IMG/VR virus record: IMGVR_UViG_3300037483_000076 | Location: 31,563 to 95,562 of that record | DNA: 64,000 nt | Reading direction: 5' to 3' (one strand) | From: a virus | Shown: piece after piece, positions 1-64,000 of the stretch | How the letters are laid out: every line of letters begins with the position of its first letter | Numbering within the stretch: the stretch's first letter is position 1 | Made by a program: the position numbers and the translations under genes | The notes under the pieces: model-generated | The model's input: the letters and a program-made list of their open reading frames with translations, nothing else | Told to the model about the DNA's origin: nothing | Database searches by the model: none

Positions 1-2
1 CT

Positions 3-2348
3 TACGCTAGCATTCCTCTTGGAACAATAACTAACAAATTAAAAACTTTATCTAGTAGTATAACTCCTATTGAAGAAACTAAACCTCTCTGGCAATTAGG
101 TGCTGTAGCACAAGCTAGAATTAAGTATAAATACTCTGGTGGTAAAGGAGGGGTAGGTCCAGAATCTCTTAACAACGTACATCATATCATGTGTCAAGTT
201 GCTGGAGTATCCTTTAACTATAATGTAGGATTAGGTAAAGTTGATGAAGATGGTAATACATCTCTACATGATATAGATAGTTTACCAGAAGAAGATGGTC
301 AAATAATAGCTATATCAGACTGGTTATCAGCTTTGATTGATGCTCACGTTGATATCGCAAAAGACCCTTATATTATTAACTTAAATGTTGTAAGTGATAC
401 ATATGATGTAGCTAACTTATTAGTTCGTATAGGTATGGGATCTAAAACATTTCAATTCTTACCACAACCTATTCTTAAAGAATTAGTTCACGAACTTGAT
501 AGTGAAAAAGGTGAGATAAAAGTATCTAGTGTAACTAAACCTATAGATAAAATTAGAGAGAAATATGAGAAATTAGCTGGGAAAACTAGAGTAGGAAGTG
601 GTTATAATCCTTTCAATGATGATTTAGTTGGATTAATTACTCTGGATAAATCAGAGAGGAATGAGATGTGGCATGCTAAACAATTAGCTATACTTAATTT
701 ATTTGATACTCTAGATAAAGGTGCTGGCAAACAGTTAAATGGACTAGTAATGTCTTCTAGGGTTGATACAAAGAAATATGCTACTGATTTAATATCTAAT
801 GAATTATACATCCAGGCAATGAAGGATATGTATAAGGAGGATAACTTCACTAATTTAGATAAGCTATTAGGATTTGATCCAGAAAATGAACTATCTACAC
901 AATCTGATTATAGTACATTCTTAGGAACATATTATAATAATGGTCCTGCAATGTTAAGACAATTATTTGGTAATAAGAGTATTACTGGCACTAAGTCATT
1001 TCAAACCGCTCTCTATAGAATAGGTAATTTAGCTGGTATAACTAAGTTTACTAAAGATAGGAAGGGTAAGTTAAATAGGATTGGTGATGAAATATACTCA
1101 GCGTTAATGGGTAAGTTCTTTACAGAAGAAATAGGATTAACTGAGGATGATGTAAAAACTATCATGACTAGTGTCCCAGCTTTTGTAAGAGATGTAAAGA
1201 CTAAACATCCTGAATTATCTGAGAATGTATTAATGGAGTCACTTGTAAAAGGATTAGAAACTATTGATGATCTAACATTTACTGGTATACCATCTATCAA
1301 ATCTGACGATAATAGAGAAGATTATATGTTTGCTTGGAAAGAATTGCTACAATCTAATAATAAAGATGTAGTAAGTTTTGCTAAGAGATTATATGTATAT
1401 TCATATTATACATCTGGATACAGACAAGGACTATTTAGTTTATTTCAATATGTACCTGTTGATCTACATATGAAGTTTCAAATGAATGACTTAGAAGTTA
1501 GTTTTAAAGACTATGCTGCTAAATTACTTGAAACTATGAGTGATGAAGAAAAAGGTGGAATTGAATTAGGTGACGTAGCTAATACTATATTTAAGAATAA
1601 TTGGATGAATACATCCTTTACTCCTAGAGTATACGAAAGAGCCATAAGTGCTCCTATTACTATTGGTAAAGATAAGGATAAACAAACTATTGGATCTACT
1701 ATATTTACTAGAAAGAAGAATCCTAAGACAGGTAAATGGGAAGTTAATGTAGCTAAAGTTGGGAATAATGCAGATGGTAATCCTATTTATCAGCCCACTA
1801 TACTGTATCAAATTGATAAAGATAATAGTATTCTTATGGAATACATAGGATTTATTGATGATAAGTGGCAAACTCCTGTATATAAAGCTATTCAGAAATT
1901 AGGTTATAATAATAAAGGTAGGAGAATTGTTGAATATGGGTTCACTAAATCTATAATTAAACGTAATAATAGTATTAAAGAAATTGATGATAGTAAATTT
2001 ATGAGTTTAATAAAAGATAAGAGTGCTTATAGTGACTTTGTATATATACCTATGGAAAGTAGGGTAGTTGTAGAAATGCCTATTATAGGCTCACCACAAG
2101 AAGATACTACTGAAAAGACTTATACTGTCACTGAAGATAGATCGTTGAATGTAGGGGCTGAAAATAGCCTAGAATCAAGTCCTATTACTCAAGAACAACT
2201 AGATGCTATTAATGAACAATTAAAGAATTCAAGTCCATTTAATACTGTAGGGACAACTGTTGAAATAGATTACTTCACTCCTATTACAATGGATGAATGG
2301 AATAGTATGACAAAAGATGAACAAGATAACCTATTAAACTGCTTATAA
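3..2348 (+). CDS. C-terminal part of a giant crAss-like virion-packaged RNA polymerase-like protein (5'-truncated by the window)
   Basis: Frame is open from base 3 (YASIPLGT...GGKGGVGPESLNNVHHIMCQ), so the ATG at 189 is internal. LSALIDAHVDIAKDPYI resembles the (A)VD..K motif of crAss-type/QDE-1-like RNAPs. The catalytic DxDxD is not in the window. Confidence 0.65.
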   Translation, partial: YASIPLGTITNKLKTLSSSITPIEETKPLWQLGAVAQARIKYKYSGGKGGVGPESLNNVHHIMCQVAGVSFNYNVGLGKVDEDGNTSLHDIDSLPEEDGQIIAISDWLSALIDAHVDIAKDPYIINLNVVSDTYDVANLLVRIGMGSKTFQFLPQPILKELVHELDSEKGEIKVSSVTKPIDKIREKYEKLAGKTRVGSGYNPFNDDLVGLITLDKSERNEMWHAKQLAILNLFDTLDKGAGKQLNGLVMSSRVDTKKYATDLISNELYIQAMKDMYKEDNFTNLDKLLGFDPENELSTQSDYSTFLGTYYNNGPAMLRQLFGNKSITGTKSFQTALYRIGNLAGITKFTKDRKGKLNRIGDEIYSALMGKFFTEEIGLTEDDVKTIMTSVPAFVRDVKTKHPELSENVLMESLVKGLETIDDLTFTGIPSIKSDDNREDYMFAWKELLQSNNKDVVSFAKRLYVYSYYTSGYRQGLFSLFQYVPVDLHMKFQMNDLEVSFKDYAAKLLETMSDEEKGGIELGDVANTIFKNNWMNTSFTPRVYERAISAPITIGKDKDKQTIGSTIFTRKKNPKTGKWEVNVAKVGNNADGNPIYQPTILYQIDKDNSILMEYIGFIDDKWQTPVYKAIQKLGYNNKGRRIVEYGFTKSIIKRNNSIKEIDDSKFMSLIKDKSAYSDFVYIPMESRVVVEMPIIGSPQEDTTEKTYTVTEDRSLNVGAENSLESSPITQEQLDAINEQLKNSSPFNTVGTTVEIDYFTPITMDEWNSMTKDEQDNLLNCL

Positions 2349-2349
2349 T

Positions 2350-5300
2350 ATGAACAAATGTGTTAACAAATCTTCAAAAGAGTTCATTGAACTAGTTAGA
2401 CAATCTGGTTTAAATCCAGCTATATTAGCAGCTAAGATGGGTGCATACATGACATCCAAAGATACTGATGAGTGGCCTAGTTTGGAAGAATTAGGTATTG
2501 CTCCAGCTATTAACCCTATTAGTCTAGAAGAAGTATTAGAAAAATATCCTGAATTAACAGAAACTACTACTGAGGAAGAGACTCTTATTTCAGATTTATC
2601 TAATCCAGATAGACTTACAGCTCTTAAAGAACAGATGATTAAGTCATTAGAGGCTAGATATGAAAGAAATAGACGATTTAAGAATGCTTCTAGAGATGAT
2701 CTTATTAAACAAGAAGAACTTATTAAAAAGATTAATGAGTTAGAGACTAAACAATCTATTGCTTTATTTATAGAACAAGCTAGTCAGTCTACTAATAAAG
2801 TATTTAATACTTGGAAAGATCAATATAGAGATAAAGTAAATGCTATAATTAGTGGGAAATCTGATAAATCCCTTAAAGATGTACTTAAGCCAGGGTTATT
2901 ATACATATGGAAAGATTATATATCTACATATGATGATATGGATGACTATGTTAATTATATGACAGAAAACGGGTTAATTGACATAGATTCCGAAGAACAT
3001 AAGAAACTATTACTAGTAAGTAAGAAAAAAGATACTATTAAGTCATTATACACTACATATGGGCAACAGATATTAGCTGAGGAATTAACTCCTTATTATA
3101 ATGAGATTTATAAGAAGTTTGAGAATAACAAACGTAAAGTATATAGGTCATTACCAGAAGTTGAAAAAGCTAAATATACTGAAGAGCAGTATATAGATAT
3201 GCAAAAAGATTTAGAAGCCACTAATCTTAGACAACAGACTATTAATCTATTACAAGGAGAGCTTATTACAGCATCTAAAGATATAGGTTATATGACTAGA
3301 TGGTTTGCTAGTGCATTAGAAACTAGTGACCCTATATTTGCAGCATTAGTAGAGAAGTTTCAGTTTAAAGAAATAGAACGTAGGACTGAGAAGATATTAC
3401 CTATGCGAGAAAAGTTAGTTCATTCTCTTCGTAGATTGGAAGAATATGCTAAAAGTAAAACTAACTTTAAACAGTTATATAATTCTATCTTAGAAAAAGA
3501 TGAGAAAGGTAATTTAACTGGTAAACATGTTGATCGTTTTGGTAGTGCCTTCTGGAGTGCATATGATAAATTTAAAGCAGATACTGCTGCTAATATTAAA
3601 TTAGACGATGATGAGAGGGGTAAGGAGATTAAAGCTTGGTTAAATAAGAACGCTCCTCTTAGACGTACAGAGTTTAATACAGATAAGTGGATTAATATAG
3701 ATGCTCTTCATAAAGAAGGAGTGATATCTGATGAAGAATTAGCTGTATTAGAAGAGAATGAAATGACATATGATTTCCAATCTTATTGGGATCTAAAGGA
3801 ATCTGGACGATTAAGTGCTGAAACATCTAAAATTCTATCTGATTGGCAATTTGATAATATATGGAACTACAGAGATCCAGATGCTAAATGGTCTAGTAAA
3901 AATAAGTCATGGTATGAGTTTAAACGATTACCAAAACATGATTCAACAGTAGAATTATTTGATTTATTACTGGAGATTAAGAACGAAGCAAATGAGTTAC
4001 TTCCTCCTTCAATGAGATTAAAACATGGAGATCTACCAAATATACTTGCTAGTAATGAGGAAAGATTGGTAGATGGAGATGTAATGGGAGCATTTAAGAA
4101 TGCTATAGCTAGACAACTTGATGTTCTAGTCGACGATGATACTAGAGGTAATCAACCTTTAGAGGATGCCCAAGGTAATAAGATACATATGGTTCCTATC
4201 TATTATACTGGTAAAACTAATACTAAAGTAGGTGATGAATGGCAATATGATCCGACTAAACAATCTTATGATTTAGCTAGTATATTCTTTAGATATTACG
4301 ATATGGCTACTCTACATAATATCAGAAATGAGATGAAAGTAGAAGCTGAAATGGCTAAGTATTTTGTTCAAAATAGAGATATAACTTTAATTGATGATAA
4401 AGGTAATCCTGTTAAGAAAACAAAAGGTCAAGTAACTAAAGGTACTAATCAAACTCAAGAAAAACTTAAGAATAGAGTAGCTGAACAATTAACTGATTGG
4501 ATAGAAGAAAATATATATGGTATTAAAGAATTAGGATTAGGTCAAGCTAATATCCTTGGATTAAAGGTTGATAATGCTAAGGCAGCTAAATTACTAAGTA
4601 AGTATACATCACTTAGTGTAATGGCATTAAACTTTAAAACTGCCGTATCCAACGTAATGATGGGTGAGATGCAACAAATAGGTGAGTCGTTTGCTGGTCA
4701 ACATATGACAAAGAAATCACTTCATAAAGCTACTATAATGTATGATAAGAATTTTGCTGGAATAGTTGCTGATACTACATCTAGACTTCCTAAAAATATA
4801 GTTTCTTTATTAGATGAAGAATTTCAAATTAGTATGGAATCATTAGATCCTAAGTTTAAAGATAGTAATAGAATTAAACAAGTTGCTAAAACTAGTTCCT
4901 TATATGTAATGCTTAGAATGGGTGATCACTGGATGAAAAATAGATTCTTCTTAGGTATGTTAAATGAGAAGAAAGCTTATGATAAGAATGGAGTAGAATT
5001 AGGTAGTATCCTTGATATGTATACTGCTAAAGATAGTAAGTTAATACTAGATTCTAGAGTTGATTTAGATAAGTCTAAGTGGAATAAGGAAGATAAGTAT
5101 AGATTTACTATGAAAGTACAAGGAGTACTATCTGGTATACATCAAGAAATATCTCCATTAGGTAGAGCTGCTGCTGAACGTAATGCTCTATTAGGATTAG
5201 CTTTATTATTCCGTAAATTCATTGCACCAGGAGTAGCACGTAGATATAAGAAAAAATCTTATGTAGAACGAGTAGGTGATTACACTGAAGGATATTATAG

Positions 5301-5799
5301 AACTACAGGTAGATTCTTTAATAACATAAGAAAAGAACTTAAGATTTACAAATTTGCTGTGTTATCAGAAAATTGGAGTAAGTTAACTAAAGAAGAGAAG
5401 TCTAATATAATTCGTACAGCTAATGATGTAGCTTTCTTAGCAATAGCTATAGCAATGACTGTGTTACTATCTGGTGGAGACGATGATGACGATAATGCTT
5501 GGATTACAGATTTTACTATTTATCAGATGACACGATTCCAAACAGAAATCTTATTCTTTACACCAAAAATTGATGAAACAATGACATTACTTAGATCACC
5601 ATTTGCATCACTGCAAGTAGTAGAAAATATAGGTAAGTTATTATATCAATTATCTGATAATCCAACTGAAGTATATGTGAGAGGACCTTGGAAGGGACGA
5701 CTTAAAATAGAGAAACCATTCTTTAGTTTAATACCAGTTATGAAAGGATTTTATTCAACTAGAGATATTAAAGAACAAACTAAGTTCTTAAACCAATAA
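2350..5799 (+). CDS. Large virion (ejection/cargo-like) protein
   Basis: 1149 aa helical ORF right after the RNAP-like gene, with a C-terminal hydrophobic segment (VAFLAIAIAMTVLL) followed by a poly-D run. Position is typical of crAss giant virion proteins. Confidence 0.55.
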   Translation: MNKCVNKSSKEFIELVRQSGLNPAILAAKMGAYMTSKDTDEWPSLEELGIAPAINPISLEEVLEKYPELTETTTEEETLISDLSNPDRLTALKEQMIKSLEARYERNRRFKNASRDDLIKQEELIKKINELETKQSIALFIEQASQSTNKVFNTWKDQYRDKVNAIISGKSDKSLKDVLKPGLLYIWKDYISTYDDMDDYVNYMTENGLIDIDSEEHKKLLLVSKKKDTIKSLYTTYGQQILAEELTPYYNEIYKKFENNKRKVYRSLPEVEKAKYTEEQYIDMQKDLEATNLRQQTINLLQGELITASKDIGYMTRWFASALETSDPIFAALVEKFQFKEIERRTEKILPMREKLVHSLRRLEEYAKSKTNFKQLYNSILEKDEKGNLTGKHVDRFGSAFWSAYDKFKADTAANIKLDDDERGKEIKAWLNKNAPLRRTEFNTDKWINIDALHKEGVISDEELAVLEENEMTYDFQSYWDLKESGRLSAETSKILSDWQFDNIWNYRDPDAKWSSKNKSWYEFKRLPKHDSTVELFDLLLEIKNEANELLPPSMRLKHGDLPNILASNEERLVDGDVMGAFKNAIARQLDVLVDDDTRGNQPLEDAQGNKIHMVPIYYTGKTNTKVGDEWQYDPTKQSYDLASIFFRYYDMATLHNIRNEMKVEAEMAKYFVQNRDITLIDDKGNPVKKTKGQVTKGTNQTQEKLKNRVAEQLTDWIEENIYGIKELGLGQANILGLKVDNAKAAKLLSKYTSLSVMALNFKTAVSNVMMGEMQQIGESFAGQHMTKKSLHKATIMYDKNFAGIVADTTSRLPKNIVSLLDEEFQISMESLDPKFKDSNRIKQVAKTSSLYVMLRMGDHWMKNRFFLGMLNEKKAYDKNGVELGSILDMYTAKDSKLILDSRVDLDKSKWNKEDKYRFTMKVQGVLSGIHQEISPLGRAAAERNALLGLALLFRKFIAPGVARRYKKKSYVERVGDYTEGYYRTTGRFFNNIRKELKIYKFAVLSENWSKLTKEEKSNIIRTANDVAFLAIAIAMTVLLSGGDDDDDNAWITDFTIYQMTRFQTEILFFTPKIDETMTLLRSPFASLQVVENIGKLLYQLSDNPTEVYVRGPWKGRLKIEKPFFSLIPVMKGFYSTRDIKEQTKFLNQ

Positions 5800-5819
5800 G
5801 ACAAACTTTATAAAATGAT

Positions 5820-5860
5820 AAAGGGATTACTGCCTCAACACAGTAGTCCCTTTTTTATTT
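5820..5860. terminator. Bidirectional intrinsic terminator between convergent blocks
   Basis: aagggattactg-loop-cagtagtccctt hairpin followed by a T-run on + and preceded by an A-rich run. Confidence 0.8.
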
Positions 5861-5863
5861 AAC

Positions 5864-6997
5864 TTAATCAAACTTTAATAAGAAATCTGGATTAATTACT
5901 TTAAATGAAAGTAATTTCTTACCATTCTCAATACACCTAACTACTATACCTTCTCTAGGAATATCTGCTAATACAGATTTACCTTTACTAAATTCAACTA
6001 GTTCTTGAACTGTTGAACCTAATTCTGAAAGTTTACATTTTTTAATTAAAGGTACTCTTTCTAATTTATTATCTCCACAAAATTTAGTAATTTCATCATA
6101 GTCATAAAAATAATTTGTAACATAGTCAATAATATTAAATACCCACATCTTTGTAGTATTTAGTTTATACTTATTTCCCTGTACTTGAGGAGCACCTTGC
6201 TCACCTTGGATTGTTAATGAGTTATATTTTTCCCTAATTAATAGTTTCTCAATGCTATATTTATTAGCAATTTGTTGGTATAAACTATTCTTACTATTGT
6301 TAACAAAGTTTCTACTACATACTATAAATTTAAACTTCTTTGGTAAGAATTTACCAATTATTGGTATAGTATTAGGAATCATTTTACCAGTAAACGTAAC
6401 ACTCTGGTAATCTATTTTCTCAGTAACATATACTTCATTATCTGCAAATTGGTGTAATACTTGAGGAATATTTTGAATACGTTCTTCATCAGTTTTACTT
6501 ACCCAATATGGAAATCCAGACTTTTGTTTCTTAGTAAGAAATAATTTTCTAAACCAAGAATATCTCATCATAAACTTCTTAAGTCTATTCTTTTCTAACT
6601 TAATCTTCTCTTCTTCTCTCTGTAATTCAGATTGTTCAAAAGGAGATAAGTACTTAGTTATACCTAATTCTTCAGTTACATCAGATCCTATAGAACATTT
6701 ATCGTTTCTTTTTACTGTCCAATCTTTAGGTAATGATAGGATTAAACCTTGACTAACTTGTCCTCTAAGTTTAATAGTTTTAACTCTGAATTTCCTATCT
6801 CTAAGGAATTCGTATTCTGGTTTTTCAGGCATTACAGAATCTACTTCTACATAGATTACTTTGTCACCTACTTTAAAACCATCTGTTTTTGCTACAACAC
6901 ATTGCCAACCAAGTACAGTAGCTACTTCAATCTTATCAGCTCCTTCAATTGGAGATAAACTAAGTATCTGTTCAATATGTGCTAATTTTCTATCCAT
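5864..6997 (-). CDS. RNA ligase, DRB0094/Rnl5-like family (N-terminal OB domain plus nucleotidyltransferase)
   Basis: N-terminal RKLA..I....PIEGAD.IE, GW..VV.K and VKTIKLRGQVSQGL; KTDEERIQN; motif I TEKIDY; QGE; EGIVVR; SFKVINPDFLL. Confidence 0.9.
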   Translation of the reverse strand: MDRKLAHIEQILSLSPIEGADKIEVATVLGWQCVVAKTDGFKVGDKVIYVEVDSVMPEKPEYEFLRDRKFRVKTIKLRGQVSQGLILSLPKDWTVKRNDKCSIGSDVTEELGITKYLSPFEQSELQREEEKIKLEKNRLKKFMMRYSWFRKLFLTKKQKSGFPYWVSKTDEERIQNIPQVLHQFADNEVYVTEKIDYQSVTFTGKMIPNTIPIIGKFLPKKFKFIVCSRNFVNNSKNSLYQQIANKYSIEKLLIREKYNSLTIQGEQGAPQVQGNKYKLNTTKMWVFNIIDYVTNYFYDYDEITKFCGDNKLERVPLIKKCKLSELGSTVQELVEFSKGKSVLADIPREGIVVRCIENGKKLLSFKVINPDFLLKFD

Positions 6998-7003
6998 ATT
7001 ATA

Positions 7004-7042
7004 AAAATAAAAAAGGAGCTACTACCTCAATAGTAACTCCTC
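7004..7042 (-). terminator. Terminator/attenuator hairpin between AAA ATPase and RNA ligase
   Basis: aggagctacta/tagtaactcct stem (G-U pair on the minus strand) followed by a U-run on minus. Confidence 0.7.
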
Positions 7043-7064
7043 TAATTAACTTAATCTATGATCT

Positions 7065-8015
7065 TTAATTTAGTTGTATATCACTTACTTCAAATGCATT
7101 ATCATCTGGTGTAGGATAACTACTTAGTAAATCATGTAATTCCATTATTTCATCTGCTGGAGATATAAATCCAACAGAACGTTTCATTTCAAGAGGACTA
7201 GATATAGTAATATCTATAACTTCTCCAGTTCTTTCAAATGTTAGTTGTGACGCAATTACATCTCGAATAATATGTCTTATTCTATCTATTGACATATTTT
7301 TATGACCTTTTAACTTAGTCATAAGTAATTCTGTATCTAATTTACTTCTATAGGATTCTGGAATAAGATTATTAACAATAGTTGCTAACACAATATCATC
7401 ATTAAATGTAAATTCAAATATCTTTTCAAATCTACTAGGTCTATCATGTATAAAAGATGGGAGTTGCGAAGTATCATTTACAGTAGCTATAATAATTACA
7501 TTATCTCGTTCTTTAGCTCCACTTAAAAATGATAACATATCTGTATCATATGATCTAAATGTTTTTTCAAACTCATCCATTATAAGTATTATCTTTCTAT
7601 CTGGATCATCTGATCGTACTCCATCAATAATAGTACTGTAATCACCAGATTTAGTAGCTAATATACCTACAGCATCATATTGGTCACATAGTTCTTCGGC
7701 AATTTGTCCTGCAAGAAAAGTTTTTCCTACTCCAGGTTCACCATTAAACATTACACCTAATTTATTCTTCATACCAAGAATACTACGAGCTTGAACCATA
7801 GATTCAGAAAAGAAGTCATTGAGAAATGTTCTAGCTTCTTTAAATATACCATGATTAACTAAAGTACCTTTTTTATAATCATTGTTCTTAGAGAACATTG
7901 GTGGAGCATTCTGAGATAGAGTAATATTGTACATACCTTTCTCTAATCTTTTCATAGTACTACTAGAAGAGTGTCCTAATAGTACAAAATCATTTGTTTC
8001 ATTTAGTAAAAACAT
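7065..8015 (-). CDS. AAA+ ATPase
   Basis: Walker A GEPGVGKT, Walker B ILIMDEFE, sensor ATVN, Arg finger DRPSRFE. Confidence 0.9.
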   Translation of the reverse strand: MFLLNETNDFVLLGHSSSSTMKRLEKGMYNITLSQNAPPMFSKNNDYKKGTLVNHGIFKEARTFLNDFFSESMVQARSILGMKNKLGVMFNGEPGVGKTFLAGQIAEELCDQYDAVGILATKSGDYSTIIDGVRSDDPDRKIILIMDEFEKTFRSYDTDMLSFLSGAKERDNVIIIATVNDTSQLPSFIHDRPSRFEKIFEFTFNDDIVLATIVNNLIPESYRSKLDTELLMTKLKGHKNMSIDRIRHIIRDVIASQLTFERTGEVIDITISSPLEMKRSVGFISPADEIMELHDLLSSYPTPDDNAFEVSDIQLN

Positions 8016-8048
8016 ATACGTTAATTTTGTTAAATTTGTAATTGTAAT

Positions 8049-8186
8049 TGGACTCTAGACAGGATTCGAACCTGTACGACTAATCCCACCTCAATCTTTC
8101 GATATATAGTATTCGTGAATCATAGTCTAAGCGAATACCTAGCGTCTACCACGACTGGGTAACCCAATCCTTTCACCACTAGAGTC
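8049..8186 (-). ncRNA. Expanded tRNA-Leu(UAG)-like RNA (non-canonical, 138 nt)
   Basis: Acceptor GACTCTAG/CTAGAGTC, Leu-type TGGTGAAA..GGTAGACGC, perfect T arm ACAGG-TTCGAAT-CCTGT. Insertions in the D loop, anticodon loop and variable region. Confidence 0.75.
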
Positions 8187-8237
8187 TTTATACTGTTATA
8201 AAAAGATACTATCTCTTTAACATCACAGTCAGTGTTA

Positions 8238-8564
8238 TTATGCAGTTACTACTACTGAAGTAAGATTAAATTCATATTTAGGTTCTTCACCAAATAAGTC
8301 TTTAAATGTTTCCAATGCTTCAGTAAATGACTTAGTTGCCATCTTAACTTTAAGGGCTAATTTAGCAATTGTACTAAAATCTGGTTTGTTCTGTGAATCA
8401 ACCTTAGATTTACGAAGGTCTGTTTCAGAAGTTTTAACTTCTTTATACATGTTGAACAATTCTCCTTCTGCTTGAATTTGAAGTTCTAATGCCGATTCTT
8501 CTAATTTAGTTACTTCAGCTTTGTCGTTTTGTGCTTTCCAAAAAGATACTAAAAAATTTGTCAT
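8238..8564 (-). CDS. Hypothetical protein
   Basis: 108 aa ORF with an A-rich leader, co-oriented with neighbours. Confidence 0.7.
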   Translation of the reverse strand: MTNFLVSFWKAQNDKAEVTKLEESALELQIQAEGELFNMYKEVKTSETDLRKSKVDSQNKPDFSTIAKLALKVKMATKSFTEALETFKDLFGEEPKYEFNLTSVVVTA

Positions 8565-8585
8565 ATTATTTAAGTTTTATATTAT

Positions 8586-8888
8586 TTATATTAATAAAAT
8601 TAATGTATCTGCTTCAGGTGCAGAAATAACCTTTAAAAATACCTTTTCAGTGGTAAAAATATCAATATTTGAATGATTATCGTTCCATTCTTCTTGATCA
8701 GTACAACCACAATCGTATTCATCACAATAATAACAATATGGAGTGTAACATCCTTTTATATTATTTATAGTTATCCAATAATCTCCAGAAGTATAGTTTA
8801 CTACTATTCCAGTAGAACCTTCTTCTAATCCATGATAACCTCCAGTTAATTGTACAATACAACCATTTTCTATTTCGAGATTTTTCAT
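8586..8888 (-). CDS. Hypothetical small beta-barrel-like, Cys-containing protein
   Basis: 100 aa; overlaps the neighbouring ORF by ATGA; ends DTLILLI. Confidence 0.7.
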   Translation of the reverse strand: MKNLEIENGCIVQLTGGYHGLEEGSTGIVVNYTSGDYWITINNIKGCYTPYCYYCDEYDCGCTDQEEWNDNHSNIDIFTTEKVFLKVISAPEADTLILLI

Positions 8889-9109
8889 AATAGTAGGATT
8901 AGTATGTCTTGGGATGGACTAATTAATTCTAATTCACTTGGAGTATACCAATATCCATGTCCACTTTTACATGTATATGAACAATGATGTCCCATCATAT
9001 AATCATCATGTTCTACTCCAAGTGTATCTCCTTCTTTACACATAATTATACCAGGTGAACGAGTTGTGTAAATAATAGACTTAACTCTATCTCCAACTTT
9101 AAATTCCAT
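8885..9109 (-). CDS. Hypothetical SH3/KOW-like protein
   Basis: Starts MEFKVGDRVK, typical of small phage SH3-like proteins; ends DILILLL. Confidence 0.7.
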   Translation of the reverse strand: MEFKVGDRVKSIIYTTRSPGIIMCKEGDTLGVEHDDYMMGHHCSYTCKSGHGYWYTPSELELISPSQDILILLL

Positions 9110-9125
9110 ATATTTAGCTATTTAG

Positions 9126-9199
9126 AAGCCCTACATTAAACGATCTATACGAAGTAATAGTTTATATCACTTTATATAGATCGTTTAATCATGAGGCTT
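9126..9199 (-). other. Long intergenic hairpin
   Basis: Perfect 15-bp attaaacgatctata/tatagatcgtttaat with outer aagcc/ggctt and an inner extension. Confidence 0.75.
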
Positions 9200-9211
9200 A
9201 AAATGGGTTAA

Positions 9212-10015
9212 TTACCAACTTATACCGAAAGGAATAAACCAATCGTAATTACCACTTTTTTTACTACGATTTAACCGTTCTTGTTCATCGCGATTTTTAC
9301 GTAATTCCTGTTCTTTTTCCTGTATCTCCTTTTCAGCAGCTACACGAACAGCCTGATTAGTAAGAGCTAACCATATACGTTTAAAGATGTTCATACCAAT
9401 AAACTCATCAACTTGTCCTTTAAGTTTCTTAATTTGAAGTTTCAGAGTAGCTATTTCCTCAGTACGAAGTTTTTCTAACTGTTCATCAGTCTTATCTTCT
9501 TTTACTTTAGTAATCTCTTCCTGTAATTCTTTAATTTTAAGATCTTTCTTAGTAGTTCGTTCTTTATAGTCACGTTCTAGTTCTTCACCACGAAGTGTGT
9601 ATAATTGACGAGTATTAGCTATTTCTGAATCCTTGTCTTTACGGAATCTCTCAATTTTATCGTTATGATCTTCAACAGCTTTCTTAGTAGTCTTTAATTC
9701 AGACTCTAATTTTTCTATCTCAGATTTAAATTTCTTTTCAGTAGCCTTTTCTATATCAAGTTTAACAGAATCAAGATTACGATATTCAATTATATTAGCT
9801 GGGACATATCCAAAACGATCTACTCCTTGTTGAATTATACGAACTTCAGGTTGTTTAGATTTAAGTTCTTCAATTTGACGTTCAAGAGTACTAATATGAG
9901 ATTCCTGAGTACCTATTTCACGATTAAGTGATTCTACATTAGTTTTAGAACTATTTAATTCTTCAGTTAATTCTAATACTTTATTTACTAAAGACATATC
10001 TTGTGTATTTTCCAT
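9212..10015 (-). CDS. Coiled-coil hypothetical protein
   Basis: 267 aa, E/K-rich heptad pattern. Confidence 0.75.
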   Translation of the reverse strand: MENTQDMSLVNKVLELTEELNSSKTNVESLNREIGTQESHISTLERQIEELKSKQPEVRIIQQGVDRFGYVPANIIEYRNLDSVKLDIEKATEKKFKSEIEKLESELKTTKKAVEDHNDKIERFRKDKDSEIANTRQLYTLRGEELERDYKERTTKKDLKIKELQEEITKVKEDKTDEQLEKLRTEEIATLKLQIKKLKGQVDEFIGMNIFKRIWLALTNQAVRVAAEKEIQEKEQELRKNRDEQERLNRSKKSGNYDWFIPFGISW

Positions 10016-10067
10016 AATTATATTTGGATTATTTGTTATTATTTGTAAATTGTCAAAATTGATGTAA

Positions 10068-10616
10068 TTATTTTATATAGATATATTTGTCTATATTTAT
10101 ATAAGTAATTATTGATTTAATTATAGAATCTAAATCAGTAACTTGAATTAATTGTAATCTAGTTTCTAAATCTAATATAATTGGATTAACTACTGACCAA
10201 TCGTATTGGTTAATGTTAAGAATTCTTAGTGCTTCATTAGAATTACTTCTTTCTAAAGAAATTAATTCATCTTTTTTAAGTTCTTCAATTAATTCATTAG
10301 ATGCATTTGCTAACCAATTGATTACAGATGTATCTCCACTCCAATCTGATTCTGTTTTTACATATTTTTCATCTATATCTTTAAGTTTACGATATAATTC
10401 GGCTACTTCAAGATTAGTCTGATATTCTTTTTCAATAGAATCAACTTTGTTTTTGTAATCATCAGATTCTATTATTTCAACTAGTGCTTTCTTATAAGCA
10501 TCAGAAGATTTAATTTCTTCCATTTTGGTTTCTAACTGTGGTTTGATATAATCTCTTTTAATTATATCTAATATATTGTTAATCTGATTGTCGTTCAACA
10601 ATTGGATCTCTGTCAT
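10068..10616 (-). CDS. Hypothetical protein
   Basis: 182 aa ORF within the operon. Confidence 0.7.
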   Translation of the reverse strand: MTEIQLLNDNQINNILDIIKRDYIKPQLETKMEEIKSSDAYKKALVEIIESDDYKNKVDSIEKEYQTNLEVAELYRKLKDIDEKYVKTESDWSGDTSVINWLANASNELIEELKKDELISLERSNSNEALRILNINQYDWSVVNPIILDLETRLQLIQVTDLDSIIKSIITYINIDKYIYIK

Positions 10617-11091
10617 TTTCTAAAAGTTTAAAATTAAACATGTTGTATAACGATCCCATATTTCTAGTCTCCTGTTGGAGATTAAATTTGGGCCAGTACT
10701 CCTTCTCTAAGGAAGGATATAGAACTTTGTTAGCTTTTGCTGACCAGTAATCTAATATTTTTTGTGTCTTATATAAAACACTGTGAAAGTAAGAATTTTT
10801 ATCTTCTTGCCAAAAGTAAAGTATCTGTTGTTTTGATTTATCTGATAATTTTGAATATTTACTTCTGGTTATTAAGTCTCTTTCTGGTATGATATCTTTA
10901 GGTAGTCTGAATCTAGCTATATTGTTATCATACTCTATAATTATACTATTTTCTGGATCTATCATTTTACTATCAGAAATATAGCAGTTTGTAAAATTGT
11001 CGAAAATTAAGGCAGTGTAAGTTATCTCTGGATATAGTAATGGAAGTAAGAATATAGTAGTTTTACTCTTCTTTATATCTATAATATCCAT
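10579..11091 (-). CDS. Hypothetical protein
   Basis: 170 aa ORF translationally coupled to the upstream nuclease. Confidence 0.7.
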   Translation of the reverse strand: MDIIDIKKSKTTIFLLPLLYPEITYTALIFDNFTNCYISDSKMIDPENSIIIEYDNNIARFRLPKDIIPERDLITRSKYSKLSDKSKQQILYFWQEDKNSYFHSVLYKTQKILDYWSAKANKVLYPSLEKEYWPKFNLQQETRNMGSLYNMFNFKLLENDRDPIVERQSD

Positions 11092-12062
11092 TATAATATC
11101 TCTACTCCATTATTAATATAGTACTCTTGTCTATGTTCCCATTGGTTATTATCATAATGCCATTTAATCTTAGGGAGCACTTCTTCTATTTCATTTAATC
11201 CTCTAGATAACCAATCTTCAGATATTTCTAATACTCTACATTCAGGAAGATCTCCTTTCTGTAAACCTACTATATATGTCTTCTTAGTATATTCATCTAC
11301 ATTGATATCCTTATCTTTACAGAATTGATGTAATGCTGCCCAATAGAATGCCATTTGTCGATAATAACTAAATTCTTCAAATGAATGAGAGAATTCACCT
11401 AAATTAGATGTAGTTTTTATATCTACTAGCTTAATTATCTTATTAGTATGATCTATTACTAGTCTATCTAACATAGATTTACATGGTATTCCAAACCATT
11501 CAAAGAATATGATATTTTCATTATATTCTTCTATGTTCATCATTCTATCCTCACCTGTAAGATATAGAAGTTTACTAGCTGCAATATGTGTTTTAGTATA
11601 TTCTGCTAAATCTTCTATTAACTTATTGTCAGTATATGTCAATACATCTTTAACTTCAGATCTTTTCTTAAGGTAACTAATATATTTACTTAATTGTTTC
11701 TTAAGTTCCGTTGCTTTCTCAAGTATTTTTTCATCCGATATCTTGTCTGAGGTATAGTTACTTTTATATGCAAAAAGTAATCTCTTGTCTGCTGTCTTGG
11801 ATCTACAGGTGATGTAGTCTTCACAAAATTTACGCTGGTTCTCGGACTTAGGAGTGTCATAATCCAAGAATATATAATTTTTATCAAACTCATTTGGCTC
11901 TAGTATTTTCATGTGAATCTTCTTACCTATCTCAAAGTATCTTTTAGTTTCCTGTTCTATTTCTTTATCAAGCATTTTCTTGAAGAATAGAGGAGATTGT
12001 TCAAACCACTTCAGTGATGATGAAGATACTCGTTTCTCACTATAATATTCTTTCTCTGTCAT
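11091..12062 (-). CDS. PD-(D/E)xK exonuclease, RecE/ExoVIII-like (DUF3799-like)
   Basis: SSSSLK..SP..F, G..IH..ILEP, CKSMLDRL, VDIKTT, YYRQMAFY. Confidence 0.85.
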   Translation of the reverse strand: MTEKEYYSEKRVSSSSLKWFEQSPLFFKKMLDKEIEQETKRYFEIGKKIHMKILEPNEFDKNYIFLDYDTPKSENQRKFCEDYITCRSKTADKRLLFAYKSNYTSDKISDEKILEKATELKKQLSKYISYLKKRSEVKDVLTYTDNKLIEDLAEYTKTHIAASKLLYLTGEDRMMNIEEYNENIIFFEWFGIPCKSMLDRLVIDHTNKIIKLVDIKTTSNLGEFSHSFEEFSYYRQMAFYWAALHQFCKDKDINVDEYTKKTYIVGLQKGDLPECRVLEISEDWLSRGLNEIEEVLPKIKWHYDNNQWEHRQEYYINNGVEIL

Positions 12063-12214
12063 TATATATCATATAAATCGTCGATTAATGTATCGACCGG
12101 TAAATCTACTAATGCTTGAATTATCTCATCTTTTATAAGTAATAATGTAGCATCTGGTAAATCATCTATATGATAGTTTAATATTTCTAATATTAAATTG
12201 TCTACTATTTTCAT
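12062..12214 (-). CDS. Small acidic hypothetical protein (50 aa, not in ORF track)
   Basis: MKIVDNLILEILNYHIDDLPDA..., overlapping neighbours at both start and stop. Confidence 0.55.
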   Translation of the reverse strand: MKIVDNLILEILNYHIDDLPDATLLLIKDEIIQALVDLPVDTLIDDLYDI

Positions 12215-12657
12215 TTATTTGACTGTATTAATTCTATACATTGATCTACCTGTTTTTGATTCTTTGGTAAATATAAGTCAAATTTGATATTGTTGTCAGT
12301 TAGATATTTCTTAAATATTTTCCACCGAAGTAAAAATGAGTCTGTTGCAACTCCTTTAGTTTCTATTAACCATCCATTTCCTACGAAATCCGGTGTGTAT
12401 TTCATAGATTGATATTTAGGGGTACGCTTAGATAATAAAGCACCTCTTTTCTTATCACTTTCATATACAAGATATTGATATGTAAATGGTAATTGTAATA
12501 CAAAACTTGTAGGTGTATATTCAAAGACTAGTTCAGCTTTCTTTAATGCTTTGTAACAATATACTTCTAAATTACTATCAAAAGTAATTCCATCGTATAC
12601 AGGTTTATCTTTACGCTTACTAGGACTATTTATTCTCTTTTTTCCTAGTTTCTTCAT
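12211..12657 (-). CDS. Endonuclease I-like / DUF1064-like PD-(D/E)xK nuclease (possible Holliday junction resolvase)
   Basis: DGITFDS.LE, YTPDF, IETKG. Confidence 0.8.
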   Translation of the reverse strand: MKKLGKKRINSPSKRKDKPVYDGITFDSNLEVYCYKALKKAELVFEYTPTSFVLQLPFTYQYLVYESDKKRGALLSKRTPKYQSMKYTPDFVGNGWLIETKGVATDSFLLRWKIFKKYLTDNNIKFDLYLPKNQKQVDQCIELIQSNK

Positions 12658-12988
12658 TACAATCTAAAATTAGTAATTCATTTTCAGCAGATAATTTATC
12701 TAACCATTGTTTCCATTCGTAATGATATTGCCAAAACATTGCATTTGCCATAATATGACCTATATGTCTTTGTTGAGATTCAGGATCTATAATTTCACCA
12801 GACATTAGTGCAAATAAGTGTCTACTTAAAGACTCCAGTACTTGATTAAGGTCTAATCCCTTTTTCCAATTTTCTCTAGCATATTTTTGTGCCCCATATT
12901 CCATAACTCTTACTAATGGTTCTAGTGATTTAAAATCTATTAAGCTCCATTGTAGTTTACCTTCATTATATCTTAGACTTTGTTCCAT
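12626..12988 (-). CDS. dATP/dGTP diphosphohydrolase-like protein (DUF5664)
   Basis: GK.QWSL, VMEYGAQKYARENWKKG, SLSRHL, D.ES...HIGH...NAMF. Confidence 0.85.
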   Translation of the reverse strand: MEQSLRYNEGKLQWSLIDFKSLEPLVRVMEYGAQKYARENWKKGLDLNQVLESLSRHLFALMSGEIIDPESQQRHIGHIMANAMFWQYHYEWKQWLDKLSAENELLILDCNEETRKKENK

Positions 12989-13952
12989 CTAATAAATTAT
13001 TTAATAGTTCTTTACTATTATCTAATCCATATTCTTTTGTATAATCTGAAATGTCTTTAGGTTTATCTTCTGGAATAAATATTGTTGTTAATTCAAATTT
13101 GTTAACTATCTTATTAGCACCATTACGTCCAGCTTGATCGTTATCATAGAAGACGATTATCTTAGTGAATCTATCTTTTAATGTAGTTATAACTTTCTCT
13201 GGAATAGAGTGATTCTCTCCTTGTGGAGCAATAGCTTGATACCCTAATTTGTGGAGTACCATCACATCTTTTAATGCCTTAGTAATTATTAGGAGATCTC
13301 CTTTCATAGATAGTTGTTCATATCCTTGAATATCATATGATCCACAATTACTAATCCATTTATATTTCTTTTCTGATAAGGGTTTATATATCTTAAACTT
13401 ATTGTATAATTCATATGCATACCCTGGATTTGCCTGTTTATAGGACCAAGGTTGAATTATCCCATTTAACCAGTATTCAGATATAGGATATACACTAAAG
13501 TGTCTTAAATCGTCTCTAAATAGGCTAAATTGACCCCAGTACTCATCATCAGCTTTACAGAAGGGTTTCTTCTTAACAGATATAATAGTACTTATAGTCT
13601 TATAATCTTGTTGAATATCTATACCTTCTACAGAGTATGTTAGATTATCATTCTCTATATCAATAAGTATTCTTAATACCGCTTCTCTATATGATATACC
13701 AAACAATTTGGATACAAATGTTATACAATTACCAAATATACCAGTTGCCTGATCTTTGAATAGTAATTGTCCATATTTCTCTGATTTGAATATACCAAAT
13801 GAGGGGTGTTTATCTTTTCTTAAAGGTGATAACATTATCTTACCAATTTCGAAGAAATCTCCTATATAATATGAGTATATGTCATATTCTGTAGTAGATT
13901 CTAGTATAGTTTGTAATGATAGTTCCTCATCTATTAATCTTGTATCATACAT
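12966..13952 (-). CDS. DNA primase (DnaG-like TOPRIM, crAss type)
   Basis: Degenerate Zn-ribbon SPLRKDKHPSF, LIITKALKDVM, FYDNDQAG, KDISDY. Confidence 0.85.
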   Translation of the reverse strand: MYDTRLIDEELSLQTILESTTEYDIYSYYIGDFFEIGKIMLSPLRKDKHPSFGIFKSEKYGQLLFKDQATGIFGNCITFVSKLFGISYREAVLRILIDIENDNLTYSVEGIDIQQDYKTISTIISVKKKPFCKADDEYWGQFSLFRDDLRHFSVYPISEYWLNGIIQPWSYKQANPGYAYELYNKFKIYKPLSEKKYKWISNCGSYDIQGYEQLSMKGDLLIITKALKDVMVLHKLGYQAIAPQGENHSIPEKVITTLKDRFTKIIVFYDNDQAGRNGANKIVNKFELTTIFIPEDKPKDISDYTKEYGLDNSKELLNNLLDGTKSKI

Positions 13953-14218
13953 TATCCTGCATTAAATGATGATATTAATATAAATGGTTCTACTTCTTCT
14001 CCTAAATATGTACCGACTAATTCTATTGTAGTCTTATCTACATTTGTCCAAAAAGATATTTTGACATAATAACTATTTTCATCCCAATTATGGGATTCAT
14101 CTGCACCACTTTCTTGTGCCATATTTCTAACTTCTTCTTCAGAATTAGCTACTATACAAAATGAATCTATTGAATCATAATCTACCGATTCGTTTGCTGT
14201 TATAAGATATATATTCAT
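13952..14218 (-). CDS. Hypothetical protein
   Basis: 88 aa, ends SFNAG like a common small phage family. Confidence 0.7.
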   Translation of the reverse strand: MNIYLITANESVDYDSIDSFCIVANSEEEVRNMAQESGADESHNWDENSYYVKISFWTNVDKTTIELVGTYLGEEVEPFILISSFNAG

Positions 14219-14231
14219 AATATTAAAGAAT

Positions 14232-14260
14232 AAAAGGACTAGTCTGTTACAACTAGTCCT
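14232..14260 (-). terminator. Intrinsic terminator
   Basis: aaggactagt/actagtcctt hairpin with a U-run on minus. Confidence 0.7.
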
Positions 14261-14283
14261 TGGGGGTAATCTATATATATTTA

Positions 14284-14862
14284 TTAAAAAGGAATTTCTG
14301 ATGTTATAAATGGATTTACAGTAGTAGACTGTGTATCTGGCTTTCTTTCCATAGTGTCTATACCCATGATCTTAATAGAAGTTTCTTTATTGTTATCTCC
14401 TAAGTTACCATTTGTATCCATTCTTTCAATGAACCTAAACTTCCAGTAATTTGGTAAACTAGTGTATTTGGTAGCACCAGAATATACAAATTTTACACGA
14501 AGTTTAACTCCAACATATTTATCACCAATTAGTGATATAGTTTTCTTAGCAAAGTATTCAAATGAAATTGCACTAAATACAAATTGTTCCTTTGTAATAA
14601 AACATAGGGCAATTTGTTTAATACGACTCATTTGATTCATTTCTTTTTCAGCTAACTTTTCTGGAGTTTCTGCCGATGCTTTCCATTCTGTGTGAGATCC
14701 TTTCGAACCTTTACTATCTACAAAATAGAAGGCTAAGAATTCTTTACCATTCTTGCTAATTCCATACTCTACTTTTGTCATTTCGACATTTTCATGGATA
14801 CCAGCATCAATAAAATTGGCTCCTTTTTCTTCAAATGGGGTATCTAACGTAACGTTGTACAT
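14284..14862 (-). CDS. Putative single-stranded DNA-binding protein
   Basis: Beta-rich, aromatic residues, C-terminal EIPF tail; next to the Sak4-like ATPase. Confidence 0.6.
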   Translation of the reverse strand: MYNVTLDTPFEEKGANFIDAGIHENVEMTKVEYGISKNGKEFLAFYFVDSKGSKGSHTEWKASAETPEKLAEKEMNQMSRIKQIALCFITKEQFVFSAISFEYFAKKTISLIGDKYVGVKLRVKFVYSGATKYTSLPNYWKFRFIERMDTNGNLGDNNKETSIKIMGIDTMERKPDTQSTTVNPFITSEIPF

Positions 14863-14948
14863 ACTTAATTTATTTTATAAGTAGTATTCACAACTTTAAT
14901 AAGGCATTTCTGATAACTTAGTTATTTTTGCTTGAATACTTATTGTTA

Positions 14949-15605
14949 TTAATTATTATTGTTTAAAATTGTTCTTACGTATTGAAGTAATTCGTTTGCA
15001 TCATTTGGAATAGAATCTTCTCCATCTTTCATAAAGATAGGTGGAGTTTTGGCACTTGTTTTTCCATCTGATAATAAATCTAGTACATATTCCCTTTTAC
15101 CTGTTCCCATTTTCACTTCTGCAAATGTTACTATAGTAAATTCTTTTTCTACACCAGTTTTATTCCATTCATTACCTTTTATTGCAATACGTCTTTCTGC
15201 TACACCATTCTCTGTTTCTACGTTTGCTGAATGAGCAGTTACAATGATATCTTTAGGATATTTTTTAATTATAAAAAGTAGTTTTCCCACCTCTTCGTTA
15301 AACATATTCCATATATCAAAGTTCTTTTTAGTTTCTCTACATGTTTTTAATAAACTATCTGTGTATGCAGAAAAACTATCTAATACTACTTCTGTAATGG
15401 TTGTATCTTTGGCAAATTCGAGAAGTTTTTGGTAAGTTTCTTGCCAACTTATAGGAGTAGCGTAGTGTTCGAATTTATTTATAAAAGGAAGAGGTTTACC
15501 TTCAGCATTTATAAATCCACAAGTTTTAGAATTCATGTTACGGAGAGACATTGTCTTTCCCTTACCTGACATTCCTACTATCGCTATTTGATAAGGTACA
15601 ATCAT
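14949..15605 (-). CDS. AAA_24 / Sak4-like ATPase (ssDNA annealing)
   Basis: GMSGKGKT, N.EGKPLPF, VVLDS, KTP. Confidence 0.85.
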   Translation of the reverse strand: MIVPYQIAIVGMSGKGKTMSLRNMNSKTCGFINAEGKPLPFINKFEHYATPISWQETYQKLLEFAKDTTITEVVLDSFSAYTDSLLKTCRETKKNFDIWNMFNEEVGKLLFIIKKYPKDIIVTAHSANVETENGVAERRIAIKGNEWNKTGVEKEFTIVTFAEVKMGTGKREYVLDLLSDGKTSAKTPPIFMKDGEDSIPNDANELLQYVRTILNNNN

Positions 15606-15623
15606 TAATTGTTTTTATTAAAA

Positions 15624-15719
15624 AAGACTATTGGTTAACTAGATACATCTCTTATTATCGGGCAAGTCTAAATTGTCCGGTTAGTTTGAACTAACTTATC
15701 ATAATTAACCAATAGTCTT
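15624..15719 (-). ncRNA. Intergenic structured RNA candidate with a 15-bp closing stem
   Basis: aagactattggttaa/ttaaccaatagtctt encloses hairpins cgggcaa/ttgtccg and gttagtt/aactaac; U-run follows on minus. Confidence 0.55.
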
Positions 15720-15728
15720 ATGGGTTAA

Positions 15729-16304
15729 TTATATTAGTTGTAAATAGTAACCTTTATAGTCACTTAATACTTCAAATTTCTGACCACGAATTTTTACAGT
15801 TTCTTCACCATAAAAATTTGTATGAATATCATACTGGTCATAACCAACTTTAACATAATTGTTAAAAATAGTTACTTTTTCTTCTTTACGATTAGAAACC
15901 CATTCACCATCACGAATGATAGTGTCACGTCGACACTTTGTATTAAATGGACAGTAGTCACAAATATCACAAGTTGTCTTTGGTTTATAGATGTTTGTAA
16001 AAAAGTTGTTGATCAGTTTTTCAACTTTATTGAAGTCATCCGAAAGTTTATATATAGGAAGATCTAAATCCATAGCGTCATTAGTGCTATTTTCTAGATA
16101 AACATCTTTTGTTTTAAATACTAGGTAATCACCATATTTAAGTTTAGTACTTACTTTATCGTATTTATTGATCAATTTAACTAAAGCTGCTATATATAAA
16201 GGTCCACGATCGTTTACCTTAACTACAAATTCTTTAGCTAATTGTTCTTTTTTCGGAACTTCTGTCAAAAATGATAAAACTGATAATTCTATGATATTAA
16301 TCAT
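15729..16304 (-). CDS. Hypothetical protein with a Cys cluster
   Basis: 191 aa, CDICDYCPFNTKC. Confidence 0.7.
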   Translation of the reverse strand: MINIIELSVLSFLTEVPKKEQLAKEFVVKVNDRGPLYIAALVKLINKYDKVSTKLKYGDYLVFKTKDVYLENSTNDAMDLDLPIYKLSDDFNKVEKLINNFFTNIYKPKTTCDICDYCPFNTKCRRDTIIRDGEWVSNRKEEKVTIFNNYVKVGYDQYDIHTNFYGEETVKIRGQKFEVLSDYKGYYLQLI

Positions 16305-16316
16305 AATTATTAATTA

Positions 16317-17264
16317 TTATTGGTTTGATATTGGTATATACTCATCTATTGAGTTATATTTCAAATTATTAACAAAGGATAAGATCTTTGGTTCCCCATC
16401 TCGTACCTTGAGTAGATGCATGTATATCATATTAGCAACTGGCCAATGGTTGCTACCATATGTTTTCAATCCTAAAATTTCTGGACGATGTAGTACTATT
16501 ACATAATCTGAACCTTGATATACACTATCTGATGAAGACAAATCTCTCCTTTGTGGAAAATGTAGAAGCGGATTGTTAATGCGTTCTGTAGCTTCTATTT
16601 CCCGGTTTAACTGTGATAATTGAATTATCGTTGTTAGACCAATTTTCTTTTGTTCAATGAATAATCTTTGTAGTTCTACTATTGTTTCACGCTCTCCTTG
16701 TCCAGGATTAGGTTTTAATAATAAAGTATGATCTAGTATTATTACTAACCATTTTTCTTTACTAATTAATTCCCTAAACACGTTAATTGTATTACTTATT
16801 TCAGTAACTGAGCCGGGTGTATCAACATAGTAAACTGGGTAATTTCTTATTTGTTTTGATTCTTGTATTACTCTATTAAAATCATAATCCGAGAGAGTTT
16901 TTTCTGCAGTATATAATTCAGAAGTTGTCTTTTTGAGTTTATAGGATAGCTTTCTACCCACAACTTTGCTCGAAAGCATTTCTAAACTGAACGATAATAC
17001 TACAAAATCTATATCTGGATTTAGATCAAATAAATCTGTTTCTAGGGAATTGACAAAAGCCGATTTCCCTGCTCCACTAATACCACATGCTGTAATTACA
17101 ACATTTGGTTCTAATCCCCCATTACAACTATCATTAAATTTCTTCCATTTCGTCTTTAAACTTCTGCTAACTCCTAAACGTCTGTTATTAATGTATGAAA
17201 CTATATCGTCAGTTGCAATAGATATATGTTTAAATGTTAAACTTTTATTCGAGGTTGTTTCCAT
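16317..17264 (-). CDS. DnaB-like (SF4) replicative helicase
   Basis: GISGAGKS, FSLEM, ILDH, LSQLNR, KVRDG. Confidence 0.9.
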   Translation of the reverse strand: METTSNKSLTFKHISIATDDIVSYINNRRLGVSRSLKTKWKKFNDSCNGGLEPNVVITACGISGAGKSAFVNSLETDLFDLNPDIDFVVLSFSLEMLSSKVVGRKLSYKLKKTTSELYTAEKTLSDYDFNRVIQESKQIRNYPVYYVDTPGSVTEISNTINVFRELISKEKWLVIILDHTLLLKPNPGQGERETIVELQRLFIEQKKIGLTTIIQLSQLNREIEATERINNPLLHFPQRRDLSSSDSVYQGSDYVIVLHRPEILGLKTYGSNHWPVANMIYMHLLKVRDGEPKILSFVNNLKYNSIDEYIPISNQ

Positions 17265-17832
17265 ATCCTAGATCCCCACTATTAGTAAGAGAGTCGATAG
17301 TTGATTCAGTTAGAGCTTGTTCGTATATTTTCCACTCTTCACTAACTAACCATTTAGATAATCTCTTGAAATAAGACATCTTCCCCTCTTTCCGTTTGAG
17401 CGCTACTTCATACTTCAAGCACTCTAGAATATGTTGATGTATAAAATACTTATTCTTAGTAATCTTTGAATAAGATACTTTACAACGTTTTAGATCATTT
17501 CTTAGAAAATCTTTAGTTCCATCAGGTCTTACAACCGATGCTGGAAACACTTGTACCAACTCATCGAAGAAGTCGCCATTTGCGATTATTCGTAAAAAGT
17601 CAGGTTCTAAAGTTATCTTAATTGGATCATACTCATTTAAACTATTTGTGTTTGTTACAAATCCTAATAGATTGAATTTATCAAACAATCTCTTTTTCTC
17701 TTCACTATTATACAACAATAGGTATTTAGAGACTAGATCATATTGTTTATCATAAATTAATTGTAATACAACGAATTCATCAACTTTAATAAGATTATTA
17801 ATTAATGAATTTACATCTATTTGTATTAACAT
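17245..17832 (-). CDS. Putative replication initiator/helicase-loader-like protein
   Basis: Directly upstream of and overlapping the helicase; FDE....FP, Y.K...KWL....W pattern. Confidence 0.45.
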   Translation of the reverse strand: MLIQIDVNSLINNLIKVDEFVVLQLIYDKQYDLVSKYLLLYNSEEKKRLFDKFNLLGFVTNTNSLNEYDPIKITLEPDFLRIIANGDFFDELVQVFPASVVRPDGTKDFLRNDLKRCKVSYSKITKNKYFIHQHILECLKYEVALKRKEGKMSYFKRLSKWLVSEEWKIYEQALTESTIDSLTNSGDLGYGNNLE

Positions 17833-17945
17833 TATAATTGTTATTACTTGCTCATGTCTGCATTTTAATGCATTAAATAGATGTTTGTGAATTATGTAAG
17901 GCGTTATGAGCTGTTGTTTATTAATATTAGTTCCATACTAAAAAG

Positions 17946-18263
17946 TTATTTGTTAACTTTGCGAAATTGATAAAATAAATATTTTTTTTTACCTCTGTTA
18001 TTTATACAGAGACGTTGTTTATCCCTTAATTTAATAAGTCTATCTGGATCTATTTTAACTTTATAGTCAAATATTTCCATTATACTTACTGAATCAGCAT
18101 CTGGGATAGATGCTCTATTAGATTGACCTCTTTCAAAGAATGTATATCCTTTAGGAGATTTAAGATCTCGTACTATATCTTGTAGAATAAGTAGTTCTGT
18201 GTCTGTAGGTTCGTAATCATCTGATATTATTGCGAATACTACATCTATAGTAATGTTTGTCAT
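17946..18263 (-). CDS. Hypothetical protein
   Basis: 105 aa ORF in the operon. Confidence 0.65.
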   Translation of the reverse strand: MTNITIDVVFAIISDDYEPTDTELLILQDIVRDLKSPKGYTFFERGQSNRASIPDADSVSIMEIFDYKVKIDPDRLIKLRDKQRLCINNRGKKKYLFYQFRKVNK

Positions 18264-18264
18264 T

Positions 18265-18654
18265 TTATTTGTTATTTATTGATAATTCATATTGAGCTTT
18301 ACATATACTAATTAAGTCAGGATCATTAAATGAGTACATATCTGGGATATCTAATACTACACATTTATTAGTAAATCCTAATTCTTCTATCTCATTTTTA
18401 ACTTTGTTATAATTCTCAGAATTAACAAAAACTATTTCGTCTGCCCATGTTACAAGAGCTTCACTAATTGGAATTAATGCATATGATTCCTCTGTACCAC
18501 AATTTCTTACATTATATCCATATTCTCTAATGAGAAAATTTTGTAATGTAGCAGACCTTAGTAATCCAGCAGAACATACAGTAAGTATTTTCTTAATAGT
18601 TCCTTGATAAACATTACTAGTAGTAGCTAATTGATTTTTTGTTCCCTTTATCAT
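18265..18654 (-). CDS. Low-molecular-weight protein-tyrosine phosphatase-like protein
   Basis: P-loop VCSAGLLRS (CX5R), WADEI, LDIPD. Confidence 0.85.
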   Translation of the reverse strand: MIKGTKNQLATTSNVYQGTIKKILTVCSAGLLRSATLQNFLIREYGYNVRNCGTEESYALIPISEALVTWADEIVFVNSENYNKVKNEIEELGFTNKCVVLDIPDMYSFNDPDLISICKAQYELSINNK

Positions 18655-21130
18655 TTCTCTATTTTGTTAATAATTTTATTACATTCATTGATATAATAGT
18701 TATAATTAATATCATATTCTGACATAGATAATTTCTTATATCTATTGAATACTGTGGATAAATATCCTTTTTCAACACTAGTTTCTCTACCATCTTCATT
18801 ACATTTAATAAATGTTTTTCCATTAGTAGATACATAATATCTAACGTTTTTTGATAATTTGTTAGCTATTTGATAAGTTTTTTTAAGTTCGTCAATAGAT
18901 TGATTTAGTGCTGTGGATAATCTAACTCCTTTTTCCATTTCTGGTTTAGTATAGAGATTACCAAGTTCGATCCAATCATATTCTTTTATAAACTCTATCT
19001 TCTCATCTTTATCATTAAAGATTGGGATAATAGGTTCTTGATCGTAATATCTTTCTTCTAACCACCATCCTTTAACGGTTTTAACTCGTTTACAGAAATG
19101 GTATATGTTACCATGATTTAGTATAGTTTCTTCAATAGGTATGTTATTTATGAAGTAATTTGTTAATGCTATACGAACTATGCGCATAGAGTTATTCTTA
19201 TGAATCTCTGACTCTATTTCAAAGTCACCTTTACGTTTAATCTCATTGTTATTATCTAAAGCAATGTAATCGTTTACAGATGTTTGAATTAAGAGTTTGT
19301 AATCTTTGTATTCAAGTTGACCTGATTCACTATTACCTACTTTCTTTTCCCATTCATGACATATATCATAATACTTATTATTGAGATGTTTATCAAATAG
19401 ACACACTATACCATCTGTATTAGCAGATACTACATGTATATTATTTAACTCCATATCTTCTATAAGCATTAGAATCTCAAATTGATTACCAATTGTACAA
19501 GAGAATTGTACTAATGGATCAAATTGCCATGAATTTATTTCATTGGTTTTACCAAAACCTCCCATACCACTATAGTTTTCACTACCGATCAAATACATTC
19601 GCGTTCACGTCTATGCCTAATTGTTTGTGGTCTGGACTATATCTTAATAAACTGAAAGCCAACTTTTACTGCCCTTTGTGGGGCAAGCGACAGGACTCGA
19701 ACCTGTTCTTAATAGTTTATTTTCCTGCATTTCTATTATTTCTAATAGGTCTCTCGACAGTCTCTACGGCTGAATCTAATAAATCCCATATTTGTAATAT
19801 CCGAATCATACGATCCGAATATAAAATTTATTAACCTATGCCTCGGTATTAGCTTGTTATATTTAAGTGTTTATAGAAAGTTGCGAACTTCATATAACTG
19901 GTACACATAATTTAGCTTTCACCGATATTCAGGAATTTAAAAACGGCAGCTACGTTTACCGTTTAAAGCTAATTTAAATACCTCTTGTATAGAGTTATAT
20001 TTAGCTTTCTTTGTTTTCTTATAAGTAGATTTAGCATCTAATCTACGAGATATATTATCTTTATATCCTTGTATCCATGCTTCACCTAAGTGTCTAGGAT
20101 AGAGATTACGTTTGACAATAGCATTTGGGTATTGACTACCTACATCTGCGTCACGAAGTATTTGTGACTCAGTGGGAATTAACTTCCTAGGCTTATCAAC
20201 AGAATGTAATCCTCCTCTAGCTATAGTATAACTAGTATCTTTAAATTCTAAATTAAAGATCTGTTTCTCTCCGTCTGTATCTTGTATTACAGGAGTATCT
20301 CTAATTAGATTATAAAAATCATTAAGTTCTTGTGTCTTAAAGTGTACGTAATTAGGAATACATTGTCCAAATGTAAAATTATCTATAAACTTAGGAAGTA
20401 CTTTAATTTGTTTCCAATCTAATCCTGAGTTCTTAGAGTAATTAAGCTTGTTTAGTTCATCACCAATCTTAACATCATTGTAGTTAATACAATTGATACC
20501 AAACTCAGCTTGTATATCCTTACGTAATTGTAATTTATCCTTACCTTTATATAGAGGATTTTCTGTATCTCCTATAGTAATCTTATAGAATTCATATGTA
20601 GCTAATACATCATTTAAGTTATAAGATAAGATATCAGTTACTTCTTCATCTGTAACATAATGACTAGGTTCAAATGGCATATCCTCGACATTTTCAAAGT
20701 CCATAGCTATTTCTACAGCCTTTAACGAGGTATGTTTAGCTTTATTATCAAAATGCCAGATCTTAAATAGATCTAATTGAGGAATAAGAGTTTTCCATTC
20801 AGGTATACTAGACCATTCTGTATTAATTACTTCATTAGATTTGTTATAAATTAGATTAGTTAAATAATCTGGATATTCTGATATAGAATGTCCAAATAGT
20901 TCTAAATCTTTATATGTTAACAAATAGTGTAATATAGGGTAGTCATAATTTATATTATTAAATCCTATTAATCCCAAAACTTCGGTTTGTAAAAATTTGA
21001 TATATTCTGAAAAGTCATTTCTGGATTTATGTATTACGAATTGTCTAATCTCCTGATTATCTATTGCTAAAAATGTAGCAGTATGAATATTCAACAGTAC
21101 CTCAATATCGTAGACCCAGACTCTCTTCAT
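18651..21130 (-). CDS. polB: Family B DNA polymerase; exons 21130-19958 and 19562-18651
   Basis: Exo I YDIE, Exo II FNNINYD, Exo III YNLND, motif A DVGSQYP, motif B reconstituted as KLALNG|GGFGK, motif C NTDG. The exons join in frame. Confidence 0.92.
19563..19957 (-). mobile_element. Group I intron (395 nt, no homing endonuclease ORF) in polB motif B
   Basis: P1 AACGGU/GCCGUU with U.G at the 5' splice site; P3 UUCCUG/CAGGAA; P AAUAUCGGUGAAA; Q GCUAAUACCGAGG; R GCCGUAGAGACUG; S AAGAUAUAGUCC; terminal G. Removal restores the reading frame. Confidence 0.92.
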
Positions 21131-21134
21131 ATTG

Positions 21135-21578
21135 TTATCCTTTCTTTATAACGTTTTGGAAAGCTTGTTTCATATTTTCAGATAGTCTATTAGGTATTTG
21201 TTCTAATATTCTATTTATATGACTAACATCCATATCCTTTACTAATCTAGTGATTGGTTCATCTAGTATGACATTGTCTTTATCGTACAGAGAAGTCCAA
21301 TATAGACATTCTTCTGGAGCAATTCCTTGATCAATAAGTATATCTGATTCTTCATCAATCCATGCTTTCATATTATCAGGAATTAGAGTTAGATTAATCA
21401 GAGCTTGACCAATACGTTGATCTGAATTATCTACCCAGTAGTCTAAGAAGTTAGTGTACAACTCTGTATTATACTCCTGTGACTTTTCTAGGAAATGTAA
21501 ATCCATACTCCATCTTTCTCCTAATTGCTTCCAACTAACTTTTCGTAAAAAGTTGTCAATTCTTTCAATAGGTCTCAT
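21135..21578 (-). CDS. Hypothetical protein
   Basis: 147 aa, coupled to neighbours. Confidence 0.7.
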   Translation of the reverse strand: MRPIERIDNFLRKVSWKQLGERWSMDLHFLEKSQEYNTELYTNFLDYWVDNSDQRIGQALINLTLIPDNMKAWIDEESDILIDQGIAPEECLYWTSLYDKDNVILDEPITRLVKDMDVSHINRILEQIPNRLSENMKQAFQNVIKKG

Positions 21579-22108
21579 TTCATTATTTCTTTTAATTGAT
21601 CTAGACTGATAGGAGTATAATTATTTACTTCTACAGAACAGTCAAATCGTTTAGTTCCTATGTTTTTATCCTGCATACTACCGTGAGTATGTCCATGTAG
21701 ATGCCAAGCACCTTTTTCTTTGTGTCTCCAACTTATCATTGGGTAATGACATAATACAATCTCTTGTACATAACCTTTATCGTCTATAAAATCAACTTGT
21801 TTTATATCTGATATAGATTCCCAACAATTAACAAATGTACTAGCAATCTTATAGTCATGATTACCTTTTATCAAATGTTTATGTCCATTTAATTGCCAGA
21901 ATATGCTTTCAGCAAATAACTTAGAACACTTGTAAGCAAAATCACCTATAAAGTATGTAGTATCTTCTTCTTTAACAACTGAATTCCAATTGTTAATCAT
22001 TTGTCGGTTCATCTGATGTACAGACTGGAATTCTGGTCTAACTGAACCATTATCCCATTTAAGAGCTCCTTGGTGACCCCAGTGGGTATCAGATATAAAG
22101 TACTCCAT
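21575..22108 (-). CDS. Calcineurin-like metallophosphoesterase (likely start MEYFISDTH at 22108)
   Basis: SDTH, IGDF, GNHD, CHYP, HGHTH. Confidence 0.9.
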   Translation of the reverse strand: MEYFISDTHWGHQGALKWDNGSVRPEFQSVHQMNRQMINNWNSVVKEEDTTYFIGDFAYKCSKLFAESIFWQLNGHKHLIKGNHDYKIASTFVNCWESISDIKQVDFIDDKGYVQEIVLCHYPMISWRHKEKGAWHLHGHTHGSMQDKNIGTKRFDCSVEVNNYTPISLDQLKEIMK

Positions 22109-22109
22109 A

Positions 22110-22217
22110 TTATTTGTTATTAAAATTACAATGAGGACATATATATCCCCAATCTCTTTTATCAAATGATATACCACAATTACTGCAAGTACACCATAGT
22201 TCGTGATTATGTAACAT
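22110..22217 (-). CDS. 35-aa Zn-ribbon mini-protein (not in ORF track)
   Basis: MLHNHELWCTCSNCGISFDKRDWGYICPHCNFNNK: two CxxC motifs; stop codon abuts the next ATG. Confidence 0.65.
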   Translation of the reverse strand: MLHNHELWCTCSNCGISFDKRDWGYICPHCNFNNK

Positions 22218-22317
22218 ATTAATTGAAATTTCGAAATTTTATGATTTGTATTAGTACCACTTGTTGAATCGAACATACATTCTTATTATTTCGGATTAAC
22301 CGTTAGTGGTATAATAA

Positions 22318-22455
22318 AAGATTATCTATTCTCAAGGTTTCTGAATAATTCACTACTACAAACCTTTTTTTGCTTTTGATGGGATGAATGGCCCTAGAAT
22401 TATTTACAGTTCTCCTTAGTATTTCTACTTTAGTGTGTTTTGAATAGATAATCTT
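22318..22455 (-). ncRNA. Intergenic structured RNA candidate with a 14-bp closing stem
   Basis: aagattatctattc/gaatagataatctt; U-run on minus. Confidence 0.5.
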
Positions 22456-22461
22456 AAATTG

Positions 22462-23145
22462 TTAATAAGTAATATCGTCAAATATTACAGGAACTTTACT
22501 CTTTATTTCTTCTAATAAAGGGATAGTTAATTCTCTCATTTGTGGATGTGCTGCTTTTGCACAACGTAATCTAAAGAAATGTCTCCATTCTCTAAGATTC
22601 ATTTTAACATTTATCTCTGTTTTAAGAGAATTAGGAAGTACAGAACGAGCTTGTTGTGGTTGCCATCCTTGTTCTATTAGATATAAATAACTTGCTTCAG
22701 ATTGAAGTAAATTAAATCCATATCTTCCAATAGGAGTATTATCTTGATTTTTCATATTATTGAATTTCAAGAAATCATCTACATTATTAAATTCACCCTC
22801 TTGTATATCTAACCAAGATGGTATTATAAATGTCAAATGTCCACCAAATTGTCCTTTAGAATAATTTACATATCTAGTACTTTCTTGAGCAAATGATGCA
22901 ATACGATGACGTACTAATTCATGTGATACTCCTCTATCACAAACAAATTTAACTGTAATATCAAAGAATTCAATCATTGCTTCATGACCTCTTTCTATTA
23001 AAGCTTTAACTAATTTAGGAGCAGATTCGTTTGTTATTTTGTCTTCTGATTTATAACAAGTTCTAGCTACTTTTTCAAGTGTTTTTAGCACTTCTTCTCC
23101 ATTGATAGGAGTTAGAATTTCTGTTGATGGTTTGATTAATTTCAT
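22462..23145 (-). CDS. thyX: Flavin-dependent thymidylate synthase
   Basis: GHEAMIE, HELVRHRIASFAQESTRY (RHRx7S), ARSVLP, NLREWRHF..LR, HPQMR. Confidence 0.95.
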   Translation of the reverse strand: MKLIKPSTEILTPINGEEVLKTLEKVARTCYKSEDKITNESAPKLVKALIERGHEAMIEFFDITVKFVCDRGVSHELVRHRIASFAQESTRYVNYSKGQFGGHLTFIIPSWLDIQEGEFNNVDDFLKFNNMKNQDNTPIGRYGFNLLQSEASYLYLIEQGWQPQQARSVLPNSLKTEINVKMNLREWRHFFRLRCAKAAHPQMRELTIPLLEEIKSKVPVIFDDITY

Positions 23146-23146
23146 A

Positions 23147-23584
23147 TTATTTGATTATTTCTTGAGCATGTTCCCCATCATCAATACTTTGAAAATGATA
23201 ACTTTTATTTTCAGCTTCTAACCATTCAAGCCTAATTCCATTGAATAGATCAACTAAATACTCCATATTATTGGTTTCTTTATATAAAGTTAGTCTTCGT
23301 TGAAGAAACTCTTTATAATCATATTTACCAATATTTTCCCTAGTTTTACTACCATATCTAAAGGTTCCTTGCATCATTCGATGATCGGCTAGTTTATTTA
23401 CAATTTCTGTAGTTTTTTGTAGAAAATCTGGAATAGATAAGTTAATTAAATCTTCTATTGATTTTATACTACCTGAATCTATTTTATCACGTTTATCATA
23501 ATCAATCTCAGATAAACCACATTTCCACTTCCAAGCATTGTCCATGAAAAATTCGTTAATTCTTATTTTCTTATCCATGTACAA
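23147..23584 (-). CDS. Hypothetical phage protein
   Basis: 145 aa, R...G.FRYG and N.EYLVD pattern. Confidence 0.7.
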   Translation of the reverse strand: MYMDKKIRINEFFMDNAWKWKCGLSEIDYDKRDKIDSGSIKSIEDLINLSIPDFLQKTTEIVNKLADHRMMQGTFRYGSKTRENIGKYDYKEFLQRRLTLYKETNNMEYLVDLFNGIRLEWLEAENKSYHFQSIDDGEHAQEIIK

Positions 23585-25775
23585 TTTTTATAGTATTTTT
23601 AACTTTTAAATATTTTTTTGTCTTAACTTCTGGAATAGGAGTTACCCATTTCTTTGTTTTCTTAAACGGGCTTCTCAAAGGATTATACCTTCTAATCCAT
23701 TTAGTAAATTCCCAGATATTCTCACTAATTATAGTGGAACTAGTTTTGTCAAATCTCTTCTTTATAAGAGGAGACGGTTGTTCTACACCTTTCTTAATAA
23801 CTCTAGGTATTACCACTGTTTTGGCCTCTAGGAAGCCTCTAGTTGAACTATCTTTCTTTTCTGGTATAAGTACCTTATCTGATAGTATCTCTTCACTACG
23901 GTGCTTAAATAGGGCAAAATCAAGGACTTCTGTTACAGATGCTTGTAATTTCTTATAAGATCTATTAATAGCCTTTTCCATATTTGGAGCAATAACTGTA
24001 GATATAAATTCAGCAGTACCTGTTTTATCAGGAATATGTTTGTCTATAGTTACAATGTAGTTATGAAGATCTTTCTTTGATAATTTGTTAGAATTACCAT
24101 TGTGTTTTTTAATACGTAAAGGTTTCTTCTGACTAGTAGCTCTTACCTTTTTAGTGATTACTAAATCCGATGTAATTGGAACAAATATCATTTCATATGT
24201 AGGTGGAGTACCTTTTATTGGATCAGCTTTAACAATTATAACATTGTTAAATTTACCTAAACACTTTTCACCATATACAGGATCAAAATCTTGAGTGACT
24301 TCATTCCATTCCCAATCAATAATAGGACTACCTTTAATTAGATCTTTTCTATCTTTAAAAGGAATTACTTCTATAATGGTCTTTATATCATTGTGATTAG
24401 AAGATATTTTTCTAGGAGATTTCTCTCTAGGAATGTATATACCGTTGTCTCCTAATGCAGGAGTAAATGATTTACCTAGTTTTACTTTCTTTAATTTCTT
24501 TACCTCAACTTTACTAAAAAACTTATATTTAAATGGAGACTTCTTAACTAACTTATCAGCTAATCTCCAATACACTCTCTTAATCTTACTACCATCCATT
24601 GTTCCTACATAAACTAGTCTATTTTCAGATAATTCATGTTTAGTAACTTTACTAGGACTCCACTTATACGAAATTTTAGGAGGAAAGGATGCCGCTTTTA
24701 ATTCTTCCTCTGATTTTGTTATTAATTGAACTTTTAATGTACCAATTTTTTGCTTCTGTTTTCTTTGAGTAACAGGATACATTCTATCTTTTTCACCTTG
24801 AATAAATAATTCATTGCCCAATGAATCTTTAACTGGGACTATTGACTTTTTTTTAGTCATAATTTCTTTATGTTGCGATTTGTATAATTCCGAATCTACT
24901 AACTTATCTGGAATGTCTTTTTTAATTGTTCCAGAATTTACTAATTCCATCCATACTTGTTTACGAAGTACTTCATCTGTCATTAGTACATCTTCTTTTT
25001 TATAGTCTGTGAAGATATAGACTTGATCTTTTGAATTTACGTGATCAAATGGAGTAGCATACTTCGAGTTATTCTCTATTTCAAATTCACATCCACCACC
25101 AGTGATTCTATATAGTGCTCCATTTATCTCTAATATTTTTCCCATTCGTCTAATATGATGATTAGATTCATCTGGATATATATCTTGATCTAAAGTCATA
25201 TTAGTTAATAACTCTTCAGCTTGATCAGTACTATATATACCACTAGATCTATAGATATTGTCTTTATTATAACCAGGAACTATAATTTGTCTAATAGGAT
25301 GAGATGAATGAACCCCCATTCCAATCCATTTATTTGAATCACTTTTTATTCCTTCTACATAGAAGTAATAGAGTTTCATCTTTGATATTTTTTGATTGAT
25401 TGTTTCATAACTATAATCTTTATAACCTCTCCCATATCTATTTTTGGATAGTTTATATGACCAATAACTCCATTTTACAGTAATAGGAAATCGAAATGAA
25501 CAATTATTACGTAATTCTGCTGTTTTTGTTGGAATATTTATATATACAATAGTGTCATCACGAACTACTCTAGTATATCCAATCTCAGTCATTTGTTTAA
25601 TTCGATCTATTGTTAAATCTTCAAATCCTTTTGTCTTAGTCCAAAATATAGTTTTAACTATTCCTTCAGTTTTTACTAAGGATATATATTCGAACTCAAA
25701 GTTATCTGTAAATTCATCAATAGTTGGAAGTCGATAATCATCGAATTTATTCCAATTTACTATTTTTTCTTGCAT
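23571..25775 (-). CDS. Large Lys-rich hypothetical protein
   Basis: 734 aa uninterrupted ORF with no recognised motif. Confidence 0.75.
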   Translation of the reverse strand: MQEKIVNWNKFDDYRLPTIDEFTDNFEFEYISLVKTEGIVKTIFWTKTKGFEDLTIDRIKQMTEIGYTRVVRDDTIVYINIPTKTAELRNNCSFRFPITVKWSYWSYKLSKNRYGRGYKDYSYETINQKISKMKLYYFYVEGIKSDSNKWIGMGVHSSHPIRQIIVPGYNKDNIYRSSGIYSTDQAEELLTNMTLDQDIYPDESNHHIRRMGKILEINGALYRITGGGCEFEIENNSKYATPFDHVNSKDQVYIFTDYKKEDVLMTDEVLRKQVWMELVNSGTIKKDIPDKLVDSELYKSQHKEIMTKKKSIVPVKDSLGNELFIQGEKDRMYPVTQRKQKQKIGTLKVQLITKSEEELKAASFPPKISYKWSPSKVTKHELSENRLVYVGTMDGSKIKRVYWRLADKLVKKSPFKYKFFSKVEVKKLKKVKLGKSFTPALGDNGIYIPREKSPRKISSNHNDIKTIIEVIPFKDRKDLIKGSPIIDWEWNEVTQDFDPVYGEKCLGKFNNVIIVKADPIKGTPPTYEMIFVPITSDLVITKKVRATSQKKPLRIKKHNGNSNKLSKKDLHNYIVTIDKHIPDKTGTAEFISTVIAPNMEKAINRSYKKLQASVTEVLDFALFKHRSEEILSDKVLIPEKKDSSTRGFLEAKTVVIPRVIKKGVEQPSPLIKKRFDKTSSTIISENIWEFTKWIRRYNPLRSPFKKTKKWVTPIPEVKTKKYLKVKNTIKIVHG

Positions 25776-25966
25776 AGCTTTTTAAATTGCTTTCTGCCCA
25801 TCCCTGGAGTACTGATAATTGTACCGGAAACTGTAAATTTCATAAATACTTTTTCAGGTCTGTTAGTATCATATAATTTTATAGCATCATCTCTAATAAT
25901 ACTATATTTATCCATAAGATATTTAGTTTTTTTACGGAGATTATGTTTCTTTCTATTTTTTGACAT
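25760..25966 (-). CDS. Small basic hypothetical protein
   Basis: 68 aa, overlaps both neighbours. Confidence 0.55.
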   Translation of the reverse strand: MSKNRKKHNLRKKTKYLMDKYSIIRDDAIKLYDTNRPEKVFMKFTVSGTIISTPGMGRKQFKKLCKKK

Positions 25967-26516
25967 TTTTTATATTTTTTAAATACCATTCATATCCAAA
26001 GAATCTACCTTGTTTAAAATTGTGATTTACAATAGCTCCTACCTTAAGTCTAGCTTTTCTTCTTTGTTTACAATTTAATTTCTTTTCCATTGTTGATTTT
26101 CTATGTATAAAACAATTTGAATTTTCTGGTTGACAAATATTTGGACTTAGTTTAACTAATTTATCAAATTTAATACAAGCTGACCCCTCTCTGTTTAAGT
26201 ATTTACAGTCATTACAATTTGTATCTATTAATTGACACTCATATGATTCAAATTGTTTAGATTTTTGTAATAGATCTTTATGGATAGGTTTCCATATAAA
26301 TGGAGTCCAATAACTTATTCTTACTGCTATTGTATCTATACTTAATAATACTCCAGATTCACAACAATATTTAGATGGAATCCAATATTTATGAAAAAGA
26401 TTATTAAAGAATTGTTGTCTATCTGGTTTTTCTTTTATCCACTTTTCATAGAATTCACTTAAATTATCTGAAAAACATGCTTGGATAAAGTAATCTTTTT
26501 CGGATAACTGTTTCAT
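25953..26516 (-). CDS. Cys-rich hypothetical protein
   Basis: CCESG, CNDC..L..C...C..C pattern. Confidence 0.65.
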   Translation of the reverse strand: MKQLSEKDYFIQACFSDNLSEFYEKWIKEKPDRQQFFNNLFHKYWIPSKYCCESGVLLSIDTIAVRISYWTPFIWKPIHKDLLQKSKQFESYECQLIDTNCNDCKYLNREGSACIKFDKLVKLSPNICQPENSNCFIHRKSTMEKKLNCKQRRKARLKVGAIVNHNFKQGRFFGYEWYLKNIKNVKK

Positions 26517-26517
26517 A

Positions 26518-27270
26518 TTACCAATTTATTATTGATTTGTTCTGACTCTCTAATATTTGATTAGTCTTATAGAAATGTTTACATCCAAAGAATCCTGTAT
26601 AAGCACTAAATGGACTTGGATGCGCTGCTTCCAATATATAGTGTTTAGATTGATCTATTAATCTCTTACATTTTTGAGCATGTTTACCCCATAGTATAAA
26701 TACTATTCCTGATTCACTAAATTGTGATATTCTTTGTATAGTTACATCAGTTAATATATTCCATCCTATATCTAAATGAGAATTAGGTTGTCCTTCTCTT
26801 ACAGTAAGACTAGTGTTAAGTAGTAATACTCCTTGTTCTGCCCATCTAGTTAAATCACCATGTTCTGGGATAGATTTACCTAAATCACTATCTAATTCTT
26901 TAAATATGTTTTGTAATGATGGAGGTATTTTACAACCTTCCTGTACACTAAATGCTAATCCATGAGCTTGATTTGGACCATGATAAGGATTTTGTCCTAT
27001 TATAACAACTTTTACTTTTTCAAATGAAGTTGTATTATAAGCGTTAAATATATCTGTAAAATAAGGATATATCTGTTTACCAGGAGTAGTTCTAGTATCG
27101 TATTTAAGATTATGAGGTAATAAGTTAGATAGTTTAACATCTATTGATGGTTGCCAACCTAATTCTTCTTTTAATGCTTTCATTGTAGCACTAAAATAAG
27201 GAGACTCGAAGTAATCCTTTAATAAAGAGTACCACGAGTCTTCTATTTGTAATATATCAACTTGTTTCAT
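26518..27270 (-). CDS. ung: Family-1 uracil-DNA glycosylase with catalytic motif variant GQNPYH
   Basis: VKVVIIGQNPYHG, QAHGLAFS, PPSL.NI, GVLLLN, LWG, HPSPFS. Confidence 0.93.
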   Translation of the reverse strand: MKQVDILQIEDSWYSLLKDYFESPYFSATMKALKEELGWQPSIDVKLSNLLPHNLKYDTRTTPGKQIYPYFTDIFNAYNTTSFEKVKVVIIGQNPYHGPNQAHGLAFSVQEGCKIPPSLQNIFKELDSDLGKSIPEHGDLTRWAEQGVLLLNTSLTVREGQPNSHLDIGWNILTDVTIQRISQFSESGIVFILWGKHAQKCKRLIDQSKHYILEAAHPSPFSAYTGFFGCKHFYKTNQILESQNKSIINW

Positions 27271-27497
27271 GAGTTAGATATAATTAATTCAAGTTCTTTT
27301 TTTCTACTCCAATAATAATCAGAATTTAGATAATCTTTAGCTAATTCTAATTCTTGTAGTTGTATAGGAGCTTCACATCTTGGGCAAATAGCTATATCAG
27401 TTGATTCTAGCTTTGTCCAATCTTCACTTGTCATGTTTCTTGTACTTCTTATGAGTGAATTACAAAGATCACATAGTATTCCTGATAATTTTTTCAT
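27267..27497 (-). CDS. Zn-finger hypothetical protein
   Basis: CDLC...CPRC. Confidence 0.65.
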   Translation of the reverse strand: MKKLSGILCDLCNSLIRSTRNMTSEDWTKLESTDIAICPRCEAPIQLQELELAKDYLNSDYYWSRKKELELIISNS

Positions 27498-27498
27498 A

Positions 27499-27717
27499 TC
27501 AATATGATTTTGTTCCTTTAACTATTAGTTTAGTTAGAAAGTTTTCTTTTAATTGATTATTAATTACTTTAATACATTTTTTACAAATATGGATGTCAGC
27601 GGTTGTATTAGTAACAATAGTTAATTGTTCCAAGCACATTGAATATCCTGAATAAATATCCTTATCAAGTACATTGTTCATACAAAGATTACATTGATAC
27701 ATATAATTCTTACTCAT
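27499..27717 (-). CDS. Zn-finger hypothetical protein
   Basis: CNLC...HICKKC. Confidence 0.65.
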   Translation of the reverse strand: MSKNYMYQCNLCMNNVLDKDIYSGYSMCLEQLTIVTNTTADIHICKKCIKVINNQLKENFLTKLIVKGTKSY

Positions 27718-27818
27718 AATTATGTAAAGTTTAAGTCATTATCATCTCCAGTATTACCTGATAGTAGGTAGTAAAATAGTGCTATCACTAATACTGACAC
27801 TATAAATAATTCTGTCAT

Positions 27819-28823
27819 TTAAAAGTCCTCCAATATAATTGGTGTATTTGTAGTGTAGCCACGTTTCTTATCAAGAAGTTGAAATTGCATCATAGGAACT
27901 TCTGGAGTAAATCCAAATGCTCTACTCATTTCGTTATATCCTATTACAGCTCCGTTGATACGAACTTTAGGACTAACAATGTATCTATGCCAATGACCTA
28001 TCCAAGCCATATCGAAAGGCATTACAGCGTTTTCACGATAAGACCATTTATTTAAGCCTACTTCTATTCCACCTATTCCACCTTGGTAATTAAAGTGATT
28101 TCCATGAGAGAATTTGTTTATTTTACCATAAATATTATAGTAGATATATGGAGATTCAGATATGATAAATTCTATGTTTGTGAATCCAGCATTCTTGAAA
28201 TAGTCTGATAAATGTTGATATATAATTGCTTCAAATGAAGTATCGAATGTATTCTTAAAGTGATTCTTTTTAGTAGTTCTACTATGATTACCTATGGAAC
28301 AAGGTATTACTATCTTTACTAGATCTCCCATTTCAGCAATAGTCTTAATACCCCTAGTTAATAACTGTTCTACTAAAAGAGTGGCTCTTACGGGAGTCAT
28401 TGAATTTGTTTCAATTAATTCGTCATGTATCCATCCAGAGATGAAGTCACCTACTAAATGAAGAACCAGATTGTCGATTCTAATTCCTGCTCTACGTTGA
28501 AGTCTTATCATATAGATAAGTCTAGTGAAATATCTTTCTAACCGTAATTCAGCAATTTCTGGATTATAGGAATTAAGTTTATTAGTAATATTAGGATTAA
28601 CTATCTCATCAATATGAACATCTCCTAATTGTGTAATTACTGTACACTCTTCTTTATAGGATCTATTAGCTTTGATTACATAGGAATCTAAATTAGTTAA
28701 ATTCTCTATTTTAATAGATTCTATTACAGATCTAGCAGCTTTAAGTTCATCTACCTCTTTCTGTAATATTCCTATTTGTTTTGTCTGTCTTTTATCTACT
28801 AATAGTTTTTTTGATTTTGCCAT
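27819..28823 (-). CDS. Metallophosphoesterase-fold protein (nuclease-like)
   Basis: GDVH, VGDFISG, GNHSR, SHG, GHWH. Confidence 0.85.
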   Translation of the reverse strand: MAKSKKLLVDKRQTKQIGILQKEVDELKAARSVIESIKIENLTNLDSYVIKANRSYKEECTVITQLGDVHIDEIVNPNITNKLNSYNPEIAELRLERYFTRLIYMIRLQRRAGIRIDNLVLHLVGDFISGWIHDELIETNSMTPVRATLLVEQLLTRGIKTIAEMGDLVKIVIPCSIGNHSRTTKKNHFKNTFDTSFEAIIYQHLSDYFKNAGFTNIEFIISESPYIYYNIYGKINKFSHGNHFNYQGGIGGIEVGLNKWSYRENAVMPFDMAWIGHWHRYIVSPKVRINGAVIGYNEMSRAFGFTPEVPMMQFQLLDKKRGYTTNTPIILEDF

Positions 28824-28839
28824 TTCTGATAGATTTTAA

Positions 28840-29049
28840 TTAAATACTCATTGTTGATTTAAGGATATTGTATATATTCTTAGATTGTTTTGTAATTGAT
28901 TTTTTATCAACAACTTTTATAGTGTAAAATCCTCCTGCTCTTACTCCAAGATAGTCAATTTTTAAATCTTTTGTTGTAGCATTATCTGAAGCTAGTTTAA
29001 GAGTCTGTTTGATTATAGATTGTAACTTTCTTTTTGATAAATTTGTCAT
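28840..29049 (-). CDS. Hypothetical protein
   Basis: 69 aa coupled ORF. Confidence 0.55.
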   Translation of the reverse strand: MTNLSKRKLQSIIKQTLKLASDNATTKDLKIDYLGVRAGGFYTIKVVDKKSITKQSKNIYNILKSTMSI

Positions 29050-29264
29050 TTTCTTAAAGATTTTTGTTTATCTTCTTCATTAGATGGAAAGAATTTCCAA
29101 TCTCTTATATTCCAACTATTAAATAATTTGTGAAGGAATCCTATTGATTTAAATCCTTGTTCGCTTGATTTAATGAACTTACGGATTTGTTTATTAGCTG
29201 CTCGTTTATCTGAACGATGTGCTTTGTCTGTAAATACAGCAGTCTTTTTAGTGGAGTTGCTCAT
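29046..29264 (-). CDS. Small basic hypothetical protein
   Basis: 72 aa, KR.ANK..R...SWNI.D pattern. Confidence 0.6.
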   Translation of the reverse strand: MSNSTKKTAVFTDKAHRSDKRAANKQIRKFIKSSEQGFKSIGFLHKLFNSWNIRDWKFFPSNEEDKQKSLRK

Positions 29265-29272
29265 ATTATTTA

Positions 29273-29641
29273 TTATCTGGTAAATCCTTCGATAATTCTA
29301 TTTAGGTTATTAAAAGAACGAATATACTGAGGATCTTTATGTTTTAATTGTAATTCGGTACGATTCTTATTATACCATATTATATTAGTCCTACCTGTAT
29401 ATCCTAATAATGTCATAATTTCAGAATGTTCTAATTTAAACATACTAACTAAGTAATAAGAAATAAATCTTCTACAGAGTACATGTTCCATTTTTCTTAA
29501 TAAAGGGAAAGCTATAATTTCATCTAATGTAAGATTAAAGTAATTCAGTACAATAGATACTATATCTTCTTTTGTTAGACTCTTTTTTGATAATATCCGA
29601 CATGAATTGTCGTCTAAGTCTATTTCTACTATGAGTTTCAT
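29273..29641 (-). CDS. DnaA domain-IV-like helix-turn-helix protein
   Basis: I...V..YF.L...EI....RK.EHVLCRRFISYYL...EI..LLG...T.I resembles the DnaA C-terminal DNA-binding domain. Confidence 0.6.
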   Translation of the reverse strand: MKLIVEIDLDDNSCRILSKKSLTKEDIVSIVLNYFNLTLDEIIAFPLLRKMEHVLCRRFISYYLVSMFKLEHSEIMTLLGYTGRTNIIWYNKNRTELQLKHKDPQYIRSFNNLNRIIEGFTR

Positions 29642-29668
29642 AAGTTTTGATAATTATGATAAATAAAA

Positions 29669-29757
29669 ATAGGACTATAATATATTAAGTTCCACCTCCC
29701 TATAAACTTCTAGTTAACTAAATAGTTCATATTAAGCTTAATATACTATAATCCTAT
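29669..29757 (-). ncRNA. Intergenic structured RNA candidate with a 21-bp closing stem
   Basis: ataggactataatatattaag/cttaatatactataatcctat; both mismatches become G-U on minus; U-run follows. Confidence 0.55.
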
Positions 29758-29764
29758 AAATGTT

Positions 29765-30223
29765 TTAATCGAGAGTTATTGTGATTTTTTGTAAAAGATC
29801 TTCAGATATTTCTATTTTGACCTTCTTTTCGTTGTTAAATTTGCTTAACTTATTAGACAAGTTATCTCTTTCTCTGTCTATATTTTTGATCTTTGTTGTA
29901 TGATCAACATTGTATTTCTTGTCACTAATTTTTAAATCACCTAGAAAATTACGAAATATTGTAAGTTCAGATAATAACTTTATGTTATCACTGTTACACC
30001 TATCTTCCCCCTTACCTTTCTTGAGATTAACTTCTTGAATAGAAGTATTTAGAGTTATAACTAGTTCAGTTATTTCATCTCTGATAAGCTCTAATTCTAC
30101 AATCTTGGAATCTGTTGGATTTTTTTCATAAATTTCTCTTATTTCTACATAAGTCTCGTTTCTAGTGTTTTCCAGCGCTTTCTTAAGCTGCACTGCTTTC
30201 ACTAGACTGATTGTCTTCTTCAT
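29765..30223 (-). CDS. Coiled-coil hypothetical protein
   Basis: 152 aa. Confidence 0.7.
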   Translation of the reverse strand: MKKTISLVKAVQLKKALENTRNETYVEIREIYEKNPTDSKIVELELIRDEITELVITLNTSIQEVNLKKGKGEDRCNSDNIKLLSELTIFRNFLGDLKISDKKYNVDHTTKIKNIDRERDNLSNKLSKFNNEKKVKIEISEDLLQKITITLD

Positions 30224-30289
30224 TGATATCGTGTTACTACGGGCTTTAAAATGCCCTTATTTGACATATATGATAATTGTATTAATCTT

Positions 30290-30979
30290 TTATAGCATTG
30301 ACATAAATAGATTGATATCCTTAATTGTAATAAGACTATCTTTATTCATATCAACAATCTTGTTTTGTCTGTATACTTTTTTAGATATATCTACTTTTTT
30401 ACCATTGTATATTCTATCTTTTCCTATGACTGTACTATCATGTTTATGTAAGTCAATTGGACTGAATATAGCTAAATAGACATCAGATGCTTTATGCATC
30501 TTTTTGTTTCTTAAAGCTAGTTTGAAGTATTTGTGAACATAATCTAACTGTTGTAGTACAGTCATTTCTTGTAGATCTTCAGTTGTTGTTCCAAGACGTA
30601 CGGCAGTACTAGGTAAAAATCCTATTAAACCTACTGCACCAGAATGGATGTTTGGTCTACCTTTTAAAATAGGTCGTCCATACTTATCTTTATCCATCTC
30701 AATGTAGAATATCTTGTAAAGCCACTGTGACCTTATTCCTAAATCTTTAGCAATACTTCTAATCTTCTTTCTGTCTTCCTTAGTAAATGTAGAGGACATT
30801 TTGAAGTGTTTGACTGTTTTCATATCTATAGAATCTAAATAAATATCAGATGTACTTTCTATAGGTTCTTGAACTGTAATTGCTATTTGGTTTAATTGTT
30901 TCCTCTCCATCTTTGATAGATTGGGAGCAAACGTTGTATTAAACCAAAACATTAGGAATACAAATATGTACTTTTCCAT
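30290..30979 (-). CDS. Lytic transglycosylase / lysozyme-like protein with an N-terminal signal or anchor
   Basis: Hydrophobic N-terminus; catalytic-like IE; SGAVGLIGFLPSTA..LG; QLDYV.KYF; C-terminal D.NKD..IT..D loop. Confidence 0.75.
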   Translation of the reverse strand: MEKYIFVFLMFWFNTTFAPNLSKMERKQLNQIAITVQEPIESTSDIYLDSIDMKTVKHFKMSSTFTKEDRKKIRSIAKDLGIRSQWLYKIFYIEMDKDKYGRPILKGRPNIHSGAVGLIGFLPSTAVRLGTTTEDLQEMTVLQQLDYVHKYFKLALRNKKMHKASDVYLAIFSPIDLHKHDSTVIGKDRIYNGKKVDISKKVYRQNKIVDMNKDSLITIKDINLFMSML

Positions 30980-31037
30980 ATTATTTGTTTTGGTTTGACA
31001 TGATTCTCTATTGCTAGAAAATCGTTAACGGTGTAAT

Positions 31038-31064
31038 TATACGTAAGGCTTTAGATAAGGGTTA
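31038..31064 (-). promoter_or_regulatory. Putative promoter TAACCC-N15-CGTATA upstream of the transglycosylase
   Basis: Same motif as the three copies at 46.85-47.66 kb (AAC-N17-CGT here). Confidence 0.5.
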
Positions 31065-31071
31065 TTTATAA

Positions 31072-31239
31072 TCACGTAGTTATATTTGCTTCTAAGCTTT
31101 GATGCATAGCTCACCTATATTTGATATATAGGGTGATAGGACTACCTCGGAAAGGTCATAACTTTAGTCCCAACCCCAGATATTTGAGTATCTGAGGCCA
31201 ATTTGTGATTAGTTTAAAGTCCAAGTTCCCCAACTTAGA
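31072..31239. ncRNA. Multi-hairpin intergenic RNA candidate
   Basis: tcacctatat/atatagggtga, ggacta/tagtcc, cagatat/gtatctg. Confidence 0.45.
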
Positions 31240-31776
31240 CTAGGTATTTATTAGAGATATGAAGCGAAATCTGTCATTTCTATCTTGTTTATTCTCTAGG
31301 TTTAATCGCCTTATATAATTAAAAGCATCACCTAATCCGTCTTTTAAAGTAGTATGAGTAATTCGCAAATTACTTATAACTTCACCAATTGTTATTTTAT
31401 CTGAACTACTTTGAGGTAATTCAAACTGAGATCTTTCTACTAACAGCTCGACTTTAGAGCTATTTCTTATTTTTACAAATTCGAAGTATATATAATCAAT
31501 GATGTTTTTACGGGAAGATAATATATCTCGTAAATACTCATTATATACTACATAATAGTTTTGATTTCCATTCCTATAATTACTTAATCTCTTACTTAGA
31601 TCAGTAAAAGCTAATTCAAAAATATTTACTTTACTTCCAAAGGAAATCCAGTGTTTCTTGAATCTTATGTTACCACTATTTGAGATAGTGATATAACTAT
31701 ATTCAGGAAATAACGTTTTTAAGATAAGCAATATTCGTTGCTTTCTAAGACTCGTGATTTCTAATTTTGATTTCAT
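31240..31776 (-). CDS. Hypothetical protein
   Basis: 178 aa. Confidence 0.65.
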   Translation of the reverse strand: MKSKLEITSLRKQRILLILKTLFPEYSYITISNSGNIRFKKHWISFGSKVNIFELAFTDLSKRLSNYRNGNQNYYVVYNEYLRDILSSRKNIIDYIYFEFVKIRNSSKVELLVERSQFELPQSSSDKITIGEVISNLRITHTTLKDGLGDAFNYIRRLNLENKQDRNDRFRFISLINT

Positions 31777-31816
31777 TTTATGTGTATGATTTATGAAATA
31801 CTGTTGATCCAGTAAG

Positions 31817-32242
31817 TCAAGTTCGTCCTAACTTATTCACAGAGTGATATAAGTATAGGTTAAAATGAAGTCTACTCCTTATTTCTTGTAATCCAACCGT
31901 CTTTACGTCTGAGATAGAAACAGATTCATATGTTGTTACAATAGAAGTATACACTTTACTTATTCCAAATATAGGAATTAGTAAGTTACTACTATTTAAA
32001 TTTGTTGAATGATTATTACTATATATATTAGCAATACTATTCACGTAATAATGGATGTTTGTTCCACTATTGATGAAAGAATAGTTTGTATCTAATACAT
32101 TTGTTGCTAGCACAACATTGTTATCAGTACATGTAGCTAATACAGTAATATCATTCTTTTTTATTGTGTCTGTTGAGGTTGTTATATTTGATAGAAACAT
32201 ACCTATGAACAAACTGATTAAAAGAACGATAAACTTTTTCAT
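31817..32242 (-). CDS. Secreted or membrane hypothetical protein
   Basis: MKK followed by a hydrophobic signal-like segment. Confidence 0.6.
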   Translation of the reverse strand: MKKFIVLLISLFIGMFLSNITTSTDTIKKNDITVLATCTDNNVVLATNVLDTNYSFINSGTNIHYYVNSIANIYSNNHSTNLNSSNLLIPIFGISKVYTSIVTTYESVSISDVKTVGLQEIRSRLHFNLYLYHSVNKLGRT

Positions 32243-32246
32243 GATT

Positions 32247-32804
32247 TTAATTTATTAGTTTTGTAAAATTTAAGATATTTTGATAATCTCGATTAAAACA
32301 GTACGATAATATGTCGTACAAATGATTTTGAAGTAGAATTACACTTATGGTAAATACTATAGTAATAACCATTGTTCCTTGCCAATTCATAGAGTTTTTA
32401 GCATAGGAAAATAGATAGTACACTCCTGATATTAGTAACAATCCTATAAGTAAGCTTGTTATAAATTTAATTAATGTATCTGCCCTAGCTTTCTTAAATA
32501 GTTCGTCACTAGTTATATTTAGAAATATACATACTTCTTCAATTTTTGTTGAACTACTGTTTAAAGCATCCTGCATCAGTAGTAGTCTGGAATCTCCCTG
32601 ACTTACTAGTTCCTGCATAACTTCTGTAGCTTTTGTTATTAATGCATCATCTCCTTTTTGATAACGAGGTACATTAATAGATACATTTGTTTTTATCAAT
32701 ACAGAATCACCATTAGCAACTCTTCTCTCAGAAGGTTGAACTGTATATGATGATAATGTTATAGCAAATACTGCTGTTAATATAAGATAAAGTAATTTCT
32801 TCAT
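32247..32804 (-). CDS. Membrane protein
   Basis: Signal-like N-terminus and two C-terminal TM segments. Confidence 0.7.
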   Translation of the reverse strand: MKKLLYLILTAVFAITLSSYTVQPSERRVANGDSVLIKTNVSINVPRYQKGDDALITKATEVMQELVSQGDSRLLLMQDALNSSSTKIEEVCIFLNITSDELFKKARADTLIKFITSLLIGLLLISGVYYLFSYAKNSMNWQGTMVITIVFTISVILLQNHLYDILSYCFNRDYQNILNFTKLIN

Positions 32805-32832
32805 AATTTGTTTGATTAAATTAATGATAAAA

Positions 32833-32866
32833 ATTAGAGACTACTCAATTAAGAGTAATCCCTAAT
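32833..32866 (-). terminator. Intrinsic terminator
   Basis: attagagactactc/gagtaatccctaat with two G-U pairs on minus, followed by a U-run. Confidence 0.65.
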
Positions 32867-32875
32867 AATTAGTTA

Positions 32876-33376
32876 TTAGAAGCGTTTGTTTGCAATAAGT
32901 TCTTCCATATAAGTCCTTTGAGACTTAATGTCCGAAATAATCTCTTCTTGTTTTTCTTCTTCCTTCTTGATCTTTTTTAATTCGTTAATACAAAGAGTTT
33001 CGTATTTTTCGATAGCATCCTCTTTGCTAAAGAAGTACCAAGGTCCTTTACTAAGGATACGAGACCTCTGTAATGGAAGATCAATTTCGTTATTGATGGA
33101 AACGAATCCCCTTTTTTTAAAGGATTGACTATCAACTTCAATTGTACGAACCATAAATCCGTCAAATCGTGGAGCACCATTATTACGTTCATCGTCTTTG
33201 ATTGAACGAACTGTTATTTCAAAAATGACTCCTTCGTTATTAGCAATATCATGAAGAAATTCACTACGAAGTCTTTTGAGTTCATTATCGGTTAATTCAC
33301 GAGCATCGTTATCAAATAAACTCTTTTTTGTAGATTCTTCTGAATCATTTTGATCGATCAATTTTTCTTTGGCCAT
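32876..33376 (-). CDS. Hypothetical protein
   Basis: 166 aa. Confidence 0.7.
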   Translation of the reverse strand: MAKEKLIDQNDSEESTKKSLFDNDARELTDNELKRLRSEFLHDIANNEGVIFEITVRSIKDDERNNGAPRFDGFMVRTIEVDSQSFKKRGFVSINNEIDLPLQRSRILSKGPWYFFSKEDAIEKYETLCINELKKIKKEEEKQEEIISDIKSQRTYMEELIANKRF

Positions 33377-33383
33377 AATTTTG

Positions 33384-33821
33384 TTATTTAAAATTTAAAA
33401 CGTTTTTGATTTTAGTGATAATTGTTAACAAATTTGATTTTTTAGGTAGATTTAACTCTTCCCCAAGAGTAAATATTTTTTCGAACTTATTTAATTTTCC
33501 GATTAAAATTGGATCATCTACTTCAATTAAACTTGAAGCAAACTCAATGTTTTCAATACTATTTTGATTTTTGTAATTGATATGTGTTTTGATCCATACA
33601 TTCGCTAGAGGTGAAGAGGTATTACCCCATTTACCTTTGTCACACATTGCTTTTGATGTAGCATAGTTTTTCTTATAAGGTTTAATAAAGATAACTTGTT
33701 GTTTTTTATCTCCATCTATTACCTCATATACCAACTTGATACCTCCCATTTCAGTATCTTTGATTATCTTATTACCAGAAATTTCAGGGATATCTTGACT
33801 AATTATTCTATATTTTGACAT
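33384..33821 (-). CDS. Hypothetical protein
   Basis: 145 aa. Confidence 0.7.
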   Translation of the reverse strand: MSKYRIISQDIPEISGNKIIKDTEMGGIKLVYEVIDGDKKQQVIFIKPYKKNYATSKAMCDKGKWGNTSSPLANVWIKTHINYKNQNSIENIEFASSLIEVDDPILIGKLNKFEKIFTLGEELNLPKKSNLLTIITKIKNVLNFK

Positions 33822-33843
33822 ATTAATTAGATTAAAGATAAAA

Positions 33844-35260
33844 AAGTAAGCAGTCCTTTGACAGCAGAAGCCAATTATTGGTCGTTTCTGAGAATTCTGT
33901 AACTATTGCTAATTTTGTAATTCTACTGCTTATTTGTAATATACGAATGAGCTGTCTATTTTTTTGTATAGACTTACTATTTTGTTGTTTACGATATTTA
34001 ATCGTTATGAACTCACTATATCGCTATGATCTTCGAAATCTGTTACTTATGAGATAACTAGCTCAAGTGTTACGGTATTATTAGCCATATCCGTAGGCCA
34101 CTTATCTTCTAATTATATATCTCCATATTTCACTATGAAGCTGATTAATCCATGTACAACCTTACAGTTGTGTTGCGACTAATCAATAATTATTGATAAA
34201 TACAAGAAAGTAAATTTGTTATTTTTGGTAATATTGTTTGGGAAGGTATTTCTGTAACTCAGAATGAATTACATGGAGATAATGTCTCATATACATTGGA
34301 TTGTATAGGACGTAAATATCGACCTTAATTTACACATTTCATTGTATATTGAATTCTATACAACTTCCTTTCAACCTGTCGTAATTGGAATATTCGTACA
34401 GTATGTGACTCCAGTTCATTTTCTTAAGTACTGGTAACAATCAGGTGTTTATACCCATTTCCCAGGGACACCACAAACTGAATTATCTTTTAATACACCA
34501 GTGATTTGACACTGAATCTGAGACCACCTATTTACGATAGGCTCCACGTTCCACGTAGATGTATACTAAAATTACTTCTATAAAATAACCGACTTCTTCT
34601 ACCGCATTTGTTTGTCAAAGGGTTTTACTCTAAAGAACACCTACATTTTTATGTTAATTTGTCTTCGTTAGCCTTTACACAACCAGTTGTCGGGAATCTC
34701 ACCCTATCGCTAATCATAATGTTATACAAGGAGTATTATAAACAAATAGTATTAGTATTTGAATTATGTACTAGAAGGAGTTTATCATAGAAATATGGAT
34801 AACTTCTATAATAAACTCGTTAATGTAAGATAGTCAAACTGTGAACGAATCACTTTTCTCATTACTGATAGTTTGAACTGAAGTACACTATCTTCTAATA
34901 ATAGGTCTTTATAATACGAAGGATCTGCTATAATCCTGACGACTTTAGAGTAATAACTTAGCGCTATGAGTTACCTCGTAGTTATTATTGTTCTCTAGTG
35001 AGTTTAATTGTAAGTTGTGTTGTGTACATTTTAGGATGTACGTTCTCCTTTATTTGTAATAAAAGTTTTAATCTAGGCATGTTAAATTCAGTACGCCCTA
35101 TGGTATTTAAAAATATGTAATAAATACCACCATACATTTGTTCATTATTATTGGACAAGCCTACACGATATTAGGTACATTGAACCAATTCGCTAATACC
35201 GCTTTATTGCAATTTAGACCTCCTCTATTAATTAAAATAGAATCTCCTCCTTACAGTAAA
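33844..35260. ncRNA. Large ORF-free structured region (about 1.4 kb); candidate giant ncRNA or ncRNA cluster
   Basis: No credible ORF; many local and nested long-range inverted repeats (see findings). Confidence 0.55.
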
Positions 35261-35268
35261 GAATTATC

Positions 35269-35361
35269 TTACGATGTTGAATTTGGAGGATTTTTATGTT
35301 CATATAATATATGATATACTATCCAACAAAGTATAAATATTATAGCAATACCATGTATCAT
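35269..35361 (-). CDS. 30-aa single-TM peptide (not in ORF track)
   Basis: MIHGIAIIFILCWIVYHILYEHKNPPNSTS; ATG lies 1 nt after the upstream stop. Confidence 0.5.
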   Translation of the reverse strand: MIHGIAIIFILCWIVYHILYEHKNPPNSTS

Positions 35362-35362
35362 A

Positions 35363-35497
35363 CTACATTTCCTCCCAAGCTTCAAATTTTAATATCCTTA
35401 GTTGTTTAATTGTGAACATACTAGTTAATATTGATGTAACTGTAGTTCCCTGTGCTTTATAGAGCTTTCCATCAAATTTAAAGATGAATATTTTCAT
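35363..35497 (-). CDS. 44-aa hypothetical protein (not in ORF track)
   Basis: MKIFIFKFDGKLYKAQG...; overlaps the end of the upstream gene. Confidence 0.5.
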   Translation of the reverse strand: MKIFIFKFDGKLYKAQGTTVTSILTSMFTIKQLRILKFEAWEEM

Positions 35498-36890
35498 AAT
35501 ATCTTCTGATTATACGGTTATAACTATCTCGTTGAAAATCACCTATAGGAATAATTTCATCTATATATTCAAAACTGCTAGTTTTTGAATTGATGATGAT
35601 CCTATATTGTTCAAGAGTTAAAATGAATCTATCATATGATAATCCTAGGTAATCTAGGACATCTTGATCAACATTGATCAAAAGAATTAACTTATTATCA
35701 TTTGATATTAATAGACAAGATTCTATGGTATTAATGTGGTTAAATACATTTTCTACGTCATTTGACATTATATAACCAAATTTTCCATGTACAACACTTT
35801 CTTTTCTACCACTAAAAAATAGATGTTGATTAAAATCGCTTGAGATATTTATCTGTAGATTATCTTCTTCAAATAAACTAGATAAAGGTAATTCTTCACT
35901 TAGTAGTCTACCAACGGATCCTTTTAGAAATCTTGCAGGATGTTCATAAGCAGTTATACCACATTCTTCAACTCTGCCAAAAGTTGTAGTATAAGGTATT
36001 TTTAGTTTATTTAACATATCCTCTATCTTTTGTGGTAGTGTAGAGTTCAGGATAATCAATTGTTGTAACTTAGGAAATAACTTCTTTATTTTTGATTTAA
36101 GATAGTATTTTCTAAATATCCACAATTTTAGATCCTTTAGAATGTTATTTTTGAAATCTTCAACATTCTCTATGTATTTCTTATAGAGAAGCATAAAATC
36201 AAATGCTGTAAGTATTACAACTTCTGGTTCATGCTCCTCTAACTCATGTCTTAATCCATAACTATCTTTGTTTTGAGGAATTACTATTGTTATTCCACAA
36301 GTTAGTGGTAGTAATACAGAGATTAGATAGTTATAGGTAAATTCTACCTGTCCTAAGTAAGTAGTACTCTCATCAAATACTTTATTCCTTCCAAGTAATA
36401 TCATGGTATTTAATATTTTATCATGATCTATAGTTACTGGAATTAACTTATTAGGAGATATTACTGATATGGATGTATTTGTTTCAAATATGTCCCCATC
36501 TTTTATTGGAAACTTTGTAAAGATCTTTATATTAATTACATTACATAAAAAGTAATAATCATCATATTGTTGATCAGTTAATACTAACTGTATATTCCAA
36601 CGAGGAACTGATACAATTAGATCTTCAATATCTGACTTTATACTAAATAATACTAATTTATGCCTACTAAATAGTATGGCAAAGAATGTAATTATCCAAT
36701 CAACACTGTTTTCAGCAACTAGTAAAATTCTAATAGGCGATTTATACGCTTTGTTTAGAATTTCAGCAAGTGCCCTGGATCTTTTAAAAATATATCTGTA
36801 TGTATAACTTTTACTATTATATATTACAAAGATGTTTTCTAAATAGAGTTCAAAGAACCCTATAATTTTTTCAATCAATTTGCTTTTCAT
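35478..36890 (-). CDS. Degenerate AMP-binding (long-chain acyl-CoA synthetase-like) protein
   Basis: YTY, ENSVDWI..FFA, FGRVEECG, GSVGR, GRKE, IESCLL match the ANL fold; the canonical TSGTTGxPKG loop is absent. Confidence 0.7.
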   Translation of the reverse strand: MKSKLIEKIIGFFELYLENIFVIYNSKSYTYRYIFKRSRALAEILNKAYKSPIRILLVAENSVDWIITFFAILFSRHKLVLFSIKSDIEDLIVSVPRWNIQLVLTDQQYDDYYFLCNVINIKIFTKFPIKDGDIFETNTSISVISPNKLIPVTIDHDKILNTMILLGRNKVFDESTTYLGQVEFTYNYLISVLLPLTCGITIVIPQNKDSYGLRHELEEHEPEVVILTAFDFMLLYKKYIENVEDFKNNILKDLKLWIFRKYYLKSKIKKLFPKLQQLIILNSTLPQKIEDMLNKLKIPYTTTFGRVEECGITAYEHPARFLKGSVGRLLSEELPLSSLFEEDNLQINISSDFNQHLFFSGRKESVVHGKFGYIMSNDVENVFNHINTIESCLLISNDNKLILLINVDQDVLDYLGLSYDRFILTLEQYRIIINSKTSSFEYIDEIIPIGDFQRDSYNRIIRRYYENIHL

Positions 36891-37218
36891 AGCCTATTAT
36901 TGTTATTTTTTGATTATTAACAAATGGATGAATTACTTCGTCTAACTTGAATGTTTGTCCAGAATTATGGATAGTGATGAGATAGTTATTACAATGATCT
37001 GGTTCAGTTATTTGATTTTCAACCACTATTTTCATTGTGTTATTCTCATTAGTTATAGTAAATACACTGTTTCTACTTAAACTAATTTTAGCCATTATCT
37101 TATTAAAACATTTAGTTATATTAGTTATAGCTAATATAGATGGAGTTTTACCTACACTATGATTAGCTATCTCTATTTTTCTCATTGAATTAATGAGATC
37201 ATTACTGTCTTTTGTCAT
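36871..37218 (-). CDS. Hypothetical protein
   Basis: 115 aa coupled ORF. Confidence 0.6.
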   Translation of the reverse strand: MTKDSNDLINSMRKIEIANHSVGKTPSILAITNITKCFNKIMAKISLSRNSVFTITNENNTMKIVVENQITEPDHCNNYLITIHNSGQTFKLDEVIHPFVNNQKITIIGYEKQID

Positions 37219-37717
37219 AAAAAATAGATTTATATTTTGAACTATTATCTAATAAGGATTTTTGATTTCCTAAGATGTTAGCGCATTTTTTCTTCGGTAC
37301 AATTGTACCAGCGGTAATGTTATTAGTCCTATCTGTGTAATCAGATAAGAATAAAATGAGTTCGCTTGATCCATTTGATGTATCAATTGAATCTTTTAGT
37401 TCTTCCAGGATTAAATAACCCTGTTTCATCTCCATTGATGATAATGCCCATACATTTGACTCTTCAGTGTAACCCAATATCTTTCTTCCTGATAATAGTG
37501 GAAGAATAAGTCCCTTGAGTTGAAGATTAATCTCCTTAATACGAGAATCTACTTCGTCGAGCATTTCTTGGAAATACTTATTTGTGTGTAATATAACTCC
37601 TGTTTCAGCACTGTTTGATCTGGCTTTAATTAAGAATTCTTTGTATAGTCTTAGTTTAAAGATATTTTTAGAATATCGGACTATACGTTCAATTACTGTA
37701 TTTTCTTGCTTTTTCAT
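37202..37717 (-). CDS. Hypothetical protein
   Basis: 171 aa coupled ORF. Confidence 0.65.
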   Translation of the reverse strand: MKKQENTVIERIVRYSKNIFKLRLYKEFLIKARSNSAETGVILHTNKYFQEMLDEVDSRIKEINLQLKGLILPLLSGRKILGYTEESNVWALSSMEMKQGYLILEELKDSIDTSNGSSELILFLSDYTDRTNNITAGTIVPKKKCANILGNQKSLLDNSSKYKSIFYDKRQ

Positions 37718-37938
37718 ACTAATTCGGTTAATTCATTAATAATACAACCTCTGTGATTATCTGATTCTTCAGTGTGAATGAATCTACCATCACTATCTTG
37801 CCAGTTAGAGTATGTCGTAACTATACCATATTTAGTTTCACTAGGATCTATGGTTATTTTCCTAAGAATATTATTCATTAGTTCAATTAGTGATGGTCTA
37901 TTATTACTACAAACTCTTATTATTAGTTCATGCGCCAT
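37714..37938 (-). CDS. Hypothetical protein
   Basis: 74 aa coupled ORF. Confidence 0.6.
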   Translation of the reverse strand: MAHELIIRVCSNNRPSLIELMNNILRKITIDPSETKYGIVTTYSNWQDSDGRFIHTEESDNHRGCIINELTELV

Positions 37939-37943
37939 ATTTA

Positions 37944-38315
37944 CTATTTTAAATAAGTTTTACGAATTATTTCACGAGCTAAATCCATATCACCTTTAGC
38001 TTTAGTTAAATAATCTATCGCTTGTTTGATAGAACATGCACTAAGATCTCTTAATCTTTGTATTTCAATAGATGAAGGAACATAATCTAATTCAAAGTAT
38101 TCCTTTTCTTTAATGACTTTTTTAATGTTTGGTTTAGAGCATTGTTCTATAAAGTCTTTTTTAGTTCCAAAATAGATTTCATTATGTTCTAAGTTTAAAG
38201 ATACAAATGGTATTGTTTCCATTTCATCACCTTTATAAACAAGAATAGTCATTCCTTCTTCTTTTGCAAACTCAGTAATACTTTGTATTAATTTGTTAAG
38301 TTTTAAATCTGTCAT
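37944..38315 (-). CDS. Hypothetical protein with a C-terminal EF-Ts N-terminal/UBA-like motif
   Basis: IQRLRDLSACSIKQAIDYLTKAKGDMDLAREIIRK resembles the EF-Ts N-terminal (VKELR..TG......K.AL....GD.E.A...LR) UBA-like helix bundle. Confidence 0.6.
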   Translation of the reverse strand: MTDLKLNKLIQSITEFAKEEGMTILVYKGDEMETIPFVSLNLEHNEIYFGTKKDFIEQCSKPNIKKVIKEKEYFELDYVPSSIEIQRLRDLSACSIKQAIDYLTKAKGDMDLAREIIRKTYLK

Positions 38316-38340
38316 ATAATTGGTTTTAATTAGACATAGT

Positions 38341-38379
38341 AAAAAGAAGAGAGGTATGACATCACTGCCACCCTCTCTT
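38341..38379 (-). terminator. Intrinsic terminator after the 713-aa gene
   Basis: aagagagg/cctctctt hairpin with a U-run on minus. Confidence 0.6.
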
Positions 38380-38430
38380 GTGTCTAAAGGAGGTTGCCCC
38401 CTAAACTATGAAAGATAAAAAAGGAGTAAT

Positions 38431-40572
38431 TTACTTAGTTTTAATTCCAGCAATTACTTTTAATTTGTTAATGATATTAACCATATCATCTGGACGAGTA
38501 CCTTTATAAGGTTTACTCTGTTTGATAAGCTTAGCAAGTTCTTCTTCGGATATACCTGCTTTTAAAGCTTCTACAGCTAATTCCTTAACTCTATTACTTT
38601 TTGTTTCCTTAGCAATTGCAGAGAAATCAGTTACTTTATCATTAGTACGACTCTCTTCTACAATCTCTTGTGGAGTAGTTTCGGAAACCTCTTCGGTTTT
38701 AATTGGTTCAGTTGAAGGTACCTTAGTAGACACTTCAGTATTTTCTACTACTGGTTTAACCTCTTCAATGTTCTGTAACCGGGCTTTCTTTTCTTTTTCA
38801 TGAAATGCTTTAAACCAAATGGTTTTAGAGCTATCATCCATTTCTTTATACAAATCAAATGTATTGAGATGTTGTAATGTAGCATTGTATGCAACAGCCC
38901 AAGCATCTTTAATCAAATCTTTCTTTTCAAATAATATACTTGAAATAAGAGATTCAAATTCTACATTAGTTTTACACTGAATAATACTTTCATAAACATC
39001 TGCATACTCTTTAGAAGTAGCTAAGTCTATGGATTTAGTTAAAGGACGAAACATTGCGTTTTCTGCTTCAACTGTAGTATTTTCAGCAAGAACTTCTTCT
39101 TTAACTGTTTTGAAATATTCGTGGGCTTTCTTATTACCCAGTAACTTACGAGCAGTAGGTAATCTAAGGAATTTAGATACTTCGTTCATAGCATTAATAG
39201 CCTTATCTTTTAGACTAGCTACAATAATACTCTTAACCTGAGACTTAATATCTTCTTCGGTTAATTCAGTTTTTCCTTGTTCTGCTGCTTCATGAGCTGC
39301 TTCAACGATATCATCGTGTTTTAGGCCATTTTCAGGCTCACTATTGATTTCTGTAGTAGATTCTTTAATCTTACCCCAATGAGTCATGATATCCTTCCAG
39401 AGAGGTTTAAATGCCTTCTTTTGATCATCAGTAATATCTGTAACATCTTTAATAGATTTTACAAAATGGGGATAAGCGTCTTTCTGTTTACCATCTTTTA
39501 ACATTTGAATACATTCTGCAAAGAGTGAATCTTTTGTTAAACCTTCTACTGATGTAATAGGAATTGTTTCTTCTTGTTCTTTTGTTTCTACAGGTTTATT
39601 TGTAGATACAGTTAATCCTGTACCACTAGCTGTTAAGCCAGGAGTTCCTTCGTTATTGAAAGCTGTTTTATCCTGTTGAGTAGTTGAATCAGGACTAACG
39701 ATAGAAATTATACCTTTACTTTCTAAATAGTTAGGATCTAATTTAGCTTTAAGCTGATCTGCCCACATAGATAAAGATATCTCTTCCATATCATCTTTAG
39801 GTTCACAAATAGTACCTATTCTATTAGGTAATACTTTAAATAAGAACCTTTGTTCAACGGCAGTTTGATCAAGAAGTTTAGATTTAACTGCTAAATCAAT
39901 AGATAAGTTTAAAGCATTTTCTGCCATATTGTTATCAATTAATATTTTAGCAATTTCATCAATTTTATCTAAATCATTTGGATTAGCTTGAAGTAACACT
40001 TGAACTTCCTGAGGTAATTCAACAGGACTACCAAATACTGTCTTACGTTCATATCCTTTGAACCACTGTTCTTTAGGAGTAACAGTTATGATAGGTTGTT
40101 GTTTCTGATCTTTCTGAGCAGCCTTTTCAAACTTCTTAGTAGCATCTATAACTTTACCTTTAGTAGCTCCTGCTGCCTCTGGTTTAGTTAATATTATCTC
40201 TTGTTTAGTTTGACGTTCCTCAATAGGTTGTTCGACTAAATCTTGGTCAATTATGTTATTTCTAACACTTTCAACTATTTTTACATCATCTGCAGTGGGT
40301 ATAATTAATCCTTGACGAATACTTAATACCTCAGCAGTTAATGCTATACGTTTTTCTAATATTGAATGTAATGTAGCTTTGTTTTGATTTAATTGTGCTA
40401 TATTAGCTCCTGCTACAGTTTTTTGAGATTCAAAGTATTTCATTAATTCAATAGTTTCACCTGGGGTAGCTACTAGTATTAAATCACGAAGTAAATTACG
40501 ATCAGTCTTTTGAATTTCACCGATAAGATTCTTTGTTTCCTGATATTTTAATGCTAAATTTGTATTATTCAT
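38431..40572 (-). CDS. Large early hypothetical protein
   Basis: 713 aa, E/K/T-rich helical modules separated by linkers. Confidence 0.8.
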   Translation of the reverse strand: MNNTNLALKYQETKNLIGEIQKTDRNLLRDLILVATPGETIELMKYFESQKTVAGANIAQLNQNKATLHSILEKRIALTAEVLSIRQGLIIPTADDVKIVESVRNNIIDQDLVEQPIEERQTKQEIILTKPEAAGATKGKVIDATKKFEKAAQKDQKQQPIITVTPKEQWFKGYERKTVFGSPVELPQEVQVLLQANPNDLDKIDEIAKILIDNNMAENALNLSIDLAVKSKLLDQTAVEQRFLFKVLPNRIGTICEPKDDMEEISLSMWADQLKAKLDPNYLESKGIISIVSPDSTTQQDKTAFNNEGTPGLTASGTGLTVSTNKPVETKEQEETIPITSVEGLTKDSLFAECIQMLKDGKQKDAYPHFVKSIKDVTDITDDQKKAFKPLWKDIMTHWGKIKESTTEINSEPENGLKHDDIVEAAHEAAEQGKTELTEEDIKSQVKSIIVASLKDKAINAMNEVSKFLRLPTARKLLGNKKAHEYFKTVKEEVLAENTTVEAENAMFRPLTKSIDLATSKEYADVYESIIQCKTNVEFESLISSILFEKKDLIKDAWAVAYNATLQHLNTFDLYKEMDDSSKTIWFKAFHEKEKKARLQNIEEVKPVVENTEVSTKVPSTEPIKTEEVSETTPQEIVEESRTNDKVTDFSAIAKETKSNRVKELAVEALKAGISEEELAKLIKQSKPYKGTRPDDMVNIINKLKVIAGIKTK

Positions 40573-40639
40573 TTGATTAATTGTTTTTGATTTATTAATA
40601 CTATTTACAATTAATCACAAATTGGAAAAGGGGAATTAG

Positions 40640-40687
40640 TGGAGTTGAGAGACTTGAACTCTCAAGTTGGCCTGAACCAGTACTCCA
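40640..40687 (-). ncRNA. 48-nt mini-tRNA-like element (acceptor stem, T arm and one short hairpin)
   Basis: TGGAGT-A-CTGGTTCAGGCCAA-C-TTGAGAG-TTCAAGT-CTCTCA-ACTCCA. Confidence 0.55.
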
Positions 40688-40838
40688 AACAATCTCATTC
40701 TTATTATAAAGTTATGATGATTGTTGTTTCTTTACAAATACCGGATGTTTAGCGGTACTTGCTGTTTGTGCTTTTTCTGGGAATAGATTTTTGATTGTAT
40801 CTAATTCCTGTAGTGATTTGAACGTTTTACCAAGTGGT

Positions 40839-41135
40839 TTACTGACTTTTGGATACATATAATTTAGTTATAATTTCAGGATTAAATAAGTAGATACTGT
40901 TAATTACTGAATGTCTTGATGTGGGAAATCTACTAGAGGCTACAATTGTAGCAGGAAGTCTTCTAACTTGAAGTTTGTAAGTTTGTAATCTAGATACTTT
41001 TTTCATGATATAGTTATACACATCTATTTTATCAGGATCACTTAAAGTAGTATCATTAATTTTGCTTTTGGATCTATTCAAATCCTTGATTTCATCTTGA
41101 ATTAGATCTAATAACTTTTGTTTATAGGTTTTCAT
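40839..41135 (-). CDS. Hypothetical protein (likely start MKTYKQ)
   Basis: ATG overlaps the upstream stop (TAATG). Confidence 0.6.
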   Translation of the reverse strand: MKTYKQKLLDLIQDEIKDLNRSKSKINDTTLSDPDKIDVYNYIMKKVSRLQTYKLQVRRLPATIVASSRFPTSRHSVINSIYLFNPEIITKLYVSKSQ

Positions 41136-41371
41136 TATAAATTTGATATATGTTCCCAATAACAATGACCTTCTGGAGTTAATTTCCAATTAAATGCCCA
41201 CACGATGAAAATATTCCAACTGGTTGTATTATTGGCTATGTTACGTGAATAAATTGGATCATCATTATTCTCCCATTTATTAGCTTTCCAATTCTTTATA
41301 AACTTAGTTTTGATTTTAAGTTTCTTGAGTTTAGCTTCAAACTCTGATTTAAATACTATTGTTTTAGACAT
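41135..41371 (-). CDS. Hypothetical protein
   Basis: AF.W..TPEG..YW motif common in small phage proteins. Confidence 0.65.
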   Translation of the reverse strand: MSKTIVFKSEFEAKLKKLKIKTKFIKNWKANKWENNDDPIYSRNIANNTTSWNIFIVWAFNWKLTPEGHCYWEHISNL

Positions 41372-41705
41372 GATTAAATATTTTATGAGTTAAATAATGT
41401 ACAAAGAACCATATTATTCCTATAAATAAGAATATTTGTAATGATATTCCAAAAAAATAGATATAAACGATTATTCCTATCCAAGTAGAATTACAATATG
41501 GACATAGACCTAATGGTTTAGCTAAATATGCTAATATATAGGTAAAAGGTTTATTCTTATTATACTTCTTACATATAATACTATATCTAACTATTTTATT
41601 CAACCATTTACCATAGTTATTGAAGATCATACCAGGAGTCATATAATGTTGAAAACATAACTCTAGTAATGATACTATAAATCCTATTAAGAGATATAAT
41701 ACCAT
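41364..41705 (-). CDS. Membrane protein with CPYC (DUF1360-like); likely start MVLYLL
   Basis: TM segments flanking KPLGLCPYC.STW. Confidence 0.6.
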   Translation of the reverse strand: MVLYLLIGFIVSLLELCFQHYMTPGMIFNNYGKWLNKIVRYSIICKKYNKNKPFTYILAYLAKPLGLCPYCNSTWIGIIVYIYFFGISLQIFLFIGIIWFFVHYLTHKIFNHV

Positions 41706-41718
41706 TACTAATGATAGA

Positions 41719-41979
41719 TTAATTAATACTAGCGTACTCAAAAGTTGTTGCTTTGTTGAATCGACGAACAGCTTTGTATTTCTCAAGTACTGTTACTTCA
41801 CGTAACTGTTCTGAATATACAGGAGATGTACAACCATTTTTACATAATTGTATCTTGTAATTGTTATCTCCGCTGTCTTCAGCAATTTTACAAATTGTAC
41901 CTTTATCAGCATATGAACAACCACATGATGAAATACCTACTGTTAAGATAGCTAACTGGCCTACTTTAAATTTACTCAT
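41719..41979 (-). CDS. Hypothetical SH3-like protein
   Basis: Starts MSKFKVGQ. Confidence 0.6.
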   Translation of the reverse strand: MSKFKVGQLAILTVGISSCGCSYADKGTICKIAEDSGDNNYKIQLCKNGCTSPVYSEQLREVTVLEKYKAVRRFNKATTFEYASIN

Positions 41980-42049
41980 TTTTCTTTGATTAAATGGTTA
42001 TTATTAAGAAAATATATATATTGTTTTGATTAATATATAGTTAATAAGA

Positions 42050-43185
42050 CAATGATTGATAATCTGACTCTAGTTAATTATGTTCATACCAGATAGTACA
42101 ATTTGGATTCACTTGTAGTATCAATCATTGATAATTATCAAATTTCTGAATATTACTACACATATCAATAGTGTAGTCGCACAATTAGTTATATTAATAT
42201 GGTTACAAAAGATTTATATACAGCAATAGAATGTCATTAACTGTAATACTTTCTTGACTACCCGCATTCTCAGCTACCATATCTAGTCCTTTTTTTATAA
42301 CTATACGATCAAATATTTCTATTTGAAAGGCTAAATAGATTATCCTTATCTTTTAAACTGATTATAATCTAATATTTCATGTATTAGAGCAATTATACAT
42401 TATTCAGTTTATTTAGCTGCCAATACAAATATTACATATGTTGAAGATATTGATAGTTATCTCAATTCATATTTGTATTATATTATCACCTTTTATTTAC
42501 GGTGTAAGTATCAACAGGGTTTTTGTCTATTAGACACGGTCATATTATATTGTAGATATTTAATCACCCCAAACGTTTATCTTAGTTTTATTGTAATAAT
42601 AAGAAAATTTCAATGTAATATAGATTAGAGGAATATCTTCTAAGTCCTACATATTACATCGGGAACTTTGCTATCCCATGTAGCCTTATCGCCACATTAC
42701 CTCTTTATACTAATGATAAGATTAGTATTTATTAGATATGATGAAGGTTATTACTTAATTGTTTCAGTATCAATACTACCTACAAGATTAACTAGTCTTA
42801 CAACTGTATGGATCTCACAATGATCTCTATTGCACTCTGCATTATGTTAGAAAAGGGTTTACCCCTTATTAGTTTTAACTAACTCGGACTTGTGACCGTC
42901 ATTACTATTATTAATTATCTATTCCAGTGTCTAGGTTTCTGTTTATAATTAATTTTCATGGTTGCATTACTATAAGATAGTTCTGACAAAGGGTATACAG
43001 CCCCTTTATAAGAACGAGATTTTAATCAACGTTTCTAGAATGTTGATACTCATATATCATCGTACACTTTTGCCCGTGCACGAGACTTTTTTATTATATA
43101 TAATATATCGCAATAGTCGCTAAACTCTAATGAGATATAGATTAGTCCTATCTAATTTTCAGTAGTAGCTTCTGTATCAACTATT
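42050..43185. ncRNA. Large ORF-free structured region (about 1.1 kb); candidate ncRNA or ncRNA cluster
   Basis: No ORF of 60 aa or more in six frames; dense hairpins. Confidence 0.55.
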
Positions 43186-43191
43186 TACATA

Positions 43192-43887
43192 CTAATAAGA
43201 TATTCTTAATTTCTTGTGAAGTTGTTTAACAATCTGATTACATTTAATAATCCATAAAATAATGGTTTCGTAGTCAAATGTCATTGGAGCAATACGGAAT
43301 TCTATGCTATGTAGATATTGATAACGTATGTTTATCCAAGCATGTTTGTCTTCTAATCCAATTCTTTTATAATTAAAAGTACCTGGATATTTACCAAATA
43401 TTTCTTCTAATGTGTATAGATATGGATTAAGATAGTTTGTAACTATATCTACATTATTACCTTTTAATAGATAATCATTGTTGATTATTTTATTAGCATC
43501 AATGTGTAAATGTATCCCACTACCTGGATTTAATGTACAATATTTCTTCATGTCTTGAAGTATTTTGTATAACCCAGATGCTTGGGAATAATTACGTATT
43601 GATATGCGATGTTCACAGACTTCTTTTGATTGTAGTCTTTGTTTATCATCTGAATAATCGAATATATCGTATTTATCTGCTATTTTAATGCTATAGTCAC
43701 GTTGTTTAGCATTTAAAATACGACTTAGAGAAGTGATGCATTCTATTTCAATAGATGATCTAAATGGGATCATATTGTATAGAATACCTTTAGTTATCTT
43801 AGGATTAAATGATTTATCCTTTAATAATTTAGAGATTAACAAGGGAGCACTTAGTAAGCATTCCCTTGTATACTGTGATTTGTTCAT
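43192..43887 (-). CDS. Putative amidoligase (COOH-NH2 ligase-like)
   Basis: SIEIE, GSGIHLHID, SIEFR. Confidence 0.7.
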   Translation of the reverse strand: MNKSQYTRECLLSAPLLISKLLKDKSFNPKITKGILYNMIPFRSSIEIECITSLSRILNAKQRDYSIKIADKYDIFDYSDDKQRLQSKEVCEHRISIRNYSQASGLYKILQDMKKYCTLNPGSGIHLHIDANKIINNDYLLKGNNVDIVTNYLNPYLYTLEEIFGKYPGTFNYKRIGLEDKHAWINIRYQYLHSIEFRIAPMTFDYETIILWIIKCNQIVKQLHKKLRISY

Positions 43888-43892
43888 GATGA

Positions 43893-44093
43893 TTAGTATT
43901 CTCCTGGTAATAATTTACCAATTTTGGTAATATATTTGGACTGAGCAGTTTGAATTAGTTGAACTAATTCTTCTTTTGACTCAGTACCGGAAATACGAAT
44001 AACGTTTGCACGAGCAATCGTTACTAAATCTTCTTTTCTCTTGTTTATCAATCTAGATGAAGAGGATACTTCTTTTGAATAATCTTTGGCCAT
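43893..44093 (-). CDS. Hypothetical protein
   Basis: 66 aa with an A-rich leader. Confidence 0.6.
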   Translation of the reverse strand: MAKDYSKEVSSSSRLINKRKEDLVTIARANVIRISGTESKEELVQLIQTAQSKYITKIGKLLPGEY

Positions 44094-44173
44094 AATTAAA
44101 ATATTTTTGATTAGAACGGTTTGATATTATCTCATCAGGATTACACTGACATAGACCTTAGCATCAAAAATAA

Positions 44174-44311
44174 GATAAGACTAGAAGTTATCCCACCATA
44201 TTATCTACCAGTTTGACTGATAGTATGATCGAATAACTTCTAGAATGCAGAGGTAGCATACTCTACTCCAGAATTACGTTCTGATGATATAAATTGAGAG
44301 TTTGTCTTATC
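44174..44311 (-). ncRNA. Nested-stem intergenic RNA candidate
   Basis: ctagaagttat/ataacttctag (44181-44243) inside gataagac/gtcttatc; U-run on minus. Confidence 0.45.
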
Positions 44312-44858
44312 CCTTATCTGACTCATCATCATTGGAATTACCTTTAATGATTGCTTCATCAGGGATACGATTAATTTCTCGCTGGATACGAACTTCTTCG
44401 TCTTCTTCTTCATGTACAAATACACGAACAACTGAACGAGTTGTGTCTTCTCCTTTGTGAGGACCATTTGAAAGTTTTAAAGGTTTTCCATCTGGAAGTA
44501 GTACTTTGTAAACAAATCCGGTTTTACGTTCGACTATTTTGCCGACTATACCCATAACACCTGTGTTAATAGTAAGACCAGTTTCACCTTTAGTGTAGTT
44601 TGCTTCGTCAGCAACTGCATCTAATAGGTCATTATAAAGTACTCGTTGATCTGGTGAGTTGAATATTACCATTGTAAAGGGACGTTTTTGTGGTCTACGC
44701 ATTACACCATCAATCATTTTCTTTAATGCTAATACTTCAACGATAAAATATTCTGATCCCCCTTCTTTACTTTGTAATGGTTTTGTTAAATCCGTGTGTT
44801 TTGGATTTGATTTACTTGCTACAATTTTTAATTCGTAGGCTTTGTTTTCAATAGCCAT
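44307..44858 (-). CDS. Hypothetical protein (acidic C-terminal tail)
   Basis: 183 aa. Confidence 0.75.
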   Translation of the reverse strand: MAIENKAYELKIVASKSNPKHTDLTKPLQSKEGGSEYFIVEVLALKKMIDGVMRRPQKRPFTMVIFNSPDQRVLYNDLLDAVADEANYTKGETGLTINTGVMGIVGKIVERKTGFVYKVLLPDGKPLKLSNGPHKGEDTTRSVVRVFVHEEEDEEVRIQREINRIPDEAIIKGNSNDDESDKG

Positions 44859-44874
44859 AATAATTAAGATTAAG

Positions 44875-45078
44875 TTAATGTTTCTTCAATTTTGGTTTAT
44901 GATCTGATTCTATTGCAGACCATGTCATGAGTAATAACATCACAAGGACTACTAATAATAAGGATAGTAGTGTCTTGGATTGAGGACGTTCACTCATTAA
45001 TATGTTGTAAAATACCAGTAATGAGAATACAGATATTACAACTAGAATTATGTAATTTTGTAGTTTATGTAATTTCAT
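44875..45078 (-). CDS. Two-TM small membrane protein
   Basis: Two hydrophobic segments and a basic C-terminus. Confidence 0.6.
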   Translation of the reverse strand: MKLHKLQNYIILVVISVFSLLVFYNILMSERPQSKTLLSLLLVVLVMLLLMTWSAIESDHKPKLKKH

Positions 45079-45116
45079 ATATAATTGTTTTGATTAGTTA
45101 TTATGAAATAAAAGAG

Positions 45117-45176
45117 AGCTTGGAGATGCATCGGTGCAGGGTTGGTTACCGTCCCATATGGCTCATACTCCAAGCT
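45117..45176 (-). ncRNA. Cloverleaf-like 60-nt RNA candidate
   Basis: AGCTTGGAG/CTCCAAGCT closes arms TATG/CATA, GGG..CCC and TGCA/TGCA; U-rich tail. Confidence 0.45.
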
Positions 45177-45224
45177 GCCTAACCTGTGTGAATGGAATGA
45201 ACTGAACGTAGTTCATCCTGTGTT

Positions 45225-45482
45225 TTAATTAGGTATTGTCATAATATGTGATTCATACCAAATAAGATCTTCATCTAGTGTAATACACCAATCTGATGAA
45301 TCGCATACATCTGCTTCACCAACTGTTGCTTCTAGATAGTCGAATAATTTGTTAAACAAATCATATTCTTTGAATGTATGAAATGTTAATGTACTTGTTG
45401 GTACATTATCACCAAATGATATACATTGTAAATGGAATGATTTTGATGGAACATAATTGAGAATAGTAATTTGATATTTCAT
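45225..45482 (-). CDS. Early hypothetical protein
   Basis: 85 aa preceded by the conserved leader motif. Confidence 0.7.
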   Translation of the reverse strand: MKYQITILNYVPSKSFHLQCISFGDNVPTSTLTFHTFKEYDLFNKLFDYLEATVGEADVCDSSDWCITLDEDLIWYESHIMTIPN

Positions 45483-45493
45483 GATTTATATTG

Positions 45494-45505
45494 TTAGGTT
45501 AGACA
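45494..45505 (-). promoter_or_regulatory. Leader motif TGTCTAACCTAA, 11 nt before ATG
   Basis: One of three exact copies with identical spacing. Confidence 0.65.
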
Positions 45506-45521
45506 TTGATTACAAAGGAAA

Positions 45522-45674
45522 ATAACATTCAGCTAGTGTATTTTTCATTTCCCGAATTAACCACCTAACTACTAGAGGACTGTGGAACACACACCTTGGG
45601 ATAAGCAGGTGTACTGAATGTTATCAAACACAGAGCTTCCTAGCTGATTAAAGCCATAGTGACTACTCTGTGTT
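45522..45674 (-). ncRNA. Two adjacent stem-closed RNA candidates
   Basis: ataacattcag/ctgaatgttat (45522-45624) and aacacagag/ctctgtgtt (45627-45674). Confidence 0.45.
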
Positions 45675-45766
45675 ATTAGCAACTTATGCTGCATAAAGTT
45701 TAGGGAATCCCAAATCATTTGTGGAATGCCCCATATTCATGTGAGTCATCTGACTATAGATTATTG

Positions 45767-46042
45767 TTATTTTTTCTTTTCCATAGCATCAACTGCTCTT
45801 CTAGCCATTTCATCAGCAATAGCTTTACCTAGTTGTTGTTGAAAATTAGGCATACTTAAACAAACAGAAACATAGTCTGAAATTTGTTTTCCTACATCTC
45901 CGTTCATAGAACTTCCATATCCAAGTGTTTTATCTAAAACTGTTTTAACAGGATTAGAATAATTACCAGGTTTAAGCATATCTTCTAGGCTTTTTTGGAA
46001 TGCTTCTTGGAGTTGATCGTCTTGAATGTTAATTGTAATCAT
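45767..46042 (-). CDS. Early hypothetical protein (likely start MITINIQ)
   Basis: ATG at 46042 lies 11 nt after the leader motif. Confidence 0.7.
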   Translation of the reverse strand: MITINIQDDQLQEAFQKSLEDMLKPGNYSNPVKTVLDKTLGYGSSMNGDVGKQISDYVSVCLSMPNFQQQLGKAIADEMARRAVDAMEKKK

Positions 46043-46053
46043 TGTGATATATA

Positions 46054-46065
46054 TTAGGTTAGACA
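46054..46065 (-). promoter_or_regulatory. Leader motif TGTCTAACCTAA, 11 nt before ATG
   Basis: Exact copy. Confidence 0.65.
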
Positions 46066-46214
46066 ATACAATGTAAATGTATGAGTATAATTGCTATAGT
46101 TGTCATAAGAGTTATATAATTAGGTTAATAATATATTATGTGAGTGTGTTATGTGAGCTTTAGCGAACGTATTCGCAGAATACTGCTATATAAGTGTGGA
46201 CAATAATGAGAAAA

Positions 46215-46306
46215 TAGAGGATATTATGACATAGATAATTGACTGGCAGTCAGTATCACACAACCACAATCTCATGTAATTGCTACACATTCATAATAAT
46301 CCTCTA
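46215..46306 (-). ncRNA. Stem-closed RNA candidate
   Basis: tagaggatattatga/tcataataatcctcta (1-nt bulge); U-run on minus. Confidence 0.45.
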
Positions 46307-46500
46307 AATCATCAATTACTAACCATGTTCAAACTATAATTCGAGGCAACGTACCCTGGGGGACGGCGCAGTGAGGGGGTTTATCAACCCTATTAAATGT
46401 TAATACTAATCTCTTAATGAGATTAATGCACAATTGTTCCCTAATCGGTCACAATTCTATGTAGCAATGTCATGAAGACTAAAACAAAAGGGATGCACTG

Positions 46501-46731
46501 TTATAGTGCAAACCCCAATCTGTAACGTTCGTGACCGTCATGAGTACCTGTATGCTCATAAGTTATCTCTTGTCCCTTCAATGACAACATAGTAGCCAAT
46601 GGCATATCAGCACTAGTGCCAATAATACCAGTAACACCATTAGATAACGATATGATACAGAAACCTTTAACATAACGGAAACCATTAATAACAGCTTTGC
46701 CTGCGTTAGCAGGAGATTTAGTATTAGCCAT
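46501..46731 (-). CDS. First gene of the minus-strand block, hypothetical (likely start MANTKS)
   Basis: ATG at 46731 lies 11 nt after the leader motif. Confidence 0.7.
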   Translation of the reverse strand: MANTKSPANAGKAVINGFRYVKGFCIISLSNGVTGIIGTSADMPLATMLSLKGQEITYEHTGTHDGHERYRLGFAL

Positions 46732-46742
46732 GACGAAATATT

Positions 46743-46754
46743 TTAGGTTAGACA
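46743..46754 (-). promoter_or_regulatory. Leader motif TGTCTAACCTAA, 11 nt before ATG
   Basis: Exact copy. Confidence 0.65.
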
Positions 46755-46849
46755 TTGACACGGGGACTTCCCGCTCGCTTGCGTATAGGGGATGGTTGAC
46801 TACGGTAGATTAAGAGCTCAGATATATTTTTAAAAAATTTTTTGTAATA

Positions 46850-46875
46850 TAACCCTTCCTTTAAAATAACGTATA
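46850..46875 (+). promoter_or_regulatory. Putative promoter TAACCC-N14-CGTATA
   Basis: AAC-N16-CGT; CGT starts 26 nt before the ATG at 46896. Confidence 0.6.
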
Positions 46876-46895
46876 TTAGTAGAAATATATGCAAT

Positions 46896-47096
46896 ATGGA
46901 ATACTACAAGTTTGATACAACAGGATATAGAGAGGCTCTTATAGAGTTACACAAGAAGTTCTTTATACAATGTTCCTCAACAGATACAGGAGCAGTACAA
47001 TGTGAGGTAAGTTATGAGGATACTATAGATGAGTTAGTTACAGAGTTTATAGATATATTTATAATAGGTTATAATATTAAGAAAAAAGTTGTATAA
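46896..47096 (+). CDS. Hypothetical protein
   Basis: 66 aa downstream of the promoter motif. Confidence 0.6.
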   Translation: MEYYKFDTTGYREALIELHKKFFIQCSSTDTGAVQCEVSYEDTIDELVTEFIDIFIIGYNIKKKVV

Positions 47097-47101
47097 AAAT
47101 G

Positions 47102-47127
47102 TAACCCTATTTACCACTCCCCGTATA
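47102..47127 (+). promoter_or_regulatory. Putative promoter TAACCC-N14-CGTATA
   Basis: AAC-N16-CGT; CGT starts 26 nt before the ATG at 47148. Confidence 0.6.
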
Positions 47128-47147
47128 ACAGTGATCAAACGTATGAT

Positions 47148-47339
47148 ATGACTAAAGAATTAGATAAGAGTAAATTTAGTAGATTGTGCAAGAGAGTTGA
47201 GAATCTTAATCAACTCAGAGATGATGAGATGACTAGACCTAATACTAAGATATGTATCTGTATATGTATTAACAACTGTATGGATGATATTAATGAGGAG
47301 TTATTAGAAGCAGGTTACTCATTTAATGAAAGTAATTAG
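47148..47339 (+). CDS. Hypothetical protein
   Basis: 63 aa. Confidence 0.55.
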   Translation: MTKELDKSKFSRLCKRVENLNQLRDDEMTRPNTKICICICINNCMDDINEELLEAGYSFNESN

Positions 47340-47610
47340 ACACCCTCATACTATTGGGGATCATCCGATATCGCATGTCAATGATAGAGCGGATTAGAAG
47401 TTGGGTTATAAGTATACAATATAGTATATAGTGTTGTCCCCAATAGTGTCGATAAAAGAGTTAGTATAATGATCTGGCCCTCCACCAGTAAGGTAAATGT
47501 AGCTAAGAGAGGGATAGGACTAGTCGAAAGATGATTTACGACAGATACGAAATCTAACTTTAAACTTATATTTGCTGACAAATTAGTCGAGCATTATAGG
47601 GGAAGATTAC
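47340..47610 (+). ncRNA. About 270-nt structured RNA candidate
   Basis: tactattgggga/tccccaatagtg, gagttag/ctaactt, ccctc/gaggg, gtcg/cgac; G-U pairs favour the + strand. Confidence 0.55.
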
Positions 47611-47631
47611 ATAAAATTATTAAGTAATTAC

Positions 47632-47657
47632 AAACTAAACATTCTATATAACGTATA
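47632..47657 (+). promoter_or_regulatory. Putative promoter AAACTA-N14-CGTATA
   Basis: AAC-N16-CGT; CGT starts 25 nt before the ATG at 47677. Confidence 0.55.
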
Positions 47658-47676
47658 AGATTGGAAATTAGTAATT

Positions 47677-47973
47677 ATGGATGGTATATGTATACAACGA
47701 GATCCTCAGGAAATAGGTGAGGAATTTAGTAGAGCTAGTAAAAGCTTTGTAAATCACTTAAACTCTGATCCTGAATTTAAAGAACAGGCTAAATTAAGGT
47801 TAGAGCAGATTAGTAAACAAGAGTGGATATCTAATATAGATCAGTTTTATCAACGACACGCGTTAAGTATATTGTTATCAAAAGATGAGTTGGATCACTT
47901 CTGGAATAATCAGAAAGATATGTCACTAAGTGAGTTTTTAAGTAATACATTTAATAGGTCAAAGGATGAGTAA
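47677..47973 (+). CDS. Hypothetical protein
   Basis: 98 aa, first of a coupled run. Confidence 0.65.
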   Translation: MDGICIQRDPQEIGEEFSRASKSFVNHLNSDPEFKEQAKLRLEQISKQEWISNIDQFYQRHALSILLSKDELDHFWNNQKDMSLSEFLSNTFNRSKDE

Positions 47974-48403
47974 ATTAGTTAATATAGAGGGAATAGAATT
48001 AGAACAATGTGTTATAGATAATGAAGAATTAGATTATGTTACAACTATCCCAGAAGATGTGCAGTTTATCAACGAGTATATAGAATCTGAGATGGATAAA
48101 CAACCTGATAATATTGAAGAAGATGTACATATACAGAATCTTATGATAGATCAGGAATTAGAAGTATTCCCTAGTTGTTTAAATATTGAAGAATACTTTG
48201 ATAAAGAATTAACAACATGGTATCAAGACAAGTTAATAGAATATGATACTATTATTCAAGACATACAAGCAGATAAACAAAATTTTATAGAACAATGTAA
48301 AGTAACTATATCAAGAAATTATTACACCAATTATCTAAAAGATTATAATAAAAGTCTTAGAGAATGGTACTTTAATAAACATCCTCAATATGTTAGAAAA
48401 TAA
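47966..48403 (+). CDS. Acidic hypothetical protein
   Basis: 145 aa coupled ORF. Confidence 0.65.
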   Translation: MSKLVNIEGIELEQCVIDNEELDYVTTIPEDVQFINEYIESEMDKQPDNIEEDVHIQNLMIDQELEVFPSCLNIEEYFDKELTTWYQDKLIEYDTIIQDIQADKQNFIEQCKVTISRNYYTNYLKDYNKSLREWYFNKHPQYVRK

Positions 48404-48575
48404 CTATAACACAGAACTAGTATTTGATTGGGAGAGAGCAGATAAATTACATAAGTTGTATGGGTGGGATATACTTAAAGATTGCTTTAATAAAGATATA
48501 ACCAATGAAGAATTTTATAATCGTTATCCAGAGGCTGAAGTTAAATTAGAAATAGATAAATATGCAAGAAAATAA
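48390..48575 (+). CDS. Hypothetical protein
   Basis: 61 aa coupled ORF. Confidence 0.55.
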   Translation: MLENNYNTELVFDWERADKLHKLYGWDILKDCFNKDITNEEFYNRYPEAEVKLEIDKYARK

Positions 48576-48993
48576 TTACTATACTCCATCAATCGAGGAG
48601 TTTTGTGCAGATTTTGAGTATGAAGTCAGAAGTACAATGTTGATAGACAAAGGATGGCATACTACTAAAGAGCCTGTGTGGAGTAGGTACAAATTTGAGT
48701 TTGGTAATTACTTATCTGCTTATTACTTAACTGAGAAGATTAAGGACAAACTTTGGACTAATGATGCTAGAGTTAAATACTTAGATAAGTCTGATATAGA
48801 AAGTTTAGGATTTAGTACTGAATTTAAAGATACTGATTATACTATAATATATACTAAAAATGGTTATAATCTAGTTTATTATACCAGTGAAAAACTAGTA
48901 TTGATAGATAATGAAAATAAGAGGTTATTTAATGGAATTATAAAGAACATATCAGAATTACGTAAACTACTTAAACAATTAGGAATAGAATGA
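48562..48993 (+). CDS. Hypothetical phage protein
   Basis: YYTP.IEEF...FEYE, RVKYLD.SDIESLGF, IKNISEL.KLLKQLGI. Confidence 0.7.
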   Translation: MQENNYYTPSIEEFCADFEYEVRSTMLIDKGWHTTKEPVWSRYKFEFGNYLSAYYLTEKIKDKLWTNDARVKYLDKSDIESLGFSTEFKDTDYTIIYTKNGYNLVYYTSEKLVLIDNENKRLFNGIIKNISELRKLLKQLGIE

Positions 48994-49298
48994 GTTTAAT
49001 AACATTTCCAATTGAGTCATACCCAGTCTTATACAAGATGTATTGGAGTGATGAATTAGATGAAGACAAACGTGTAGAGAATAATAAGGATAAAGTTAGT
49101 ATTCTAGGTAGTATATATAATACTTACTATAATCAGACATTTGATGCTAATAGTTTAGATATAATTACATATACTGGTAGAATTAGTCCTTGGCAAGTTA
49201 TATTTAAGATAGCATATTTGACTAATGATGGTGGTACAGATTACTTATGGGAATACTTTGATAATTGGGTTAAGATATTAAATGCTAATAGATATTAA
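48990..49298 (+). CDS. Hypothetical protein
   Basis: 102 aa. Confidence 0.6.
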   Translation: MSLITFPIESYPVLYKMYWSDELDEDKRVENNKDKVSILGSIYNTYYNQTFDANSLDIITYTGRISPWQVIFKIAYLTNDGGTDYLWEYFDNWVKILNANRY

Positions 49299-49300
49299 AT

Positions 49301-49555
49301 ATGAATATTCAAGATATAGTAGAAGATCTATTAATAGAATTTGGAGGAGATAGTTATATAGATGGTTCTGAAGAAATAACAGAATTTATTATAAATCTAT
49401 TATATGATTTTACAAAATGGTTAGGTAATAACTATACATTATATGATGAGGATAAATGGACAAATAGTGTAGATTATAAAACATCTAGAGAAGTACTTTC
49501 AGAGTATTTAACTGAAAGAAAAAAGATAATATATAAATATACTGATATAAAATGA
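49301..49555 (+). CDS. Hypothetical protein
   Basis: 84 aa. Confidence 0.6.
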   Translation: MNIQDIVEDLLIEFGGDSYIDGSEEITEFIINLLYDFTKWLGNNYTLYDEDKWTNSVDYKTSREVLSEYLTERKKIIYKYTDIK

Positions 49556-49854
49556 ATATACCCATATCATATCAATTAGCTGGAACAGATTGGAAAGTAG
49601 TCTGGGACAATACTAAGTTAAACAATCAAGGTGATTACGGTACTTGTTCACATAGTGAATCTATGATAACACTATCTACTACAATTGGATTAAAGAATTT
49701 ATCTGAAGGAAAGATGGAACAGACATTCTATCACGAATTAGTTCATTCTATACTAGATTCGATTCATGAAAGAGAATTAAGTGATAATGAGAAGTTTGTA
49801 GATAATTTTGCTAATATGTTACATCAATTTATTAAATCAGCAAAATATGAATAA
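49552..49854 (+). CDS. Small zincin-like metallopeptidase
   Basis: TFYHELVHSI (HExxH) plus a downstream NEKFVD. Confidence 0.75.
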   Translation: MNIPISYQLAGTDWKVVWDNTKLNNQGDYGTCSHSESMITLSTTIGLKNLSEGKMEQTFYHELVHSILDSIHERELSDNEKFVDNFANMLHQFIKSAKYE

Positions 49855-50080
49855 ACACATTATATCAGATGATACTTATAATCACATAGAATCTGAAACC
49901 TGTTGGTGTAATCCCCGTATAAGTCATGTAGAAGGAGAAACTTGTTATATTCATAATAGCAACTACTCTACAGACATAGAAACTGAGGACAGAGAGGAAA
50001 TAGATTATAGGTCATTTCCTGAAGGTTATTTAAGATGGAAGAATGAGACAAGTATGTTCCCTAGAAGTAATTATAAATAA
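49847..50080 (+). CDS. Hypothetical His/Cys protein (likely start MNKHII)
   Basis: H.....CWC.P........H pattern. Confidence 0.55.
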   Translation: MNKHIISDDTYNHIESETCWCNPRISHVEGETCYIHNSNYSTDIETEDREEIDYRSFPEGYLRWKNETSMFPRSNYK

Positions 50081-50085
50081 GTGAT

Positions 50086-50268
50086 ATGAAAAGAGATATT
50101 AACTTAGACAAGATTAGAGAGAGAGCAATGTTATCTGTTAATGAAGAGGATGCAGTTGAATTCTCAGAGTTCTTTGCAGATAATTATGAAGATATAATTG
50201 AGAATACAGACGATTATATTGCAGAGGGCATAACAAGTATGTTTTATATAGATAAAGAAGCAGAATGA
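50086..50268 (+). CDS. Hypothetical protein
   Basis: 60 aa acidic ORF. Confidence 0.55.
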   Translation: MKRDINLDKIRERAMLSVNEEDAVEFSEFFADNYEDIIENTDDYIAEGITSMFYIDKEAE

Positions 50269-50729
50269 AATTAAAAGTAATTAAAGCAGTTAAAGGATTA
50301 GTTCCTGGAGATATATTAGATTATAATGAGAAAGATTCTAGTTATGAGATCTTCAAAGTTGAGGAAGATATTACTGAATCTGGAAGTAGTAAGAAATCAT
50401 TAAAAGTTACTATCCCTGAATACTTAGTAGATGACTTTAAAGAGTTTTTTACATGGGTAGATGATGATGGTGATAAAGTTACTGTAGAAGAGTTTAGATA
50501 CAAAGATAGTCCTAATTACGAACCTGATATGGTAGAAGAAGTTGCTAAGCCGTCTCCAGTAGAAGTATCAGAACCTATTAGTTTTGCTATGTATGAGACA
50601 CTTAAACAAAAGATCTCAAATCTAGAAAGGCAATTAGAGGAATATAGTAGTAAACAACCCATTAATTACCCAGTATATACTATATATCCAAGACGTAGCT
50701 CATTTTACGAACCTATATTCAATTGGTAA
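50265..50729 (+). CDS. Hypothetical protein
   Basis: 154 aa, KVIK...GL..GD pattern. Confidence 0.7.
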   Translation: MKLKVIKAVKGLVPGDILDYNEKDSSYEIFKVEEDITESGSSKKSLKVTIPEYLVDDFKEFFTWVDDDGDKVTVEEFRYKDSPNYEPDMVEEVAKPSPVEVSEPISFAMYETLKQKISNLERQLEEYSSKQPINYPVYTIYPRRSSFYEPIFNW

Positions 50730-50851
50730 TATGAGCAGTAGATGTGAAAGTTGTCCTTTACAGGATATAGATTGTTATTATCTACTAGAGATGATACGAA
50801 TAGATAAGGAGATGAAACAAAGAAAACATAATAGAAAAAAAGTTATTAAGA

Positions 50852-51172
50852 ATGGAAGAAAATAAAGATGTGGCTCCAGTTAAGCCAGAAGTTAAACAAT
50901 ATGAGTTTGCACATTTAGTAGTACATTGTGGTAAATGTAATAGTAAGTATGTACTAGATAAAGATGTAACAGGTGGAGTACATATTACCCTCCCAACAGC
51001 AAGTACATCTGAGTTAGTCTTAGTTTGTAAAGAGTGTAAGAATAGTATGGCTCTATATTTTGTAGAATCAGATGGAGCTAGTAAGAAGCAAGAATCTAAA
51101 GTTGAGAGTGCAGAGATAGAAGAGGTTACTCCTGAAATAGCTTATGAACCTAAAATGGAGGTTGTAGAATAA
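50852..51172 (+). CDS. Zn-ribbon protein
   Basis: CGKC...CKEC. Confidence 0.7.
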   Translation: MEENKDVAPVKPEVKQYEFAHLVVHCGKCNSKYVLDKDVTGGVHITLPTASTSELVLVCKECKNSMALYFVESDGASKKQESKVESAEIEEVTPEIAYEPKMEVVE

Positions 51173-51420
51173 TGAGAGAGTTGTTACCAAGAACTAAAAA
51201 AGATGTTCGAAATAACTTTTTTTGGTTTATAGATACCAATGATCTTATATATTTTAAATATGATAGATTAACTAGATTATTTGGTATTAAAAATGAATAC
51301 AATTTAAAGGTGTTATCTAAGCCAATAATGGTAGGTGATGCTTATATATACGATACTAAAATAGTTGAAAATAGAATAACTTGGTTTGGAATAACCTTAT
51401 TTAAAATAAAAAGTAGGTAA
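51172..51420 (+). CDS. Hypothetical protein
   Basis: 82 aa coupled ORF. Confidence 0.55.
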   Translation: MRELLPRTKKDVRNNFFWFIDTNDLIYFKYDRLTRLFGIKNEYNLKVLSKPIMVGDAYIYDTKIVENRITWFGITLFKIKSR

Positions 51421-51662
51421 TGGAGAATGAAGTTGATATTACTAGACCACAGATAATAAGATTTGTATTATCTAGAACTTTATCTGAAAAATCAGAAAAG
51501 GGTTATTACATAATAAGAAGAAATGATGATATACTAACAATACCAAGTGATAATTTTGAATTACAAATCACAAGAACTCAAGAGTCGTTAATTATGGACA
51601 TAGAATCTATACTAAATGATTTTAAAGAAACAAAAGGTATTGATAAAATTTATATAAAATAA
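51420..51662 (+). CDS. Hypothetical protein
   Basis: 80 aa coupled ORF. Confidence 0.55.
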   Translation: MENEVDITRPQIIRFVLSRTLSEKSEKGYYIIRRNDDILTIPSDNFELQITRTQESLIMDIESILNDFKETKGIDKIYIK

Positions 51663-51853
51663 TGGAATTAGTTTGTTGGAAAACAGATATTAAAGGTACT
51701 AGTAAATCAATCTTTAATGTAAAGGTTTGGGAAAAGTATCGTACAACTAGAGGTAAGAATGCAGGAAGTATTATTGAGATATCATCTACCTCTAAGTTTA
51801 TACAAGCATTAAAATTAGCTTGGTTTATTATAAAGAATTACAAATGGTTATAA
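51662..51853 (+). CDS. Hypothetical protein
   Basis: 63 aa coupled ORF. Confidence 0.5.
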   Translation: MELVCWKTDIKGTSKSIFNVKVWEKYRTTRGKNAGSIIEISSTSKFIQALKLAWFIIKNYKWL

Positions 51854-51854
51854 C

Positions 51855-52148
51855 ATGATAGTATCGAATAAGGTAGACCCAATATTAAAGGATTTATCAT
51901 TACGATTCTATAAAGATATAAGGGTGATCAAGCTAATATGTGATCACCCTTTATTTTTTGTATCAGAACGTATTAAAGATCCTACAGATATAAGAGCAAT
52001 TATGATCCCATTCTTTGGGAAATTTGTGTTTAAGTATAGTAAAACTATGAGTAGTAAGGAAATTAACACAAAAAATCATCATATTAGAATAGCTCAGAAA
52101 TGTAACCAAAAATGTAACACTAACGTAACGACAGACAATAATGAGTAG
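51855..52148 (+). CDS. HU/IHF-like DNA-binding protein
   Basis: I.IPFFGKF motif; position upstream of the terminase region as in crAss-like phages. Confidence 0.6.
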   Translation: MIVSNKVDPILKDLSLRFYKDIRVIKLICDHPLFFVSERIKDPTDIRAIMIPFFGKFVFKYSKTMSSKEINTKNHHIRIAQKCNQKCNTNVTTDNNE

Positions 52149-52710
52149 TAAAATATTTGATATAGTTGATGGTAAAGTGCAGATCAATGCTAACGAACTA
52201 TCAATTCCAGTATTTAAAAAGATATACGATGCTGACAAAGATAAGGAAAAGATTAATTCTTTTAATAAAATATCCTATATCATATTTGTATATAAATGGG
52301 ATAGTCCATATGCTTCATATATAGATTTTGAAACTAGAAATAAGATAGTTAAGAAGGATATATTTGGAGATGAGAATTGGCAACCCGATGATCTTACAAG
52401 AGAAGCAGTTAAACGTTTCGTCGATTTTCAAAATACATTTTCCTTACAATTTCTAGAACAGAATATGGTTGGTGCTAAAAGACTGATGGAATTCTATACT
52501 ATGATTAATTGGGAAGATGAAGATAAGTCTGGTAAATTTAAGTATTCATCTAGAGATCTAGCAGCTAATTTAAAGGAAGCTGGTAATATACTTAAATCAT
52601 TAGAGTCGTTAAAAGAACAAGTCCGTAGAGAAGAGTTAGAAACTAACAGTATTCGAGGCGGAGGAGAAATTAATATATATGAAGATCCTCATAGTATGAA
52701 TACTATTTGA
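52141..52710 (+). CDS. Conserved protein upstream of TerL (small terminase candidate)
   Basis: Position and C-terminal coiled coil ending IRGG. Confidence 0.5.
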   Translation: MSSKIFDIVDGKVQINANELSIPVFKKIYDADKDKEKINSFNKISYIIFVYKWDSPYASYIDFETRNKIVKKDIFGDENWQPDDLTREAVKRFVDFQNTFSLQFLEQNMVGAKRLMEFYTMINWEDEDKSGKFKYSSRDLAANLKEAGNILKSLESLKEQVRREELETNSIRGGGEINIYEDPHSMNTI

Positions 52711-52736
52711 GGATAAAATAATCCACTTAACAGTGT

Positions 52737-54743
52737 ATGATTAAGAATTCTGACAAATTTCGTGGTCCATCAATCCACTATCAAAAATATGGGTATTATA
52801 CGTCTACACCAAAAGGTACTACAGCATATAGAGACTATTGGGATATAGAATCAAAGAGGTGTCTATATGGGTATGTAGCAGATGATGGAGATTACATAAC
52901 AGGGTATCACTACTTCTATTTAAATTATACTATGATTTCTATAGTAGAGGAAGTAGATATAGTAATTGGTGGAATATCTAGAAAAGTTGCTCAGAAACAT
53001 AGAGGATTCCCTACTTTCTATGATTCAGATTATGAGTATTTCCACTATATAGAACAAGCTGAGAAACTAGGTAAGCATGCTGTCGTATTAAAGAAACGAC
53101 GTGCTGGATATAGTTGGAAGGCAGCAAGTATGTTATGTAGAAACTTCTATTTATTACCAGGTAGTGTAGGATATGCAGTAGCATCAGAAGCAGAATTTTT
53201 AACTAAAGATGGTATACTTACTAAATCTTGGGACTTAATGTCATGGATAGATGCTAATACAGCATGGACCAAGAAAAGACAGAAGGTTGATACTAGAATG
53301 CATAAACGTGCTTCATATATAGTAGATAATAATGGTACTAAAATTGAAGCAGGATTTCTCTCTGAGATAATGGGAGTTACTGTTAAGAATGATGTACAGA
53401 AGATTAGAGGTAAGGCTGGTAAGTTAATTCTATTTGAAGAAGCTGGTAAATTCCCTGGACTAAAAGAAGCTTGGCAAATCGCTAGACCTTCAGTAGAACA
53501 AGGTACTAATGTGTTCGGGACCTTAATTGCTTACGGCACGGGGGGTACGGAAGATGCTGATTACGAAGGGTTAAAAGATCTATTCTATGAAATAGATGCT
53601 TACAATGTTCTAGGAGTAGATAATATATGGGATGAAGGTGGAACTAAACAATGTGGTTTCTTTGTTCCAGAATATGTCAATATGGAGGGATCTGATGAAA
53701 ATGGTAATCCCTTTATGGACAAAGAGGGTAATAGTCTTAAAGAAGTAGCTATGAGACATATTCTTAAAGAACGTCAAAAGATCTTTGAGAATGCTACAGA
53801 TAAGACAGCAATTGATAGATACATCGCTGAACATCCTCTAAATGGTCAAGAAGCCTGTCTACAGATATCAGGTAATATATTCCCTAAGAAAGATCTTATA
53901 CAACAGTTATCGTATATAAGAAATACAGATTCTGTAAAGTCATTTAAACAAGTTGGAGAACTTATACAAGATCCTACTGGAATAATTAAATGGCATCAAA
54001 CAGACAATAGATTTAAAGATATTACTAAATATAGAATTGAAAAAGGTCAGGCAAAAGATGGGGCTATAGTAATATGGGAACATCCTGATCCAAATCCTCC
54101 TTGGGGATTATATATTGCTGGCTTAGACCCCTATGATCATGATAGTGCAGAATCAAGTGATTCACTAGGATCGTGTTTCATATATAAAAGATTTACATCA
54201 TCTGGTAAGACGTATAATTGGATAGTTGCTGAATATACTGGACGACCAGAGAGAGCAGAACAGTATTACGAGAATGTAAGAATACTCCTACTTTATTATA
54301 ATGCAACATGTTTATATGAGAATCAATGGCCAGGATTTTCAGTGTATATGAGAAATAAACATTATGATTACTTACTAGCAGATCAGCCTAGTATCATTTC
54401 TAAAATGATAAAGGATAGTAGGGTTCAGCGAGGTAAGGGTATTCATATGGTAACAGACATAAAAAATAATGCAGAATTATGGCTTAAAGACTGGTTGACG
54501 GAGGAATACGAACCAGGTAAGAGTAATCTTACTAAGATATATTCAGAGGCATTATTAGAAGAATTAATATCATATAACAATAAAGGTAACTTCGATAGAG
54601 TAATTAGTTTATTTCTAGTTATGATCTATTTACAGGAGTTACAAAATTTACATGTAAAGTCTAATGACGATATATCAAAGATTAAGAGATTATTTGAATC
54701 TCCAATATTTCCTTCAGATAGAGAATTTACAAGTTTTAACTAG
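52737..54743 (+). CDS. terL: Terminase large subunit
   Basis: ITGYHYFYLN, Walker A-like KKRRAGYS, Walker B LILFEEAG, YGTGG, nuclease GLDPYD, GNFDRV. Confidence 0.93.
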   Translation: MIKNSDKFRGPSIHYQKYGYYTSTPKGTTAYRDYWDIESKRCLYGYVADDGDYITGYHYFYLNYTMISIVEEVDIVIGGISRKVAQKHRGFPTFYDSDYEYFHYIEQAEKLGKHAVVLKKRRAGYSWKAASMLCRNFYLLPGSVGYAVASEAEFLTKDGILTKSWDLMSWIDANTAWTKKRQKVDTRMHKRASYIVDNNGTKIEAGFLSEIMGVTVKNDVQKIRGKAGKLILFEEAGKFPGLKEAWQIARPSVEQGTNVFGTLIAYGTGGTEDADYEGLKDLFYEIDAYNVLGVDNIWDEGGTKQCGFFVPEYVNMEGSDENGNPFMDKEGNSLKEVAMRHILKERQKIFENATDKTAIDRYIAEHPLNGQEACLQISGNIFPKKDLIQQLSYIRNTDSVKSFKQVGELIQDPTGIIKWHQTDNRFKDITKYRIEKGQAKDGAIVIWEHPDPNPPWGLYIAGLDPYDHDSAESSDSLGSCFIYKRFTSSGKTYNWIVAEYTGRPERAEQYYENVRILLLYYNATCLYENQWPGFSVYMRNKHYDYLLADQPSIISKMIKDSRVQRGKGIHMVTDIKNNAELWLKDWLTEEYEPGKSNLTKIYSEALLEELISYNNKGNFDRVISLFLVMIYLQELQNLHVKSNDDISKIKRLFESPIFPSDREFTSFN

Positions 54744-54750
54744 TTAAGAA

Positions 54751-57117
54751 ATGGATTTATATTACAAACGAACGGAATTTCCTGTACAGAAGTTACCACT
54801 AAAAATGAAGGATGAGTCTTGGAGGAGAGGGTGCGTTGATGTACTTGTATCCAGAGAAGGTTCTACTTATGCTAGTGGTAGATCTAGACGAGATATTCTT
54901 AGAACTAACTATGATTTATATAATGGAATCTTTAATGAAGATGACTTTAAATACGTAGTTAATCCATACAATGTGGAAGACGGATTTCCAGCACATCCTC
55001 AAAGTATGAATATAATCAAATCTAAGATAGATTTACTTATAGGTGAGGAAACTAAACGTCCTTTTAATATTAAAGTATTCTCTACTAATGAGGAGGCTAT
55101 ATCACAAGTACAGGAAGTCAAAATGAATATGCTTGTACAAGAGTATATATCATCTACTTTAGAAGGACAACCAGAAGAAGTTATAGATAAGAAATTGCAA
55201 GAAATAGATGCCTATATCAAGAATAAGTACTCTAGTGTTGCAGAAAAGACAGCCTATGATTCTCTTCAATATTTACGTCAACAACTTCTATTAGAACACG
55301 AGTTTATCAAAGGTTGGAAAGATGGGTTAATAGCAGGAGAAGAAATATACTATACTGGAATTGTTAATGGTGAACCAATGTGTGAGAGAGTAAATCCTTA
55401 CCATTTTACTTATGACAATGATCCTGATATAGAGTATATAGAAGATGGTGATTGGGCAGTAAGACGTTTCTTAATGGCTCCAGGAGCAATCTATGATAGA
55501 TTTCAGAATGTAATGGATGAGGAAGATCTAGATAATCTACTAAAGATGGTCGGAGGAGACTCATTACGTCGTAGACCTAGTGATGTTAACTTTAATACTA
55601 TTATATATAAAGATAAGATAATCTCTGATATTACTAATGATGAGTTCTTCAAGGGACAACTTATACCTGTATGGCACACTGTATGGAAGTCATTTAAGAA
55701 GATATTCTATATAGTTGATGGAGAAGGTAATGATCTAGATGTAGTAGATGAATTCTTTAAATTGTCAGACGAAGAGAAGGCAATGGGATTAACTTTACAG
55801 AAAGATTGGATTACTGAAACATGGGAGGGGTTTAGAATAGGTACTGATATCTATTTAGAAATACGTCCTGTAGAGTACCAATATCAATCATTAGAGAATC
55901 CAAAGACATCTAAACTTCCTTATGTAGGAGCTAAATACAATTGTACTAATACTAAGAATAGATCTCTAGTAGATACTATGAAATCTTTACAGTATATGTA
56001 TATAGTAGTATGGTATCGTTTAGAATTAGCTCTAGCAAGAGATAAGGGTAAGATAATTACTATGGATATAACACAGATTCCTAAATCTATGGGAATTGAT
56101 GTTAAACAATGGATGCATTATCTATCTGCTCTAGGAGTAAATCTTGTTAATCCACATGAAGAAGGGTGGGACATTCCAGGACGTGCTGGAGGACATGCTG
56201 CTGCATTTAACAACTTCGGACAAGCAGATTTAACTATGTCTAAGGTAATTGCTGACTATATAGGTCTATTAGATAAGATTGAGGAAATGTGTGGAGAACT
56301 CTCAGGAGTATCTAGACAACGTCAAGGATCTATAGCATCTAATGAACTAGTTGGTAATGTACAACGTTCAGTAGTACAGTCTAGTCATATAACAGAACCT
56401 CTATTTGAGATACACAATCAAGTTAAACGTAGGACTTATACTGCTTTACTCAATTGTGCTAAATATGCTTGGACTGAAAACAAACGTAAGAAGTTAAATT
56501 TCATAGTAGATGACTTTTCTAGAACATTCTTAAACATAGATGATGATTTCCTATACTCAGACTTTGATGTATTTGTAAATGACTCAACTAGAGAGAATCA
56601 GAATCTAGAAGCATTAAAGGGTCTTATACAACCTGCCATGCAGAATGGAGCTACTCTATCAGACGCTGCTTTAATACTTACTACAGAGAGTATATCTGAA
56701 GTTAGGAATAAGTTACAGGAGATAGAAGAACGTAGATTACAACAAACTCAAGCTATGGAACAGCAGCAACAACAGTTGCAAGCTATGCAGGCTCAGATGG
56801 AACAAGAAGCTCTAGCAGAAGATAGACGTATTAAAGAAGAGGATTCTATACGTAAATCTGAAACAGCTATACAAGTTGCTTTAATTGGAGCTAGTTCTAA
56901 CGAAAGATCTGATGGGGACAATGAACCTGAAGATACTGGATTAGAGGCCCAAAAGCTTGGGTTACAGACACGCAAGATAGAAAGTGATACTAGACTTAAG
57001 CAAGCTCAAATAAATGAAGTGGTAAGGTCTAATATGGTGTCTGAGAGACAGAAAGAAAAGGAAATATCTATTAAACAAAAGGTTGCAAATCGACCAGTTG
57101 CTAAAAGTACTAAATAA
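54751..57117 (+). CDS. Portal protein
   Basis: 788 aa after TerL; P.QKL, IDLLIGEE.KRP, GVSRQRQG; coiled C-terminus. Confidence 0.88.
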   Translation: MDLYYKRTEFPVQKLPLKMKDESWRRGCVDVLVSREGSTYASGRSRRDILRTNYDLYNGIFNEDDFKYVVNPYNVEDGFPAHPQSMNIIKSKIDLLIGEETKRPFNIKVFSTNEEAISQVQEVKMNMLVQEYISSTLEGQPEEVIDKKLQEIDAYIKNKYSSVAEKTAYDSLQYLRQQLLLEHEFIKGWKDGLIAGEEIYYTGIVNGEPMCERVNPYHFTYDNDPDIEYIEDGDWAVRRFLMAPGAIYDRFQNVMDEEDLDNLLKMVGGDSLRRRPSDVNFNTIIYKDKIISDITNDEFFKGQLIPVWHTVWKSFKKIFYIVDGEGNDLDVVDEFFKLSDEEKAMGLTLQKDWITETWEGFRIGTDIYLEIRPVEYQYQSLENPKTSKLPYVGAKYNCTNTKNRSLVDTMKSLQYMYIVVWYRLELALARDKGKIITMDITQIPKSMGIDVKQWMHYLSALGVNLVNPHEEGWDIPGRAGGHAAAFNNFGQADLTMSKVIADYIGLLDKIEEMCGELSGVSRQRQGSIASNELVGNVQRSVVQSSHITEPLFEIHNQVKRRTYTALLNCAKYAWTENKRKKLNFIVDDFSRTFLNIDDDFLYSDFDVFVNDSTRENQNLEALKGLIQPAMQNGATLSDAALILTTESISEVRNKLQEIEERRLQQTQAMEQQQQQLQAMQAQMEQEALAEDRRIKEEDSIRKSETAIQVALIGASSNERSDGDNEPEDTGLEAQKLGLQTRKIESDTRLKQAQINEVVRSNMVSERQKEKEISIKQKVANRPVAKSTK

Positions 57118-57674
57118 TGGAATTAAAGAAACCAACAACAATTAAATCTCCAGACAGATTAGGAGTAACCATTAAGCGCCTCTCTTCTGTCTTGGAGAAA
57201 GATTTAAATAGTCACATACAAGCTGAAATGTTATCATCTCAGATATACTTAGCAATGGCAACTTGGTGTGAAGACAATGGATATTTTGGTGGATCCAAAC
57301 TATTTAAGAAATACTCTGAGGAAGAGTTAACACATATGCATAAGATATATGATTTCTTATTAGACAGGGATGCTTGTCCAATTACTCCCATTATAGACAA
57401 ACCACAAAATGAGTTTATAGACATATTAGATGTAGTAGAAACTGCTTATAAACATGAGATAGGTGTATCAGATTCATATCATGTAACTGGTGATCTAGCT
57501 TTAAAAGAAGGGGATCATACTGTATATGGAGTTGCTCAGTGGTTTATTAAAGAGCAGATTGAAGAAGAAACTAAATTTGCTACTCTTATATACAAATACA
57601 ATATTCTTATGAAAACTGGAGTTACAGGAGTAGCTCTTATGGAATTTGATGAAATATTAGAAGAATACAATTAA
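57117..57674 (+). CDS. ftnA: Non-heme ferritin (FtnA-like)
   Basis: E..SS..YL.MA.W, EE..H, HE, WFIKEQIEEE ferroxidase ligands. Confidence 0.9.
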   Translation: MELKKPTTIKSPDRLGVTIKRLSSVLEKDLNSHIQAEMLSSQIYLAMATWCEDNGYFGGSKLFKKYSEEELTHMHKIYDFLLDRDACPITPIIDKPQNEFIDILDVVETAYKHEIGVSDSYHVTGDLALKEGDHTVYGVAQWFIKEQIEEETKFATLIYKYNILMKTGVTGVALMEFDEILEEYN

Positions 57675-57686
57675 TAATTAATTATT

Positions 57687-58880
57687 ATGGCAAAAGATAA
57701 AGGCTTCAGTGGATTCAACGAAATGACAGATATGTTCTTACCAATTAGTGAAGGTGGTAATGATACTATAATTGATCCTGAAGAAATCGAAAGACAAATG
57801 GCTAAATTAGATGATATAGATGATAGTCTAACTCAATCTAAAGATGAGCCAATTAAACCGGAGAGTAAGACTCCTGAGAAGCAATCTAAACCAGTTATTA
57901 AAACAACTGTAGAATTAGATGAAGAAGATATAGAAGATAAAGTACTTAAAACTATTGATAGTAAACTATCTAAATCAGATACTGAACAAGCGCAAGAAGT
58001 AGATGAAACAGTTGAAGTGGAGTATGAAGAAGCAGATTTAGTTGATGCATTTGCAGATATATTTGTAGAAGAATTAGATTGGAAATTTGATGAAGGTGAG
58101 AAACCTAAATCAATTAAAGAGTTAGTAGAGTACATGCAGAATGTAATTGAAGAAAATTCTACTCCTGATTATGCTAATGATGATATAAAAGCATTGGATG
58201 AATTTGTCAAACAAGGTGGAGATTTAGCAGACTATTATAAGAAAGTTTATACTAGCGAAGTTAATATTGATACTGTAGATTTGACAAAAGAATCTAATCA
58301 GAAAGCAGTAATTAAAGAAAGTCTTCGTAATAAAGGATATTCTGAACAACGAATAGATAAGTTAATATCACGCTATGAAACATCTGATTCTTTAGAAGAA
58401 GAAGCTCAGGATTCTCTAGAAGAAGTAAAAGAATTTAGAGAGAAAACTAAGACTCAGCTATTAGAGACACAGAAAAAACAAGCTGCCGTTGAATTAAAAC
58501 AACAACAAGATTTTATATCAAGCGTACAGAAAATCATAGACGAAGCCAAAGAAGTGCGTGGTTTCGAACTTTCTAAGAAAGAAAAGCAAGAGCTCATAGA
58601 CTACATATTCAAGCCTGAAAAAGACGGGATGACTAGGTATCAAAAGGAGTATAACAACGATCTTCGTAATCTAGTTGAATCTGCTTTTTTCACAATGAAA
58701 GGTAAAGATTTTGAGCAGCAATTAGAAAAGAAAGCTACCACAGAAGCTATAAAGAAGCTTAAATTGAAACTAAAGACAAAGGGAAAGAGCACAAAGAATG
58801 CTGAATCCGATCAAGAAGACTCAAATAGTAAAATTCCCAACCTATGGGAAGTAGCGGGTAGAGAATTAAGAAAATTTTAA
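57687..58880 (+). CDS. Acidic scaffold-like protein preceding MCP
   Basis: Very acidic, coiled, directly upstream of MCP. Confidence 0.65.
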   Translation: MAKDKGFSGFNEMTDMFLPISEGGNDTIIDPEEIERQMAKLDDIDDSLTQSKDEPIKPESKTPEKQSKPVIKTTVELDEEDIEDKVLKTIDSKLSKSDTEQAQEVDETVEVEYEEADLVDAFADIFVEELDWKFDEGEKPKSIKELVEYMQNVIEENSTPDYANDDIKALDEFVKQGGDLADYYKKVYTSEVNIDTVDLTKESNQKAVIKESLRNKGYSEQRIDKLISRYETSDSLEEEAQDSLEEVKEFREKTKTQLLETQKKQAAVELKQQQDFISSVQKIIDEAKEVRGFELSKKEKQELIDYIFKPEKDGMTRYQKEYNNDLRNLVESAFFTMKGKDFEQQLEKKATTEAIKKLKLKLKTKGKSTKNAESDQEDSNSKIPNLWEVAGRELRKF

Positions 58881-58903
58881 ACATTAATTTAAATTAAAAC
58901 AAA

Positions 58904-60376
58904 ATGCAAGATACCGTATTAAATAATCTTCAACTCTTTAGGTCCAAATATTTTTCTGGACTTGTAGACGAGAATATGCTTTCTAATGCTTTAGTTACGG
59001 AGCCTCATAAAGTGTCTAATGTTTTATCCTATATTTTCGGACGTTATGAAAATACTACTGTTGACTTTTTGACAGCAGGTATGGGTAAAACTATTATTAC
59101 TGAAAATCGTCAGTATGAATGGCCTGTAATGATTGAAAGCGAAAAAGCTATTTCAATTAAACAAGCTAAATGGCAGGGTTCCGCAGTAGCATCAACTGAT
59201 ACCCCAGGTGTCAATGGTACTCCTATCCAATTGTGGTTAGGTGAAAAATGGTTTGGTCCAGGTGCTATCCTCGAATTTGATGACAAAGACTATCAAGTAA
59301 TTGTACAAGGTGCTCCTTACCAAGATGGTAGTGACTTCGTGTATACAGTTGTTGTAGCAGATGGTCAATCAACCTCATATATCCTACCATCATTACTTGG
59401 TGCTGGGAAACAAGTTTCACGTGCCGGTTCCGCTTATCCTGAAAACAGTGAAGAAGCAGATATCGTGAATTATCAAACACCGTTTAAATTACGTAACCAA
59501 TTGACTACTATGCGTTTATCGTATGATATCACTGGTTCTGCTTTATCGGATTTGATGGTAATCGCAATGCGTGATCCTAAAACTAAAAAGACCTCTTACT
59601 TGTGGAGTGATTATCAGGAATGGATCGCTTTACGTCAGTGGTATAATACAATTGAATATCAGTTGGTATACGATAAATATAATAGTAATGCTGATGGTTC
59701 AACTGATTTAGTTGGTTCAAATGGAAGACCAATTTATCGTGGAGCTGGTTTGTTACAACAGATTGCCCCATCGAATCGTCAATCATATACTACTTTAACT
59801 GCAGACTTAGTAGAAGATTTCTTATTCAATCTTGCCTACAATGTACTTGGTAATAGTGAACGTAAATTCGTAGCTCTTACTGGTGAAATGGGTATGAAAG
59901 AATTCGATCGTATATTGAGAGCTAAGGCTTCTTCGTATACACTTGTAGATACTAAATTTGTAACCGGTACTGGACAAGATCTTACTTTAGGTGGACAGTT
60001 CACTACATACAAGATGCTCAATGGTATTGAATTAACATTGAAACATTTCCCATTATACGATAATATCGTTAAGAATAGGAAGTTGCATCCAGTTAGTGGT
60101 AAACCACTTGAATCCTATCGTATGACTTTCATTGATTTTGGTAACCGTGATGGTGAATCCAATATTCAGAAAGTTGTTAAAAAGGGTCGTGAAATGGTAA
60201 TGTGGCATACAGGTGGATCTGCAGCTCCTGGATCAGGATTTGCTAAGTCTATCAACACACTCCGTTCTAATGCAAAAGACGGATATCAAGTTCACTTCTT
60301 GTCAGAACAAGGTATTATGATGAAGGATCCTACTTCGGCAGGTGAACTCTATGTATCTAGTGAATATGGAATTTAA
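58904..60376 (+). CDS. Major capsid protein (crAss-like)
   Basis: 490 aa; LNNLQL...K.FS.LVDENM.SNA, RNQLTTMRLSYDITG, GAGLLQQI, LTGEMGMKEFDR; synteny. Confidence 0.9.
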   Translation: MQDTVLNNLQLFRSKYFSGLVDENMLSNALVTEPHKVSNVLSYIFGRYENTTVDFLTAGMGKTIITENRQYEWPVMIESEKAISIKQAKWQGSAVASTDTPGVNGTPIQLWLGEKWFGPGAILEFDDKDYQVIVQGAPYQDGSDFVYTVVVADGQSTSYILPSLLGAGKQVSRAGSAYPENSEEADIVNYQTPFKLRNQLTTMRLSYDITGSALSDLMVIAMRDPKTKKTSYLWSDYQEWIALRQWYNTIEYQLVYDKYNSNADGSTDLVGSNGRPIYRGAGLLQQIAPSNRQSYTTLTADLVEDFLFNLAYNVLGNSERKFVALTGEMGMKEFDRILRAKASSYTLVDTKFVTGTGQDLTLGGQFTTYKMLNGIELTLKHFPLYDNIVKNRKLHPVSGKPLESYRMTFIDFGNRDGESNIQKVVKKGREMVMWHTGGSAAPGSGFAKSINTLRSNAKDGYQVHFLSEQGIMMKDPTSAGELYVSSEYGI

Positions 60377-60390
60377 TAAATAATTAAAGA

Positions 60391-60422
60391 AGGGGGAGTG
60401 AAATATCTCCCCTAACTTTTTA
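60391..60422 (+). terminator. Terminator after MCP
   Basis: ggggag/ctcccc hairpin followed by a T-run. Confidence 0.65.
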
Positions 60423-60450
60423 TAAATGTTTAACTCTTAATTTAAAATTA

Positions 60451-61239
60451 ATGGAAGTTATATTAAGACCCCTGCTTAGAAATGCAATGCCGGGTGTGCG
60501 AGGTAGATTTAAAAATTGTTTCGACTGGATTGGTACATATTATACTAGGACAGGAAACTTACATACAGGATTATCAGAACAAGATAAAGATCTAAAATTA
60601 GAAGCAGGAACTACTGCAGCTAGATTAGAGAAAGTACTACAAATGGAGCCAGGAACGTTGCTCCCATATTCGTCTTATTGGAAGACGTTTTATGTAAGAA
60701 CTGATAACAAAGATATTGTACTCAATACAGAAATCCCAGATGATGAACTTAAGTATGTATTCTTAAGAAGTCATAAAGATGTTGCTGATGGTTTTAACGA
60801 TATGAGTAAACCAAAAGCTGATTATGTATTGATTAATAGAGAAATTGAAGCTATAGAATCTAATAAGAATGGACAGCTTCGTAGAAAAGCAGCAGTAGAG
60901 TTTAATAAATTATCTCTTACTGATATGCGCAAATTATTACGTCTATATGGACATCGTTCAGATAATCTCAGTAGTGAGTTAGTAGAAAACAAACTCTATG
61001 AAATGATAGAACGTGATCCTCAGAAATTCTTTGACAAATGGGTAGAGAATAAACGTAGGGAGACTGAATTCCTTATCTCTGATGCTATTGCTAAGAATGT
61101 AATTAAAAAGAATAGATCTGAGTATAAGTATGGTGTAGATTCAATAGGTATGTCATTAGATGACGCTATTAATTATCTAGATTCTACTGAACACAGAGAT
61201 CTCAAGTTAACTATTATAAATGAAGTAAATAGTAAGTAA
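60451..61239 (+). CDS. Conserved crAss-like protein downstream of MCP
   Basis: Synteny; TGL, YW..F, P..F. Confidence 0.7.
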   Translation: MEVILRPLLRNAMPGVRGRFKNCFDWIGTYYTRTGNLHTGLSEQDKDLKLEAGTTAARLEKVLQMEPGTLLPYSSYWKTFYVRTDNKDIVLNTEIPDDELKYVFLRSHKDVADGFNDMSKPKADYVLINREIEAIESNKNGQLRRKAAVEFNKLSLTDMRKLLRLYGHRSDNLSSELVENKLYEMIERDPQKFFDKWVENKRRETEFLISDAIAKNVIKKNRSEYKYGVDSIGMSLDDAINYLDSTEHRDLKLTIINEVNSK

Positions 61240-61946
61240 TGACAGTACCAGAAATGCATATTGCTGTACGATTAGGTTTAGATAAAACCTCTTCTTTTGA
61301 ATACGCTAGTTTTCAACAAGAAGAATTGGATTTCTGGCTTAACGAATCTCAGGAAAGGTTTATTAAACAAAGATTGTTTGGTAATAATTATAAACAAGAG
61401 AAGTATGATCAGACTCAAAAACGTATAGATGATATTAAATCATTAGTTGTATTTGGTTATAATATTGATTTAGCTGGTACTACTTTTGGTGTTAATATAA
61501 AAGATGGAGCTCTTCCTTTAACTAGTAGTACAGCTCCTTATATGTTTTATTTAAATTCTAATGTTCGAGATATCTCTGGAAATGAATTACAAACTGGAGA
61601 TGTAGTATCTATAGATATAATAAGTAAATATATAAAAGATAGTGTAAATAATCCTTATTTATTAAGACCTTTAGTTTTCTTTTACAAGAATGCTGGATAT
61701 AGCGGAGAAAGAATAGCATTTATATATTCCGATGAATTTGTACCAAATACATTTGACATTACCTATATAAAAAGACCTAAGAAGTTAATATACAGTTCAC
61801 CAGGAACATATGAGACTACTACCTGTGAGTTATCAGAACATACTCATAAAGAAATAGTTTCTATCTGTGTAAACTTACTATTAGAAAACATAGAGTCTCC
61901 TAGGATACAAAGCTTTCCTCAAATTAATTCATCTACAGTAGAATAA
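61239..61946 (+). CDS. Neck/ring protein (paralog 1)
   Basis: MT..EM, QTQKRIDDI..LV, Y..RP, CEL.EHTH.EIV. Confidence 0.7.
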   Translation: MTVPEMHIAVRLGLDKTSSFEYASFQQEELDFWLNESQERFIKQRLFGNNYKQEKYDQTQKRIDDIKSLVVFGYNIDLAGTTFGVNIKDGALPLTSSTAPYMFYLNSNVRDISGNELQTGDVVSIDIISKYIKDSVNNPYLLRPLVFFYKNAGYSGERIAFIYSDEFVPNTFDITYIKRPKKLIYSSPGTYETTTCELSEHTHKEIVSICVNLLLENIESPRIQSFPQINSSTVE

Positions 61947-61986
61947 TTCGTTTCACTCATTGGTTCACTAACGTTCACAAAATAAT

Positions 61987-62661
61987 ATGACAGCAAGAGA
62001 AATGCAAGTAGCTTTTGAAAGAGAAGCTAATTTCCAAGATCCTATAGCTAAACCTACTTCAACAGAGATATTCTATTGGATAAATAAAGCTATAGATACT
62101 TTTGTAAAGACTAGGTATACTGGGAATAATCCAAAGAGAGAGGGTTTTGAACAGACTCAAAAACGTATAGATGATATAAGAACGTTAGTAACAGAGGTTA
62201 GTATTAATACATCCGTAGGTACAATTAAACCTAATTCATATACAGCAACTATTCCTGCCGGATACTTATTTACACTAGGAGAAGAAGCAACTATATCGTA
62301 TACAAGAAATGGGTCTACTGAGACCGCCAGGAAGGGCATTTTAGAGACCACTACTGATAGATATAGAGATGATGTGGATAATCCTTTCAGTGAACATATA
62401 TTGTTCAACTACGAGGCTAAACCGATTAGATTATATAGAGGGGCAATTGTAGAACTTATATCAGATGGTAACTATACAATTCCAACATATCATTTAAGAT
62501 ACCTAACTTCACCAACAGTTGTTGCTCTACCTTCTACGTCATGTAATCTACCTGAACATACTCATTATGAGATAGTTAAGATTGCTACAAAAATGTATCT
62601 AGAAAGAACTAAGGATCCTAGACAACAAACTTATAATAACGAAATTGTTACTATGGAGTAA
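61987..62661 (+). CDS. Neck/ring protein (paralog 2)
   Basis: Shares MT..EM, QTQKRIDDI..LV and C.L.EHTH.EIV with the preceding gene. Confidence 0.7.
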   Translation: MTAREMQVAFEREANFQDPIAKPTSTEIFYWINKAIDTFVKTRYTGNNPKREGFEQTQKRIDDIRTLVTEVSINTSVGTIKPNSYTATIPAGYLFTLGEEATISYTRNGSTETARKGILETTTDRYRDDVDNPFSEHILFNYEAKPIRLYRGAIVELISDGNYTIPTYHLRYLTSPTVVALPSTSCNLPEHTHYEIVKIATKMYLERTKDPRQQTYNNEIVTME

Positions 62662-62845
62662 CAAATAATATACATTACTGGTTCGACGTGGAAATGCCGA
62701 TTAGTAACTCACTAGACGATAGCCTATAATTATAGGTCTGCAAAGTAGAAGAACTTGTACGTTGTACACTTCTCTACAGAAACCAAACGATGTATGAGGC
62801 TTTAATAAGCCAAAAATAAAGTGTATAACTTAAAAACAAATAAAA

Positions 62846-63847
62846 ATGATTGATAGAGTAAACAAAGTACTTATAGGAAAATCTATAGCTCGTACAGCAG
62901 CCCTTACATCAGCTACCCTTTATACAGGTACTAATGGACCAGCAGAAGGTGAGATTATAGTTCTTGATAAGGATTTTAAACTTGCTTCTCCAGGAATCAC
63001 AATTGCCGATTCCCCTATAATTTATATAGCAGAAGCAATAGGTCAGACTTATAGTACAACTAATGAAGCTGGTACAACTGTTACTGGTATTCGTAAATTA
63101 ATTGTATCTGATGCAATTGAAGGCAATAAAGTAACTTCCTATCTTGGTCGTGCTTATGCAGCAGCTACTGCTCAAGTAGTAACAATTACCCCAAGTTTAA
63201 CTCCAGTAGTTGGTACTGAATATACCCTCCGTGTAGTTTATACAGATACATATGATCGTCCTGGTCAGGTTGCTGTAACCTATCGTGTTATATGTACTGC
63301 CGCTACAGTAGCTAACTTATGTACATTATTTACAGCAGTAATTAATAAACATACTCAACGTAGAATAACTGCTACTGATGGTACAACTAATATAGTATTA
63401 ACTGGTAGAGTAATGCCTTATGATATAACTGATACAGTTAATGCAATAGATGAATATTATCAAGTTAATTTTAAAGTAACTTTACTTTCCAATAACTTTA
63501 CCGCTGCTACAACTGTAGTTTATACTACTGCCGCTACTCCAGGTAATGGTACATGGCAACGTGTTCGTGATGCTGAAAAGATAGCACAGTCTTATAAAGG
63601 TGTAATGAATCGTACACACTTTCCAGTATTCACTCCTACTATGCGTACAGTAGCATCTACTAACTATGATACTATTGTTATAGAAAGTGAAAAAGGATAT
63701 TTCTCTCCAGATAGTTATAATAAAACAACTCGTCTAACTACTGAATTGTATATTGTAGACGGAGCTTCTCAAACAGCTAATGTATTGTCTGTACTGAATC
63801 CTTGGATGGCTTCTACACCAGGTGATTTTGGAAACATATCCTTTTAA
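62846..63847 (+). CDS. Virion structural protein (auxiliary capsid-like)
   Basis: Thr/Ala-rich 333 aa; PG.G.W..VRD.E and NRT.FP motifs; synteny. Confidence 0.6.
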   Translation: MIDRVNKVLIGKSIARTAALTSATLYTGTNGPAEGEIIVLDKDFKLASPGITIADSPIIYIAEAIGQTYSTTNEAGTTVTGIRKLIVSDAIEGNKVTSYLGRAYAAATAQVVTITPSLTPVVGTEYTLRVVYTDTYDRPGQVAVTYRVICTAATVANLCTLFTAVINKHTQRRITATDGTTNIVLTGRVMPYDITDTVNAIDEYYQVNFKVTLLSNNFTAATTVVYTTAATPGNGTWQRVRDAEKIAQSYKGVMNRTHFPVFTPTMRTVASTNYDTIVIESEKGYFSPDSYNKTTRLTTELYIVDGASQTANVLSVLNPWMASTPGDFGNISF

Positions 63848-63882
63848 TTATTAACTTAATAAATTTATAGAAAGGGCTTATA

Positions 63883-64000
63883 ATGAATTTGATATTAAAA
63901 GAACAGCATATGCTTCTATAGCTATTCCAAATGTAGCTACAACTGTATCCACTGGTAAATTTATTCCAGCAGGTGCAATTGTAACTGGAATTAGAATGGT
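63883..64000 (+). CDS. Structural protein, 3'-truncated by the window
   Basis: MNLILKRTAYASIAIPNVATTVSTGKFIPAGAIVTGIRM is open to the window end. Confidence 0.6.

Follow-up and report, generated by a model that had tools for sequence, protein, structure and literature searches.

Genomic context of the tRNA-like elements

The window, a 64,000-nt stretch of a 95.5-kb phage genome, carries on its minus strand a 108-aa ORF (8238..8564) directly followed by a 138-nt tRNA-shaped RNA gene (element 1, 8049..8186), an AAA+ ATPase of clamp-loader or helicase-loader-like type (7065..8015; PF00004; phrog_2376/168/3277) and an Rnl5-type ATP-dependent RNA ligase (5864..6997). The 108-aa ORF, for which no match was found in Pfam, PHROGs or the protein atlas, is the sole gene consistently linked to element 1 (4/4 loci). 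The ATPase, a gene of the replication module, starts at 8015, 33 nt past element 1, and is separated from the ligase by an intrinsic terminator (7043-7012) with a 14-bp stem and a T run. Two further elements lie on the same strand, a T-arm-like hairpin followed by 7 nt and C-CCA (element 2, 19679..19706) and a 48-nt two-hairpin structure (element 3, 40640..40687).

Canonical tRNAs were found neither in the window, by ARAGORN in default mode or by an Rfam search at the gathering threshold, nor across the whole genome; the genetic code is standard, so that a suppressor tRNA is not needed. Stem-loops with a TTCRANY loop and a perfect 5-bp stem occur three times in the window versus 0.31 expected, a number reached by 2 of 200 Markov shuffles. 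The T arms of elements 1 and 2 are the same at 16 of 17 positions, or at 17 of 18 when the next base (C) is counted. A sequence-only reading of this DNA had pointed to the lack of canonical tRNAs, to an expanded tRNA-Leu-like RNA 33 nt from an AAA ATPase that is followed by an Rnl5-like ligase, to a T arm with 7 nt and C-CCA in the polB intron, and to a T-arm sequence common to elements 1 and 2. All of these features, and those described for element 3, are present at the positions given above, and the expanded RNA is further borne out by ARAGORN in intron mode and by orthologues. Among the three elements, only element 1 has independent support.

Architecture of element 1

The tRNA-like features of element 1 are an acceptor stem of 8 bp, U8, a D arm of Leu type and the T arm ACAGG-TTCGAAT-CCTGT (8059..8075). 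The 5' strand of the acceptor helix, GACTCTAG (8179..8186), begins with a G that pairs with the C at position 73, and the 3' strand, CTAGAGTC, is followed by CA (together 8049..8058). The anticodon arm and variable arm are replaced by a variable interior of 65 nt (8076..8140), in which the motif TTGAGGT resembles the remnant of a tRNA-Leu(GAG) anticodon loop without the 5' strand of its stem. Relative to the 98%-identical sister genome G001, the D loop carries an insertion of 19 nt (8150..8168): G001 reads GTGAAAGG-GTAGACAC, whereas the window reads GTGAAAGG, the 19 nt and GTAGACGC, and we infer that the GTAGAC of the two D loops is homologous. Together with the GG before it, the insertion forms the hairpin GGATTGGG/CCCAGTC.

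ARAGORN calls element 1 in intron mode only. Against RF00005 it reaches 24.5 bits (E 0.0075), where the gathering score is 29 and thus higher; it is the sole tRNA-like match in the 95.5-kb genome. The z-scores of the whole-element fold were -1.0 and -1.7, and no match to a self-cleaving ribozyme or group I intron was found in the region.

Conservation of element 1 in related phages

The four orthologues (the window, G001, G004 and L022) all lie directly after the same 108-aa ORF. Element 1 clearly exceeds chance expectation: pairing in the acceptor stem and T arm is fully kept among them (13/13 pairs, n=4), with two compensatory changes, G-C to U-A in the innermost acceptor pair and C-G to G-C in the second pair of the T arm; both come from a single sequence, G004, and in the control the same result was equalled by 38 of 500 shuffles. 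The acceptor 3' strand and the CA are the same in the window, G001 and L022, and G004 departs from them at the innermost acceptor base only. Furthermore, the T-loop, U8 and the D-loop GG are conserved, while three orthologues have a D arm of Leu type and the fourth one of Ser/Tyr type.

The tRNA-like chassis of element 1 is 100% identical between the window and G001, and identity in the non-coding DNA next to it is 91-98%, whereas the block 8078-8168, which takes in the 19-nt D-loop insertion and the 3' part of the D arm, reaches 44% in a forced alignment. The segment of about 60 nt that replaces the anticodon arm cannot be aligned between the orthologues, whose interiors measure 65, 63, 61 and 57 nt and differ in fold. 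The likeness of these lengths hints at a function of the interior that the explanation favoured below leaves unspecified. The anticodons called by ARAGORN in the orthologues are CGA, CAA, AGA and AAC, with the intron set at 31/32 or 37/38, and thus the anticodon calls are inconsistent.

A covariance model built from the four orthologues also matches three expanded tRNA look-alikes in the tRNA cluster of another phage (E 3e-7 to 2e-3), which are paralogues with one chassis and differing interiors. The exact 20 nt that run from the T-loop through the 3' strand of the T stem to that of the acceptor did not occur in contigs from 185,579 species of bacteria and archaea.

The RNA ligase and elements 2 and 3

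The ligase combines an N-terminal OB domain with a nucleotidyltransferase domain (PF21189, PF09414; phrog_968) and matches NgrRnl (5COT, E=9e-29). It is absent from G001-G005. The sister genome G001 (92 kb, 87% complete) has both element 1 and the ATPase, yet lacks a ligase throughout, and its ATPase abuts the next gene; the comparison shows the ligase to be an insertion or deletion difference. An element-1-type RNA was found within 4 kb of none of 80 viral ligase-homologue loci, and a tRNA gene of any kind lay near 2 of the 80. An end-healing kinase/phosphatase, RtcB or a splicing endonuclease was not recognisable in the genome. On comparative grounds, the ligase is an accessory gene that was acquired independently, sits in its own terminator-bounded slot and does not belong to element 1. 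The ATPase is similarly separable, since 2 of the 4 element-1 loci have no ATPase downstream, and ATPase homologues in G002 and G003 are preceded by a terminator hairpin only, with no element-1 RNA.

Element 2 reads ACAGGTTCGAGTCCTGT, CGCTTGC, C and CCA, and sits within the 338-nt intervening sequence of a split DNA polymerase gene, the halves of which match positions 52-409 and 410-652 of phrog_1252. It is absent from the intervening sequence of the nearest relative, G001, and viral and bacterial collections scanned for exact matches yielded no further copy; it is taken to be a hairpin at the periphery of the DNA polymerase intron that is specific to this lineage. Element 3 had been described as a 48-nt mini-tRNA. 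Its fold does contain two hairpins closed by a 6-bp stem, one with the loop UUCAAGU, but no tRNA model matched it (E up to 10), its CCA is base-paired, and its fold is no more stable than those of shuffled sequences (z = -0.8). Elsewhere it was seen only in the sister genome, and it is regarded as a cluster of intergenic hairpins whose significance is unproven.

Interpretation of element 1

Element 1 is a genuine and conserved gene for an RNA of tRNA shape. This RNA probably serves no codon, and its best reading is that of a class-II tRNA-Leu derivative without a decoding role. Because of its conservation and compensatory changes, the data support a tRNA mimic in which the elbow and acceptor are kept and the remainder is free to vary. 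Selection would act on the top half of the tRNA only, that is, on the 8-bp acceptor helix, the T arm and the D arm with its elbow-building GG. Element 1 lies on the same strand as the 108-aa ORF and directly 3' of it; in the window no terminator was called in the gap, and the two may be co-transcribed. Host RNase P would then trim the 5' end of the RNA from the transcript, and the 3' end would be made by RNase Z or exonucleases, followed by CCA addition by the host machinery. Such an excision would free a small, stable RNA and, at the same time, sever the 108-aa ORF from the next gene in the message. We favour, with a confidence somewhat above even, the explanation that the element 1 RNA, the accessory ligase, the replication ATPase, the element 2 hairpin and the element 3 hairpins are unrelated pieces.

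The sequence-only reading had instead joined the three elements, as decoys or processing signals, with the ATPase and ligase in one RNA repair or counter-defence module. The enrichment of T-arm-like hairpins (3 versus 0.31), the 16 of 17 T-arm bases common to elements 1 and 2, and the adjoining positions of element 1, ATPase and ligase would fit such a system; the terminator ahead of the ligase, the ligase-less sister genome, the 0/80 loci and the missing end-healing enzyme speak against it, as do the absence of element 2 from G001 and the lack of tRNA-model support for element 3. The proposal is largely refuted by these comparative data and appears very improbable: the supposed co-occurrence with the ligase failed and element 2 was missing from the nearest relative. 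For element 1 the pairing was kept and tRNA mimicry is supported, with decoy and processing signal as candidate roles. It is unlikely, too, that element 1 is a working decoding tRNA with short inserts removed from the RNA, the exons of which the ligase might reseal. ARAGORN does find a cloverleaf in intron mode at all four orthologous sites, an RNA ligase is near, and phage tRNA genes with unexplained inserts have been described in a preprint on Lak phages (10.1101/356790), but the anticodons and insert positions vary between orthologues, and the predicted anticodon stems are weak and easily found by chance when insert length is free. Moreover, the genome yielded no splicing endonuclease, RtcB or kinase and the region no ribozyme or group I match, and the ligase is absent from G001 (87% complete), G004 (a 15-kb fragment) and L022 (3 kb, by tblastn only).

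A decaying tRNA-Leu pseudogene, or an inverted repeat acting at the DNA level without RNA function, would agree with the sub-threshold tRNA score, the TTGAGGT remnant without a stem partner and the modest whole-element z-scores. This is highly unlikely in view of the perfect acceptor and T-arm pairing, with compensatory changes across lineages whose neighbouring protein is 79% identical, the conserved T-loop, U8 and D-loop GG, and an element length that has been kept with no loss by deletions. Somewhat more room, though still at low probability, is left for a natural tRNA scaffold, in which the chassis is a processing or stability handle and the swappable interior an active cargo exchanged by recombination via the chassis arms; this cargo might serve to decoy or soak up a host factor or a tRNA-targeting immune nuclease. 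The interior has been replaced between flanks that stay 98-100% identical, which points to active exchange of cassettes or to diversifying selection more than to a simple processing handle and so weighs against the favoured explanation. The kept length of 57-65 nt and the three paralogues of the other phage also fit a scaffold, as does the stabilisation of foreign RNAs in bacteria by engineered tRNA scaffolds (PMC3401473). However, no common fold or motif was found among the four interiors, two of them are no more stable than their shuffles (z -0.14 and -1.0, versus -2.3 and -3.7 for the other two), and the phage's own genome offered no complementary stretch longer than 12 nt. The adjacent ATPase has diverged too (54% nt identity), and thus ordinary phage mosaicism accounts for some of the pattern.

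Comparison with known systems

Over-long tRNA-like genes found by intron-aware predictors only are also known from the Lak megaphages of gut Bacteroidota, whose tRNA genes carry 'enigmatic introns' (Devoto et al., preprint 10.1101/356790). The Lak inserts are reportedly identical across cohorts and belong to tRNAs with a defined anticodon, whereas the interiors of element 1 differ between close relatives and show no consistent anticodon. In plant mitochondrial t-elements and mascRNA-type signals, tRNA-like structures recruit RNase P or RNase Z and define mRNA ends (PMC1920247); as would hold for the element 1 operon, a tRNA-like structure within a longer transcript directs cutting, but these signals belong to another domain of life and have no homology to element 1, for which such processing is only predicted. 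The tRNA repair pathway of T4, with Pnkp and Rnl1/Rnl2, likewise includes a phage-encoded ATP-dependent RNA ligase. The present ligase, by contrast, is Rnl5-type (NgrRnl-like), a kinase/phosphatase partner was not found in the genome, and there is no link to the tRNA-like RNA.

At 139 nt, T4 rnaC (annotated as stable RNA species 1) comes close to element 1 in size. Towards its 3' end it carries a tRNA-like acceptor and a T arm, CCGGG-TTCGAAT-CCCGG, of the design that element 1 and T5 RNA1/RNA2 also show; rnaD (species 2, 119 nt) lies beside it. The two T4 species are processed together with tRNAs and, unlike element 1, lie in a tRNA cluster. No sequence relationship of element 1 to rnaC or rnaD was detectable beyond the T arm, and the four-orthologue model did not match them at E up to 5.

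T5 RNA1 and RNA2, annotated as 'tRNA-like stable RNA with unknown functions' (GenBank AY543070, misc_RNA), resemble element 1 in their size range (125-144 nt), in the extra -1:73 pair that closes the acceptor helix, and in combining a T arm with a large non-anticodon interior. RNA1 has a Leu-type D arm (GGAATTGGTAGAC), and RNA2 has the 20-nt run CAGGTTCGAATCCTGTCTAG of the T-arm region in common with element 1. The four-orthologue model matches RNA2 at 25 bits (E 0.011), which is borderline and to that extent weighs against the favoured explanation. T5 differs in host and phage lineage, and its RNAs lie within a large tRNA cluster, whereas the present genome has no tRNA; the lack of a cluster such as those of T4 and T5 is a further point that fits the favoured explanation poorly. 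Element 1 is best read as belonging with the known phage tRNA-like stable RNAs, T4 rnaC and T5 RNA1/RNA2.

Results

The tRNA-like RNA and its orthologues

The virus record of 95.5 kb, of which the window covers bases 31563-95562, is 91% complete according to CheckV, has a G+C content of 30% and uses the standard genetic code; the crAss-like label that it had previously been given agrees with its gene content and its split DNA polymerase. No tRNA was detected in the window by ARAGORN in default mode or by Rfam at gathering thresholds, as had been concluded from the sequence alone, and ARAGORN detected none in the whole genome. The three minus-strand elements of the sequence-only reading, i.e. 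element 1 (8049-8186), element 2 (19679-19706) and element 3 (40640-40687), match their description exactly, and a TTCRANY loop in a perfect 5-bp stem occurs three times in the window against 0.31 expected, at least three occurrences being found in only 2 of 200 Markov shuffles. Element 1 is the sole tRNA-like match in the genome. Two large stretches of the window (33903-35480 and 41793-43194) contain no ORFs of at least 100 aa, and both stay unclosed if TAG or TGA is read as sense.

The Rfam tRNA model RF00005 covers element 1 end to end (8051-8185) with 24.5 bits (E 0.0075), a score that does not reach the gathering value of 29. ARAGORN in intron mode reports it as a tRNA-Ser(CGA) with a 49-nt insert, and in default mode as no gene. 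Its canonical tRNA traits are acceptor and T stems of 7 and 5 bp, one stacked on the other, the UUCRANY loop, U8 and the GG of the D loop; those missing are a score at the gathering threshold, a 5-bp anticodon stem with a 7-nt loop where a canonical tRNA has them, and an anticodon that the orthologues share. The RNA lies directly after ORF108, an ORF of 108 aa on the same strand (8238-8564, minus strand), and orthologues occupy the same site, directly after ORF108 homologues, in three other records: L001 in the 92-kb sister genome G001, the 3-kb metagenome contig L022, and L024 in the 15-kb viral contig G004. Beyond these four loci nine further ORF108 homologues exist (P0002-P0010), and searches of Pfam, PHROGs and the protein atlas gave no match that would indicate a function for ORF108. 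Scanning with the pattern GGTGAAAGG...AGGTTCGAATCCT and with a degenerate 3'-end pattern returned mostly chance matches.

All four orthologues keep an acceptor helix of 8 bp and the T stem of 5 bp, with 52 of the 52 cells paired. When the partner strand was slid by 1-3 columns, pairing fell to 15-46%. The orthologues also keep U8, the T loop TTCGAAT and a GG-bearing D loop; three of them have a D arm resembling that of tRNA-Leu (GGTAGAC), whereas that of G004 is Ser/Tyr-like (CCTGAGTGGTCAAAAGG), and the D loop of the window's copy carries a 19-nt hairpin-forming insertion relative to that of the sister genome. Compensatory changes were seen in G004, from G-C to U-A in the acceptor stem and from C-G to G-C in the T stem; as both come from one sequence, and 38 of 500 shuffles did as well, the statistical weight that covariation seems to lend to the pairing is modest. 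Judged by this comparison, element 1 is apparently a real RNA gene.

The interior of the RNA

Between their D and T arms the four orthologues have a segment of 65, 63, 61 and 57 nt; its predicted folds all differ, and no fold common to the four interiors was found. The cloverleaves drawn by ARAGORN carry the anticodons CGA, CAA, AGA and AAC, two of them with the insert at position 31/32 and two with it at 37/38. Such discordance is unlike the behaviour of orthologous decoding tRNAs, and element 1 most likely decodes nothing. The heptamer TTGAGGT in the window's interior equals the anticodon loop of tRNA-Leu(GAG), with the 5' stem strand missing, and a putative descent from tRNA-Leu fits this remnant.

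Comparison with the sister genome gave identities of 98% for the upstream non-coding sequence, 100% for the 5' part of the conserved tRNA top half, 44% for the interior (in a forced alignment), 100% for the 3' part of the top half, 91% for the 33-nt leader of the following ATPase gene and 54% for the ATPase itself after codon 6. The interior has hence been swapped, or else has diverged much more quickly than the non-coding DNA on either side of it, and the top half has stayed unchanged; ordinary phage mosaicism accounts for part of the pattern, since the ATPase has diverged too. The alignments show a tRNA top half that is under selection and an interior that is free to vary.

Several more familiar kinds of RNA were weighed against this architecture. 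An intron-containing tRNA, whether of the bulge-helix-bulge or the group I type, does not fit: the insert position is inconstant, there is no ribozyme core, as Rfam gave no match to a self-cleaving ribozyme or group I intron in the region, and splicing enzymes are lacking, neither a tRNA splicing endonuclease (PF01974) nor RtcB being found in the genome. A tmRNA was rejected on the absence of any call in ARAGORN tmRNA mode and of any Rfam tmRNA match. Capture of a host tRNA or attachment site was rejected at the exact-match level, as a scan of bacterial genome contigs found no copy of the 3' half of element 1 or of element 2. An antisense regulator of the phage's own genes is disfavoured by the longest complementarity of the interior to the phage genome being 12 nt (E 0.37). 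A suppressor tRNA for a recoded genome was rejected, since the large gaps without ORFs all persist when TAG or TGA is translated.

The ATPase and the RNA ligase

Domain matches bear out the naming of the two genes downstream of element 1 as an AAA+ ATPase (7065-8015, minus strand) and an RNA ligase (5864-6997, minus strand). The ligase matches PF21189 (PHA02142 OB) at residues 5-88 and PF09414 (RNA_ligase nucleotidyltransferase) at residues 188-368, and among solved structures it is closest to 5COT, the Naegleria Rnl5 ligase (E=9e-29); its predicted layout, an N-terminal OB domain fused to an ATP-dependent nucleotidyltransferase domain, is that of Rnl5 enzymes of the NgrRnl/DraRnl type. The ATPase matches clamp-loader and helicase-loader profiles, and lies within a replication block with a DnaB-like helicase, an AAA_24 protein and the polymerase.

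The proposal that these two genes are partners of the tRNA-like RNA, in the manner of the T4 tRNA repair module of Pnkp and an Rnl-type ligase, did not survive the comparison. An intrinsic terminator with a 14-bp stem (7043-7012) lies after the ATPase and ahead of the ligase, and in the sister genome the ATPase is directly followed by a convergent gene of 1149 aa (97% identical), the ligase slot being absent. No ligase homologue was found anywhere in G001 (87% complete), G002 (100% complete), G003, G004 or G005, the viral genomes compared. In a survey of the 4-kb flanks of ligase homologues (33-71% identity) at 80 viral loci, R1, a covariance model built from the four element 1 orthologues, gave no match below E 0.4 at any locus; tRNA genes lay nearby at two loci, ORF108 at none, and a distant (25%) relative of the ATPase at four. 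Conversely, ATPase homologues in G002 and G003 have a terminator hairpin upstream and no tRNA-like RNA, and L022 and G004 have a terminator and a convergent gene downstream of the element 1 RNA, and no ATPase there. No conserved linkage of the ligase with the tRNA-like RNA emerged among the 80 ligase loci and G001-G005. Nor was an end-healing kinase or phosphatase found in the genome, the only AAA_33 matches, to the ATPase and the DnaB-like helicase, being weak and below cut-off. An RNA ligase beside a tRNA-like gene in a phage is accordingly not to be read as RNA repair without comparative support.

Terminators lie on both sides of the ligase (5820-5853, plus strand, and 7043-7012, minus strand). 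About 75 nt of the terminator region of the sister genome matches both ligase flanks (window 5805-5879 and 6999-7073), so the ligase resembles a cassette that has entered, or dropped out of, a bidirectional terminator region. One of the two surveyed ligase loci with tRNAs nearby, L059, has an over-long tRNA-like gene (1166-1314; His by ARAGORN, with a 73-nt insert) in a cluster of nine tRNAs about 3 kb from the ligase homologue.

The two smaller elements

The break in the DNA polymerase falls at profile position 409/410, and 338 nt separate the two ORFs (19937-21130 and 18651-19598), which marks this spacer as an intervening sequence. The spacer has conserved core-like blocks in common with the sister genome, and its peripheral region differs by several insertions or deletions; from the profile split and these blocks it is very likely an intron, Rfam Intron_gpI giving no match at E up to 10. 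The sister spacer lacks about 50 nt that hold the T-arm-like hairpin and CCA of element 2, and the sequence was found in no other viral or bacterial contig scanned. It is curious that element 2 is identical to the T arm of element 1 at 16 of 17 positions.

Element 3 folds into a 6-bp closing stem and two hairpins, with the CCA inside the closing stem and a stability no better than that of shuffles. Neither RF00005 nor R1 matched it, and outside the window it occurs only in the sister genome, with 98% identity and one loop change (A to G). It may be an ordinary intergenic hairpin. Right after element 3 (window 40636-40640) the sister genome has a 1.7-kb insertion (L025:228-1952), missing in the window, with four small ORFs (55, 265, 84 and 118 aa), its own terminator and direct-repeat ACTAA flanks. 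A mini tRNA-like sequence of about 52 nt on a 163-kb phage contig (L031:1447-1500, minus strand), with acceptor ACTCTA/TAGAGT, D and T arms and no anticodon arm, resembles element 3 in architecture.

Discussion

Selection confined to the part of a tRNA that processing enzymes see narrows the hypotheses for element 1 to a processing or stability handle, a decoy or a scaffold. No terminator was called between ORF108 and element 1 in the window. RNase P and the 3' tRNA-end enzymes would excise the RNA, leaving a stable non-decoding product; in the window genome and G001, excision would also part the ORF108 message from that of the ATPase, on which the 33-nt leader would stay. The conserved length of the interior (57-65 nt) and its pattern of replacement keep a decoy or cargo-scaffold reading alive, namely that host tRNA enzymes excise and stabilise the top half as a natural scaffold, into which lineages plug cargo RNAs of about 60 nt by recombination in its arms, the cargo acting on host factors, for instance as a decoy that engages RNA-binding proteins, tRNA-directed immune nucleases among them. 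We regard this reading as improbable; if true, the crAss-like lineage would be its minimal, single-copy case.

Among related RNAs, the bacterial Y RNA YrlA has its tRNA-like module within the Ro-binding stem, beside the Rsr (Ro) gene, whereas the ends of the element 1 RNA form an acceptor stem, and Rfam matches to element 1 at E up to 10 were to tRNA only. A related precedent is found in Lak megaphages, whose tRNA genes carry 'enigmatic introns' (10.1101/356790); these inserts are reported to be conserved, whereas the interiors of element 1 differ between orthologues. R1 also matched three expanded tRNA look-alikes of about 120-130 nt (E 3e-7, 5e-5 and 2e-3) on an unrelated 15-kb viral contig (L014:9399-9524, 9728-9860 and 9970-10098, all minus strand), whose acceptor and T arms are alike and whose interiors differ; they sit within a normal tRNA cluster.

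TRNA-like stable RNAs of phages T5 and T4 are already catalogued, with function unassigned, in GenBank annotations, RNA1 and RNA2 of T5 as 'tRNA-like stable RNA with unknown functions' and rnaC and rnaD of T4 as 'small, stable RNA'. R1 matched T5 RNA2 (L039:3460-3584) with 25.2 bits and E 0.011, E-values being only roughly calibrated, and did not match T4 rnaC or rnaD; T5 RNA2 and element 1 have the run CAGGTTCGAATCCTGTCTAG in common, and the 3' domain of rnaC is tRNA-like. The base preceding position 1 forms a pair with position 73, G:C in the crAss group (window 8186/8051), T:A in the L014 trio and C:G in T5 RNA2. This is suggestive only, and these tRNA look-alikes may be characterised by an acceptor helix of 8 bp. 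Like the T5 and T4 RNAs, element 1 falls within 100-145 nt and joins a tRNA acceptor and T arm to a non-anticodon interior. Those RNAs are encoded in a phage tRNA cluster, whereas element 1 has no other tRNA in its 95.5-kb genome, and a single-copy RNA in a crAss-like gut phage without tRNA genes is not a mere by-product of a tRNA cluster.

What the first reader, a model, noticed from the sequence alone, without database searches (positions are those of the whole stretch)
19679..19706. tRNA 3' end (T arm, 7 nt, discriminator, CCA) embedded in P8 of the group I intron
Within the P8 stem (AATAAACT/AGTTTATT) the intron reads ACAGG-TTCGAGT-CCTGT-CGCTTGC-C-CCA, the exact spacing of tRNA positions 49-76. 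The CCA can alternatively be folded into a TGCCC/GGGCA hairpin, and a third hairpin AAAG/CTTT follows, making a multiway junction. The T arm differs by one base from that of the RNA at 8049-8186. I do not recall this as a standard intron feature. It may be a captured tRNA fragment or att-like scar, a T-loop tertiary module, or a handle linking polymerase splicing to tRNA-processing enzymes (inference).
Basis: partly seen in the sequence, partly recalled or inferred. Interest (0 to 1): 0.78.

Follow-up and report, generated by a model that had tools for sequence, protein, structure and literature searches.

The report
tRNA-derived tip on intron arm P8
A self-splicing intron in a sediment phage's DNA polymerase gene carries, at the tip of one outer arm, what is almost certainly the last third of a tRNA gene; it most likely serves as a swappable folded cap and not as a working tRNA part.

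Summary
On the minus strand, 19706-19679 reads T arm, 7 nt, C, CCA. It lies inside helix P8 of a 395-nt ORF-less group I intron (19563-19957) that splits PolB motif B (KLALNG|GGFGKT).

It is not chance. The stretch is 27/28 and 26/28 identical to the 3' ends of two real bacterial tRNAs. Its T arm occurs in at least 109 IMG/VR loci, mostly tRNAs. The likeness starts at the variable loop.

It is not needed for the intron. The closest phage (PolB 90% identical) has the same intron with a 9-nt P8 loop. Across 57 variants of this lineage the P8 tip is hypervariable. No 5' acceptor partner exists, and RNAfold pairs the CCA into a hairpin.

Two hints suggest the T arm itself is retained. A second P8 variant, from another sediment sample, keeps the T arm 20/20 but not the acceptor or CCA. 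Two sister introns carry a similar T-arm module in P7.2.

Best reading: a captured tRNA 3' fragment kept as a folded cap (0.55). Rivals are a T-loop tertiary brace and a handle for tRNA enzymes. This scan noted similar tRNA-like P8 tips on other phage DNA. I found no published description in the papers searched.

The parts
19563..19957 (-). ORF-less group I intron (395 nt) in the PolB gene, inside motif B
   Evidence: phrog_1252 is split at 409/410. Intronless homologues P0002 and P0003 read KLALNGGGFGKT. Rfam Intron_gpI gives 18.6 bits, E = 0.017. The core 19-mer is shared with 83 IMG/VR loci.
19958..21130 (-). PolB exon 1, ending ...KLALNG
18651..19562 (-). PolB exon 2, starting GGFGKTNE...
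19941..19964 (-). P1: exon AAACGGU (19964-19958) pairs with the internal guide GCCGUUU (19947-19941), with U.G at the 5' splice site
   Evidence: read from the sequence; identical in L001
19722..19935 (-). Span of P3: UUCCUG (19935-19930) pairs with CAGGAA (19727-19722). It encloses P4 (UCGGU 19925-19921 / ACCGA 19847-19843), P5-P6 and the P7 5' strand.
   Evidence: these blocks are nearly invariant in WIN, L001, L049, L037 and L006
19733..19758 (-). P7.1 (GUC-GAGA-GAC, 19758-19749) and P7.2 (CUAUUA-GAAA-UAAUAG, 19748-19733). Both are absent from L001.
19646..19721 (-). Whole P8 domain, 76 nt: an 8-bp closing stem AAUAAACU (19721-19714) / AGUUUAUU (19653-19646) around a 60-nt interior
   Evidence: A P8 helix abuts J8/7 in 56 of 57 family variants, with 47 different stems.
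19707..19713 (-). AUUAAGA, like a tRNA variable loop. The same flank occurs before the T arm of the phage tRNA-Gln in L116 and of the L049/L037 module.
19690..19706 (-). T arm: ACAGG-UUCGAGU-CCUGU with G53-C61 and the canonical T-loop consensus
19679..19689 (-). Acceptor 3' strand look-alike CGCUUGC, discriminator C, then CCA
   Evidence: 27/28 and 26/28 identity of the 28-mer to real tRNA 3' ends; no 5' partner
19668..19688 (-). Predicted hairpin 2: GCU-U-GCCC / GGGC-AGU with loop CACAAA. It uses the discriminator and the first two C of CCA, so it excludes a free CCA.
   Evidence: prediction only
19655..19666 (-). Predicted hairpin 3: AAAG-UUGG-CUUU
   Evidence: prediction only
19634..19645 (-). 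J8/7 and the P7 3' strand, AAGAUAUAGUCC. The P7 pair is GACUG (19762-19758) with UAGUC (19639-19635).
19563..19631 (-). P9 region: ACCAC (19631-19627) pairs with GUGGU (19570-19566); the terminal G is at 19563
   Evidence: The conserved 3' end GGUAGUGAAAACUAUAGUGGUAYG also occurs in introns of other genes (L049, L003).

Best explanation
The 28-mer is the 3' third of a tRNA gene: variable loop, T arm, acceptor 3' strand, discriminator and an encoded CCA. It was captured into the terminal loop of P8 of a mobile, ORF-less group I intron. The tRNA origin is close to shown. The route is inferred: this intron lineage lives largely in phage tRNA genes, so illegitimate recombination with tRNA DNA has many opportunities. 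In this lineage the P8 tip is an insertion-tolerant, frequently exchanged peripheral site. The captured piece now folds locally into a T-arm hairpin and two small hairpins closed by the 8-bp P8 stem. It acts as a stable cap that keeps P8 shut. It is not required for catalysis and does not work as a tRNA end, because the acceptor strand has no partner and the CCA is internal and probably paired. That it is dispensable rests on an inference: the nearest relative's intron lacks it, and I assume that intron splices. Of the captured piece, the autonomously folding T arm appears to be what is retained.
For: Origin. The 23-mer has exact matches in a tRNA-Gly and a tRNA-Arg(ACG), and the full 28-mer is 27/28 and 26/28 identical to them. 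The T-arm 19-mer is in at least 109 IMG/VR loci; of 82 sites read, 65 are called tRNA and 42 are tRNA-Arg(UCU). The variable-loop flank matches a phage tRNA-Gln. G+C is 61% against 30.5% for the genome.

Dispensable and swappable. L001 (PolB 90% identical) has the same intron at the same site with a 6-bp P8 and a 9-nt loop, and run X2 holds the same short form. The 57 distinct P8 variants have interiors of 3-155 nt and 47 different closing stems. One sediment run holds a variant with a near-identical core but a different P8 interior and no P7.1/P7.2.

Opportunity for capture. Of 85 loci sharing the core 19-mer, 27 (ARAGORN intron calls) to 49 (T arm in the expected 3'-exon position) sit in tRNA genes, and one 3' exon (L085) has an identical 17-nt T arm.

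Not a working tRNA end. The intron has no GCAAGCG-type partner. The one exact copy in the genome has no tRNA-like context. ARAGORN, also at relaxed thresholds, and the Rfam tRNA model give nothing here.
Against: A purely neutral passenger would be expected to decay, but the T arm is perfect. In run X3 a 150-nt contig keeps the T arm 20/20 while the 54 nt between it and J8/7 are unrelated. L049 and L037 carry a T-arm module in P7.2 that is 84% identical, while their other peripheral parts are 53-70% identical. These points suggest some selection on the T arm beyond capping. No donor tRNA was found in this phage, in L001's phage or in IMG/VR. No splicing or structure data exist.
Confidence: 0.55

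Rival explanations
1. The T arm is a functional T-loop tertiary module. The T loop (U54-A58 reverse Hoogsteen pair, with a pocket between positions 57 and 58) would receive a purine from another loop and so brace the P3-P8 / P7.1-P7.2 side of the ribozyme. A candidate purine is a G of the neighbouring UUGG loop, which would mimic the tRNA elbow; another peripheral loop is also possible. The rest of the captured tRNA piece would be a spacer.
For: The T loop has the full canonical consensus. The T arm is retained 20/20 in a second P8 variant whose downstream 54 nt are unrelated. A similar T-arm module with the same AUUAAG flank sits in P7.2 of L049 and L037 and is better conserved (84%) than their other peripheral parts. 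Another intron (L087, Rfam 61 bits) carries a whole tRNA-like cloverleaf between P7 and P3' (tRNA model 20.9 bits, E = 0.13). T arms inside introns are far above chance.
Against: The nearest relative lacks any such module and has no P7.1/P7.2 either. No receptor has been identified. There is no covariation, because only single sequences are available. L037 has C56U. Identity to common tRNA T arms fits recent capture as well as it fits selection. A published list of RNAs that contain T loops does not include group I introns (bioRxiv 10.1101/2022.12.26.521914).
Confidence: 0.22
2. The module is a protein handle or decoy. The T arm would recruit tRNA-binding proteins that need only a T-arm hairpin. 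From established knowledge, TruB and TrmA act on 17-mer T-arm substrates and have chaperone activity. Binding could help the intron fold, or the tRNA-like piece could titrate a host factor that targets tRNA.
For: The 17-nt T arm meets the known minimal substrate features: G53-C61, U54, U55, C56 and A58 (read from the sequence). The phage carries two other non-canonical T-arm-bearing RNAs.
Against: Nothing beyond the sequence likeness supports this reading. The relative lacks the module. Without an acceptor helix, RNase P, CCA-adding enzyme and synthetases are unlikely partners. The host is unknown.
Confidence: 0.07
3. The whole 76-nt P8 domain is a circularly permuted tRNA mimic. P8 would stand in for the anticodon stem. 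AUUAAGA would be the variable loop, followed by the T arm. A loop-capped acceptor-like hairpin and a D-like hairpin with a GG loop would complete it. The result would be an L-shaped, tRNA-like body displayed on the intron.
For: The RNAfold minimum-energy structure is exactly this four-way junction. Its linker lengths (7, 1, 1 and 1 nt) are close to those of tRNA (4-5, 0, 2 and 1 nt). The domain is 76 nt long.
Against: The fold is not significant (z = -1.69; 12 of 200 shuffles fold as well). The D-like loop has only 4 nt. The acceptor-like helix is out of register with the T stem. Run X3 shows that the part after the T arm is not conserved.
Confidence: 0.05
4. It is an att-like scar of site-specific integration, or a chance look-alike.
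For: tRNA 3' ends are common att sites (established knowledge).
Against: Chance is excluded. Among the representative genomes of 185,579 prokaryote species the 23-mer occurs in only two (a Hyphomicrobiales and an Oligoflexia MAG), and none is Bacteroidota. The element lies inside a ribozyme helix, not at a genome junction.
Confidence: 0.03

Closest known systems
Group I introns in phage DNA polymerase and other core genes (crAss-like PolB introns in Yutin et al. 2021, PMC7886860; SPO1-type and cyanophage DNA polymerase introns; review PMC3984707)
   Same: A self-splicing-type intron without an ORF, inserted in a conserved polymerase motif. It has P1 with U.G, a terminal G, P3-P9, and P7.1/P7.2 extras.
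   Different: The P8 tip carries a tRNA-derived cassette. The core sequence is closest to the small IC3-type introns of tRNA genes. Rfam scores it only 18.6 bits.
IC3 group I introns of bacterial tRNA genes and of the tmRNA T loop (Williams 2020, bioRxiv 10.1101/2020.01.27.920355; PMC11915505)
   Same: The J8/7-P7 core (AAGAUAUAGUCC) and the P7 5' strand (GUAGAGACU) are the same. Many members with the identical 19-mer sit in anticodon loops of phage tRNA genes.
   Different: There the tRNA surrounds the intron. Here a piece of tRNA lies inside the intron, and the host gene encodes a protein.
T-loop structural motif in non-coding RNAs (RNase P, T-box, riboswitches, rRNA, group II introns, viral tRNA-like structures; bioRxiv 10.1101/2022.12.26.521914)
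   Same: A five-base T-loop fold on a short stem, used as a docking module in long-range contacts.
   Different: Here the whole 17-nt arm is sequence-identical to real tRNA T arms, which argues for borrowing and not convergent evolution. No receptor is known. That paper's list does not include group I introns.
tRNA-like 3' structures of plant viral RNAs and the Mauriceville retroplasmid (established knowledge)
   Same: A T arm followed by an acceptor-like strand and CCA.
   Different: Those sit at the 3' end of the RNA and have a paired or pseudoknotted acceptor. Here the CCA is internal and the acceptor strand has no partner.
tRNA-shaped or decayed tRNA pieces at P8 tips of other phage group I introns, noted earlier in this scan (e1-5665744, e1-5840802, e1-5969400; AI notes, unpublished)
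   Same: The same place (the P8 tip), the same kind of host (phage introns) and the same conclusion (a borrowed, swappable cap).
   Different: Those are described as whole cloverleaves or as two halves around an endonuclease gene. Here only the 3' third, from the variable loop to CCA, is recognisable.

Membership tests
Group I intron | Interrupts a gene; removal restores an uninterrupted conserved sequence | tested here: met
   The phrog_1252 profile is continuous across the gap (409/410). Intronless homologues 80% and 77% identical read KLALNGGGFGKT.
Group I intron | P1 with a U.G pair at the 5' splice site, and a terminal G at the 3' splice site | tested here: met
   AAACGGU pairs with GCCGUUU, and G 19563 precedes GGAGGU. 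This is read from the sequence; splicing was not shown.
Group I intron | Conserved core: P3, P4, P6, P7, J8/7 | tested here: met
   The GUAGAGACU and AAGAUAUAGUCC elements and the P3 and P4 pairs are present. The 19-mer is shared with 83 loci. L087, another intron found through its J8/7 12-mer, scores 61.2 bits.
Group I intron | Reaches the Rfam RF00028 gathering score (50 bits) | tested here: not met
   There is no hit in the window-wide or 2.5-kb searches. A 431-nt search gives 18.6 bits, E = 0.017. Close relatives are also sub-threshold: L001 18.1 bits and L049 23 bits. The model was seeded without bacterial introns (bioRxiv 10.1101/2020.01.27.920355).
Group I intron | Self-splicing activity | not testable with these tools
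   No RNA run held this sequence; the one RNA contig laid belongs to a relative and is unspliced.
tRNA (functional gene or tRNA end) | Cloverleaf with a paired 7-bp acceptor stem | tested here: not met
   ARAGORN, also at relaxed thresholds, and the Rfam tRNA model find nothing here. No 5' acceptor strand lies in the intron. The one GCAAGCG in the genome has no tRNA context.
tRNA (functional gene or tRNA end) | T arm with G53-C61 and the loop UUCRANY | tested here: met
   ACAGG-UUCGAGU-CCUGU; identical to T arms of many phage tRNAs.
tRNA (functional gene or tRNA end) | 3'-terminal, single-stranded NCCA | tested here: not met
   The CCA lies 116 nt from the intron's 3' end and is predicted to pair in hairpin 2.
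T-loop tertiary motif | T-loop consensus on a closing pair | tested here: met
   read from the sequence
T-loop tertiary motif | An intercalating receptor base, or a conserved long-range partner | tested here: inconclusive
   There are no homologues with the same insert for covariation. The one hint is the GG in the neighbouring UUGG loop.

The most novel reading that the evidence does not exclude
T-arm and tRNA-derived modules are a recurrent, selected class of peripheral element in phage group I introns. They would be placed on P8 or on P7.2 (whether these two helices are close in the folded ribozyme I did not verify). There the T loop would make a tertiary contact or recruit a T-arm-binding protein such as TruB or TrmA as a folding chaperone. 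This would be a natural 'tRNA scaffold' on a ribozyme, and the first use of the T-loop motif reported for group I introns.
Probability: 0.2. Interest if true: 0.65.

Novelty: new variant of a known kind. Interest (0 to 1): 0.4.

Why it matters
Group I introns in phage polymerase genes are known, so the intron itself is ordinary. The finding has three points of interest.

- It shows directly that pieces of tRNA genes are recycled as building blocks at the tips of ribozyme arms.
- It links a protein-gene intron to a lineage that mostly lives in phage tRNA genes. A 2014 review (PMC3984707) still described all phage introns as lying in protein-coding genes.
- If the T arm proves to be selected, it would add group I introns to the RNAs that use the T-loop motif, and it would give a natural precedent for tRNA-scaffolded ribozymes.

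In practice, such inserts help explain why Rfam misses these introns and why PolB is annotated as two ORFs.

Tried and rejected
- **Exact 28-mer in IMG/VR:** no match. blastn of the whole intron against 50,697 phage records also gave no match.
- **Donor tRNA:** I searched IMG/VR for the same acceptor 3' strand plus C73. This gave 20 loci; none has this T stem, and ARAGORN calls none of them a tRNA. L001's phage record holds only one T loop, most likely the counterpart of the 8050-8185 tRNA (not checked), so no donor is there.
- **T loop 35-65 nt upstream of J8/7:** in IMG/VR this found only L049 and L087. The metagenome scan gave 26 loci, mostly chance, plus duplicates of L049 and L087. None is like the window.
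- **Split-tRNA idea** (a 5' half encoded elsewhere): the only GCAAGCG on the minus strand (46782) lies in a 5' leader with no D arm, so I rejected it.
- **My first 3' splice site** (after G 19590, giving KLALNG|IGSENYSG) was wrong. The in-frame conserved stretch is the intron's own 3' end. I corrected the site to 19563 using intronless homologues and introns in other genes.
- **PolB relatives in IMG/VR:** among the 80 best, only L250 (the same contig as L001) has this intron. An apparent T arm near a J8/7-like word in L262 is an ordinary downstream tRNA.
- **Sequencing runs:** only the probable source run holds the full stretch. The RNA run (X4) holds only a relative's unspliced fragment, so there is no evidence on expression or cleavage.
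- **Relaxed ARAGORN call for L049** (a 'tRNA-Lys' that uses P7 as its acceptor stem): I judged it forced.
Full report
**What is there**

The finding lies on the minus strand. Read 5'->3', positions 19706-19679 are ACAGG-TTCGAGT-CCTGT-CGCTTGC-C-CCA. This is a 5-bp stem closed by G-C, a seven-base loop with the full T-loop consensus, seven bases, one base and then CCA. That is the spacing of tRNA positions 49-76.

**The surrounding element is a group I intron**

- Two minus-strand ORFs (19937-21130 and 18651-19598) match one DNA polymerase family (phrog_1252) at profile positions 52-409 and 410-652.
- Intronless homologues that are 80% and 77% identical read ...FKLALNGGGFGKTNE.... The exons therefore join as KLALNG|GGFGKT, and the intron is 19563-19957 (395 nt).
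- I first placed the 3' splice site at 19590, because the next 27 nt are in frame and conserved in the nearest relative. That was wrong. The stretch GGTAGTGAAAACTATAGTGGTAYG is the intron's own 3' end. It recurs in introns that sit in P-loop ATPase genes (L049, L003), and its GUGGU pairs with ACCAC just after P7. First-stage notes on this genome (e1-6007631, e1-6007620) had the correct ends.
- P1 is AAACGGU/GCCGUUU with U.G at the splice site. P3 is UUCCUG/CAGGAA and P4 is UCGGU/ACCGA. P7 is GACUG/UAGUC, flanked by the classic GUAGAGACU and AAGAUAUAGUCC elements. P7.1 (GUC-GAGA-GAC) and P7.2 (CUAUUA-GAAA-UAAUAG) are both present.
- Rfam finds nothing in the whole window or in 2.5 kb. On 431 nt it gives Intron_gpI at 18.6 bits, E = 0.017, and puts the T-arm region in the loop of the model's P8.

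**Placement in P8**

AATAAACT (19721-19714) and AGTTTATT (19653-19646) enclose 60 nt, and the second strand abuts J8/7. I collected 83 IMG/VR loci that share the 19-mer AAGATATAGTCCAGACCAC. Of 57 distinct sequences between P7 and J8/7, 56 have a helix of at least 4 bp ending at J8/7, with 47 different stem sequences. P8 is therefore well supported by covariation. Its interior ranges from 3 to 155 nt, which marks it as a site of expansion and exchange.

**Not chance, and tRNA-derived**

- GGTTCGAGTCC with up to 1 mismatch occurs twice in the window against 0.14 expected.
- The genome holds 3 perfect T arms against 0.19 in Markov controls.
- The 28-mer has 61% G+C in a genome of 30.5%.
- One scan covered one representative genome for each of 185,579 prokaryote species. 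It found the 23-mer CAGGTTCGARTCCTGTCGCTTGC exactly twice, both inside real tRNAs: a tRNA-Gly and a tRNA-Arg(ACG). Their 3' ends are 27/28 and 26/28 identical to the window's 28-mer.
- The 19-mer ACAGGTTCGAGTCCTGTCG is in at least 109 IMG/VR loci. Of 82 sites read, 65 are called tRNA by ARAGORN, and 42 of those are tRNA-Arg(UCU).
- The seven bases before the T arm (ATTAAGA) match the variable loop of a real phage tRNA-Gln(UUG), which reads TAAGA-ATAGG-TTCGAGT-CCTAT. The likeness therefore starts at about position 44.
Its acceptor differs, so it is not the donor.
- No donor was found.

**Not a working tRNA end**

The intron contains no partner for CGCTTGC. The single GCAAGCG on that strand of the genome (46782) has no tRNA-like context. 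ARAGORN, also at relaxed thresholds, and the Rfam tRNA model find nothing here. RNAfold pairs the discriminator and the first two C of CCA into a GCCC/GGGC hairpin. The 76-nt P8 domain becomes a four-way junction: the P8 stem, the T arm, hairpin 2, and AAAG-UUGG-CUUU. The topology is that of a circularly permuted cloverleaf, but the fold is no better than many shuffles (z = -1.69). I give that reading little weight.

**Comparative evidence**

- The nearest phage (L001, PolB 90% identical) has the homologous intron at the same site, with an identical P1 and core. Its P8 is ACTACT, a 9-nt loop, AGTAGT, and it has no P7.1/P7.2. A 92-kb contig in sediment run X2 has the same short form. The cassette is therefore not needed by this intron type, assuming the relative's intron splices.
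- An independent freshwater-sediment run (X3) gives two informative fragments. One 150-nt contig has the J8/7-P7 core with 1 mismatch and AACAGGTTCGAGTCCTGTCG with 0 mismatches. However, 54 unrelated bases lie between them, where the window has 42. The T arm is kept, and the acceptor, CCA and both small hairpins are not. A second contig is nearly identical to the window from P6 to the start of P8. It lacks 26 nt (the size of P7.1 plus P7.2) and continues with a different P8 interior. These are single short contigs, so they are hints only, but they show module swapping on a constant core.
- Two sister introns (L049, which equals L107, and L037) have ordinary P8 hairpins. They carry ...ATTAAG-AAAGG-TTYGAAT-CCTTT... 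inside P7.2. That region is 84% identical between them, against 53-70% for their other peripheral parts, and the P7.2 closing stem differs with compensating changes.
- A more distant intron (L087, which equals L108; Rfam 61.2 bits) has a whole tRNA-Met-like cloverleaf between P7 and P3' (Rfam tRNA 20.9 bits, E = 0.13; ARAGORN at 80% threshold).
- Of the 85 family loci, 27 are called intron-containing tRNAs by ARAGORN, and 49 have a T arm where a tRNA 3' exon would put it. One of these exons (L085) has the identical 17-nt T arm.

**Interpretation**

The origin as a captured tRNA 3' fragment is close to shown. This intron lineage moves between phage tRNA genes and protein genes, so it has constant opportunity to recombine with tRNA DNA. 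Its P8 tip tolerates and exchanges inserts.

The function is inferred. The piece most likely serves as a self-folding cap that holds P8 shut. The T arm, a very stable autonomous hairpin, is the part that persists.

Retention of the T arm in X3, and of the related module in P7.2 of other introns, leaves real room for a T-loop tertiary contact (about 0.2) or for a T-arm-binding protein (about 0.07). An att scar and chance are effectively excluded.

**Literature and earlier notes**

- Group I introns in crAss-like PolB genes are published (PMC7886860).
- A list of RNAs that contain T loops names group II introns but not group I introns (bioRxiv 10.1101/2022.12.26.521914).
- Searches for tRNA-like or pseudo-tRNA elements within group I introns returned nothing relevant.
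- A 2014 review says all phage introns then known were in protein genes (PMC3984707).
- This scan had already noted tRNA-shaped or decayed tRNA pieces at P8 tips of other phage introns (e1-5665744, e1-5840802, e1-5969400). These are unchecked AI notes. My independent analysis reaches the same kind of conclusion for a case in which only the 3' third of the tRNA survives.

**Limits**

- There is no RNA evidence for splicing, structure, modification or cleavage.
- There are no homologues with the same insert for covariation.

Noticed in passing
window 8050-8185, minus strand: A 136-nt tRNA-like gene with a perfect acceptor and T arm. ARAGORN finds it only when introns are allowed, and calls it tRNA-Ser(CGA) with a 49-nt insert at position 34. 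The first-stage note reads it as Leu-like with a CU-UAG-A loop. Its identity is unresolved; it could be a suppressor or otherwise non-canonical tRNA.
   Followed up: partly
window about 40640-40690, minus strand: A mini tRNA-like element: GGAGT ... TGAGAG-TTCAAGT-CTCTCA-ACTCC-A. It has a perfect T arm and a 5-bp acceptor-like closure but no anticodon arm. It is the third perfect T arm in a genome where 0.19 are expected.
   Followed up: no
IMG/VR loci L004-L086: Between 27 and 49 of the 85 loci that share the intron core 19-mer are group I introns in anticodon loops of phage tRNA genes. Leu(UAA) is most common, followed by Arg(UCU), Phe and others. A 2014 review stated that all phage introns then known lay in protein-coding genes.
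   Followed up: partly
L087:11055-11352 (same sequence in L108): A group I intron (Rfam 61.2 bits) with a 76-nt tRNA-Met(CAU)-like cloverleaf inserted between P7 and P3'. The acceptor stem has mismatches, so it may be a decaying nested tRNA gene.
   Followed up: partly
L096:3649-3798 (similar in L091 and L101): In AT-rich, possibly mitochondrial contigs, a high-scoring tRNA (56.6 bits) lies directly upstream of a J8/7-P7-P9 fragment of a group I intron (34.6 bits, partial). The tRNA is either nested in an intron arm or sits next to an intron remnant.
   Followed up: partly
L117, L120, L123, L129 and others (human-gut phage contigs): A recurring tRNA-like sequence of about 70 nt, GGCAAGT...GTTCGAGTCCGTG-C-GCTTGCC-A, that ARAGORN does not call. 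It has one extra base between the T stem and the acceptor.
   Followed up: no
PolB homologues P0005, P0021, P0067, P0086, P0095, P0099, P0102: These PolB ORFs break off at four or five slightly different points within KL(A/S)LNGGGF. This suggests several independent intron insertion sites in motif B.
   Followed up: no
window 19805-19830, minus strand (intron P5-P6 region): ATTCGGAT occurs twice as a direct repeat six bases apart (ATTCGGAT-CGTATG-ATTCGGAT). L001 has an unrelated, longer sequence here.
   Followed up: no

Follow-up and report, generated by a model that had tools for sequence, protein, structure and literature searches.

What is a stretch of more than a kilobase with no evident protein-coding capacity doing inside a densely coding phage genome? 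The locus that raises this question lies in a 64,000-nucleotide stretch of DNA (the window), which corresponds to bases 31563 to 95562 of the 95.5-kb IMG/VR virus record IMGVR_UViG_3300037483_000076 (here called G000; 91% complete). G000 is a crAss-like phage, since the product of ORF 58904-60376 hits the Pfam family of the Crassvirus major capsid protein (PF23898, E 2e-187) and that of ORF 54751-57117 is portal-like. It is a divergent one, given that none of the eight neighboring genes tested (0/8) matched a PHROG family and that few of the neighbors match Pfam. Minus-strand genes run from ~5.9 to 46 kb of the window, and the locus sits inside this long block, the proteins of which are mostly unannotated, upstream of the divergent switch to the portal and capsid genes. 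The original prediction, made from the letters of this window, was of a candidate giant phage noncoding RNA belonging to no known family. We find support for that idea, but it comes from comparative evidence that the prediction did not have: positions 33838 to 35052 of the minus strand most likely encode a large, functional, structured noncoding RNA of ~1.2 kb (1.2 to 1.5 kb in relatives). Apart from rRNA and self-splicing introns, very large structured RNAs are rare, and the discovery of new classes (i.e., GOLLD, ROOL, and OLE) has each time raised structural and functional questions; a conserved element of 1.2 to 1.5 kb would rank among the largest such RNAs. If this reading is true, an RNA component is added to the Crassvirales-like phages, whose genes mostly remain unannotated.

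The statement that the region contains no credible ORF holds. The gap between the flanking genes (33822-35477) has no ORF of at least 60 amino acids on either strand under genetic code 11; reading it with code 4, with TAG=Q, or with TAA=Q opened no frame convincingly, and a tRNA search of the gap found none. None of the 25 stop-free stretches of at least 25 codons in G000 is convincingly kept open in the related phage G015 (0/25), and the substitutions between these two phages are spread evenly over positions modulo 3, with no 3-periodicity. Thus, as expected of a structured noncoding RNA, the element has no protein-coding potential conserved across relatives. Could it be a decayed gene, which the original prediction had named as a way of being wrong? 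Six-frame read-through translations (with X at stops) matched no Pfam or PHROG family, and on that basis we rejected a pseudogene or protein remnant.

Is the region folded? It had been described as tiled with helices, and the inverted repeats on which that description rested are indeed present (among them I9 at 34625/34943, I12 at 33844/33925, and I21 at 35101/35121), but they do not rise above chance. Perfect inverted repeats of 8, 9, 10, and 11 nucleotides number 31, 11, 3, and 1 in the region versus 29.0, 7.9, 2.5, and 0.7 in dinucleotide shuffles, with similar counts in length-matched coding stretches. Folding energy is no more telling. On the minus strand, each of the two halves had a minimum free energy z-score of -2.5, as against -1.3 and -1.1 on the plus strand, while 12 coding-sense controls from the same phage ranged from -0.5 to -6.0, with 4 of the 12 more negative than the element. 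Neither sliding-window nor 700-nucleotide z-scores set the element apart from coding controls. The original prediction had accepted that a lack of folding excess over controls would count against it, and for single-sequence folding, this is formally what was found. In this AT-rich genome, self-complementarity and folding energy are uninformative, and structure is revealed only by comparison with relatives. That comparative evidence overrides the unremarkable single-sequence folding.

Which relatives are informative? A search with the capsid protein yielded 77 IMG/VR loci, and the records behind 35 of these were searched for the element. The gene upstream of the element in G000 (35478-36890, minus strand) encodes a divergent AMP-binding protein of the ANL superfamily (470 amino acids; Pfam PF00501, E 1.1e-12), and among the 35 relatives, homologues of this gene occur only in G002, G003, G015, G016, G018, and G019, at 25 to 39% amino acid identity to the G000 protein. 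The downstream gene (33384-33821, minus strand) encodes a protein of 145 amino acids that is 31 to 46% identical among the lineages compared; its position is kept in G001, G015, G016, and G002, and Pfam and PHROG searches with it gave no match. The order of AMP-binding gene, ORF-free gap of 1.2 to 1.5 kb, and small gene is found in G000, G001, G015, G016, G003, G018, G002, and G019, and in the relatives with the ANL gene, the gap measures 1.26 to 1.51 kb and is on the same strand as the gene. BLAST links the gaps of all of these phages except G019 collinearly, and they share a core motif as well; the homologous element is therefore present on seven contigs that represent five lineages (G000/G001, G015, G016, G003/G018, and G002), whose ANL proteins are 29 to 50% identical. 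We rejected G019 as a member, since its AMP-binding-like gene is followed by a 1.3-kb gap without similarity by BLAST or by either of two covariance models (R1 and R2). Against G015, the element aligns as four collinear segments of 71 to 80% DNA identity, and it contains HSPs of 71 to 76% identity at an ANL protein identity of 39%; against G003 and G018, a 37-nucleotide motif is 89% identical. Nucleotide identity between G000 and G015 is 0.60 for the element versus 0.53 and 0.60 for the flanking genes, and between G003 and G002, it is 0.66 versus 0.64 for the coding DNA. The element is as conserved as the neighboring coding DNA.

The closest relative, the sister genome G001 (IMGVR_UViG_3300037484_000104), has a genome-wide identity to G000 of 86.5%. 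Its gap is 97 to 100% identical over ~33822-35054, with flanks at 70 to 88%; identity is 97.7% over 34039-35089 and ~97% over a 1,239-nucleotide block. We rejected this near-identity as a sign of selection: ~9% of 300-bp windows genome-wide are at least 97% identical between the two phages, coding blocks included (many at 96 to 98%), which points to mosaic recombination. The sister genome does, however, locate the boundary of the conserved unit, because 305 nucleotides of G000 (35062-35367) are replaced in G001 by 144 unrelated nucleotides with a different 55-amino-acid ORF, so the unit starts near 35052. Positions 35053-35477 (minus strand) are then a lineage-specific spacer outside the conserved element, with a small hydrophobic ORF of 30 to 38 amino acids at 35269-35385. 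The boundaries originally proposed, 33844-35260, consequently give way to ~33838-35052, the part from 35053 to 35260 being spacer. We place the 5' end at or upstream of 35052 and the 3' end at a U-run at ~33838. In G015, G016, G003, and G002, the element follows the AMP-binding stop codon directly. As a separate observation, another ORF-free region of G000 (42047-42981) does not align with G001.

Evidence for structure comes from helices that keep pairing while their sequences change. A long-range helix pairs UACACAAC (RNA sense; 35019-35026, minus strand) with GUUGUGUA (34676-34683, minus strand), the latter located in a linker inside the conserved core. Each of the five lineages has 8 to 9 perfect Watson-Crick pairs in this helix, and no two share its sequence, the 5' strands being UACACAAC, CAUAUAAGA, AAUAAGUAU, GUAAAGUA, and GUAAAGCAU. 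Relative to shuffled linkers, the per-lineage P values range from 0.0025 to 0.066, with a product of ~1e-10, and between G000 and G015, four of the eight pairs differ at both positions without a single broken pair. The helix spans ~340 nucleotides and closes a 5' domain, its 5' strand lying within nucleotides ~10 to 36 of the element. In each of the five lineages, conservation peaks in the core itself (34668-34713, minus strand). The core consists of the helix UUAGC/GCUAA (34709-34713 with 34668-34672) around the T-loop-like hairpin GGG-UGAGAUU-CCC (34692-34704); the helix also occurs as CUAAC/GUUAG, AUAAC/GUUAU, and ACAAC/GUUGU, the hairpin consensus is GGG-UGARAUU-CCC, and three of seven pairs are changed on both sides.

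Further domains surround the core. A five-way junction (34487-34570, minus strand), made up of a closing stem and four hairpins (the loop of one is a conserved CGUAA), has 92% of cells paired and 10 of 32 pairs changed on both sides, a level reached by 0 of 500 shuffles, while slid controls gave 0 to 3. The corresponding alignment window (columns 481-600) has an alignment-fold energy of -27.1, a zE of -8.0, and a structure conservation index (SCI) of 1.05 versus a null of 0.45. Model R2, built on this junction, matches only G000, G015, and G016 (G001, one of the training sequences, is outside the searched set) and found no match in clade B (G003 and G002), in which structure signals are weaker and a five-way junction is not recognizable. 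A second domain (34733-34917, minus strand) is closed by a 10-bp helix (34908-34917 with 34733-34742) and holds a 9-bp helix (34870-34879/34832-34840) and a hairpin (34778-34818). When G000, G001, and G015 are folded as an alignment, two pairs of the 10-bp helix are changed on both sides with none broken, and four pairs of the 9-bp helix are changed on both sides with one broken; windows 181-360 give zE values of -8 to -9. Finally, a three-way junction (34014-34069, minus strand) coincides with a hypervariable patch, with 17 differences in ~55 nucleotides between G000 and G001, which are otherwise near-identical there. These differences include five double compensatory changes and one change from G-U to A-U, the SCI is 0.96 to 1.17 versus a column-shuffle null of 0.40 to 0.42 (0/300 reach it), and the junction's hairpin is retained in G015 with a third stem sequence. 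Even in near-identical phages, the junction exchanges its stem sequences but not its loops, as a specificity determinant or a surface under an arms race might do.

Taken across the 5' 780 columns of the G000-G015 alignment, the SCI scan returned zE values of -3 or below in 8 of 12 windows and SCI values up to 1.05. In contrast, 54 coding control windows from three flanking gene alignments had a median zE of +0.08, with six reaching -3 or below and a highest SCI of 0.40. The structure conservation of the element is far above that of the flanking coding alignments. Compensatory changes thus exceed those in the controls, for structures tested on the very sequences from which they had been derived, and with seven metagenomic contigs from five lineages, the covariation reflects few independent changes. 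In the 3' 500 nucleotides, 120-nucleotide windows contain no conserved local structure except for the three-way junction and a closing stem, discussed below. How did the individual helices first listed for this locus fare? The stem at 33844/33935 is that closing stem and is both kept among relatives and covarying, and the hairpin gagtttat/ataaactc, which lies within 34778-34818, is partly retained in G015. The 11-bp pair at 34625/34953 did not hold up: inspected by eye in the alignment, G015 has no visible complementary partner, and repeats of this kind occur at the frequency expected by chance. Nor did tggtattta/taaatacca (35101/35129), which is inside the 305-nucleotide spacer where the sister phage has its unrelated 144 nucleotides. 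A possible 7-bp pairing between the 5' and 3' parts of the element (35024-35030/33938-33944), with two double changes, one break, and no counterpart in G016 by eye, is tentative.

From which strand would the RNA be read? The original prediction had left this open; the G-U pairs and the sense versus antisense alignment-fold energies now favor the minus strand. In the strongest windows, sense versus antisense energies are -27.1 versus -12.3 and -13.4 versus -7.1, and the supported helices are rich in G-U pairs, which are A-C mismatches on the opposite strand. The three-way junction has an SCI of 0.96 in the sense direction and is clearly worse on the plus strand (0.60 to 0.88). Based on the stabler sense folds, the G-U pairs, and a three-way junction whose conservation is confined to the sense of the flanking genes, we infer that the RNA is read from the minus strand.

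The 3' end on this strand is marked by a stem and a U-run (33837-33935). The stem pairs 33925-33935 with 33844-33854 around a branched insert of ~70 nucleotides, and the U-run occupies 33837-33843. In all five lineages, a closing stem of 8 to 12 bp around an insert of 70 to 110 nucleotides is followed by U5-6, and the stem covaries, a C-G pair being replaced by U-A in G002 and G003. The U-run lies 16 to 17 nucleotides before the next ATG in G000 and 0 to 17 nucleotides before it across lineages; in G003, it abuts the downstream ATG. In sequence, this end resembles an intrinsic (Rho-independent) terminator, with a conserved, covarying, G+C-containing stem directly 5' of a U5-6 run, and it may act as one; unlike in such a terminator, the stem closes a branched insert of 70 to 110 nucleotides rather than a loop of 3 to 8 nucleotides, which is why a consensus terminator scan was silent on the minus strand. 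As to the 5' end, nothing conserved or promoter-like is found upstream of the element in G000 and G001, and sigma-70-like sites occur at shuffle frequency. Since nothing upstream is conserved and the 5' strand of the long-range helix lies just 9 to 10 nucleotides past the stop codon in G003 and G015, the RNA would be transcribed together with the upstream ANL gene, by continued transcription, and its 3' end would be set by the conserved branched stem and U-run just before the next gene. The 1.2 kb would be a single RNA molecule.

How widely is this element distributed? Exact matches to the core pattern in IMG/VR fall only on the contigs of six relatives. Covariance model R1 scores 86 to 107 bits on these contigs and returns nothing else significant among the 35 crAss-like records, complete genomes without the AMP-binding gene included, and the element is absent from the related complete crAss-like genomes G004-G006, G010, G011, and G013. 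Twelve core-pattern matches in 596 Gb of bacterial genomes were rejected as chance, two that score with R1 being inside a 452-amino-acid ORF and ten scoring nothing; Rfam models run on 7 of these 12 loci found nothing. Among INPHARED phages, blastn in distant mode gave no match. With the flanking proteins as queries, IMG/VR returned only the sister genome, a set of 5.8 billion proteins returned three proteins, and a metagenome scan returned a single 2.1-kb contig that is truncated and lacks the downstream region; one homologue found is 36% identical. The element is most likely restricted to one small clade of crAss-like phages from the environment. In each genome with the homologous element (five lineages), gene and element are direct neighbors, and none of the other crAss-like relatives examined has either; because the lineages are related, this co-occurrence is not independent evidence.

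Does the element belong to a known class of RNA? The original prediction could not match it to GOLLD or ROOL, and a scan of the whole window against Rfam at gathering thresholds likewise gave 0 matches; running Rfam in E-value mode on 33600-35600 gave only three chance-level matches to unrelated families (E 4.9 to 8.4), and the five homologous loci, searched with E up to 1, gave nothing in the gaps. By covariance models, the element is not a member of GOLLD, ROOL, OLE, HEARO, raiA, or the other large RNAs of Rfam 15. Like GOLLD, it is very large, multidomain, and phage associated and emerged from comparative analysis of metagenomic DNA, in this case as a sequence-level candidate. However, there is no sequence or covariance-model similarity between the two, the element occurs in Crassvirales-like phages, and it is linked to an ANL gene rather than to a tRNA gene. 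GOLLD is ~0.8 kb long, and the element is longer, at 1.2 to 1.5 kb. ROOL (Rumen-Originating, Ornate, Large; an Rfam family) is also a large, ornate phage or prophage RNA with many helices and junctions, but the element matches no Rfam model, is about twice as long, and comes from different hosts and phages; its core, a T-loop-like hairpin within a helix with a linker paired to the 5' end, may lack a counterpart in ROOL. Group I and II introns, which are said to be frequent in some crAss-like families, are comparable as large structured RNAs that interrupt dense phage coding sequence. The element, in contrast, interrupts no gene, the ORFs on either side are each complete and distinct, and their neighbors differ between lineages. 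No intron core motifs had been seen at the locus, and Intron_gpI and group II models indeed found no match, even with the E-value cutoff relaxed to 10 in the window and to 1 in the homologues. We therefore rejected a group I or II intron on the basis of the complete flanking ORFs, the different small ORFs before the element in G000 and G001, and the lack of a model match. The literature yielded no earlier report of a large noncoding RNA in crAss-like phages or Crassvirales, and a term search of Yutin et al. 2021 found no mention of noncoding regions. Most likely, the element represents a previously undescribed family of large structured RNAs associated with phages, as judged from the sequences compared.

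What might such an RNA do? GOLLD and ROOL are presumed to act through their folds, and by analogy with these RNAs, the element may act through its fold and not as a message, as a free-standing or processed RNA or an RNP scaffold during infection. We tentatively favor a trans-acting scaffold or a large RNA or RNP, free or processed, over a cis-regulatory leader or 3' untranslated region (UTR), and we do so with limited confidence. The cis alternative, in which a giant leader or 3' UTR remains part of the operon transcript and either acts through its terminal stem and U-run as an attenuator, controlling read-through into or translation of the gene for the 145-amino-acid protein and later genes, or stabilizes the AMP-binding mRNA, has the layout of the locus on its side: the element always lies between the same two codirectional genes, begins after the upstream stop codon with no conserved promoter-like sequence before it, and ends in the terminator-like stem and U-run close to the next ATG. 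Yet, the most conserved part, the core, is >800 nucleotides upstream of the terminator-like stem, no riboswitch, T-box, or leader family of Rfam matches, and the multidomain architecture with a closed 5' domain of ~350 nucleotides is more like that of free-standing large RNAs than that of an attenuator. Size also speaks against this alternative, as riboswitches, T-boxes, and put-like elements are 70 to 300 nucleotides long and we know of no cis-regulatory RNA of 1.2 to 1.5 kb. We consider a cis-acting leader or UTR unlikely.

Could folding instead serve the initiation of DNA replication, as a structured primer or R-loop of the kind known from ColE1 RNA II and the T4 oriF and oriG transcripts? 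A noncoding, conserved element with RNA-level structure fits a primer RNA, as does a location in the long block of mostly unannotated proteins upstream of the divergent switch. We regard an origin or primer RNA, an alternative that the original prediction had raised, as very improbable, however, because neither the cumulative GC skew nor the cumulative AT skew changes course at 34 to 35 kb, their turning points, at ~5.8 and ~46.2 kb, coinciding with the gene-strand switches; the region has no iterons or direct-repeat arrays; its G+C content of 0.316 (genome mean, 0.305; 74th percentile of windows) does not make it AT-rich; and the element is absent from the six related complete genomes listed above. 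Less probable still is that the region has no function of its own and is spacer, decayed-gene, or mobile-element debris, with its conservation due to recent recombination between phages. The mosaic relationship of G000 and G001, in which many coding blocks are also 96 to 98% identical, the background-level fold and repeat statistics of the single sequence, and the failure of the ORF-free region 42047-42981 to align with G001 are all compatible with such debris. But recombination cannot explain homology and kept length where the flanking proteins are 29 to 39% identical, nor helices that keep pairing while the sequence changes in every lineage; the read-through translations match no protein family, and the terminal inverted repeats of the region, even the best of them, do not rise above chance. 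The remaining probability falls to a functional RNA of some other kind than those listed here.

Within the favored reading of a structured RNA that acts through its fold, two specific ideas can be entertained. The fixed adjacency of the element to a divergent adenylate-forming enzyme suggests a testable RNA-protein connection. We speculate, while regarding it as improbable, that the RNA and the upstream ANL enzyme constitute one system, with the enzyme acting on the RNA or being scaffolded by it as an RNP, or that the RNA self-assembles into a multimeric RNA-only particle. If either of these were true, the element would exceed every known ornate phage RNA in size and be the first of them in Crassvirales. 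Precedent for an RNA-only particle comes from GOLLD and ROOL, which are reported to form RNA-only multimers by cryo-EM (bioRxiv 10.1101/2024.12.08.627333).

Across the whole genome, identity between the phage studied here (G000) and its sister phage G001 is strongly mosaic, with blocks of 96-98% (e.g., window 2389-5889, within the gene for a protein of 1149 aa) interspersed with others that are only 65-80% identical or cannot be aligned. Such mosaicism indicates that recombination is frequent within this phage group. The two ORF-free regions behave in opposite ways in this comparison. In the proposed large structured RNA (the RNA element; window 33838-35052, minus strand), window 34014-34069 carries 17 substitutions in ~55 nt, while the rest of the 1 kb is 99-100% identical; over window 42047-42981 the two phages show no alignment whatever, whereas the sequences on either side do align.

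All 17 substitutions in the 34014-34069 patch fit one and the same three-way junction, and its loop, U(C/A)UCAU(A/U)AG, is retained across both phages. Did this patch arise by patchy recombination, or is there diversifying selection on a specificity surface? Both origins are possible. The spacer separating the RNA element from the upstream AMP-binding (ANL) gene (window 35478-36890, minus strand) also differs: G000 has a small hydrophobic ORF of 30-38 aa (window 35269-35385, minus strand), and G001 has at the equivalent position (L002:7522-7735) an unrelated 55-aa ORF. This spacer looks like a hotspot of small-gene exchange.

The coding sequence of the AMP-binding gene may itself contain structured RNA, based on unusually strong folding of the coding-sense RNA in window 35600-36306 (minus strand; z of -6.0) and in window 36101-36300 (minus strand; z of -6.2), together with alignment-fold energy z-scores of -4.3 and -3.6 in the first two windows (the first 180 nt of the gene) of the alignment with the relative G015, which denote conserved structure. 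A more distant relative, G019, likewise has an AMP-binding-like gene; after it comes an ORF-poor gap of 1.3 kb (L103:3859-5150), in which G+C content is higher (0.34). Similarity of this gap to the RNA element is undetectable; the gap could be a diverged or an analogous RNA.

Neither ARAGORN nor Rfam found a tRNA in the window. In the relatives G015 and G003, Rfam identified a canonical tRNA (62-68 bits; L098:1694-1766, plus strand, and L099:10890-10962, minus strand) that adjoins the 725/917-aa gene.

Follow-up and report, generated by a model that had tools for sequence, protein, structure and literature searches.

The minus strand at ~42515-42152 of the DNA analysed here belongs to a family of structured RNAs that had not been described before. 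Comparison across sequences shows a conserved, strand-specific, multi-helix structure that is distributed among crAss-like phages and has no match in Rfam. The tract around this core RNA is composite, as the evidence below supports: it joins a twister-like ribozyme, a clade-specific middle domain, the core of ~350 nt and a 3′ hairpin element. Our window, meaning the whole 64,000-nt stretch under analysis, comprises bases 31563-95562 of a 95.5-kb IMG/VR virus record (IMGVR_UViG_3300037483_000076) with an estimated completeness of 91%. Coordinates are those of the window, and minus-strand elements are listed 5′ to 3′.

The large terminase of the window matches phrog_6681, the portal matches phrog_6547, and the terminase shares 50-56% identity with its counterparts in human-gut Crassvirales (family Suoliviridae); judged by these protein matches, the source virus is a crAss-like phage. 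G+C content is ~30% genome-wide, and that of the tract is similar to the rest of the genome. Gene direction is rightward over 1-5800, turns leftward at 5864 and stays so to ~46000, and from 47000 on is rightward once more. The tract belongs to the leftward genes, with the divergent junction 3-4 kb away, and both the strand and GC-skew switch (~46-47 kb) and the skew minimum (~44-46 kb) fall outside it. Its limits and flanks are as follows.

41980-43191, minus strand: ORF-free tract of 1212 nt, between the 86-aa gene and the amidoligase-like gene
41719-41979, minus strand: 86-aa ORF of the ORF list, downstream flank
43192-43887, minus strand: 231-aa ORF, upstream flank, whose homologues carry amidoligase_2 (PF12224)

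Only three ORF-free tracts of at least 300 nt occur in the 95.5-kb genome, at 33822-35477, 41980-43191 and 46067-46500. The first, the 34-kb region, is split in two by one short ORF and contains neither a copy of the core RNA nor an Rfam match. An initial sequence-only reading had seen no similarity between this region and the tract, in keeping with which our core model finds no second copy in the genome. The third, a 434-nt gap near the divergent operon junction, lies by the cumulative GC-skew minimum and suits an origin or early promoters better than 41980-43191 does. Among the neighbouring genes, an AMP-binding enzyme is encoded at 35478-36890, in the same early region as the 231-aa amidoligase-like gene, and the two may form a small-molecule or peptide ligation module. 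A 713-aa protein encoded on the minus strand at 38431-40572 matches nothing in Pfam or PHROG; L002 and L009 also keep it downstream of the RNA.

That the tract holds no ORF of 60 aa or more was confirmed in every frame under code 11, code 4 and TAG=Q. The minus strand of 41980-43191 has no ORF of even 30 aa, and the plus strand has five, of 31-53 aa. Alternative codes (code 4, TAG=Q, TAA=Q) were rejected, as they open no gene and frames with TAA as sense are riddled with stops. ARAGORN found no tRNA in the window. A sigma-70 promoter scan gave 20 sites against 18.9 expected and is therefore uninformative; the only terminator-like site from that scan lies on the plus strand. Because the conserved blocks described below are single copy in the genome, we rejected a reading of them as a repeated promoter or operator. 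A conserved AT-rich word 5′ of helix P0 was likewise considered as a -10 box and rejected, since the outer portion of that helix accounts for it better.

Six helices had been picked out from the sequence alone, and all are present where they were placed.

42050/42119: 12 bp, outer stem of the P6 element
42155/42177: 7 bp, P5 of the core
42422/42469: 11 bp, P1 region of the core
42613/42659: 9 bp, in the middle domain
42853-67 and 42988-43006: two aaggg/ccctt hairpins
43025/43047: hairpin H1

Judged by folding energy, the hairpin density that had been described for the tract is at chance level: sliding 150-nt windows across the gap gave MFE z-scores mostly between 0 and -2, the flanking genes are equally low, and the core as a whole has z = -1.4. 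Only 42950-43099 on the minus strand stands out, with the lowest local value in the gap (z = -5). As thermodynamics does not set the tract apart, the helices had to be judged against relatives, and there they proved real, since compensatory changes keep them intact.

Relatives were collected by protein-guided scans with the 231-aa gene over IMG/VR and JGI metagenomes; WIN denotes the window sequence and L-numbers the loci of relatives. They gave loci in which an ORF-free gap of 314-1422 nt comes after the same gene. These gaps share colinear islands of 85-97% identity (blastn, MAFFT), well above the 59-74% of the flanking protein. The two best islands were then used in pattern scans, and filtering with a covariance model (R1) provided a census of the core family, which has at least 23 copies in at least 22 contigs, WIN included.

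First set of carriers: WIN, L002, L003, L009, L017, L037, L045
Further carriers: L069, L073, L083 (two copies), L084, L090, L099, L116
Further carriers: L177, L184 (partial), L185, L186, L187, L188, L196
L212: 6.8-kb contig binned in a Spirochaetaceae MAG (GTDB)

The elements of the core in the window are listed below.

~42515-42152, minus strand: core RNA, ~350 nt, with helices P0-P5 within 42504-42155
42504-01/42490-87, minus strand: P0, CACC/GGUG
42480-70/42431-21, minus strand: P1, 11 bp, with a variable interior that often contains CCUCUAUC
42420-18 with 42181-79, minus strand: junction-closing pairs, GCA with UGC, 240 nt apart
42417-10/42337-30, minus strand: P2, followed by CCUU
42326-09, minus strand: P3, with a GAAA loop at 42319-16, followed by GUCGUA
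42303-296/42193-86, minus strand: P4, with a 108-nt insert in WIN, followed by AUUGUGC
42177-71/42161-55, minus strand: P5, with a 9-nt loop at 42170-62

P0 and P1, separated by a conserved GAUAAUAU run, are thus followed by a four-way junction from which P2, P3 and P4 radiate, and then by P5. The junction is closed by the GCA of a GGCA that follows P1, pairing with the distant UGC. Junction nucleotides are conserved, and P2 and P4 hold inserts of variable length, the interior of P4 ranging from a tetraloop to the 108 nt of WIN. The P3 loop is GAAA in 21 of 21 copies, and P5 occurs as about ten different stem sequences around a nearly invariant loop, UAUUGAUAY. Six members carry inside P1 a UAUCAA word complementary to the P5 loop, with which it could pair; in two members with a different loop this pairing is uncompensated. 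The loop and the word give a hint of a loop-loop tertiary contact or of a shared ligand. Single-sequence MFE folding of the WIN core recovers P0, P1, P3, P4 and P5.

Covariation, which had been proposed as the way to check the tract, was far above slid and shuffled controls. Our starting point was A4, a plain MAFFT alignment of seven copies that was not fitted to the model; RNAalifold gave six helices from it, and pairs were counted on it. Across P1-P5, both sides change in 26 of 44 pairs, and 95.3% of 299 cells pair. When the 3′ partners are slid by 1-3 columns, 2-7 such pairs remain and 28-47% of cells pair, and none of 500 shuffles reaches the observed values. Model R1 and alignments of 15 and 21 copies add to this. 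With 19 distinct copies aligned to R1, each of the 22 pairs of P3-P5 shows compensatory change; 96.3% of cells pair, and sliding lowers this to 28-45%. Because alignments A7 and A8 were fitted to model R1, they lean toward its structure, although the distance from the controls is very large; A4 and the following test have no such bias. For P0-P2, strands were taken at fixed offsets from sequence anchors without optimisation. P0, P1 and P2 pair at 97%, 81% and 88%, compared with 81%, 64% and 65% when partners are shuffled between sequences, and both sides change at 4 of 4, 10 of 11 and 7 of 8 positions, respectively.

Several features assign the RNA to one strand. Paired cells contain 19 G.U against 3 A.C combinations, the tetraloop would read UUUC on the opposite strand, and all copies lie in ORF-free gaps and are oriented like the flanking ORFs. 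By these sequence criteria the RNA strand is the minus strand, the same as that of the flanking genes. The earlier suggestion of RNA in the tract, whether another large molecule or a series of small ones, is supported by conservation and covariation over 22 contigs, strand-specific G.U pairs and a GNRA loop.

The core was compared with known RNA classes. Rfam 15 gave no match to it at gathering level in the window or in the loci of 17 relatives, nor at relaxed E-values (≤5 for the window gap; ≤1 for four loci), and none of the GOLLD, ROOL, OLE and raiA covariance models matches it. When we considered group I and group II introns, there was no Rfam intron match, the flanks were unrelated intergenic DNA and no ORF was split.

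The carriers are environmental crAss-like phages, with source samples attributed to landfill and wetland. In five of the five carrier records checked, the terminase is of the crAss type and 31-49% identical to that of the window, so the element is spread over deeply diverged phages. In each of these five records 9-15 kb separate the core from the terminase gene, which is on the opposite strand, and this conserved position argues for vertical descent. It is single copy in four of them, the exception being the tandem pair in the L083 genome. There, copies at 791-949 and 194-298 on the minus strand, ~650 nt apart, have identical 5′ halves (P0-P1) and diverged 3′ halves, and between them lies a P6 element, in a region with a predicted 63-aa ORF that we take to be spurious. 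Flanking genes are conserved in the near clade only. In four loci (L045, L073, L099, L185) tRNA genes stand directly beside the core, and those directly upstream of it at L073:3916-4020 (minus strand) and L185:10991-11097 (plus strand) are unusually long matches of 105-107 nt, which may carry introns or long inserts. No RVT_1 match, and so no reverse transcriptase, was detected in five carrier genomes, three of them at least 90% complete; the gene that a retron, DRT or DGR-template RNA would call for is thus missing from these genomes.

Searches beyond these collections added one locus. Pattern scans of GTDB returned 0 and 73 matches (L197-L269), mostly from Nostoc; of 23 loci tested with the model (all non-cyanobacterial ones and three cyanobacterial ones), the sole pass was L212, which as a small contig in a MAG bin gives no evidence of a host. 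The three cyanobacterial loci tested do not fit the RNA model. A 19-base A-block pattern matches dozens of Nostoc genomes by coincidence, presumably through a conserved Nostoc sequence. Among GenBank phages, blastn found no match to the tract, and a model search of five gut Suoliviridae genomes gave no convincing match. One match there, in cr6_1 (26.6 bits), was rejected: neither P4 nor the junction is present, and an endonuclease gene is annotated across the same stretch.

Upstream of the core lies a second conserved structure, with the following predicted elements.

42976-42827, minus strand: candidate twister-like ribozyme, ~450 nt 5′ to the core; type-P1 order, P3 and P5 present
42975-70/42832-27, minus strand: P1, five pairs and one mismatch in WIN
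between U42969 and A42968, minus strand: predicted cleavage site, U↓AA
42966-64/42840-38, minus strand: P2, UGC/GCA
42953-45/42918-10, minus strand: P3, 9 bp in WIN, recovered by MFE folding
42898-96/42887-85, minus strand: P4, CGG/CCG, with the loop at 42895-88
42883-79/42850-46, minus strand: P5, GUUAG/CUAAC
42837-33, minus strand: GAGUG

Read 5′ to 3′, the order is P1, U↓AA, UGC (P2), AAC (L2), P3, AAUGA, P4 with the loop UCACAAGU, P5, AUAAU, GCA (P2′), GAGUG and the 3′ strand of P1. The only Rfam signal in the tract is Twister-P5, which scores 18.1 bits in WIN and 18.8 bits in L017, on the same conserved block, and does not reach the gathering score of 37.6. We attribute the low score to inserts (~60 nt in P3, ~40-90 nt in P5) and to circular permutation of the sole model that fires. 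The three blocks common to WIN, L017 and L037 correspond to parts of the printed Twister-P5 consensus, namely GCAGAGgG, UAAUGCgGC and Aaga-cCGG-UCcCAAGC-CCGg.

In a comparison of WIN with the consensus, the essential stems P1, P2 and P4 are present in canonical order. P1 is mismatched in each of WIN, L017 and L037, and P4 has only three or four Watson-Crick pairs, its fourth pair being G.U in L037. The P3 stems of L017, L037 and L002 differ yet stay complementary, and P5 of L037 reads UAUUACC/GGUAAUA. In known twisters, pseudoknot T1 joins the loop CCC with L1, and T2 joins the last two loop nucleotides with the conserved GC of L2 (PMC5408937). The predicted counterparts here are CAC of the loop with the GUG of GAGUG, and GU of the loop with the AC of L2; read from the sequence, both pseudoknots can form, and pairing is retained through changes on either side relative to the consensus. 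Twisters have about ten nearly invariant nucleotides in L1 and L4, among them the A of the U-A cleavage site and the active-site G. UAA, AAUG, U.C.CAAG and GAG.G are kept here, and three consensus positions are changed, each with compensation. Since each change from the consensus comes with a fitting change in the pairing partner, we read 42976-42827 as a divergent twister; on the three or four sequences compared, it is probably a ribozyme of this class with the cleavage site predicted above. In L002, two of the blocks are kept and the third is degenerate, which looks like a relic. A further self-cleaving motif, a RAGATH-1 hammerhead with 56.4 bits, at the Rfam gathering score, occurs near the core at L009:4750-4813 (plus strand), a short way 5′ of the amidoligase-like gene. 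Self-cleaving ribozymes are thus a recurrent feature of this part of the phage genomes.

The remaining elements of the tract vary in their distribution.

43047-43025 and 43006-42988, minus strand: hairpins H1 and H2, in the 3′ UTR of the upstream gene, with a conserved linker
42600-42826, minus strand: middle domain, between ribozyme and core, in WIN, L017 and L037 only
42697-42676, minus strand: middle-domain hairpin
42677-74/42664-61, minus strand: middle-domain helix, GGGA/UCCC
42659-51/42621-13, minus strand: middle-domain helix, the one at 42613/42659 above
42510-42598, minus strand: stretch conserved between WIN and L003 only (91%, blastn)
42050-42130, minus strand: P6 element, 81 nt, a 12-bp outer stem around an inner AUCUGG/UCAGAU

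WIN, L003, L002 and L017 have the H1/H2 linker in common; their stems differ, those of L017 being unrelated in sequence. In the middle domain, inspection by eye of the three sequences revealed colinear blocks and at least three helices whose differing stems are still complementary. P6 is found also in L017, where its outer stem shows a compensatory change from G-C to A-U, and in the distant L083; a looser copy in L073 is 2.2 kb from the core. L003 lacks the twister and the middle domain, and L009 has the core only.

In our proposed explanation, which we consider likely, the tract is a minus-strand RNA-gene region in which a member of the core family forms part of a ribozyme-freed RNA of ~0.9 kb acting in trans. 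The tract would be transcribed from the minus strand within a leftward early or middle operon, and the twister would cut the transcript at its predicted site between U42969 and A42968. Cleavage would free the upstream mRNA, whose end would be formed by hairpins H1 and H2, and would leave a defined 5′-OH on a ~0.9-kb downstream RNA containing the ribozyme body, the middle domain, the core and P6. As is assumed for the phage-borne GOLLD and ROOL RNAs, the released molecule would work in trans in the infected cell, either as folded RNA alone or within an RNA-protein particle. We lean, somewhat less firmly, toward a broader proposal: that the core is a new RNA class inherited vertically across deeply diverged crAss-like phages, released by a divergent twister or by tRNA processing, and serving in host takeover as a trans-acting ribozyme or as the RNA subunit of a particle. 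If this is true, the Crassvirales lineage would have its first conserved non-coding RNA gene.

The main rival, to which we give a small share of the probability, holds that the core is not a free RNA but a cis-acting leader of the downstream genes, riboswitch-like or controlling antitermination or translation. The core is always on the strand of the downstream genes, and in five loci (L009, L045, L090, L177, L185) the next ORF starts 7-40 nt past P5 with no terminator between, so that there the core would be a 5′ leader unless it is processed. Terminator-type GC-rich hairpins with a U-run, 48-101 nt after P5 in L002, L003, L116 and L186, could act as an expression platform where present; terminators in this position also disfavour a leader, and the P5 hairpin at the 3′ end is constant, not alternative. 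A search for a riboswitch or gene-specific leader found no constant, functionally related downstream partner: beyond the near clade the proteins encoded downstream are unrelated, the next gene may be anywhere from 7 to more than 900 nt away, and in L099 the next genes are tRNAs. It is very improbable that the tract holds no large RNA and merely strings together small elements of unrelated kinds, such as 3′ UTR hairpins, promoters and the relic of a ribozyme, with the core as one ~350-nt RNA. The modular build seen in L003 and L009, and the separate P6 of L073, would suit such an array, which departs from the best explanation only in transcript processing and leaves the core family standing either way.

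A replication origin or other folded single-stranded DNA site, the alternative initially offered for the tract, is highly improbable. A non-coding tract 3-4 kb from a divergent junction might suggest one, as might the gene that follows the core in L045, which encodes a DnaA C-terminal HTH domain, and hairpins in single-stranded DNA would covary too. There are no iterons, tandem repeats, direct-repeat arrays or DnaA-box arrays, however, and the strand and skew switch lies elsewhere, near the gap at 46067-46500. The GNRA tetraloop, the 19:3 G.U excess, a four-way junction with long inserts and the ribozyme and tRNA neighbours are, moreover, marks of RNA. Least probable, to the point of being nearly negligible, is that the tract encodes short peptides, which had been named as a finding that would overturn an RNA reading, or that its hairpins are chance products of AT-rich DNA. 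The five short plus-strand ORFs and the ordinary MFE z-scores would fit this reading, but the minus strand has none of that length, indels between relatives are not in threes, helices and loops are conserved where frames are not, and the covariation far exceeds the controls.

CrAss-like phages rank with the most abundant viruses known; their known hosts are Bacteroidota, and to our knowledge their early regions are almost wholly unannotated. In the literature searched we found no description of a conserved non-coding RNA for these phages. Over 40 base pairs of the element described here covary, its four-way junction is defined, its genomic position is conserved and it has a ribozyme as neighbour. 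It is therefore well suited to structural study (SHAPE, cryo-EM) and to genetics in any cultured carrier, and its covariance model lets annotators label such 'empty' tracts.

Among known systems, the closest comparison is with GOLLD and ROOL, large ornate RNAs of bacteria and their phages (PMC12286853). Like them, the core is a non-coding RNA of many helices borne by phages; its junctions are conserved, its peripheral inserts vary, and tRNA genes are frequent neighbours. It differs in having no Rfam match to either, even at E ≤5, in its smaller conserved core (~250-370 nt), and in its carriers, which are crAss-like phages rather than the Firmicutes or Actinobacteria lineages of GOLLD and ROOL. 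RAGATH motifs and other RNAs from the vicinity of twister and hammerhead ribozymes resemble it as structured RNAs beside self-cleaving ribozymes in phage DNA, as with the hammerhead of L009. Among the RAGATH families that Rfam 15 includes, none matches the core. With the put RNAs of HK022 and other antitermination leaders it would share the character of a cis-transcribed structured RNA in a phage early operon, with terminators after some members; unlike the put RNAs, the core is many times larger and has a four-way junction.

The upstream ribozyme candidate is best compared with the twister class (Rfam clan CL00120; reviewed in PMC5408937). It shares with twister the order P1, U↓AA, P2, L2, P3, 'AAUG', P4 with an 8-nt loop, P5, P2′, 'GAG.G' and P1′, and it keeps the cleavage-site adenine, the first G of GAGNG and the potential to form both pseudoknots. 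It departs from twister in its long P3 and P5, in a score half of the Rfam gathering score, and in having UCACAAGU in the loop for UCcCAAGC, GAGUG for GAGgG and AAC in L2 for gGC. Because this variant alters nearly invariant nucleotides together with their pseudoknot partners, it would provide a natural test of which twister positions are held by pairing and which by chemistry.
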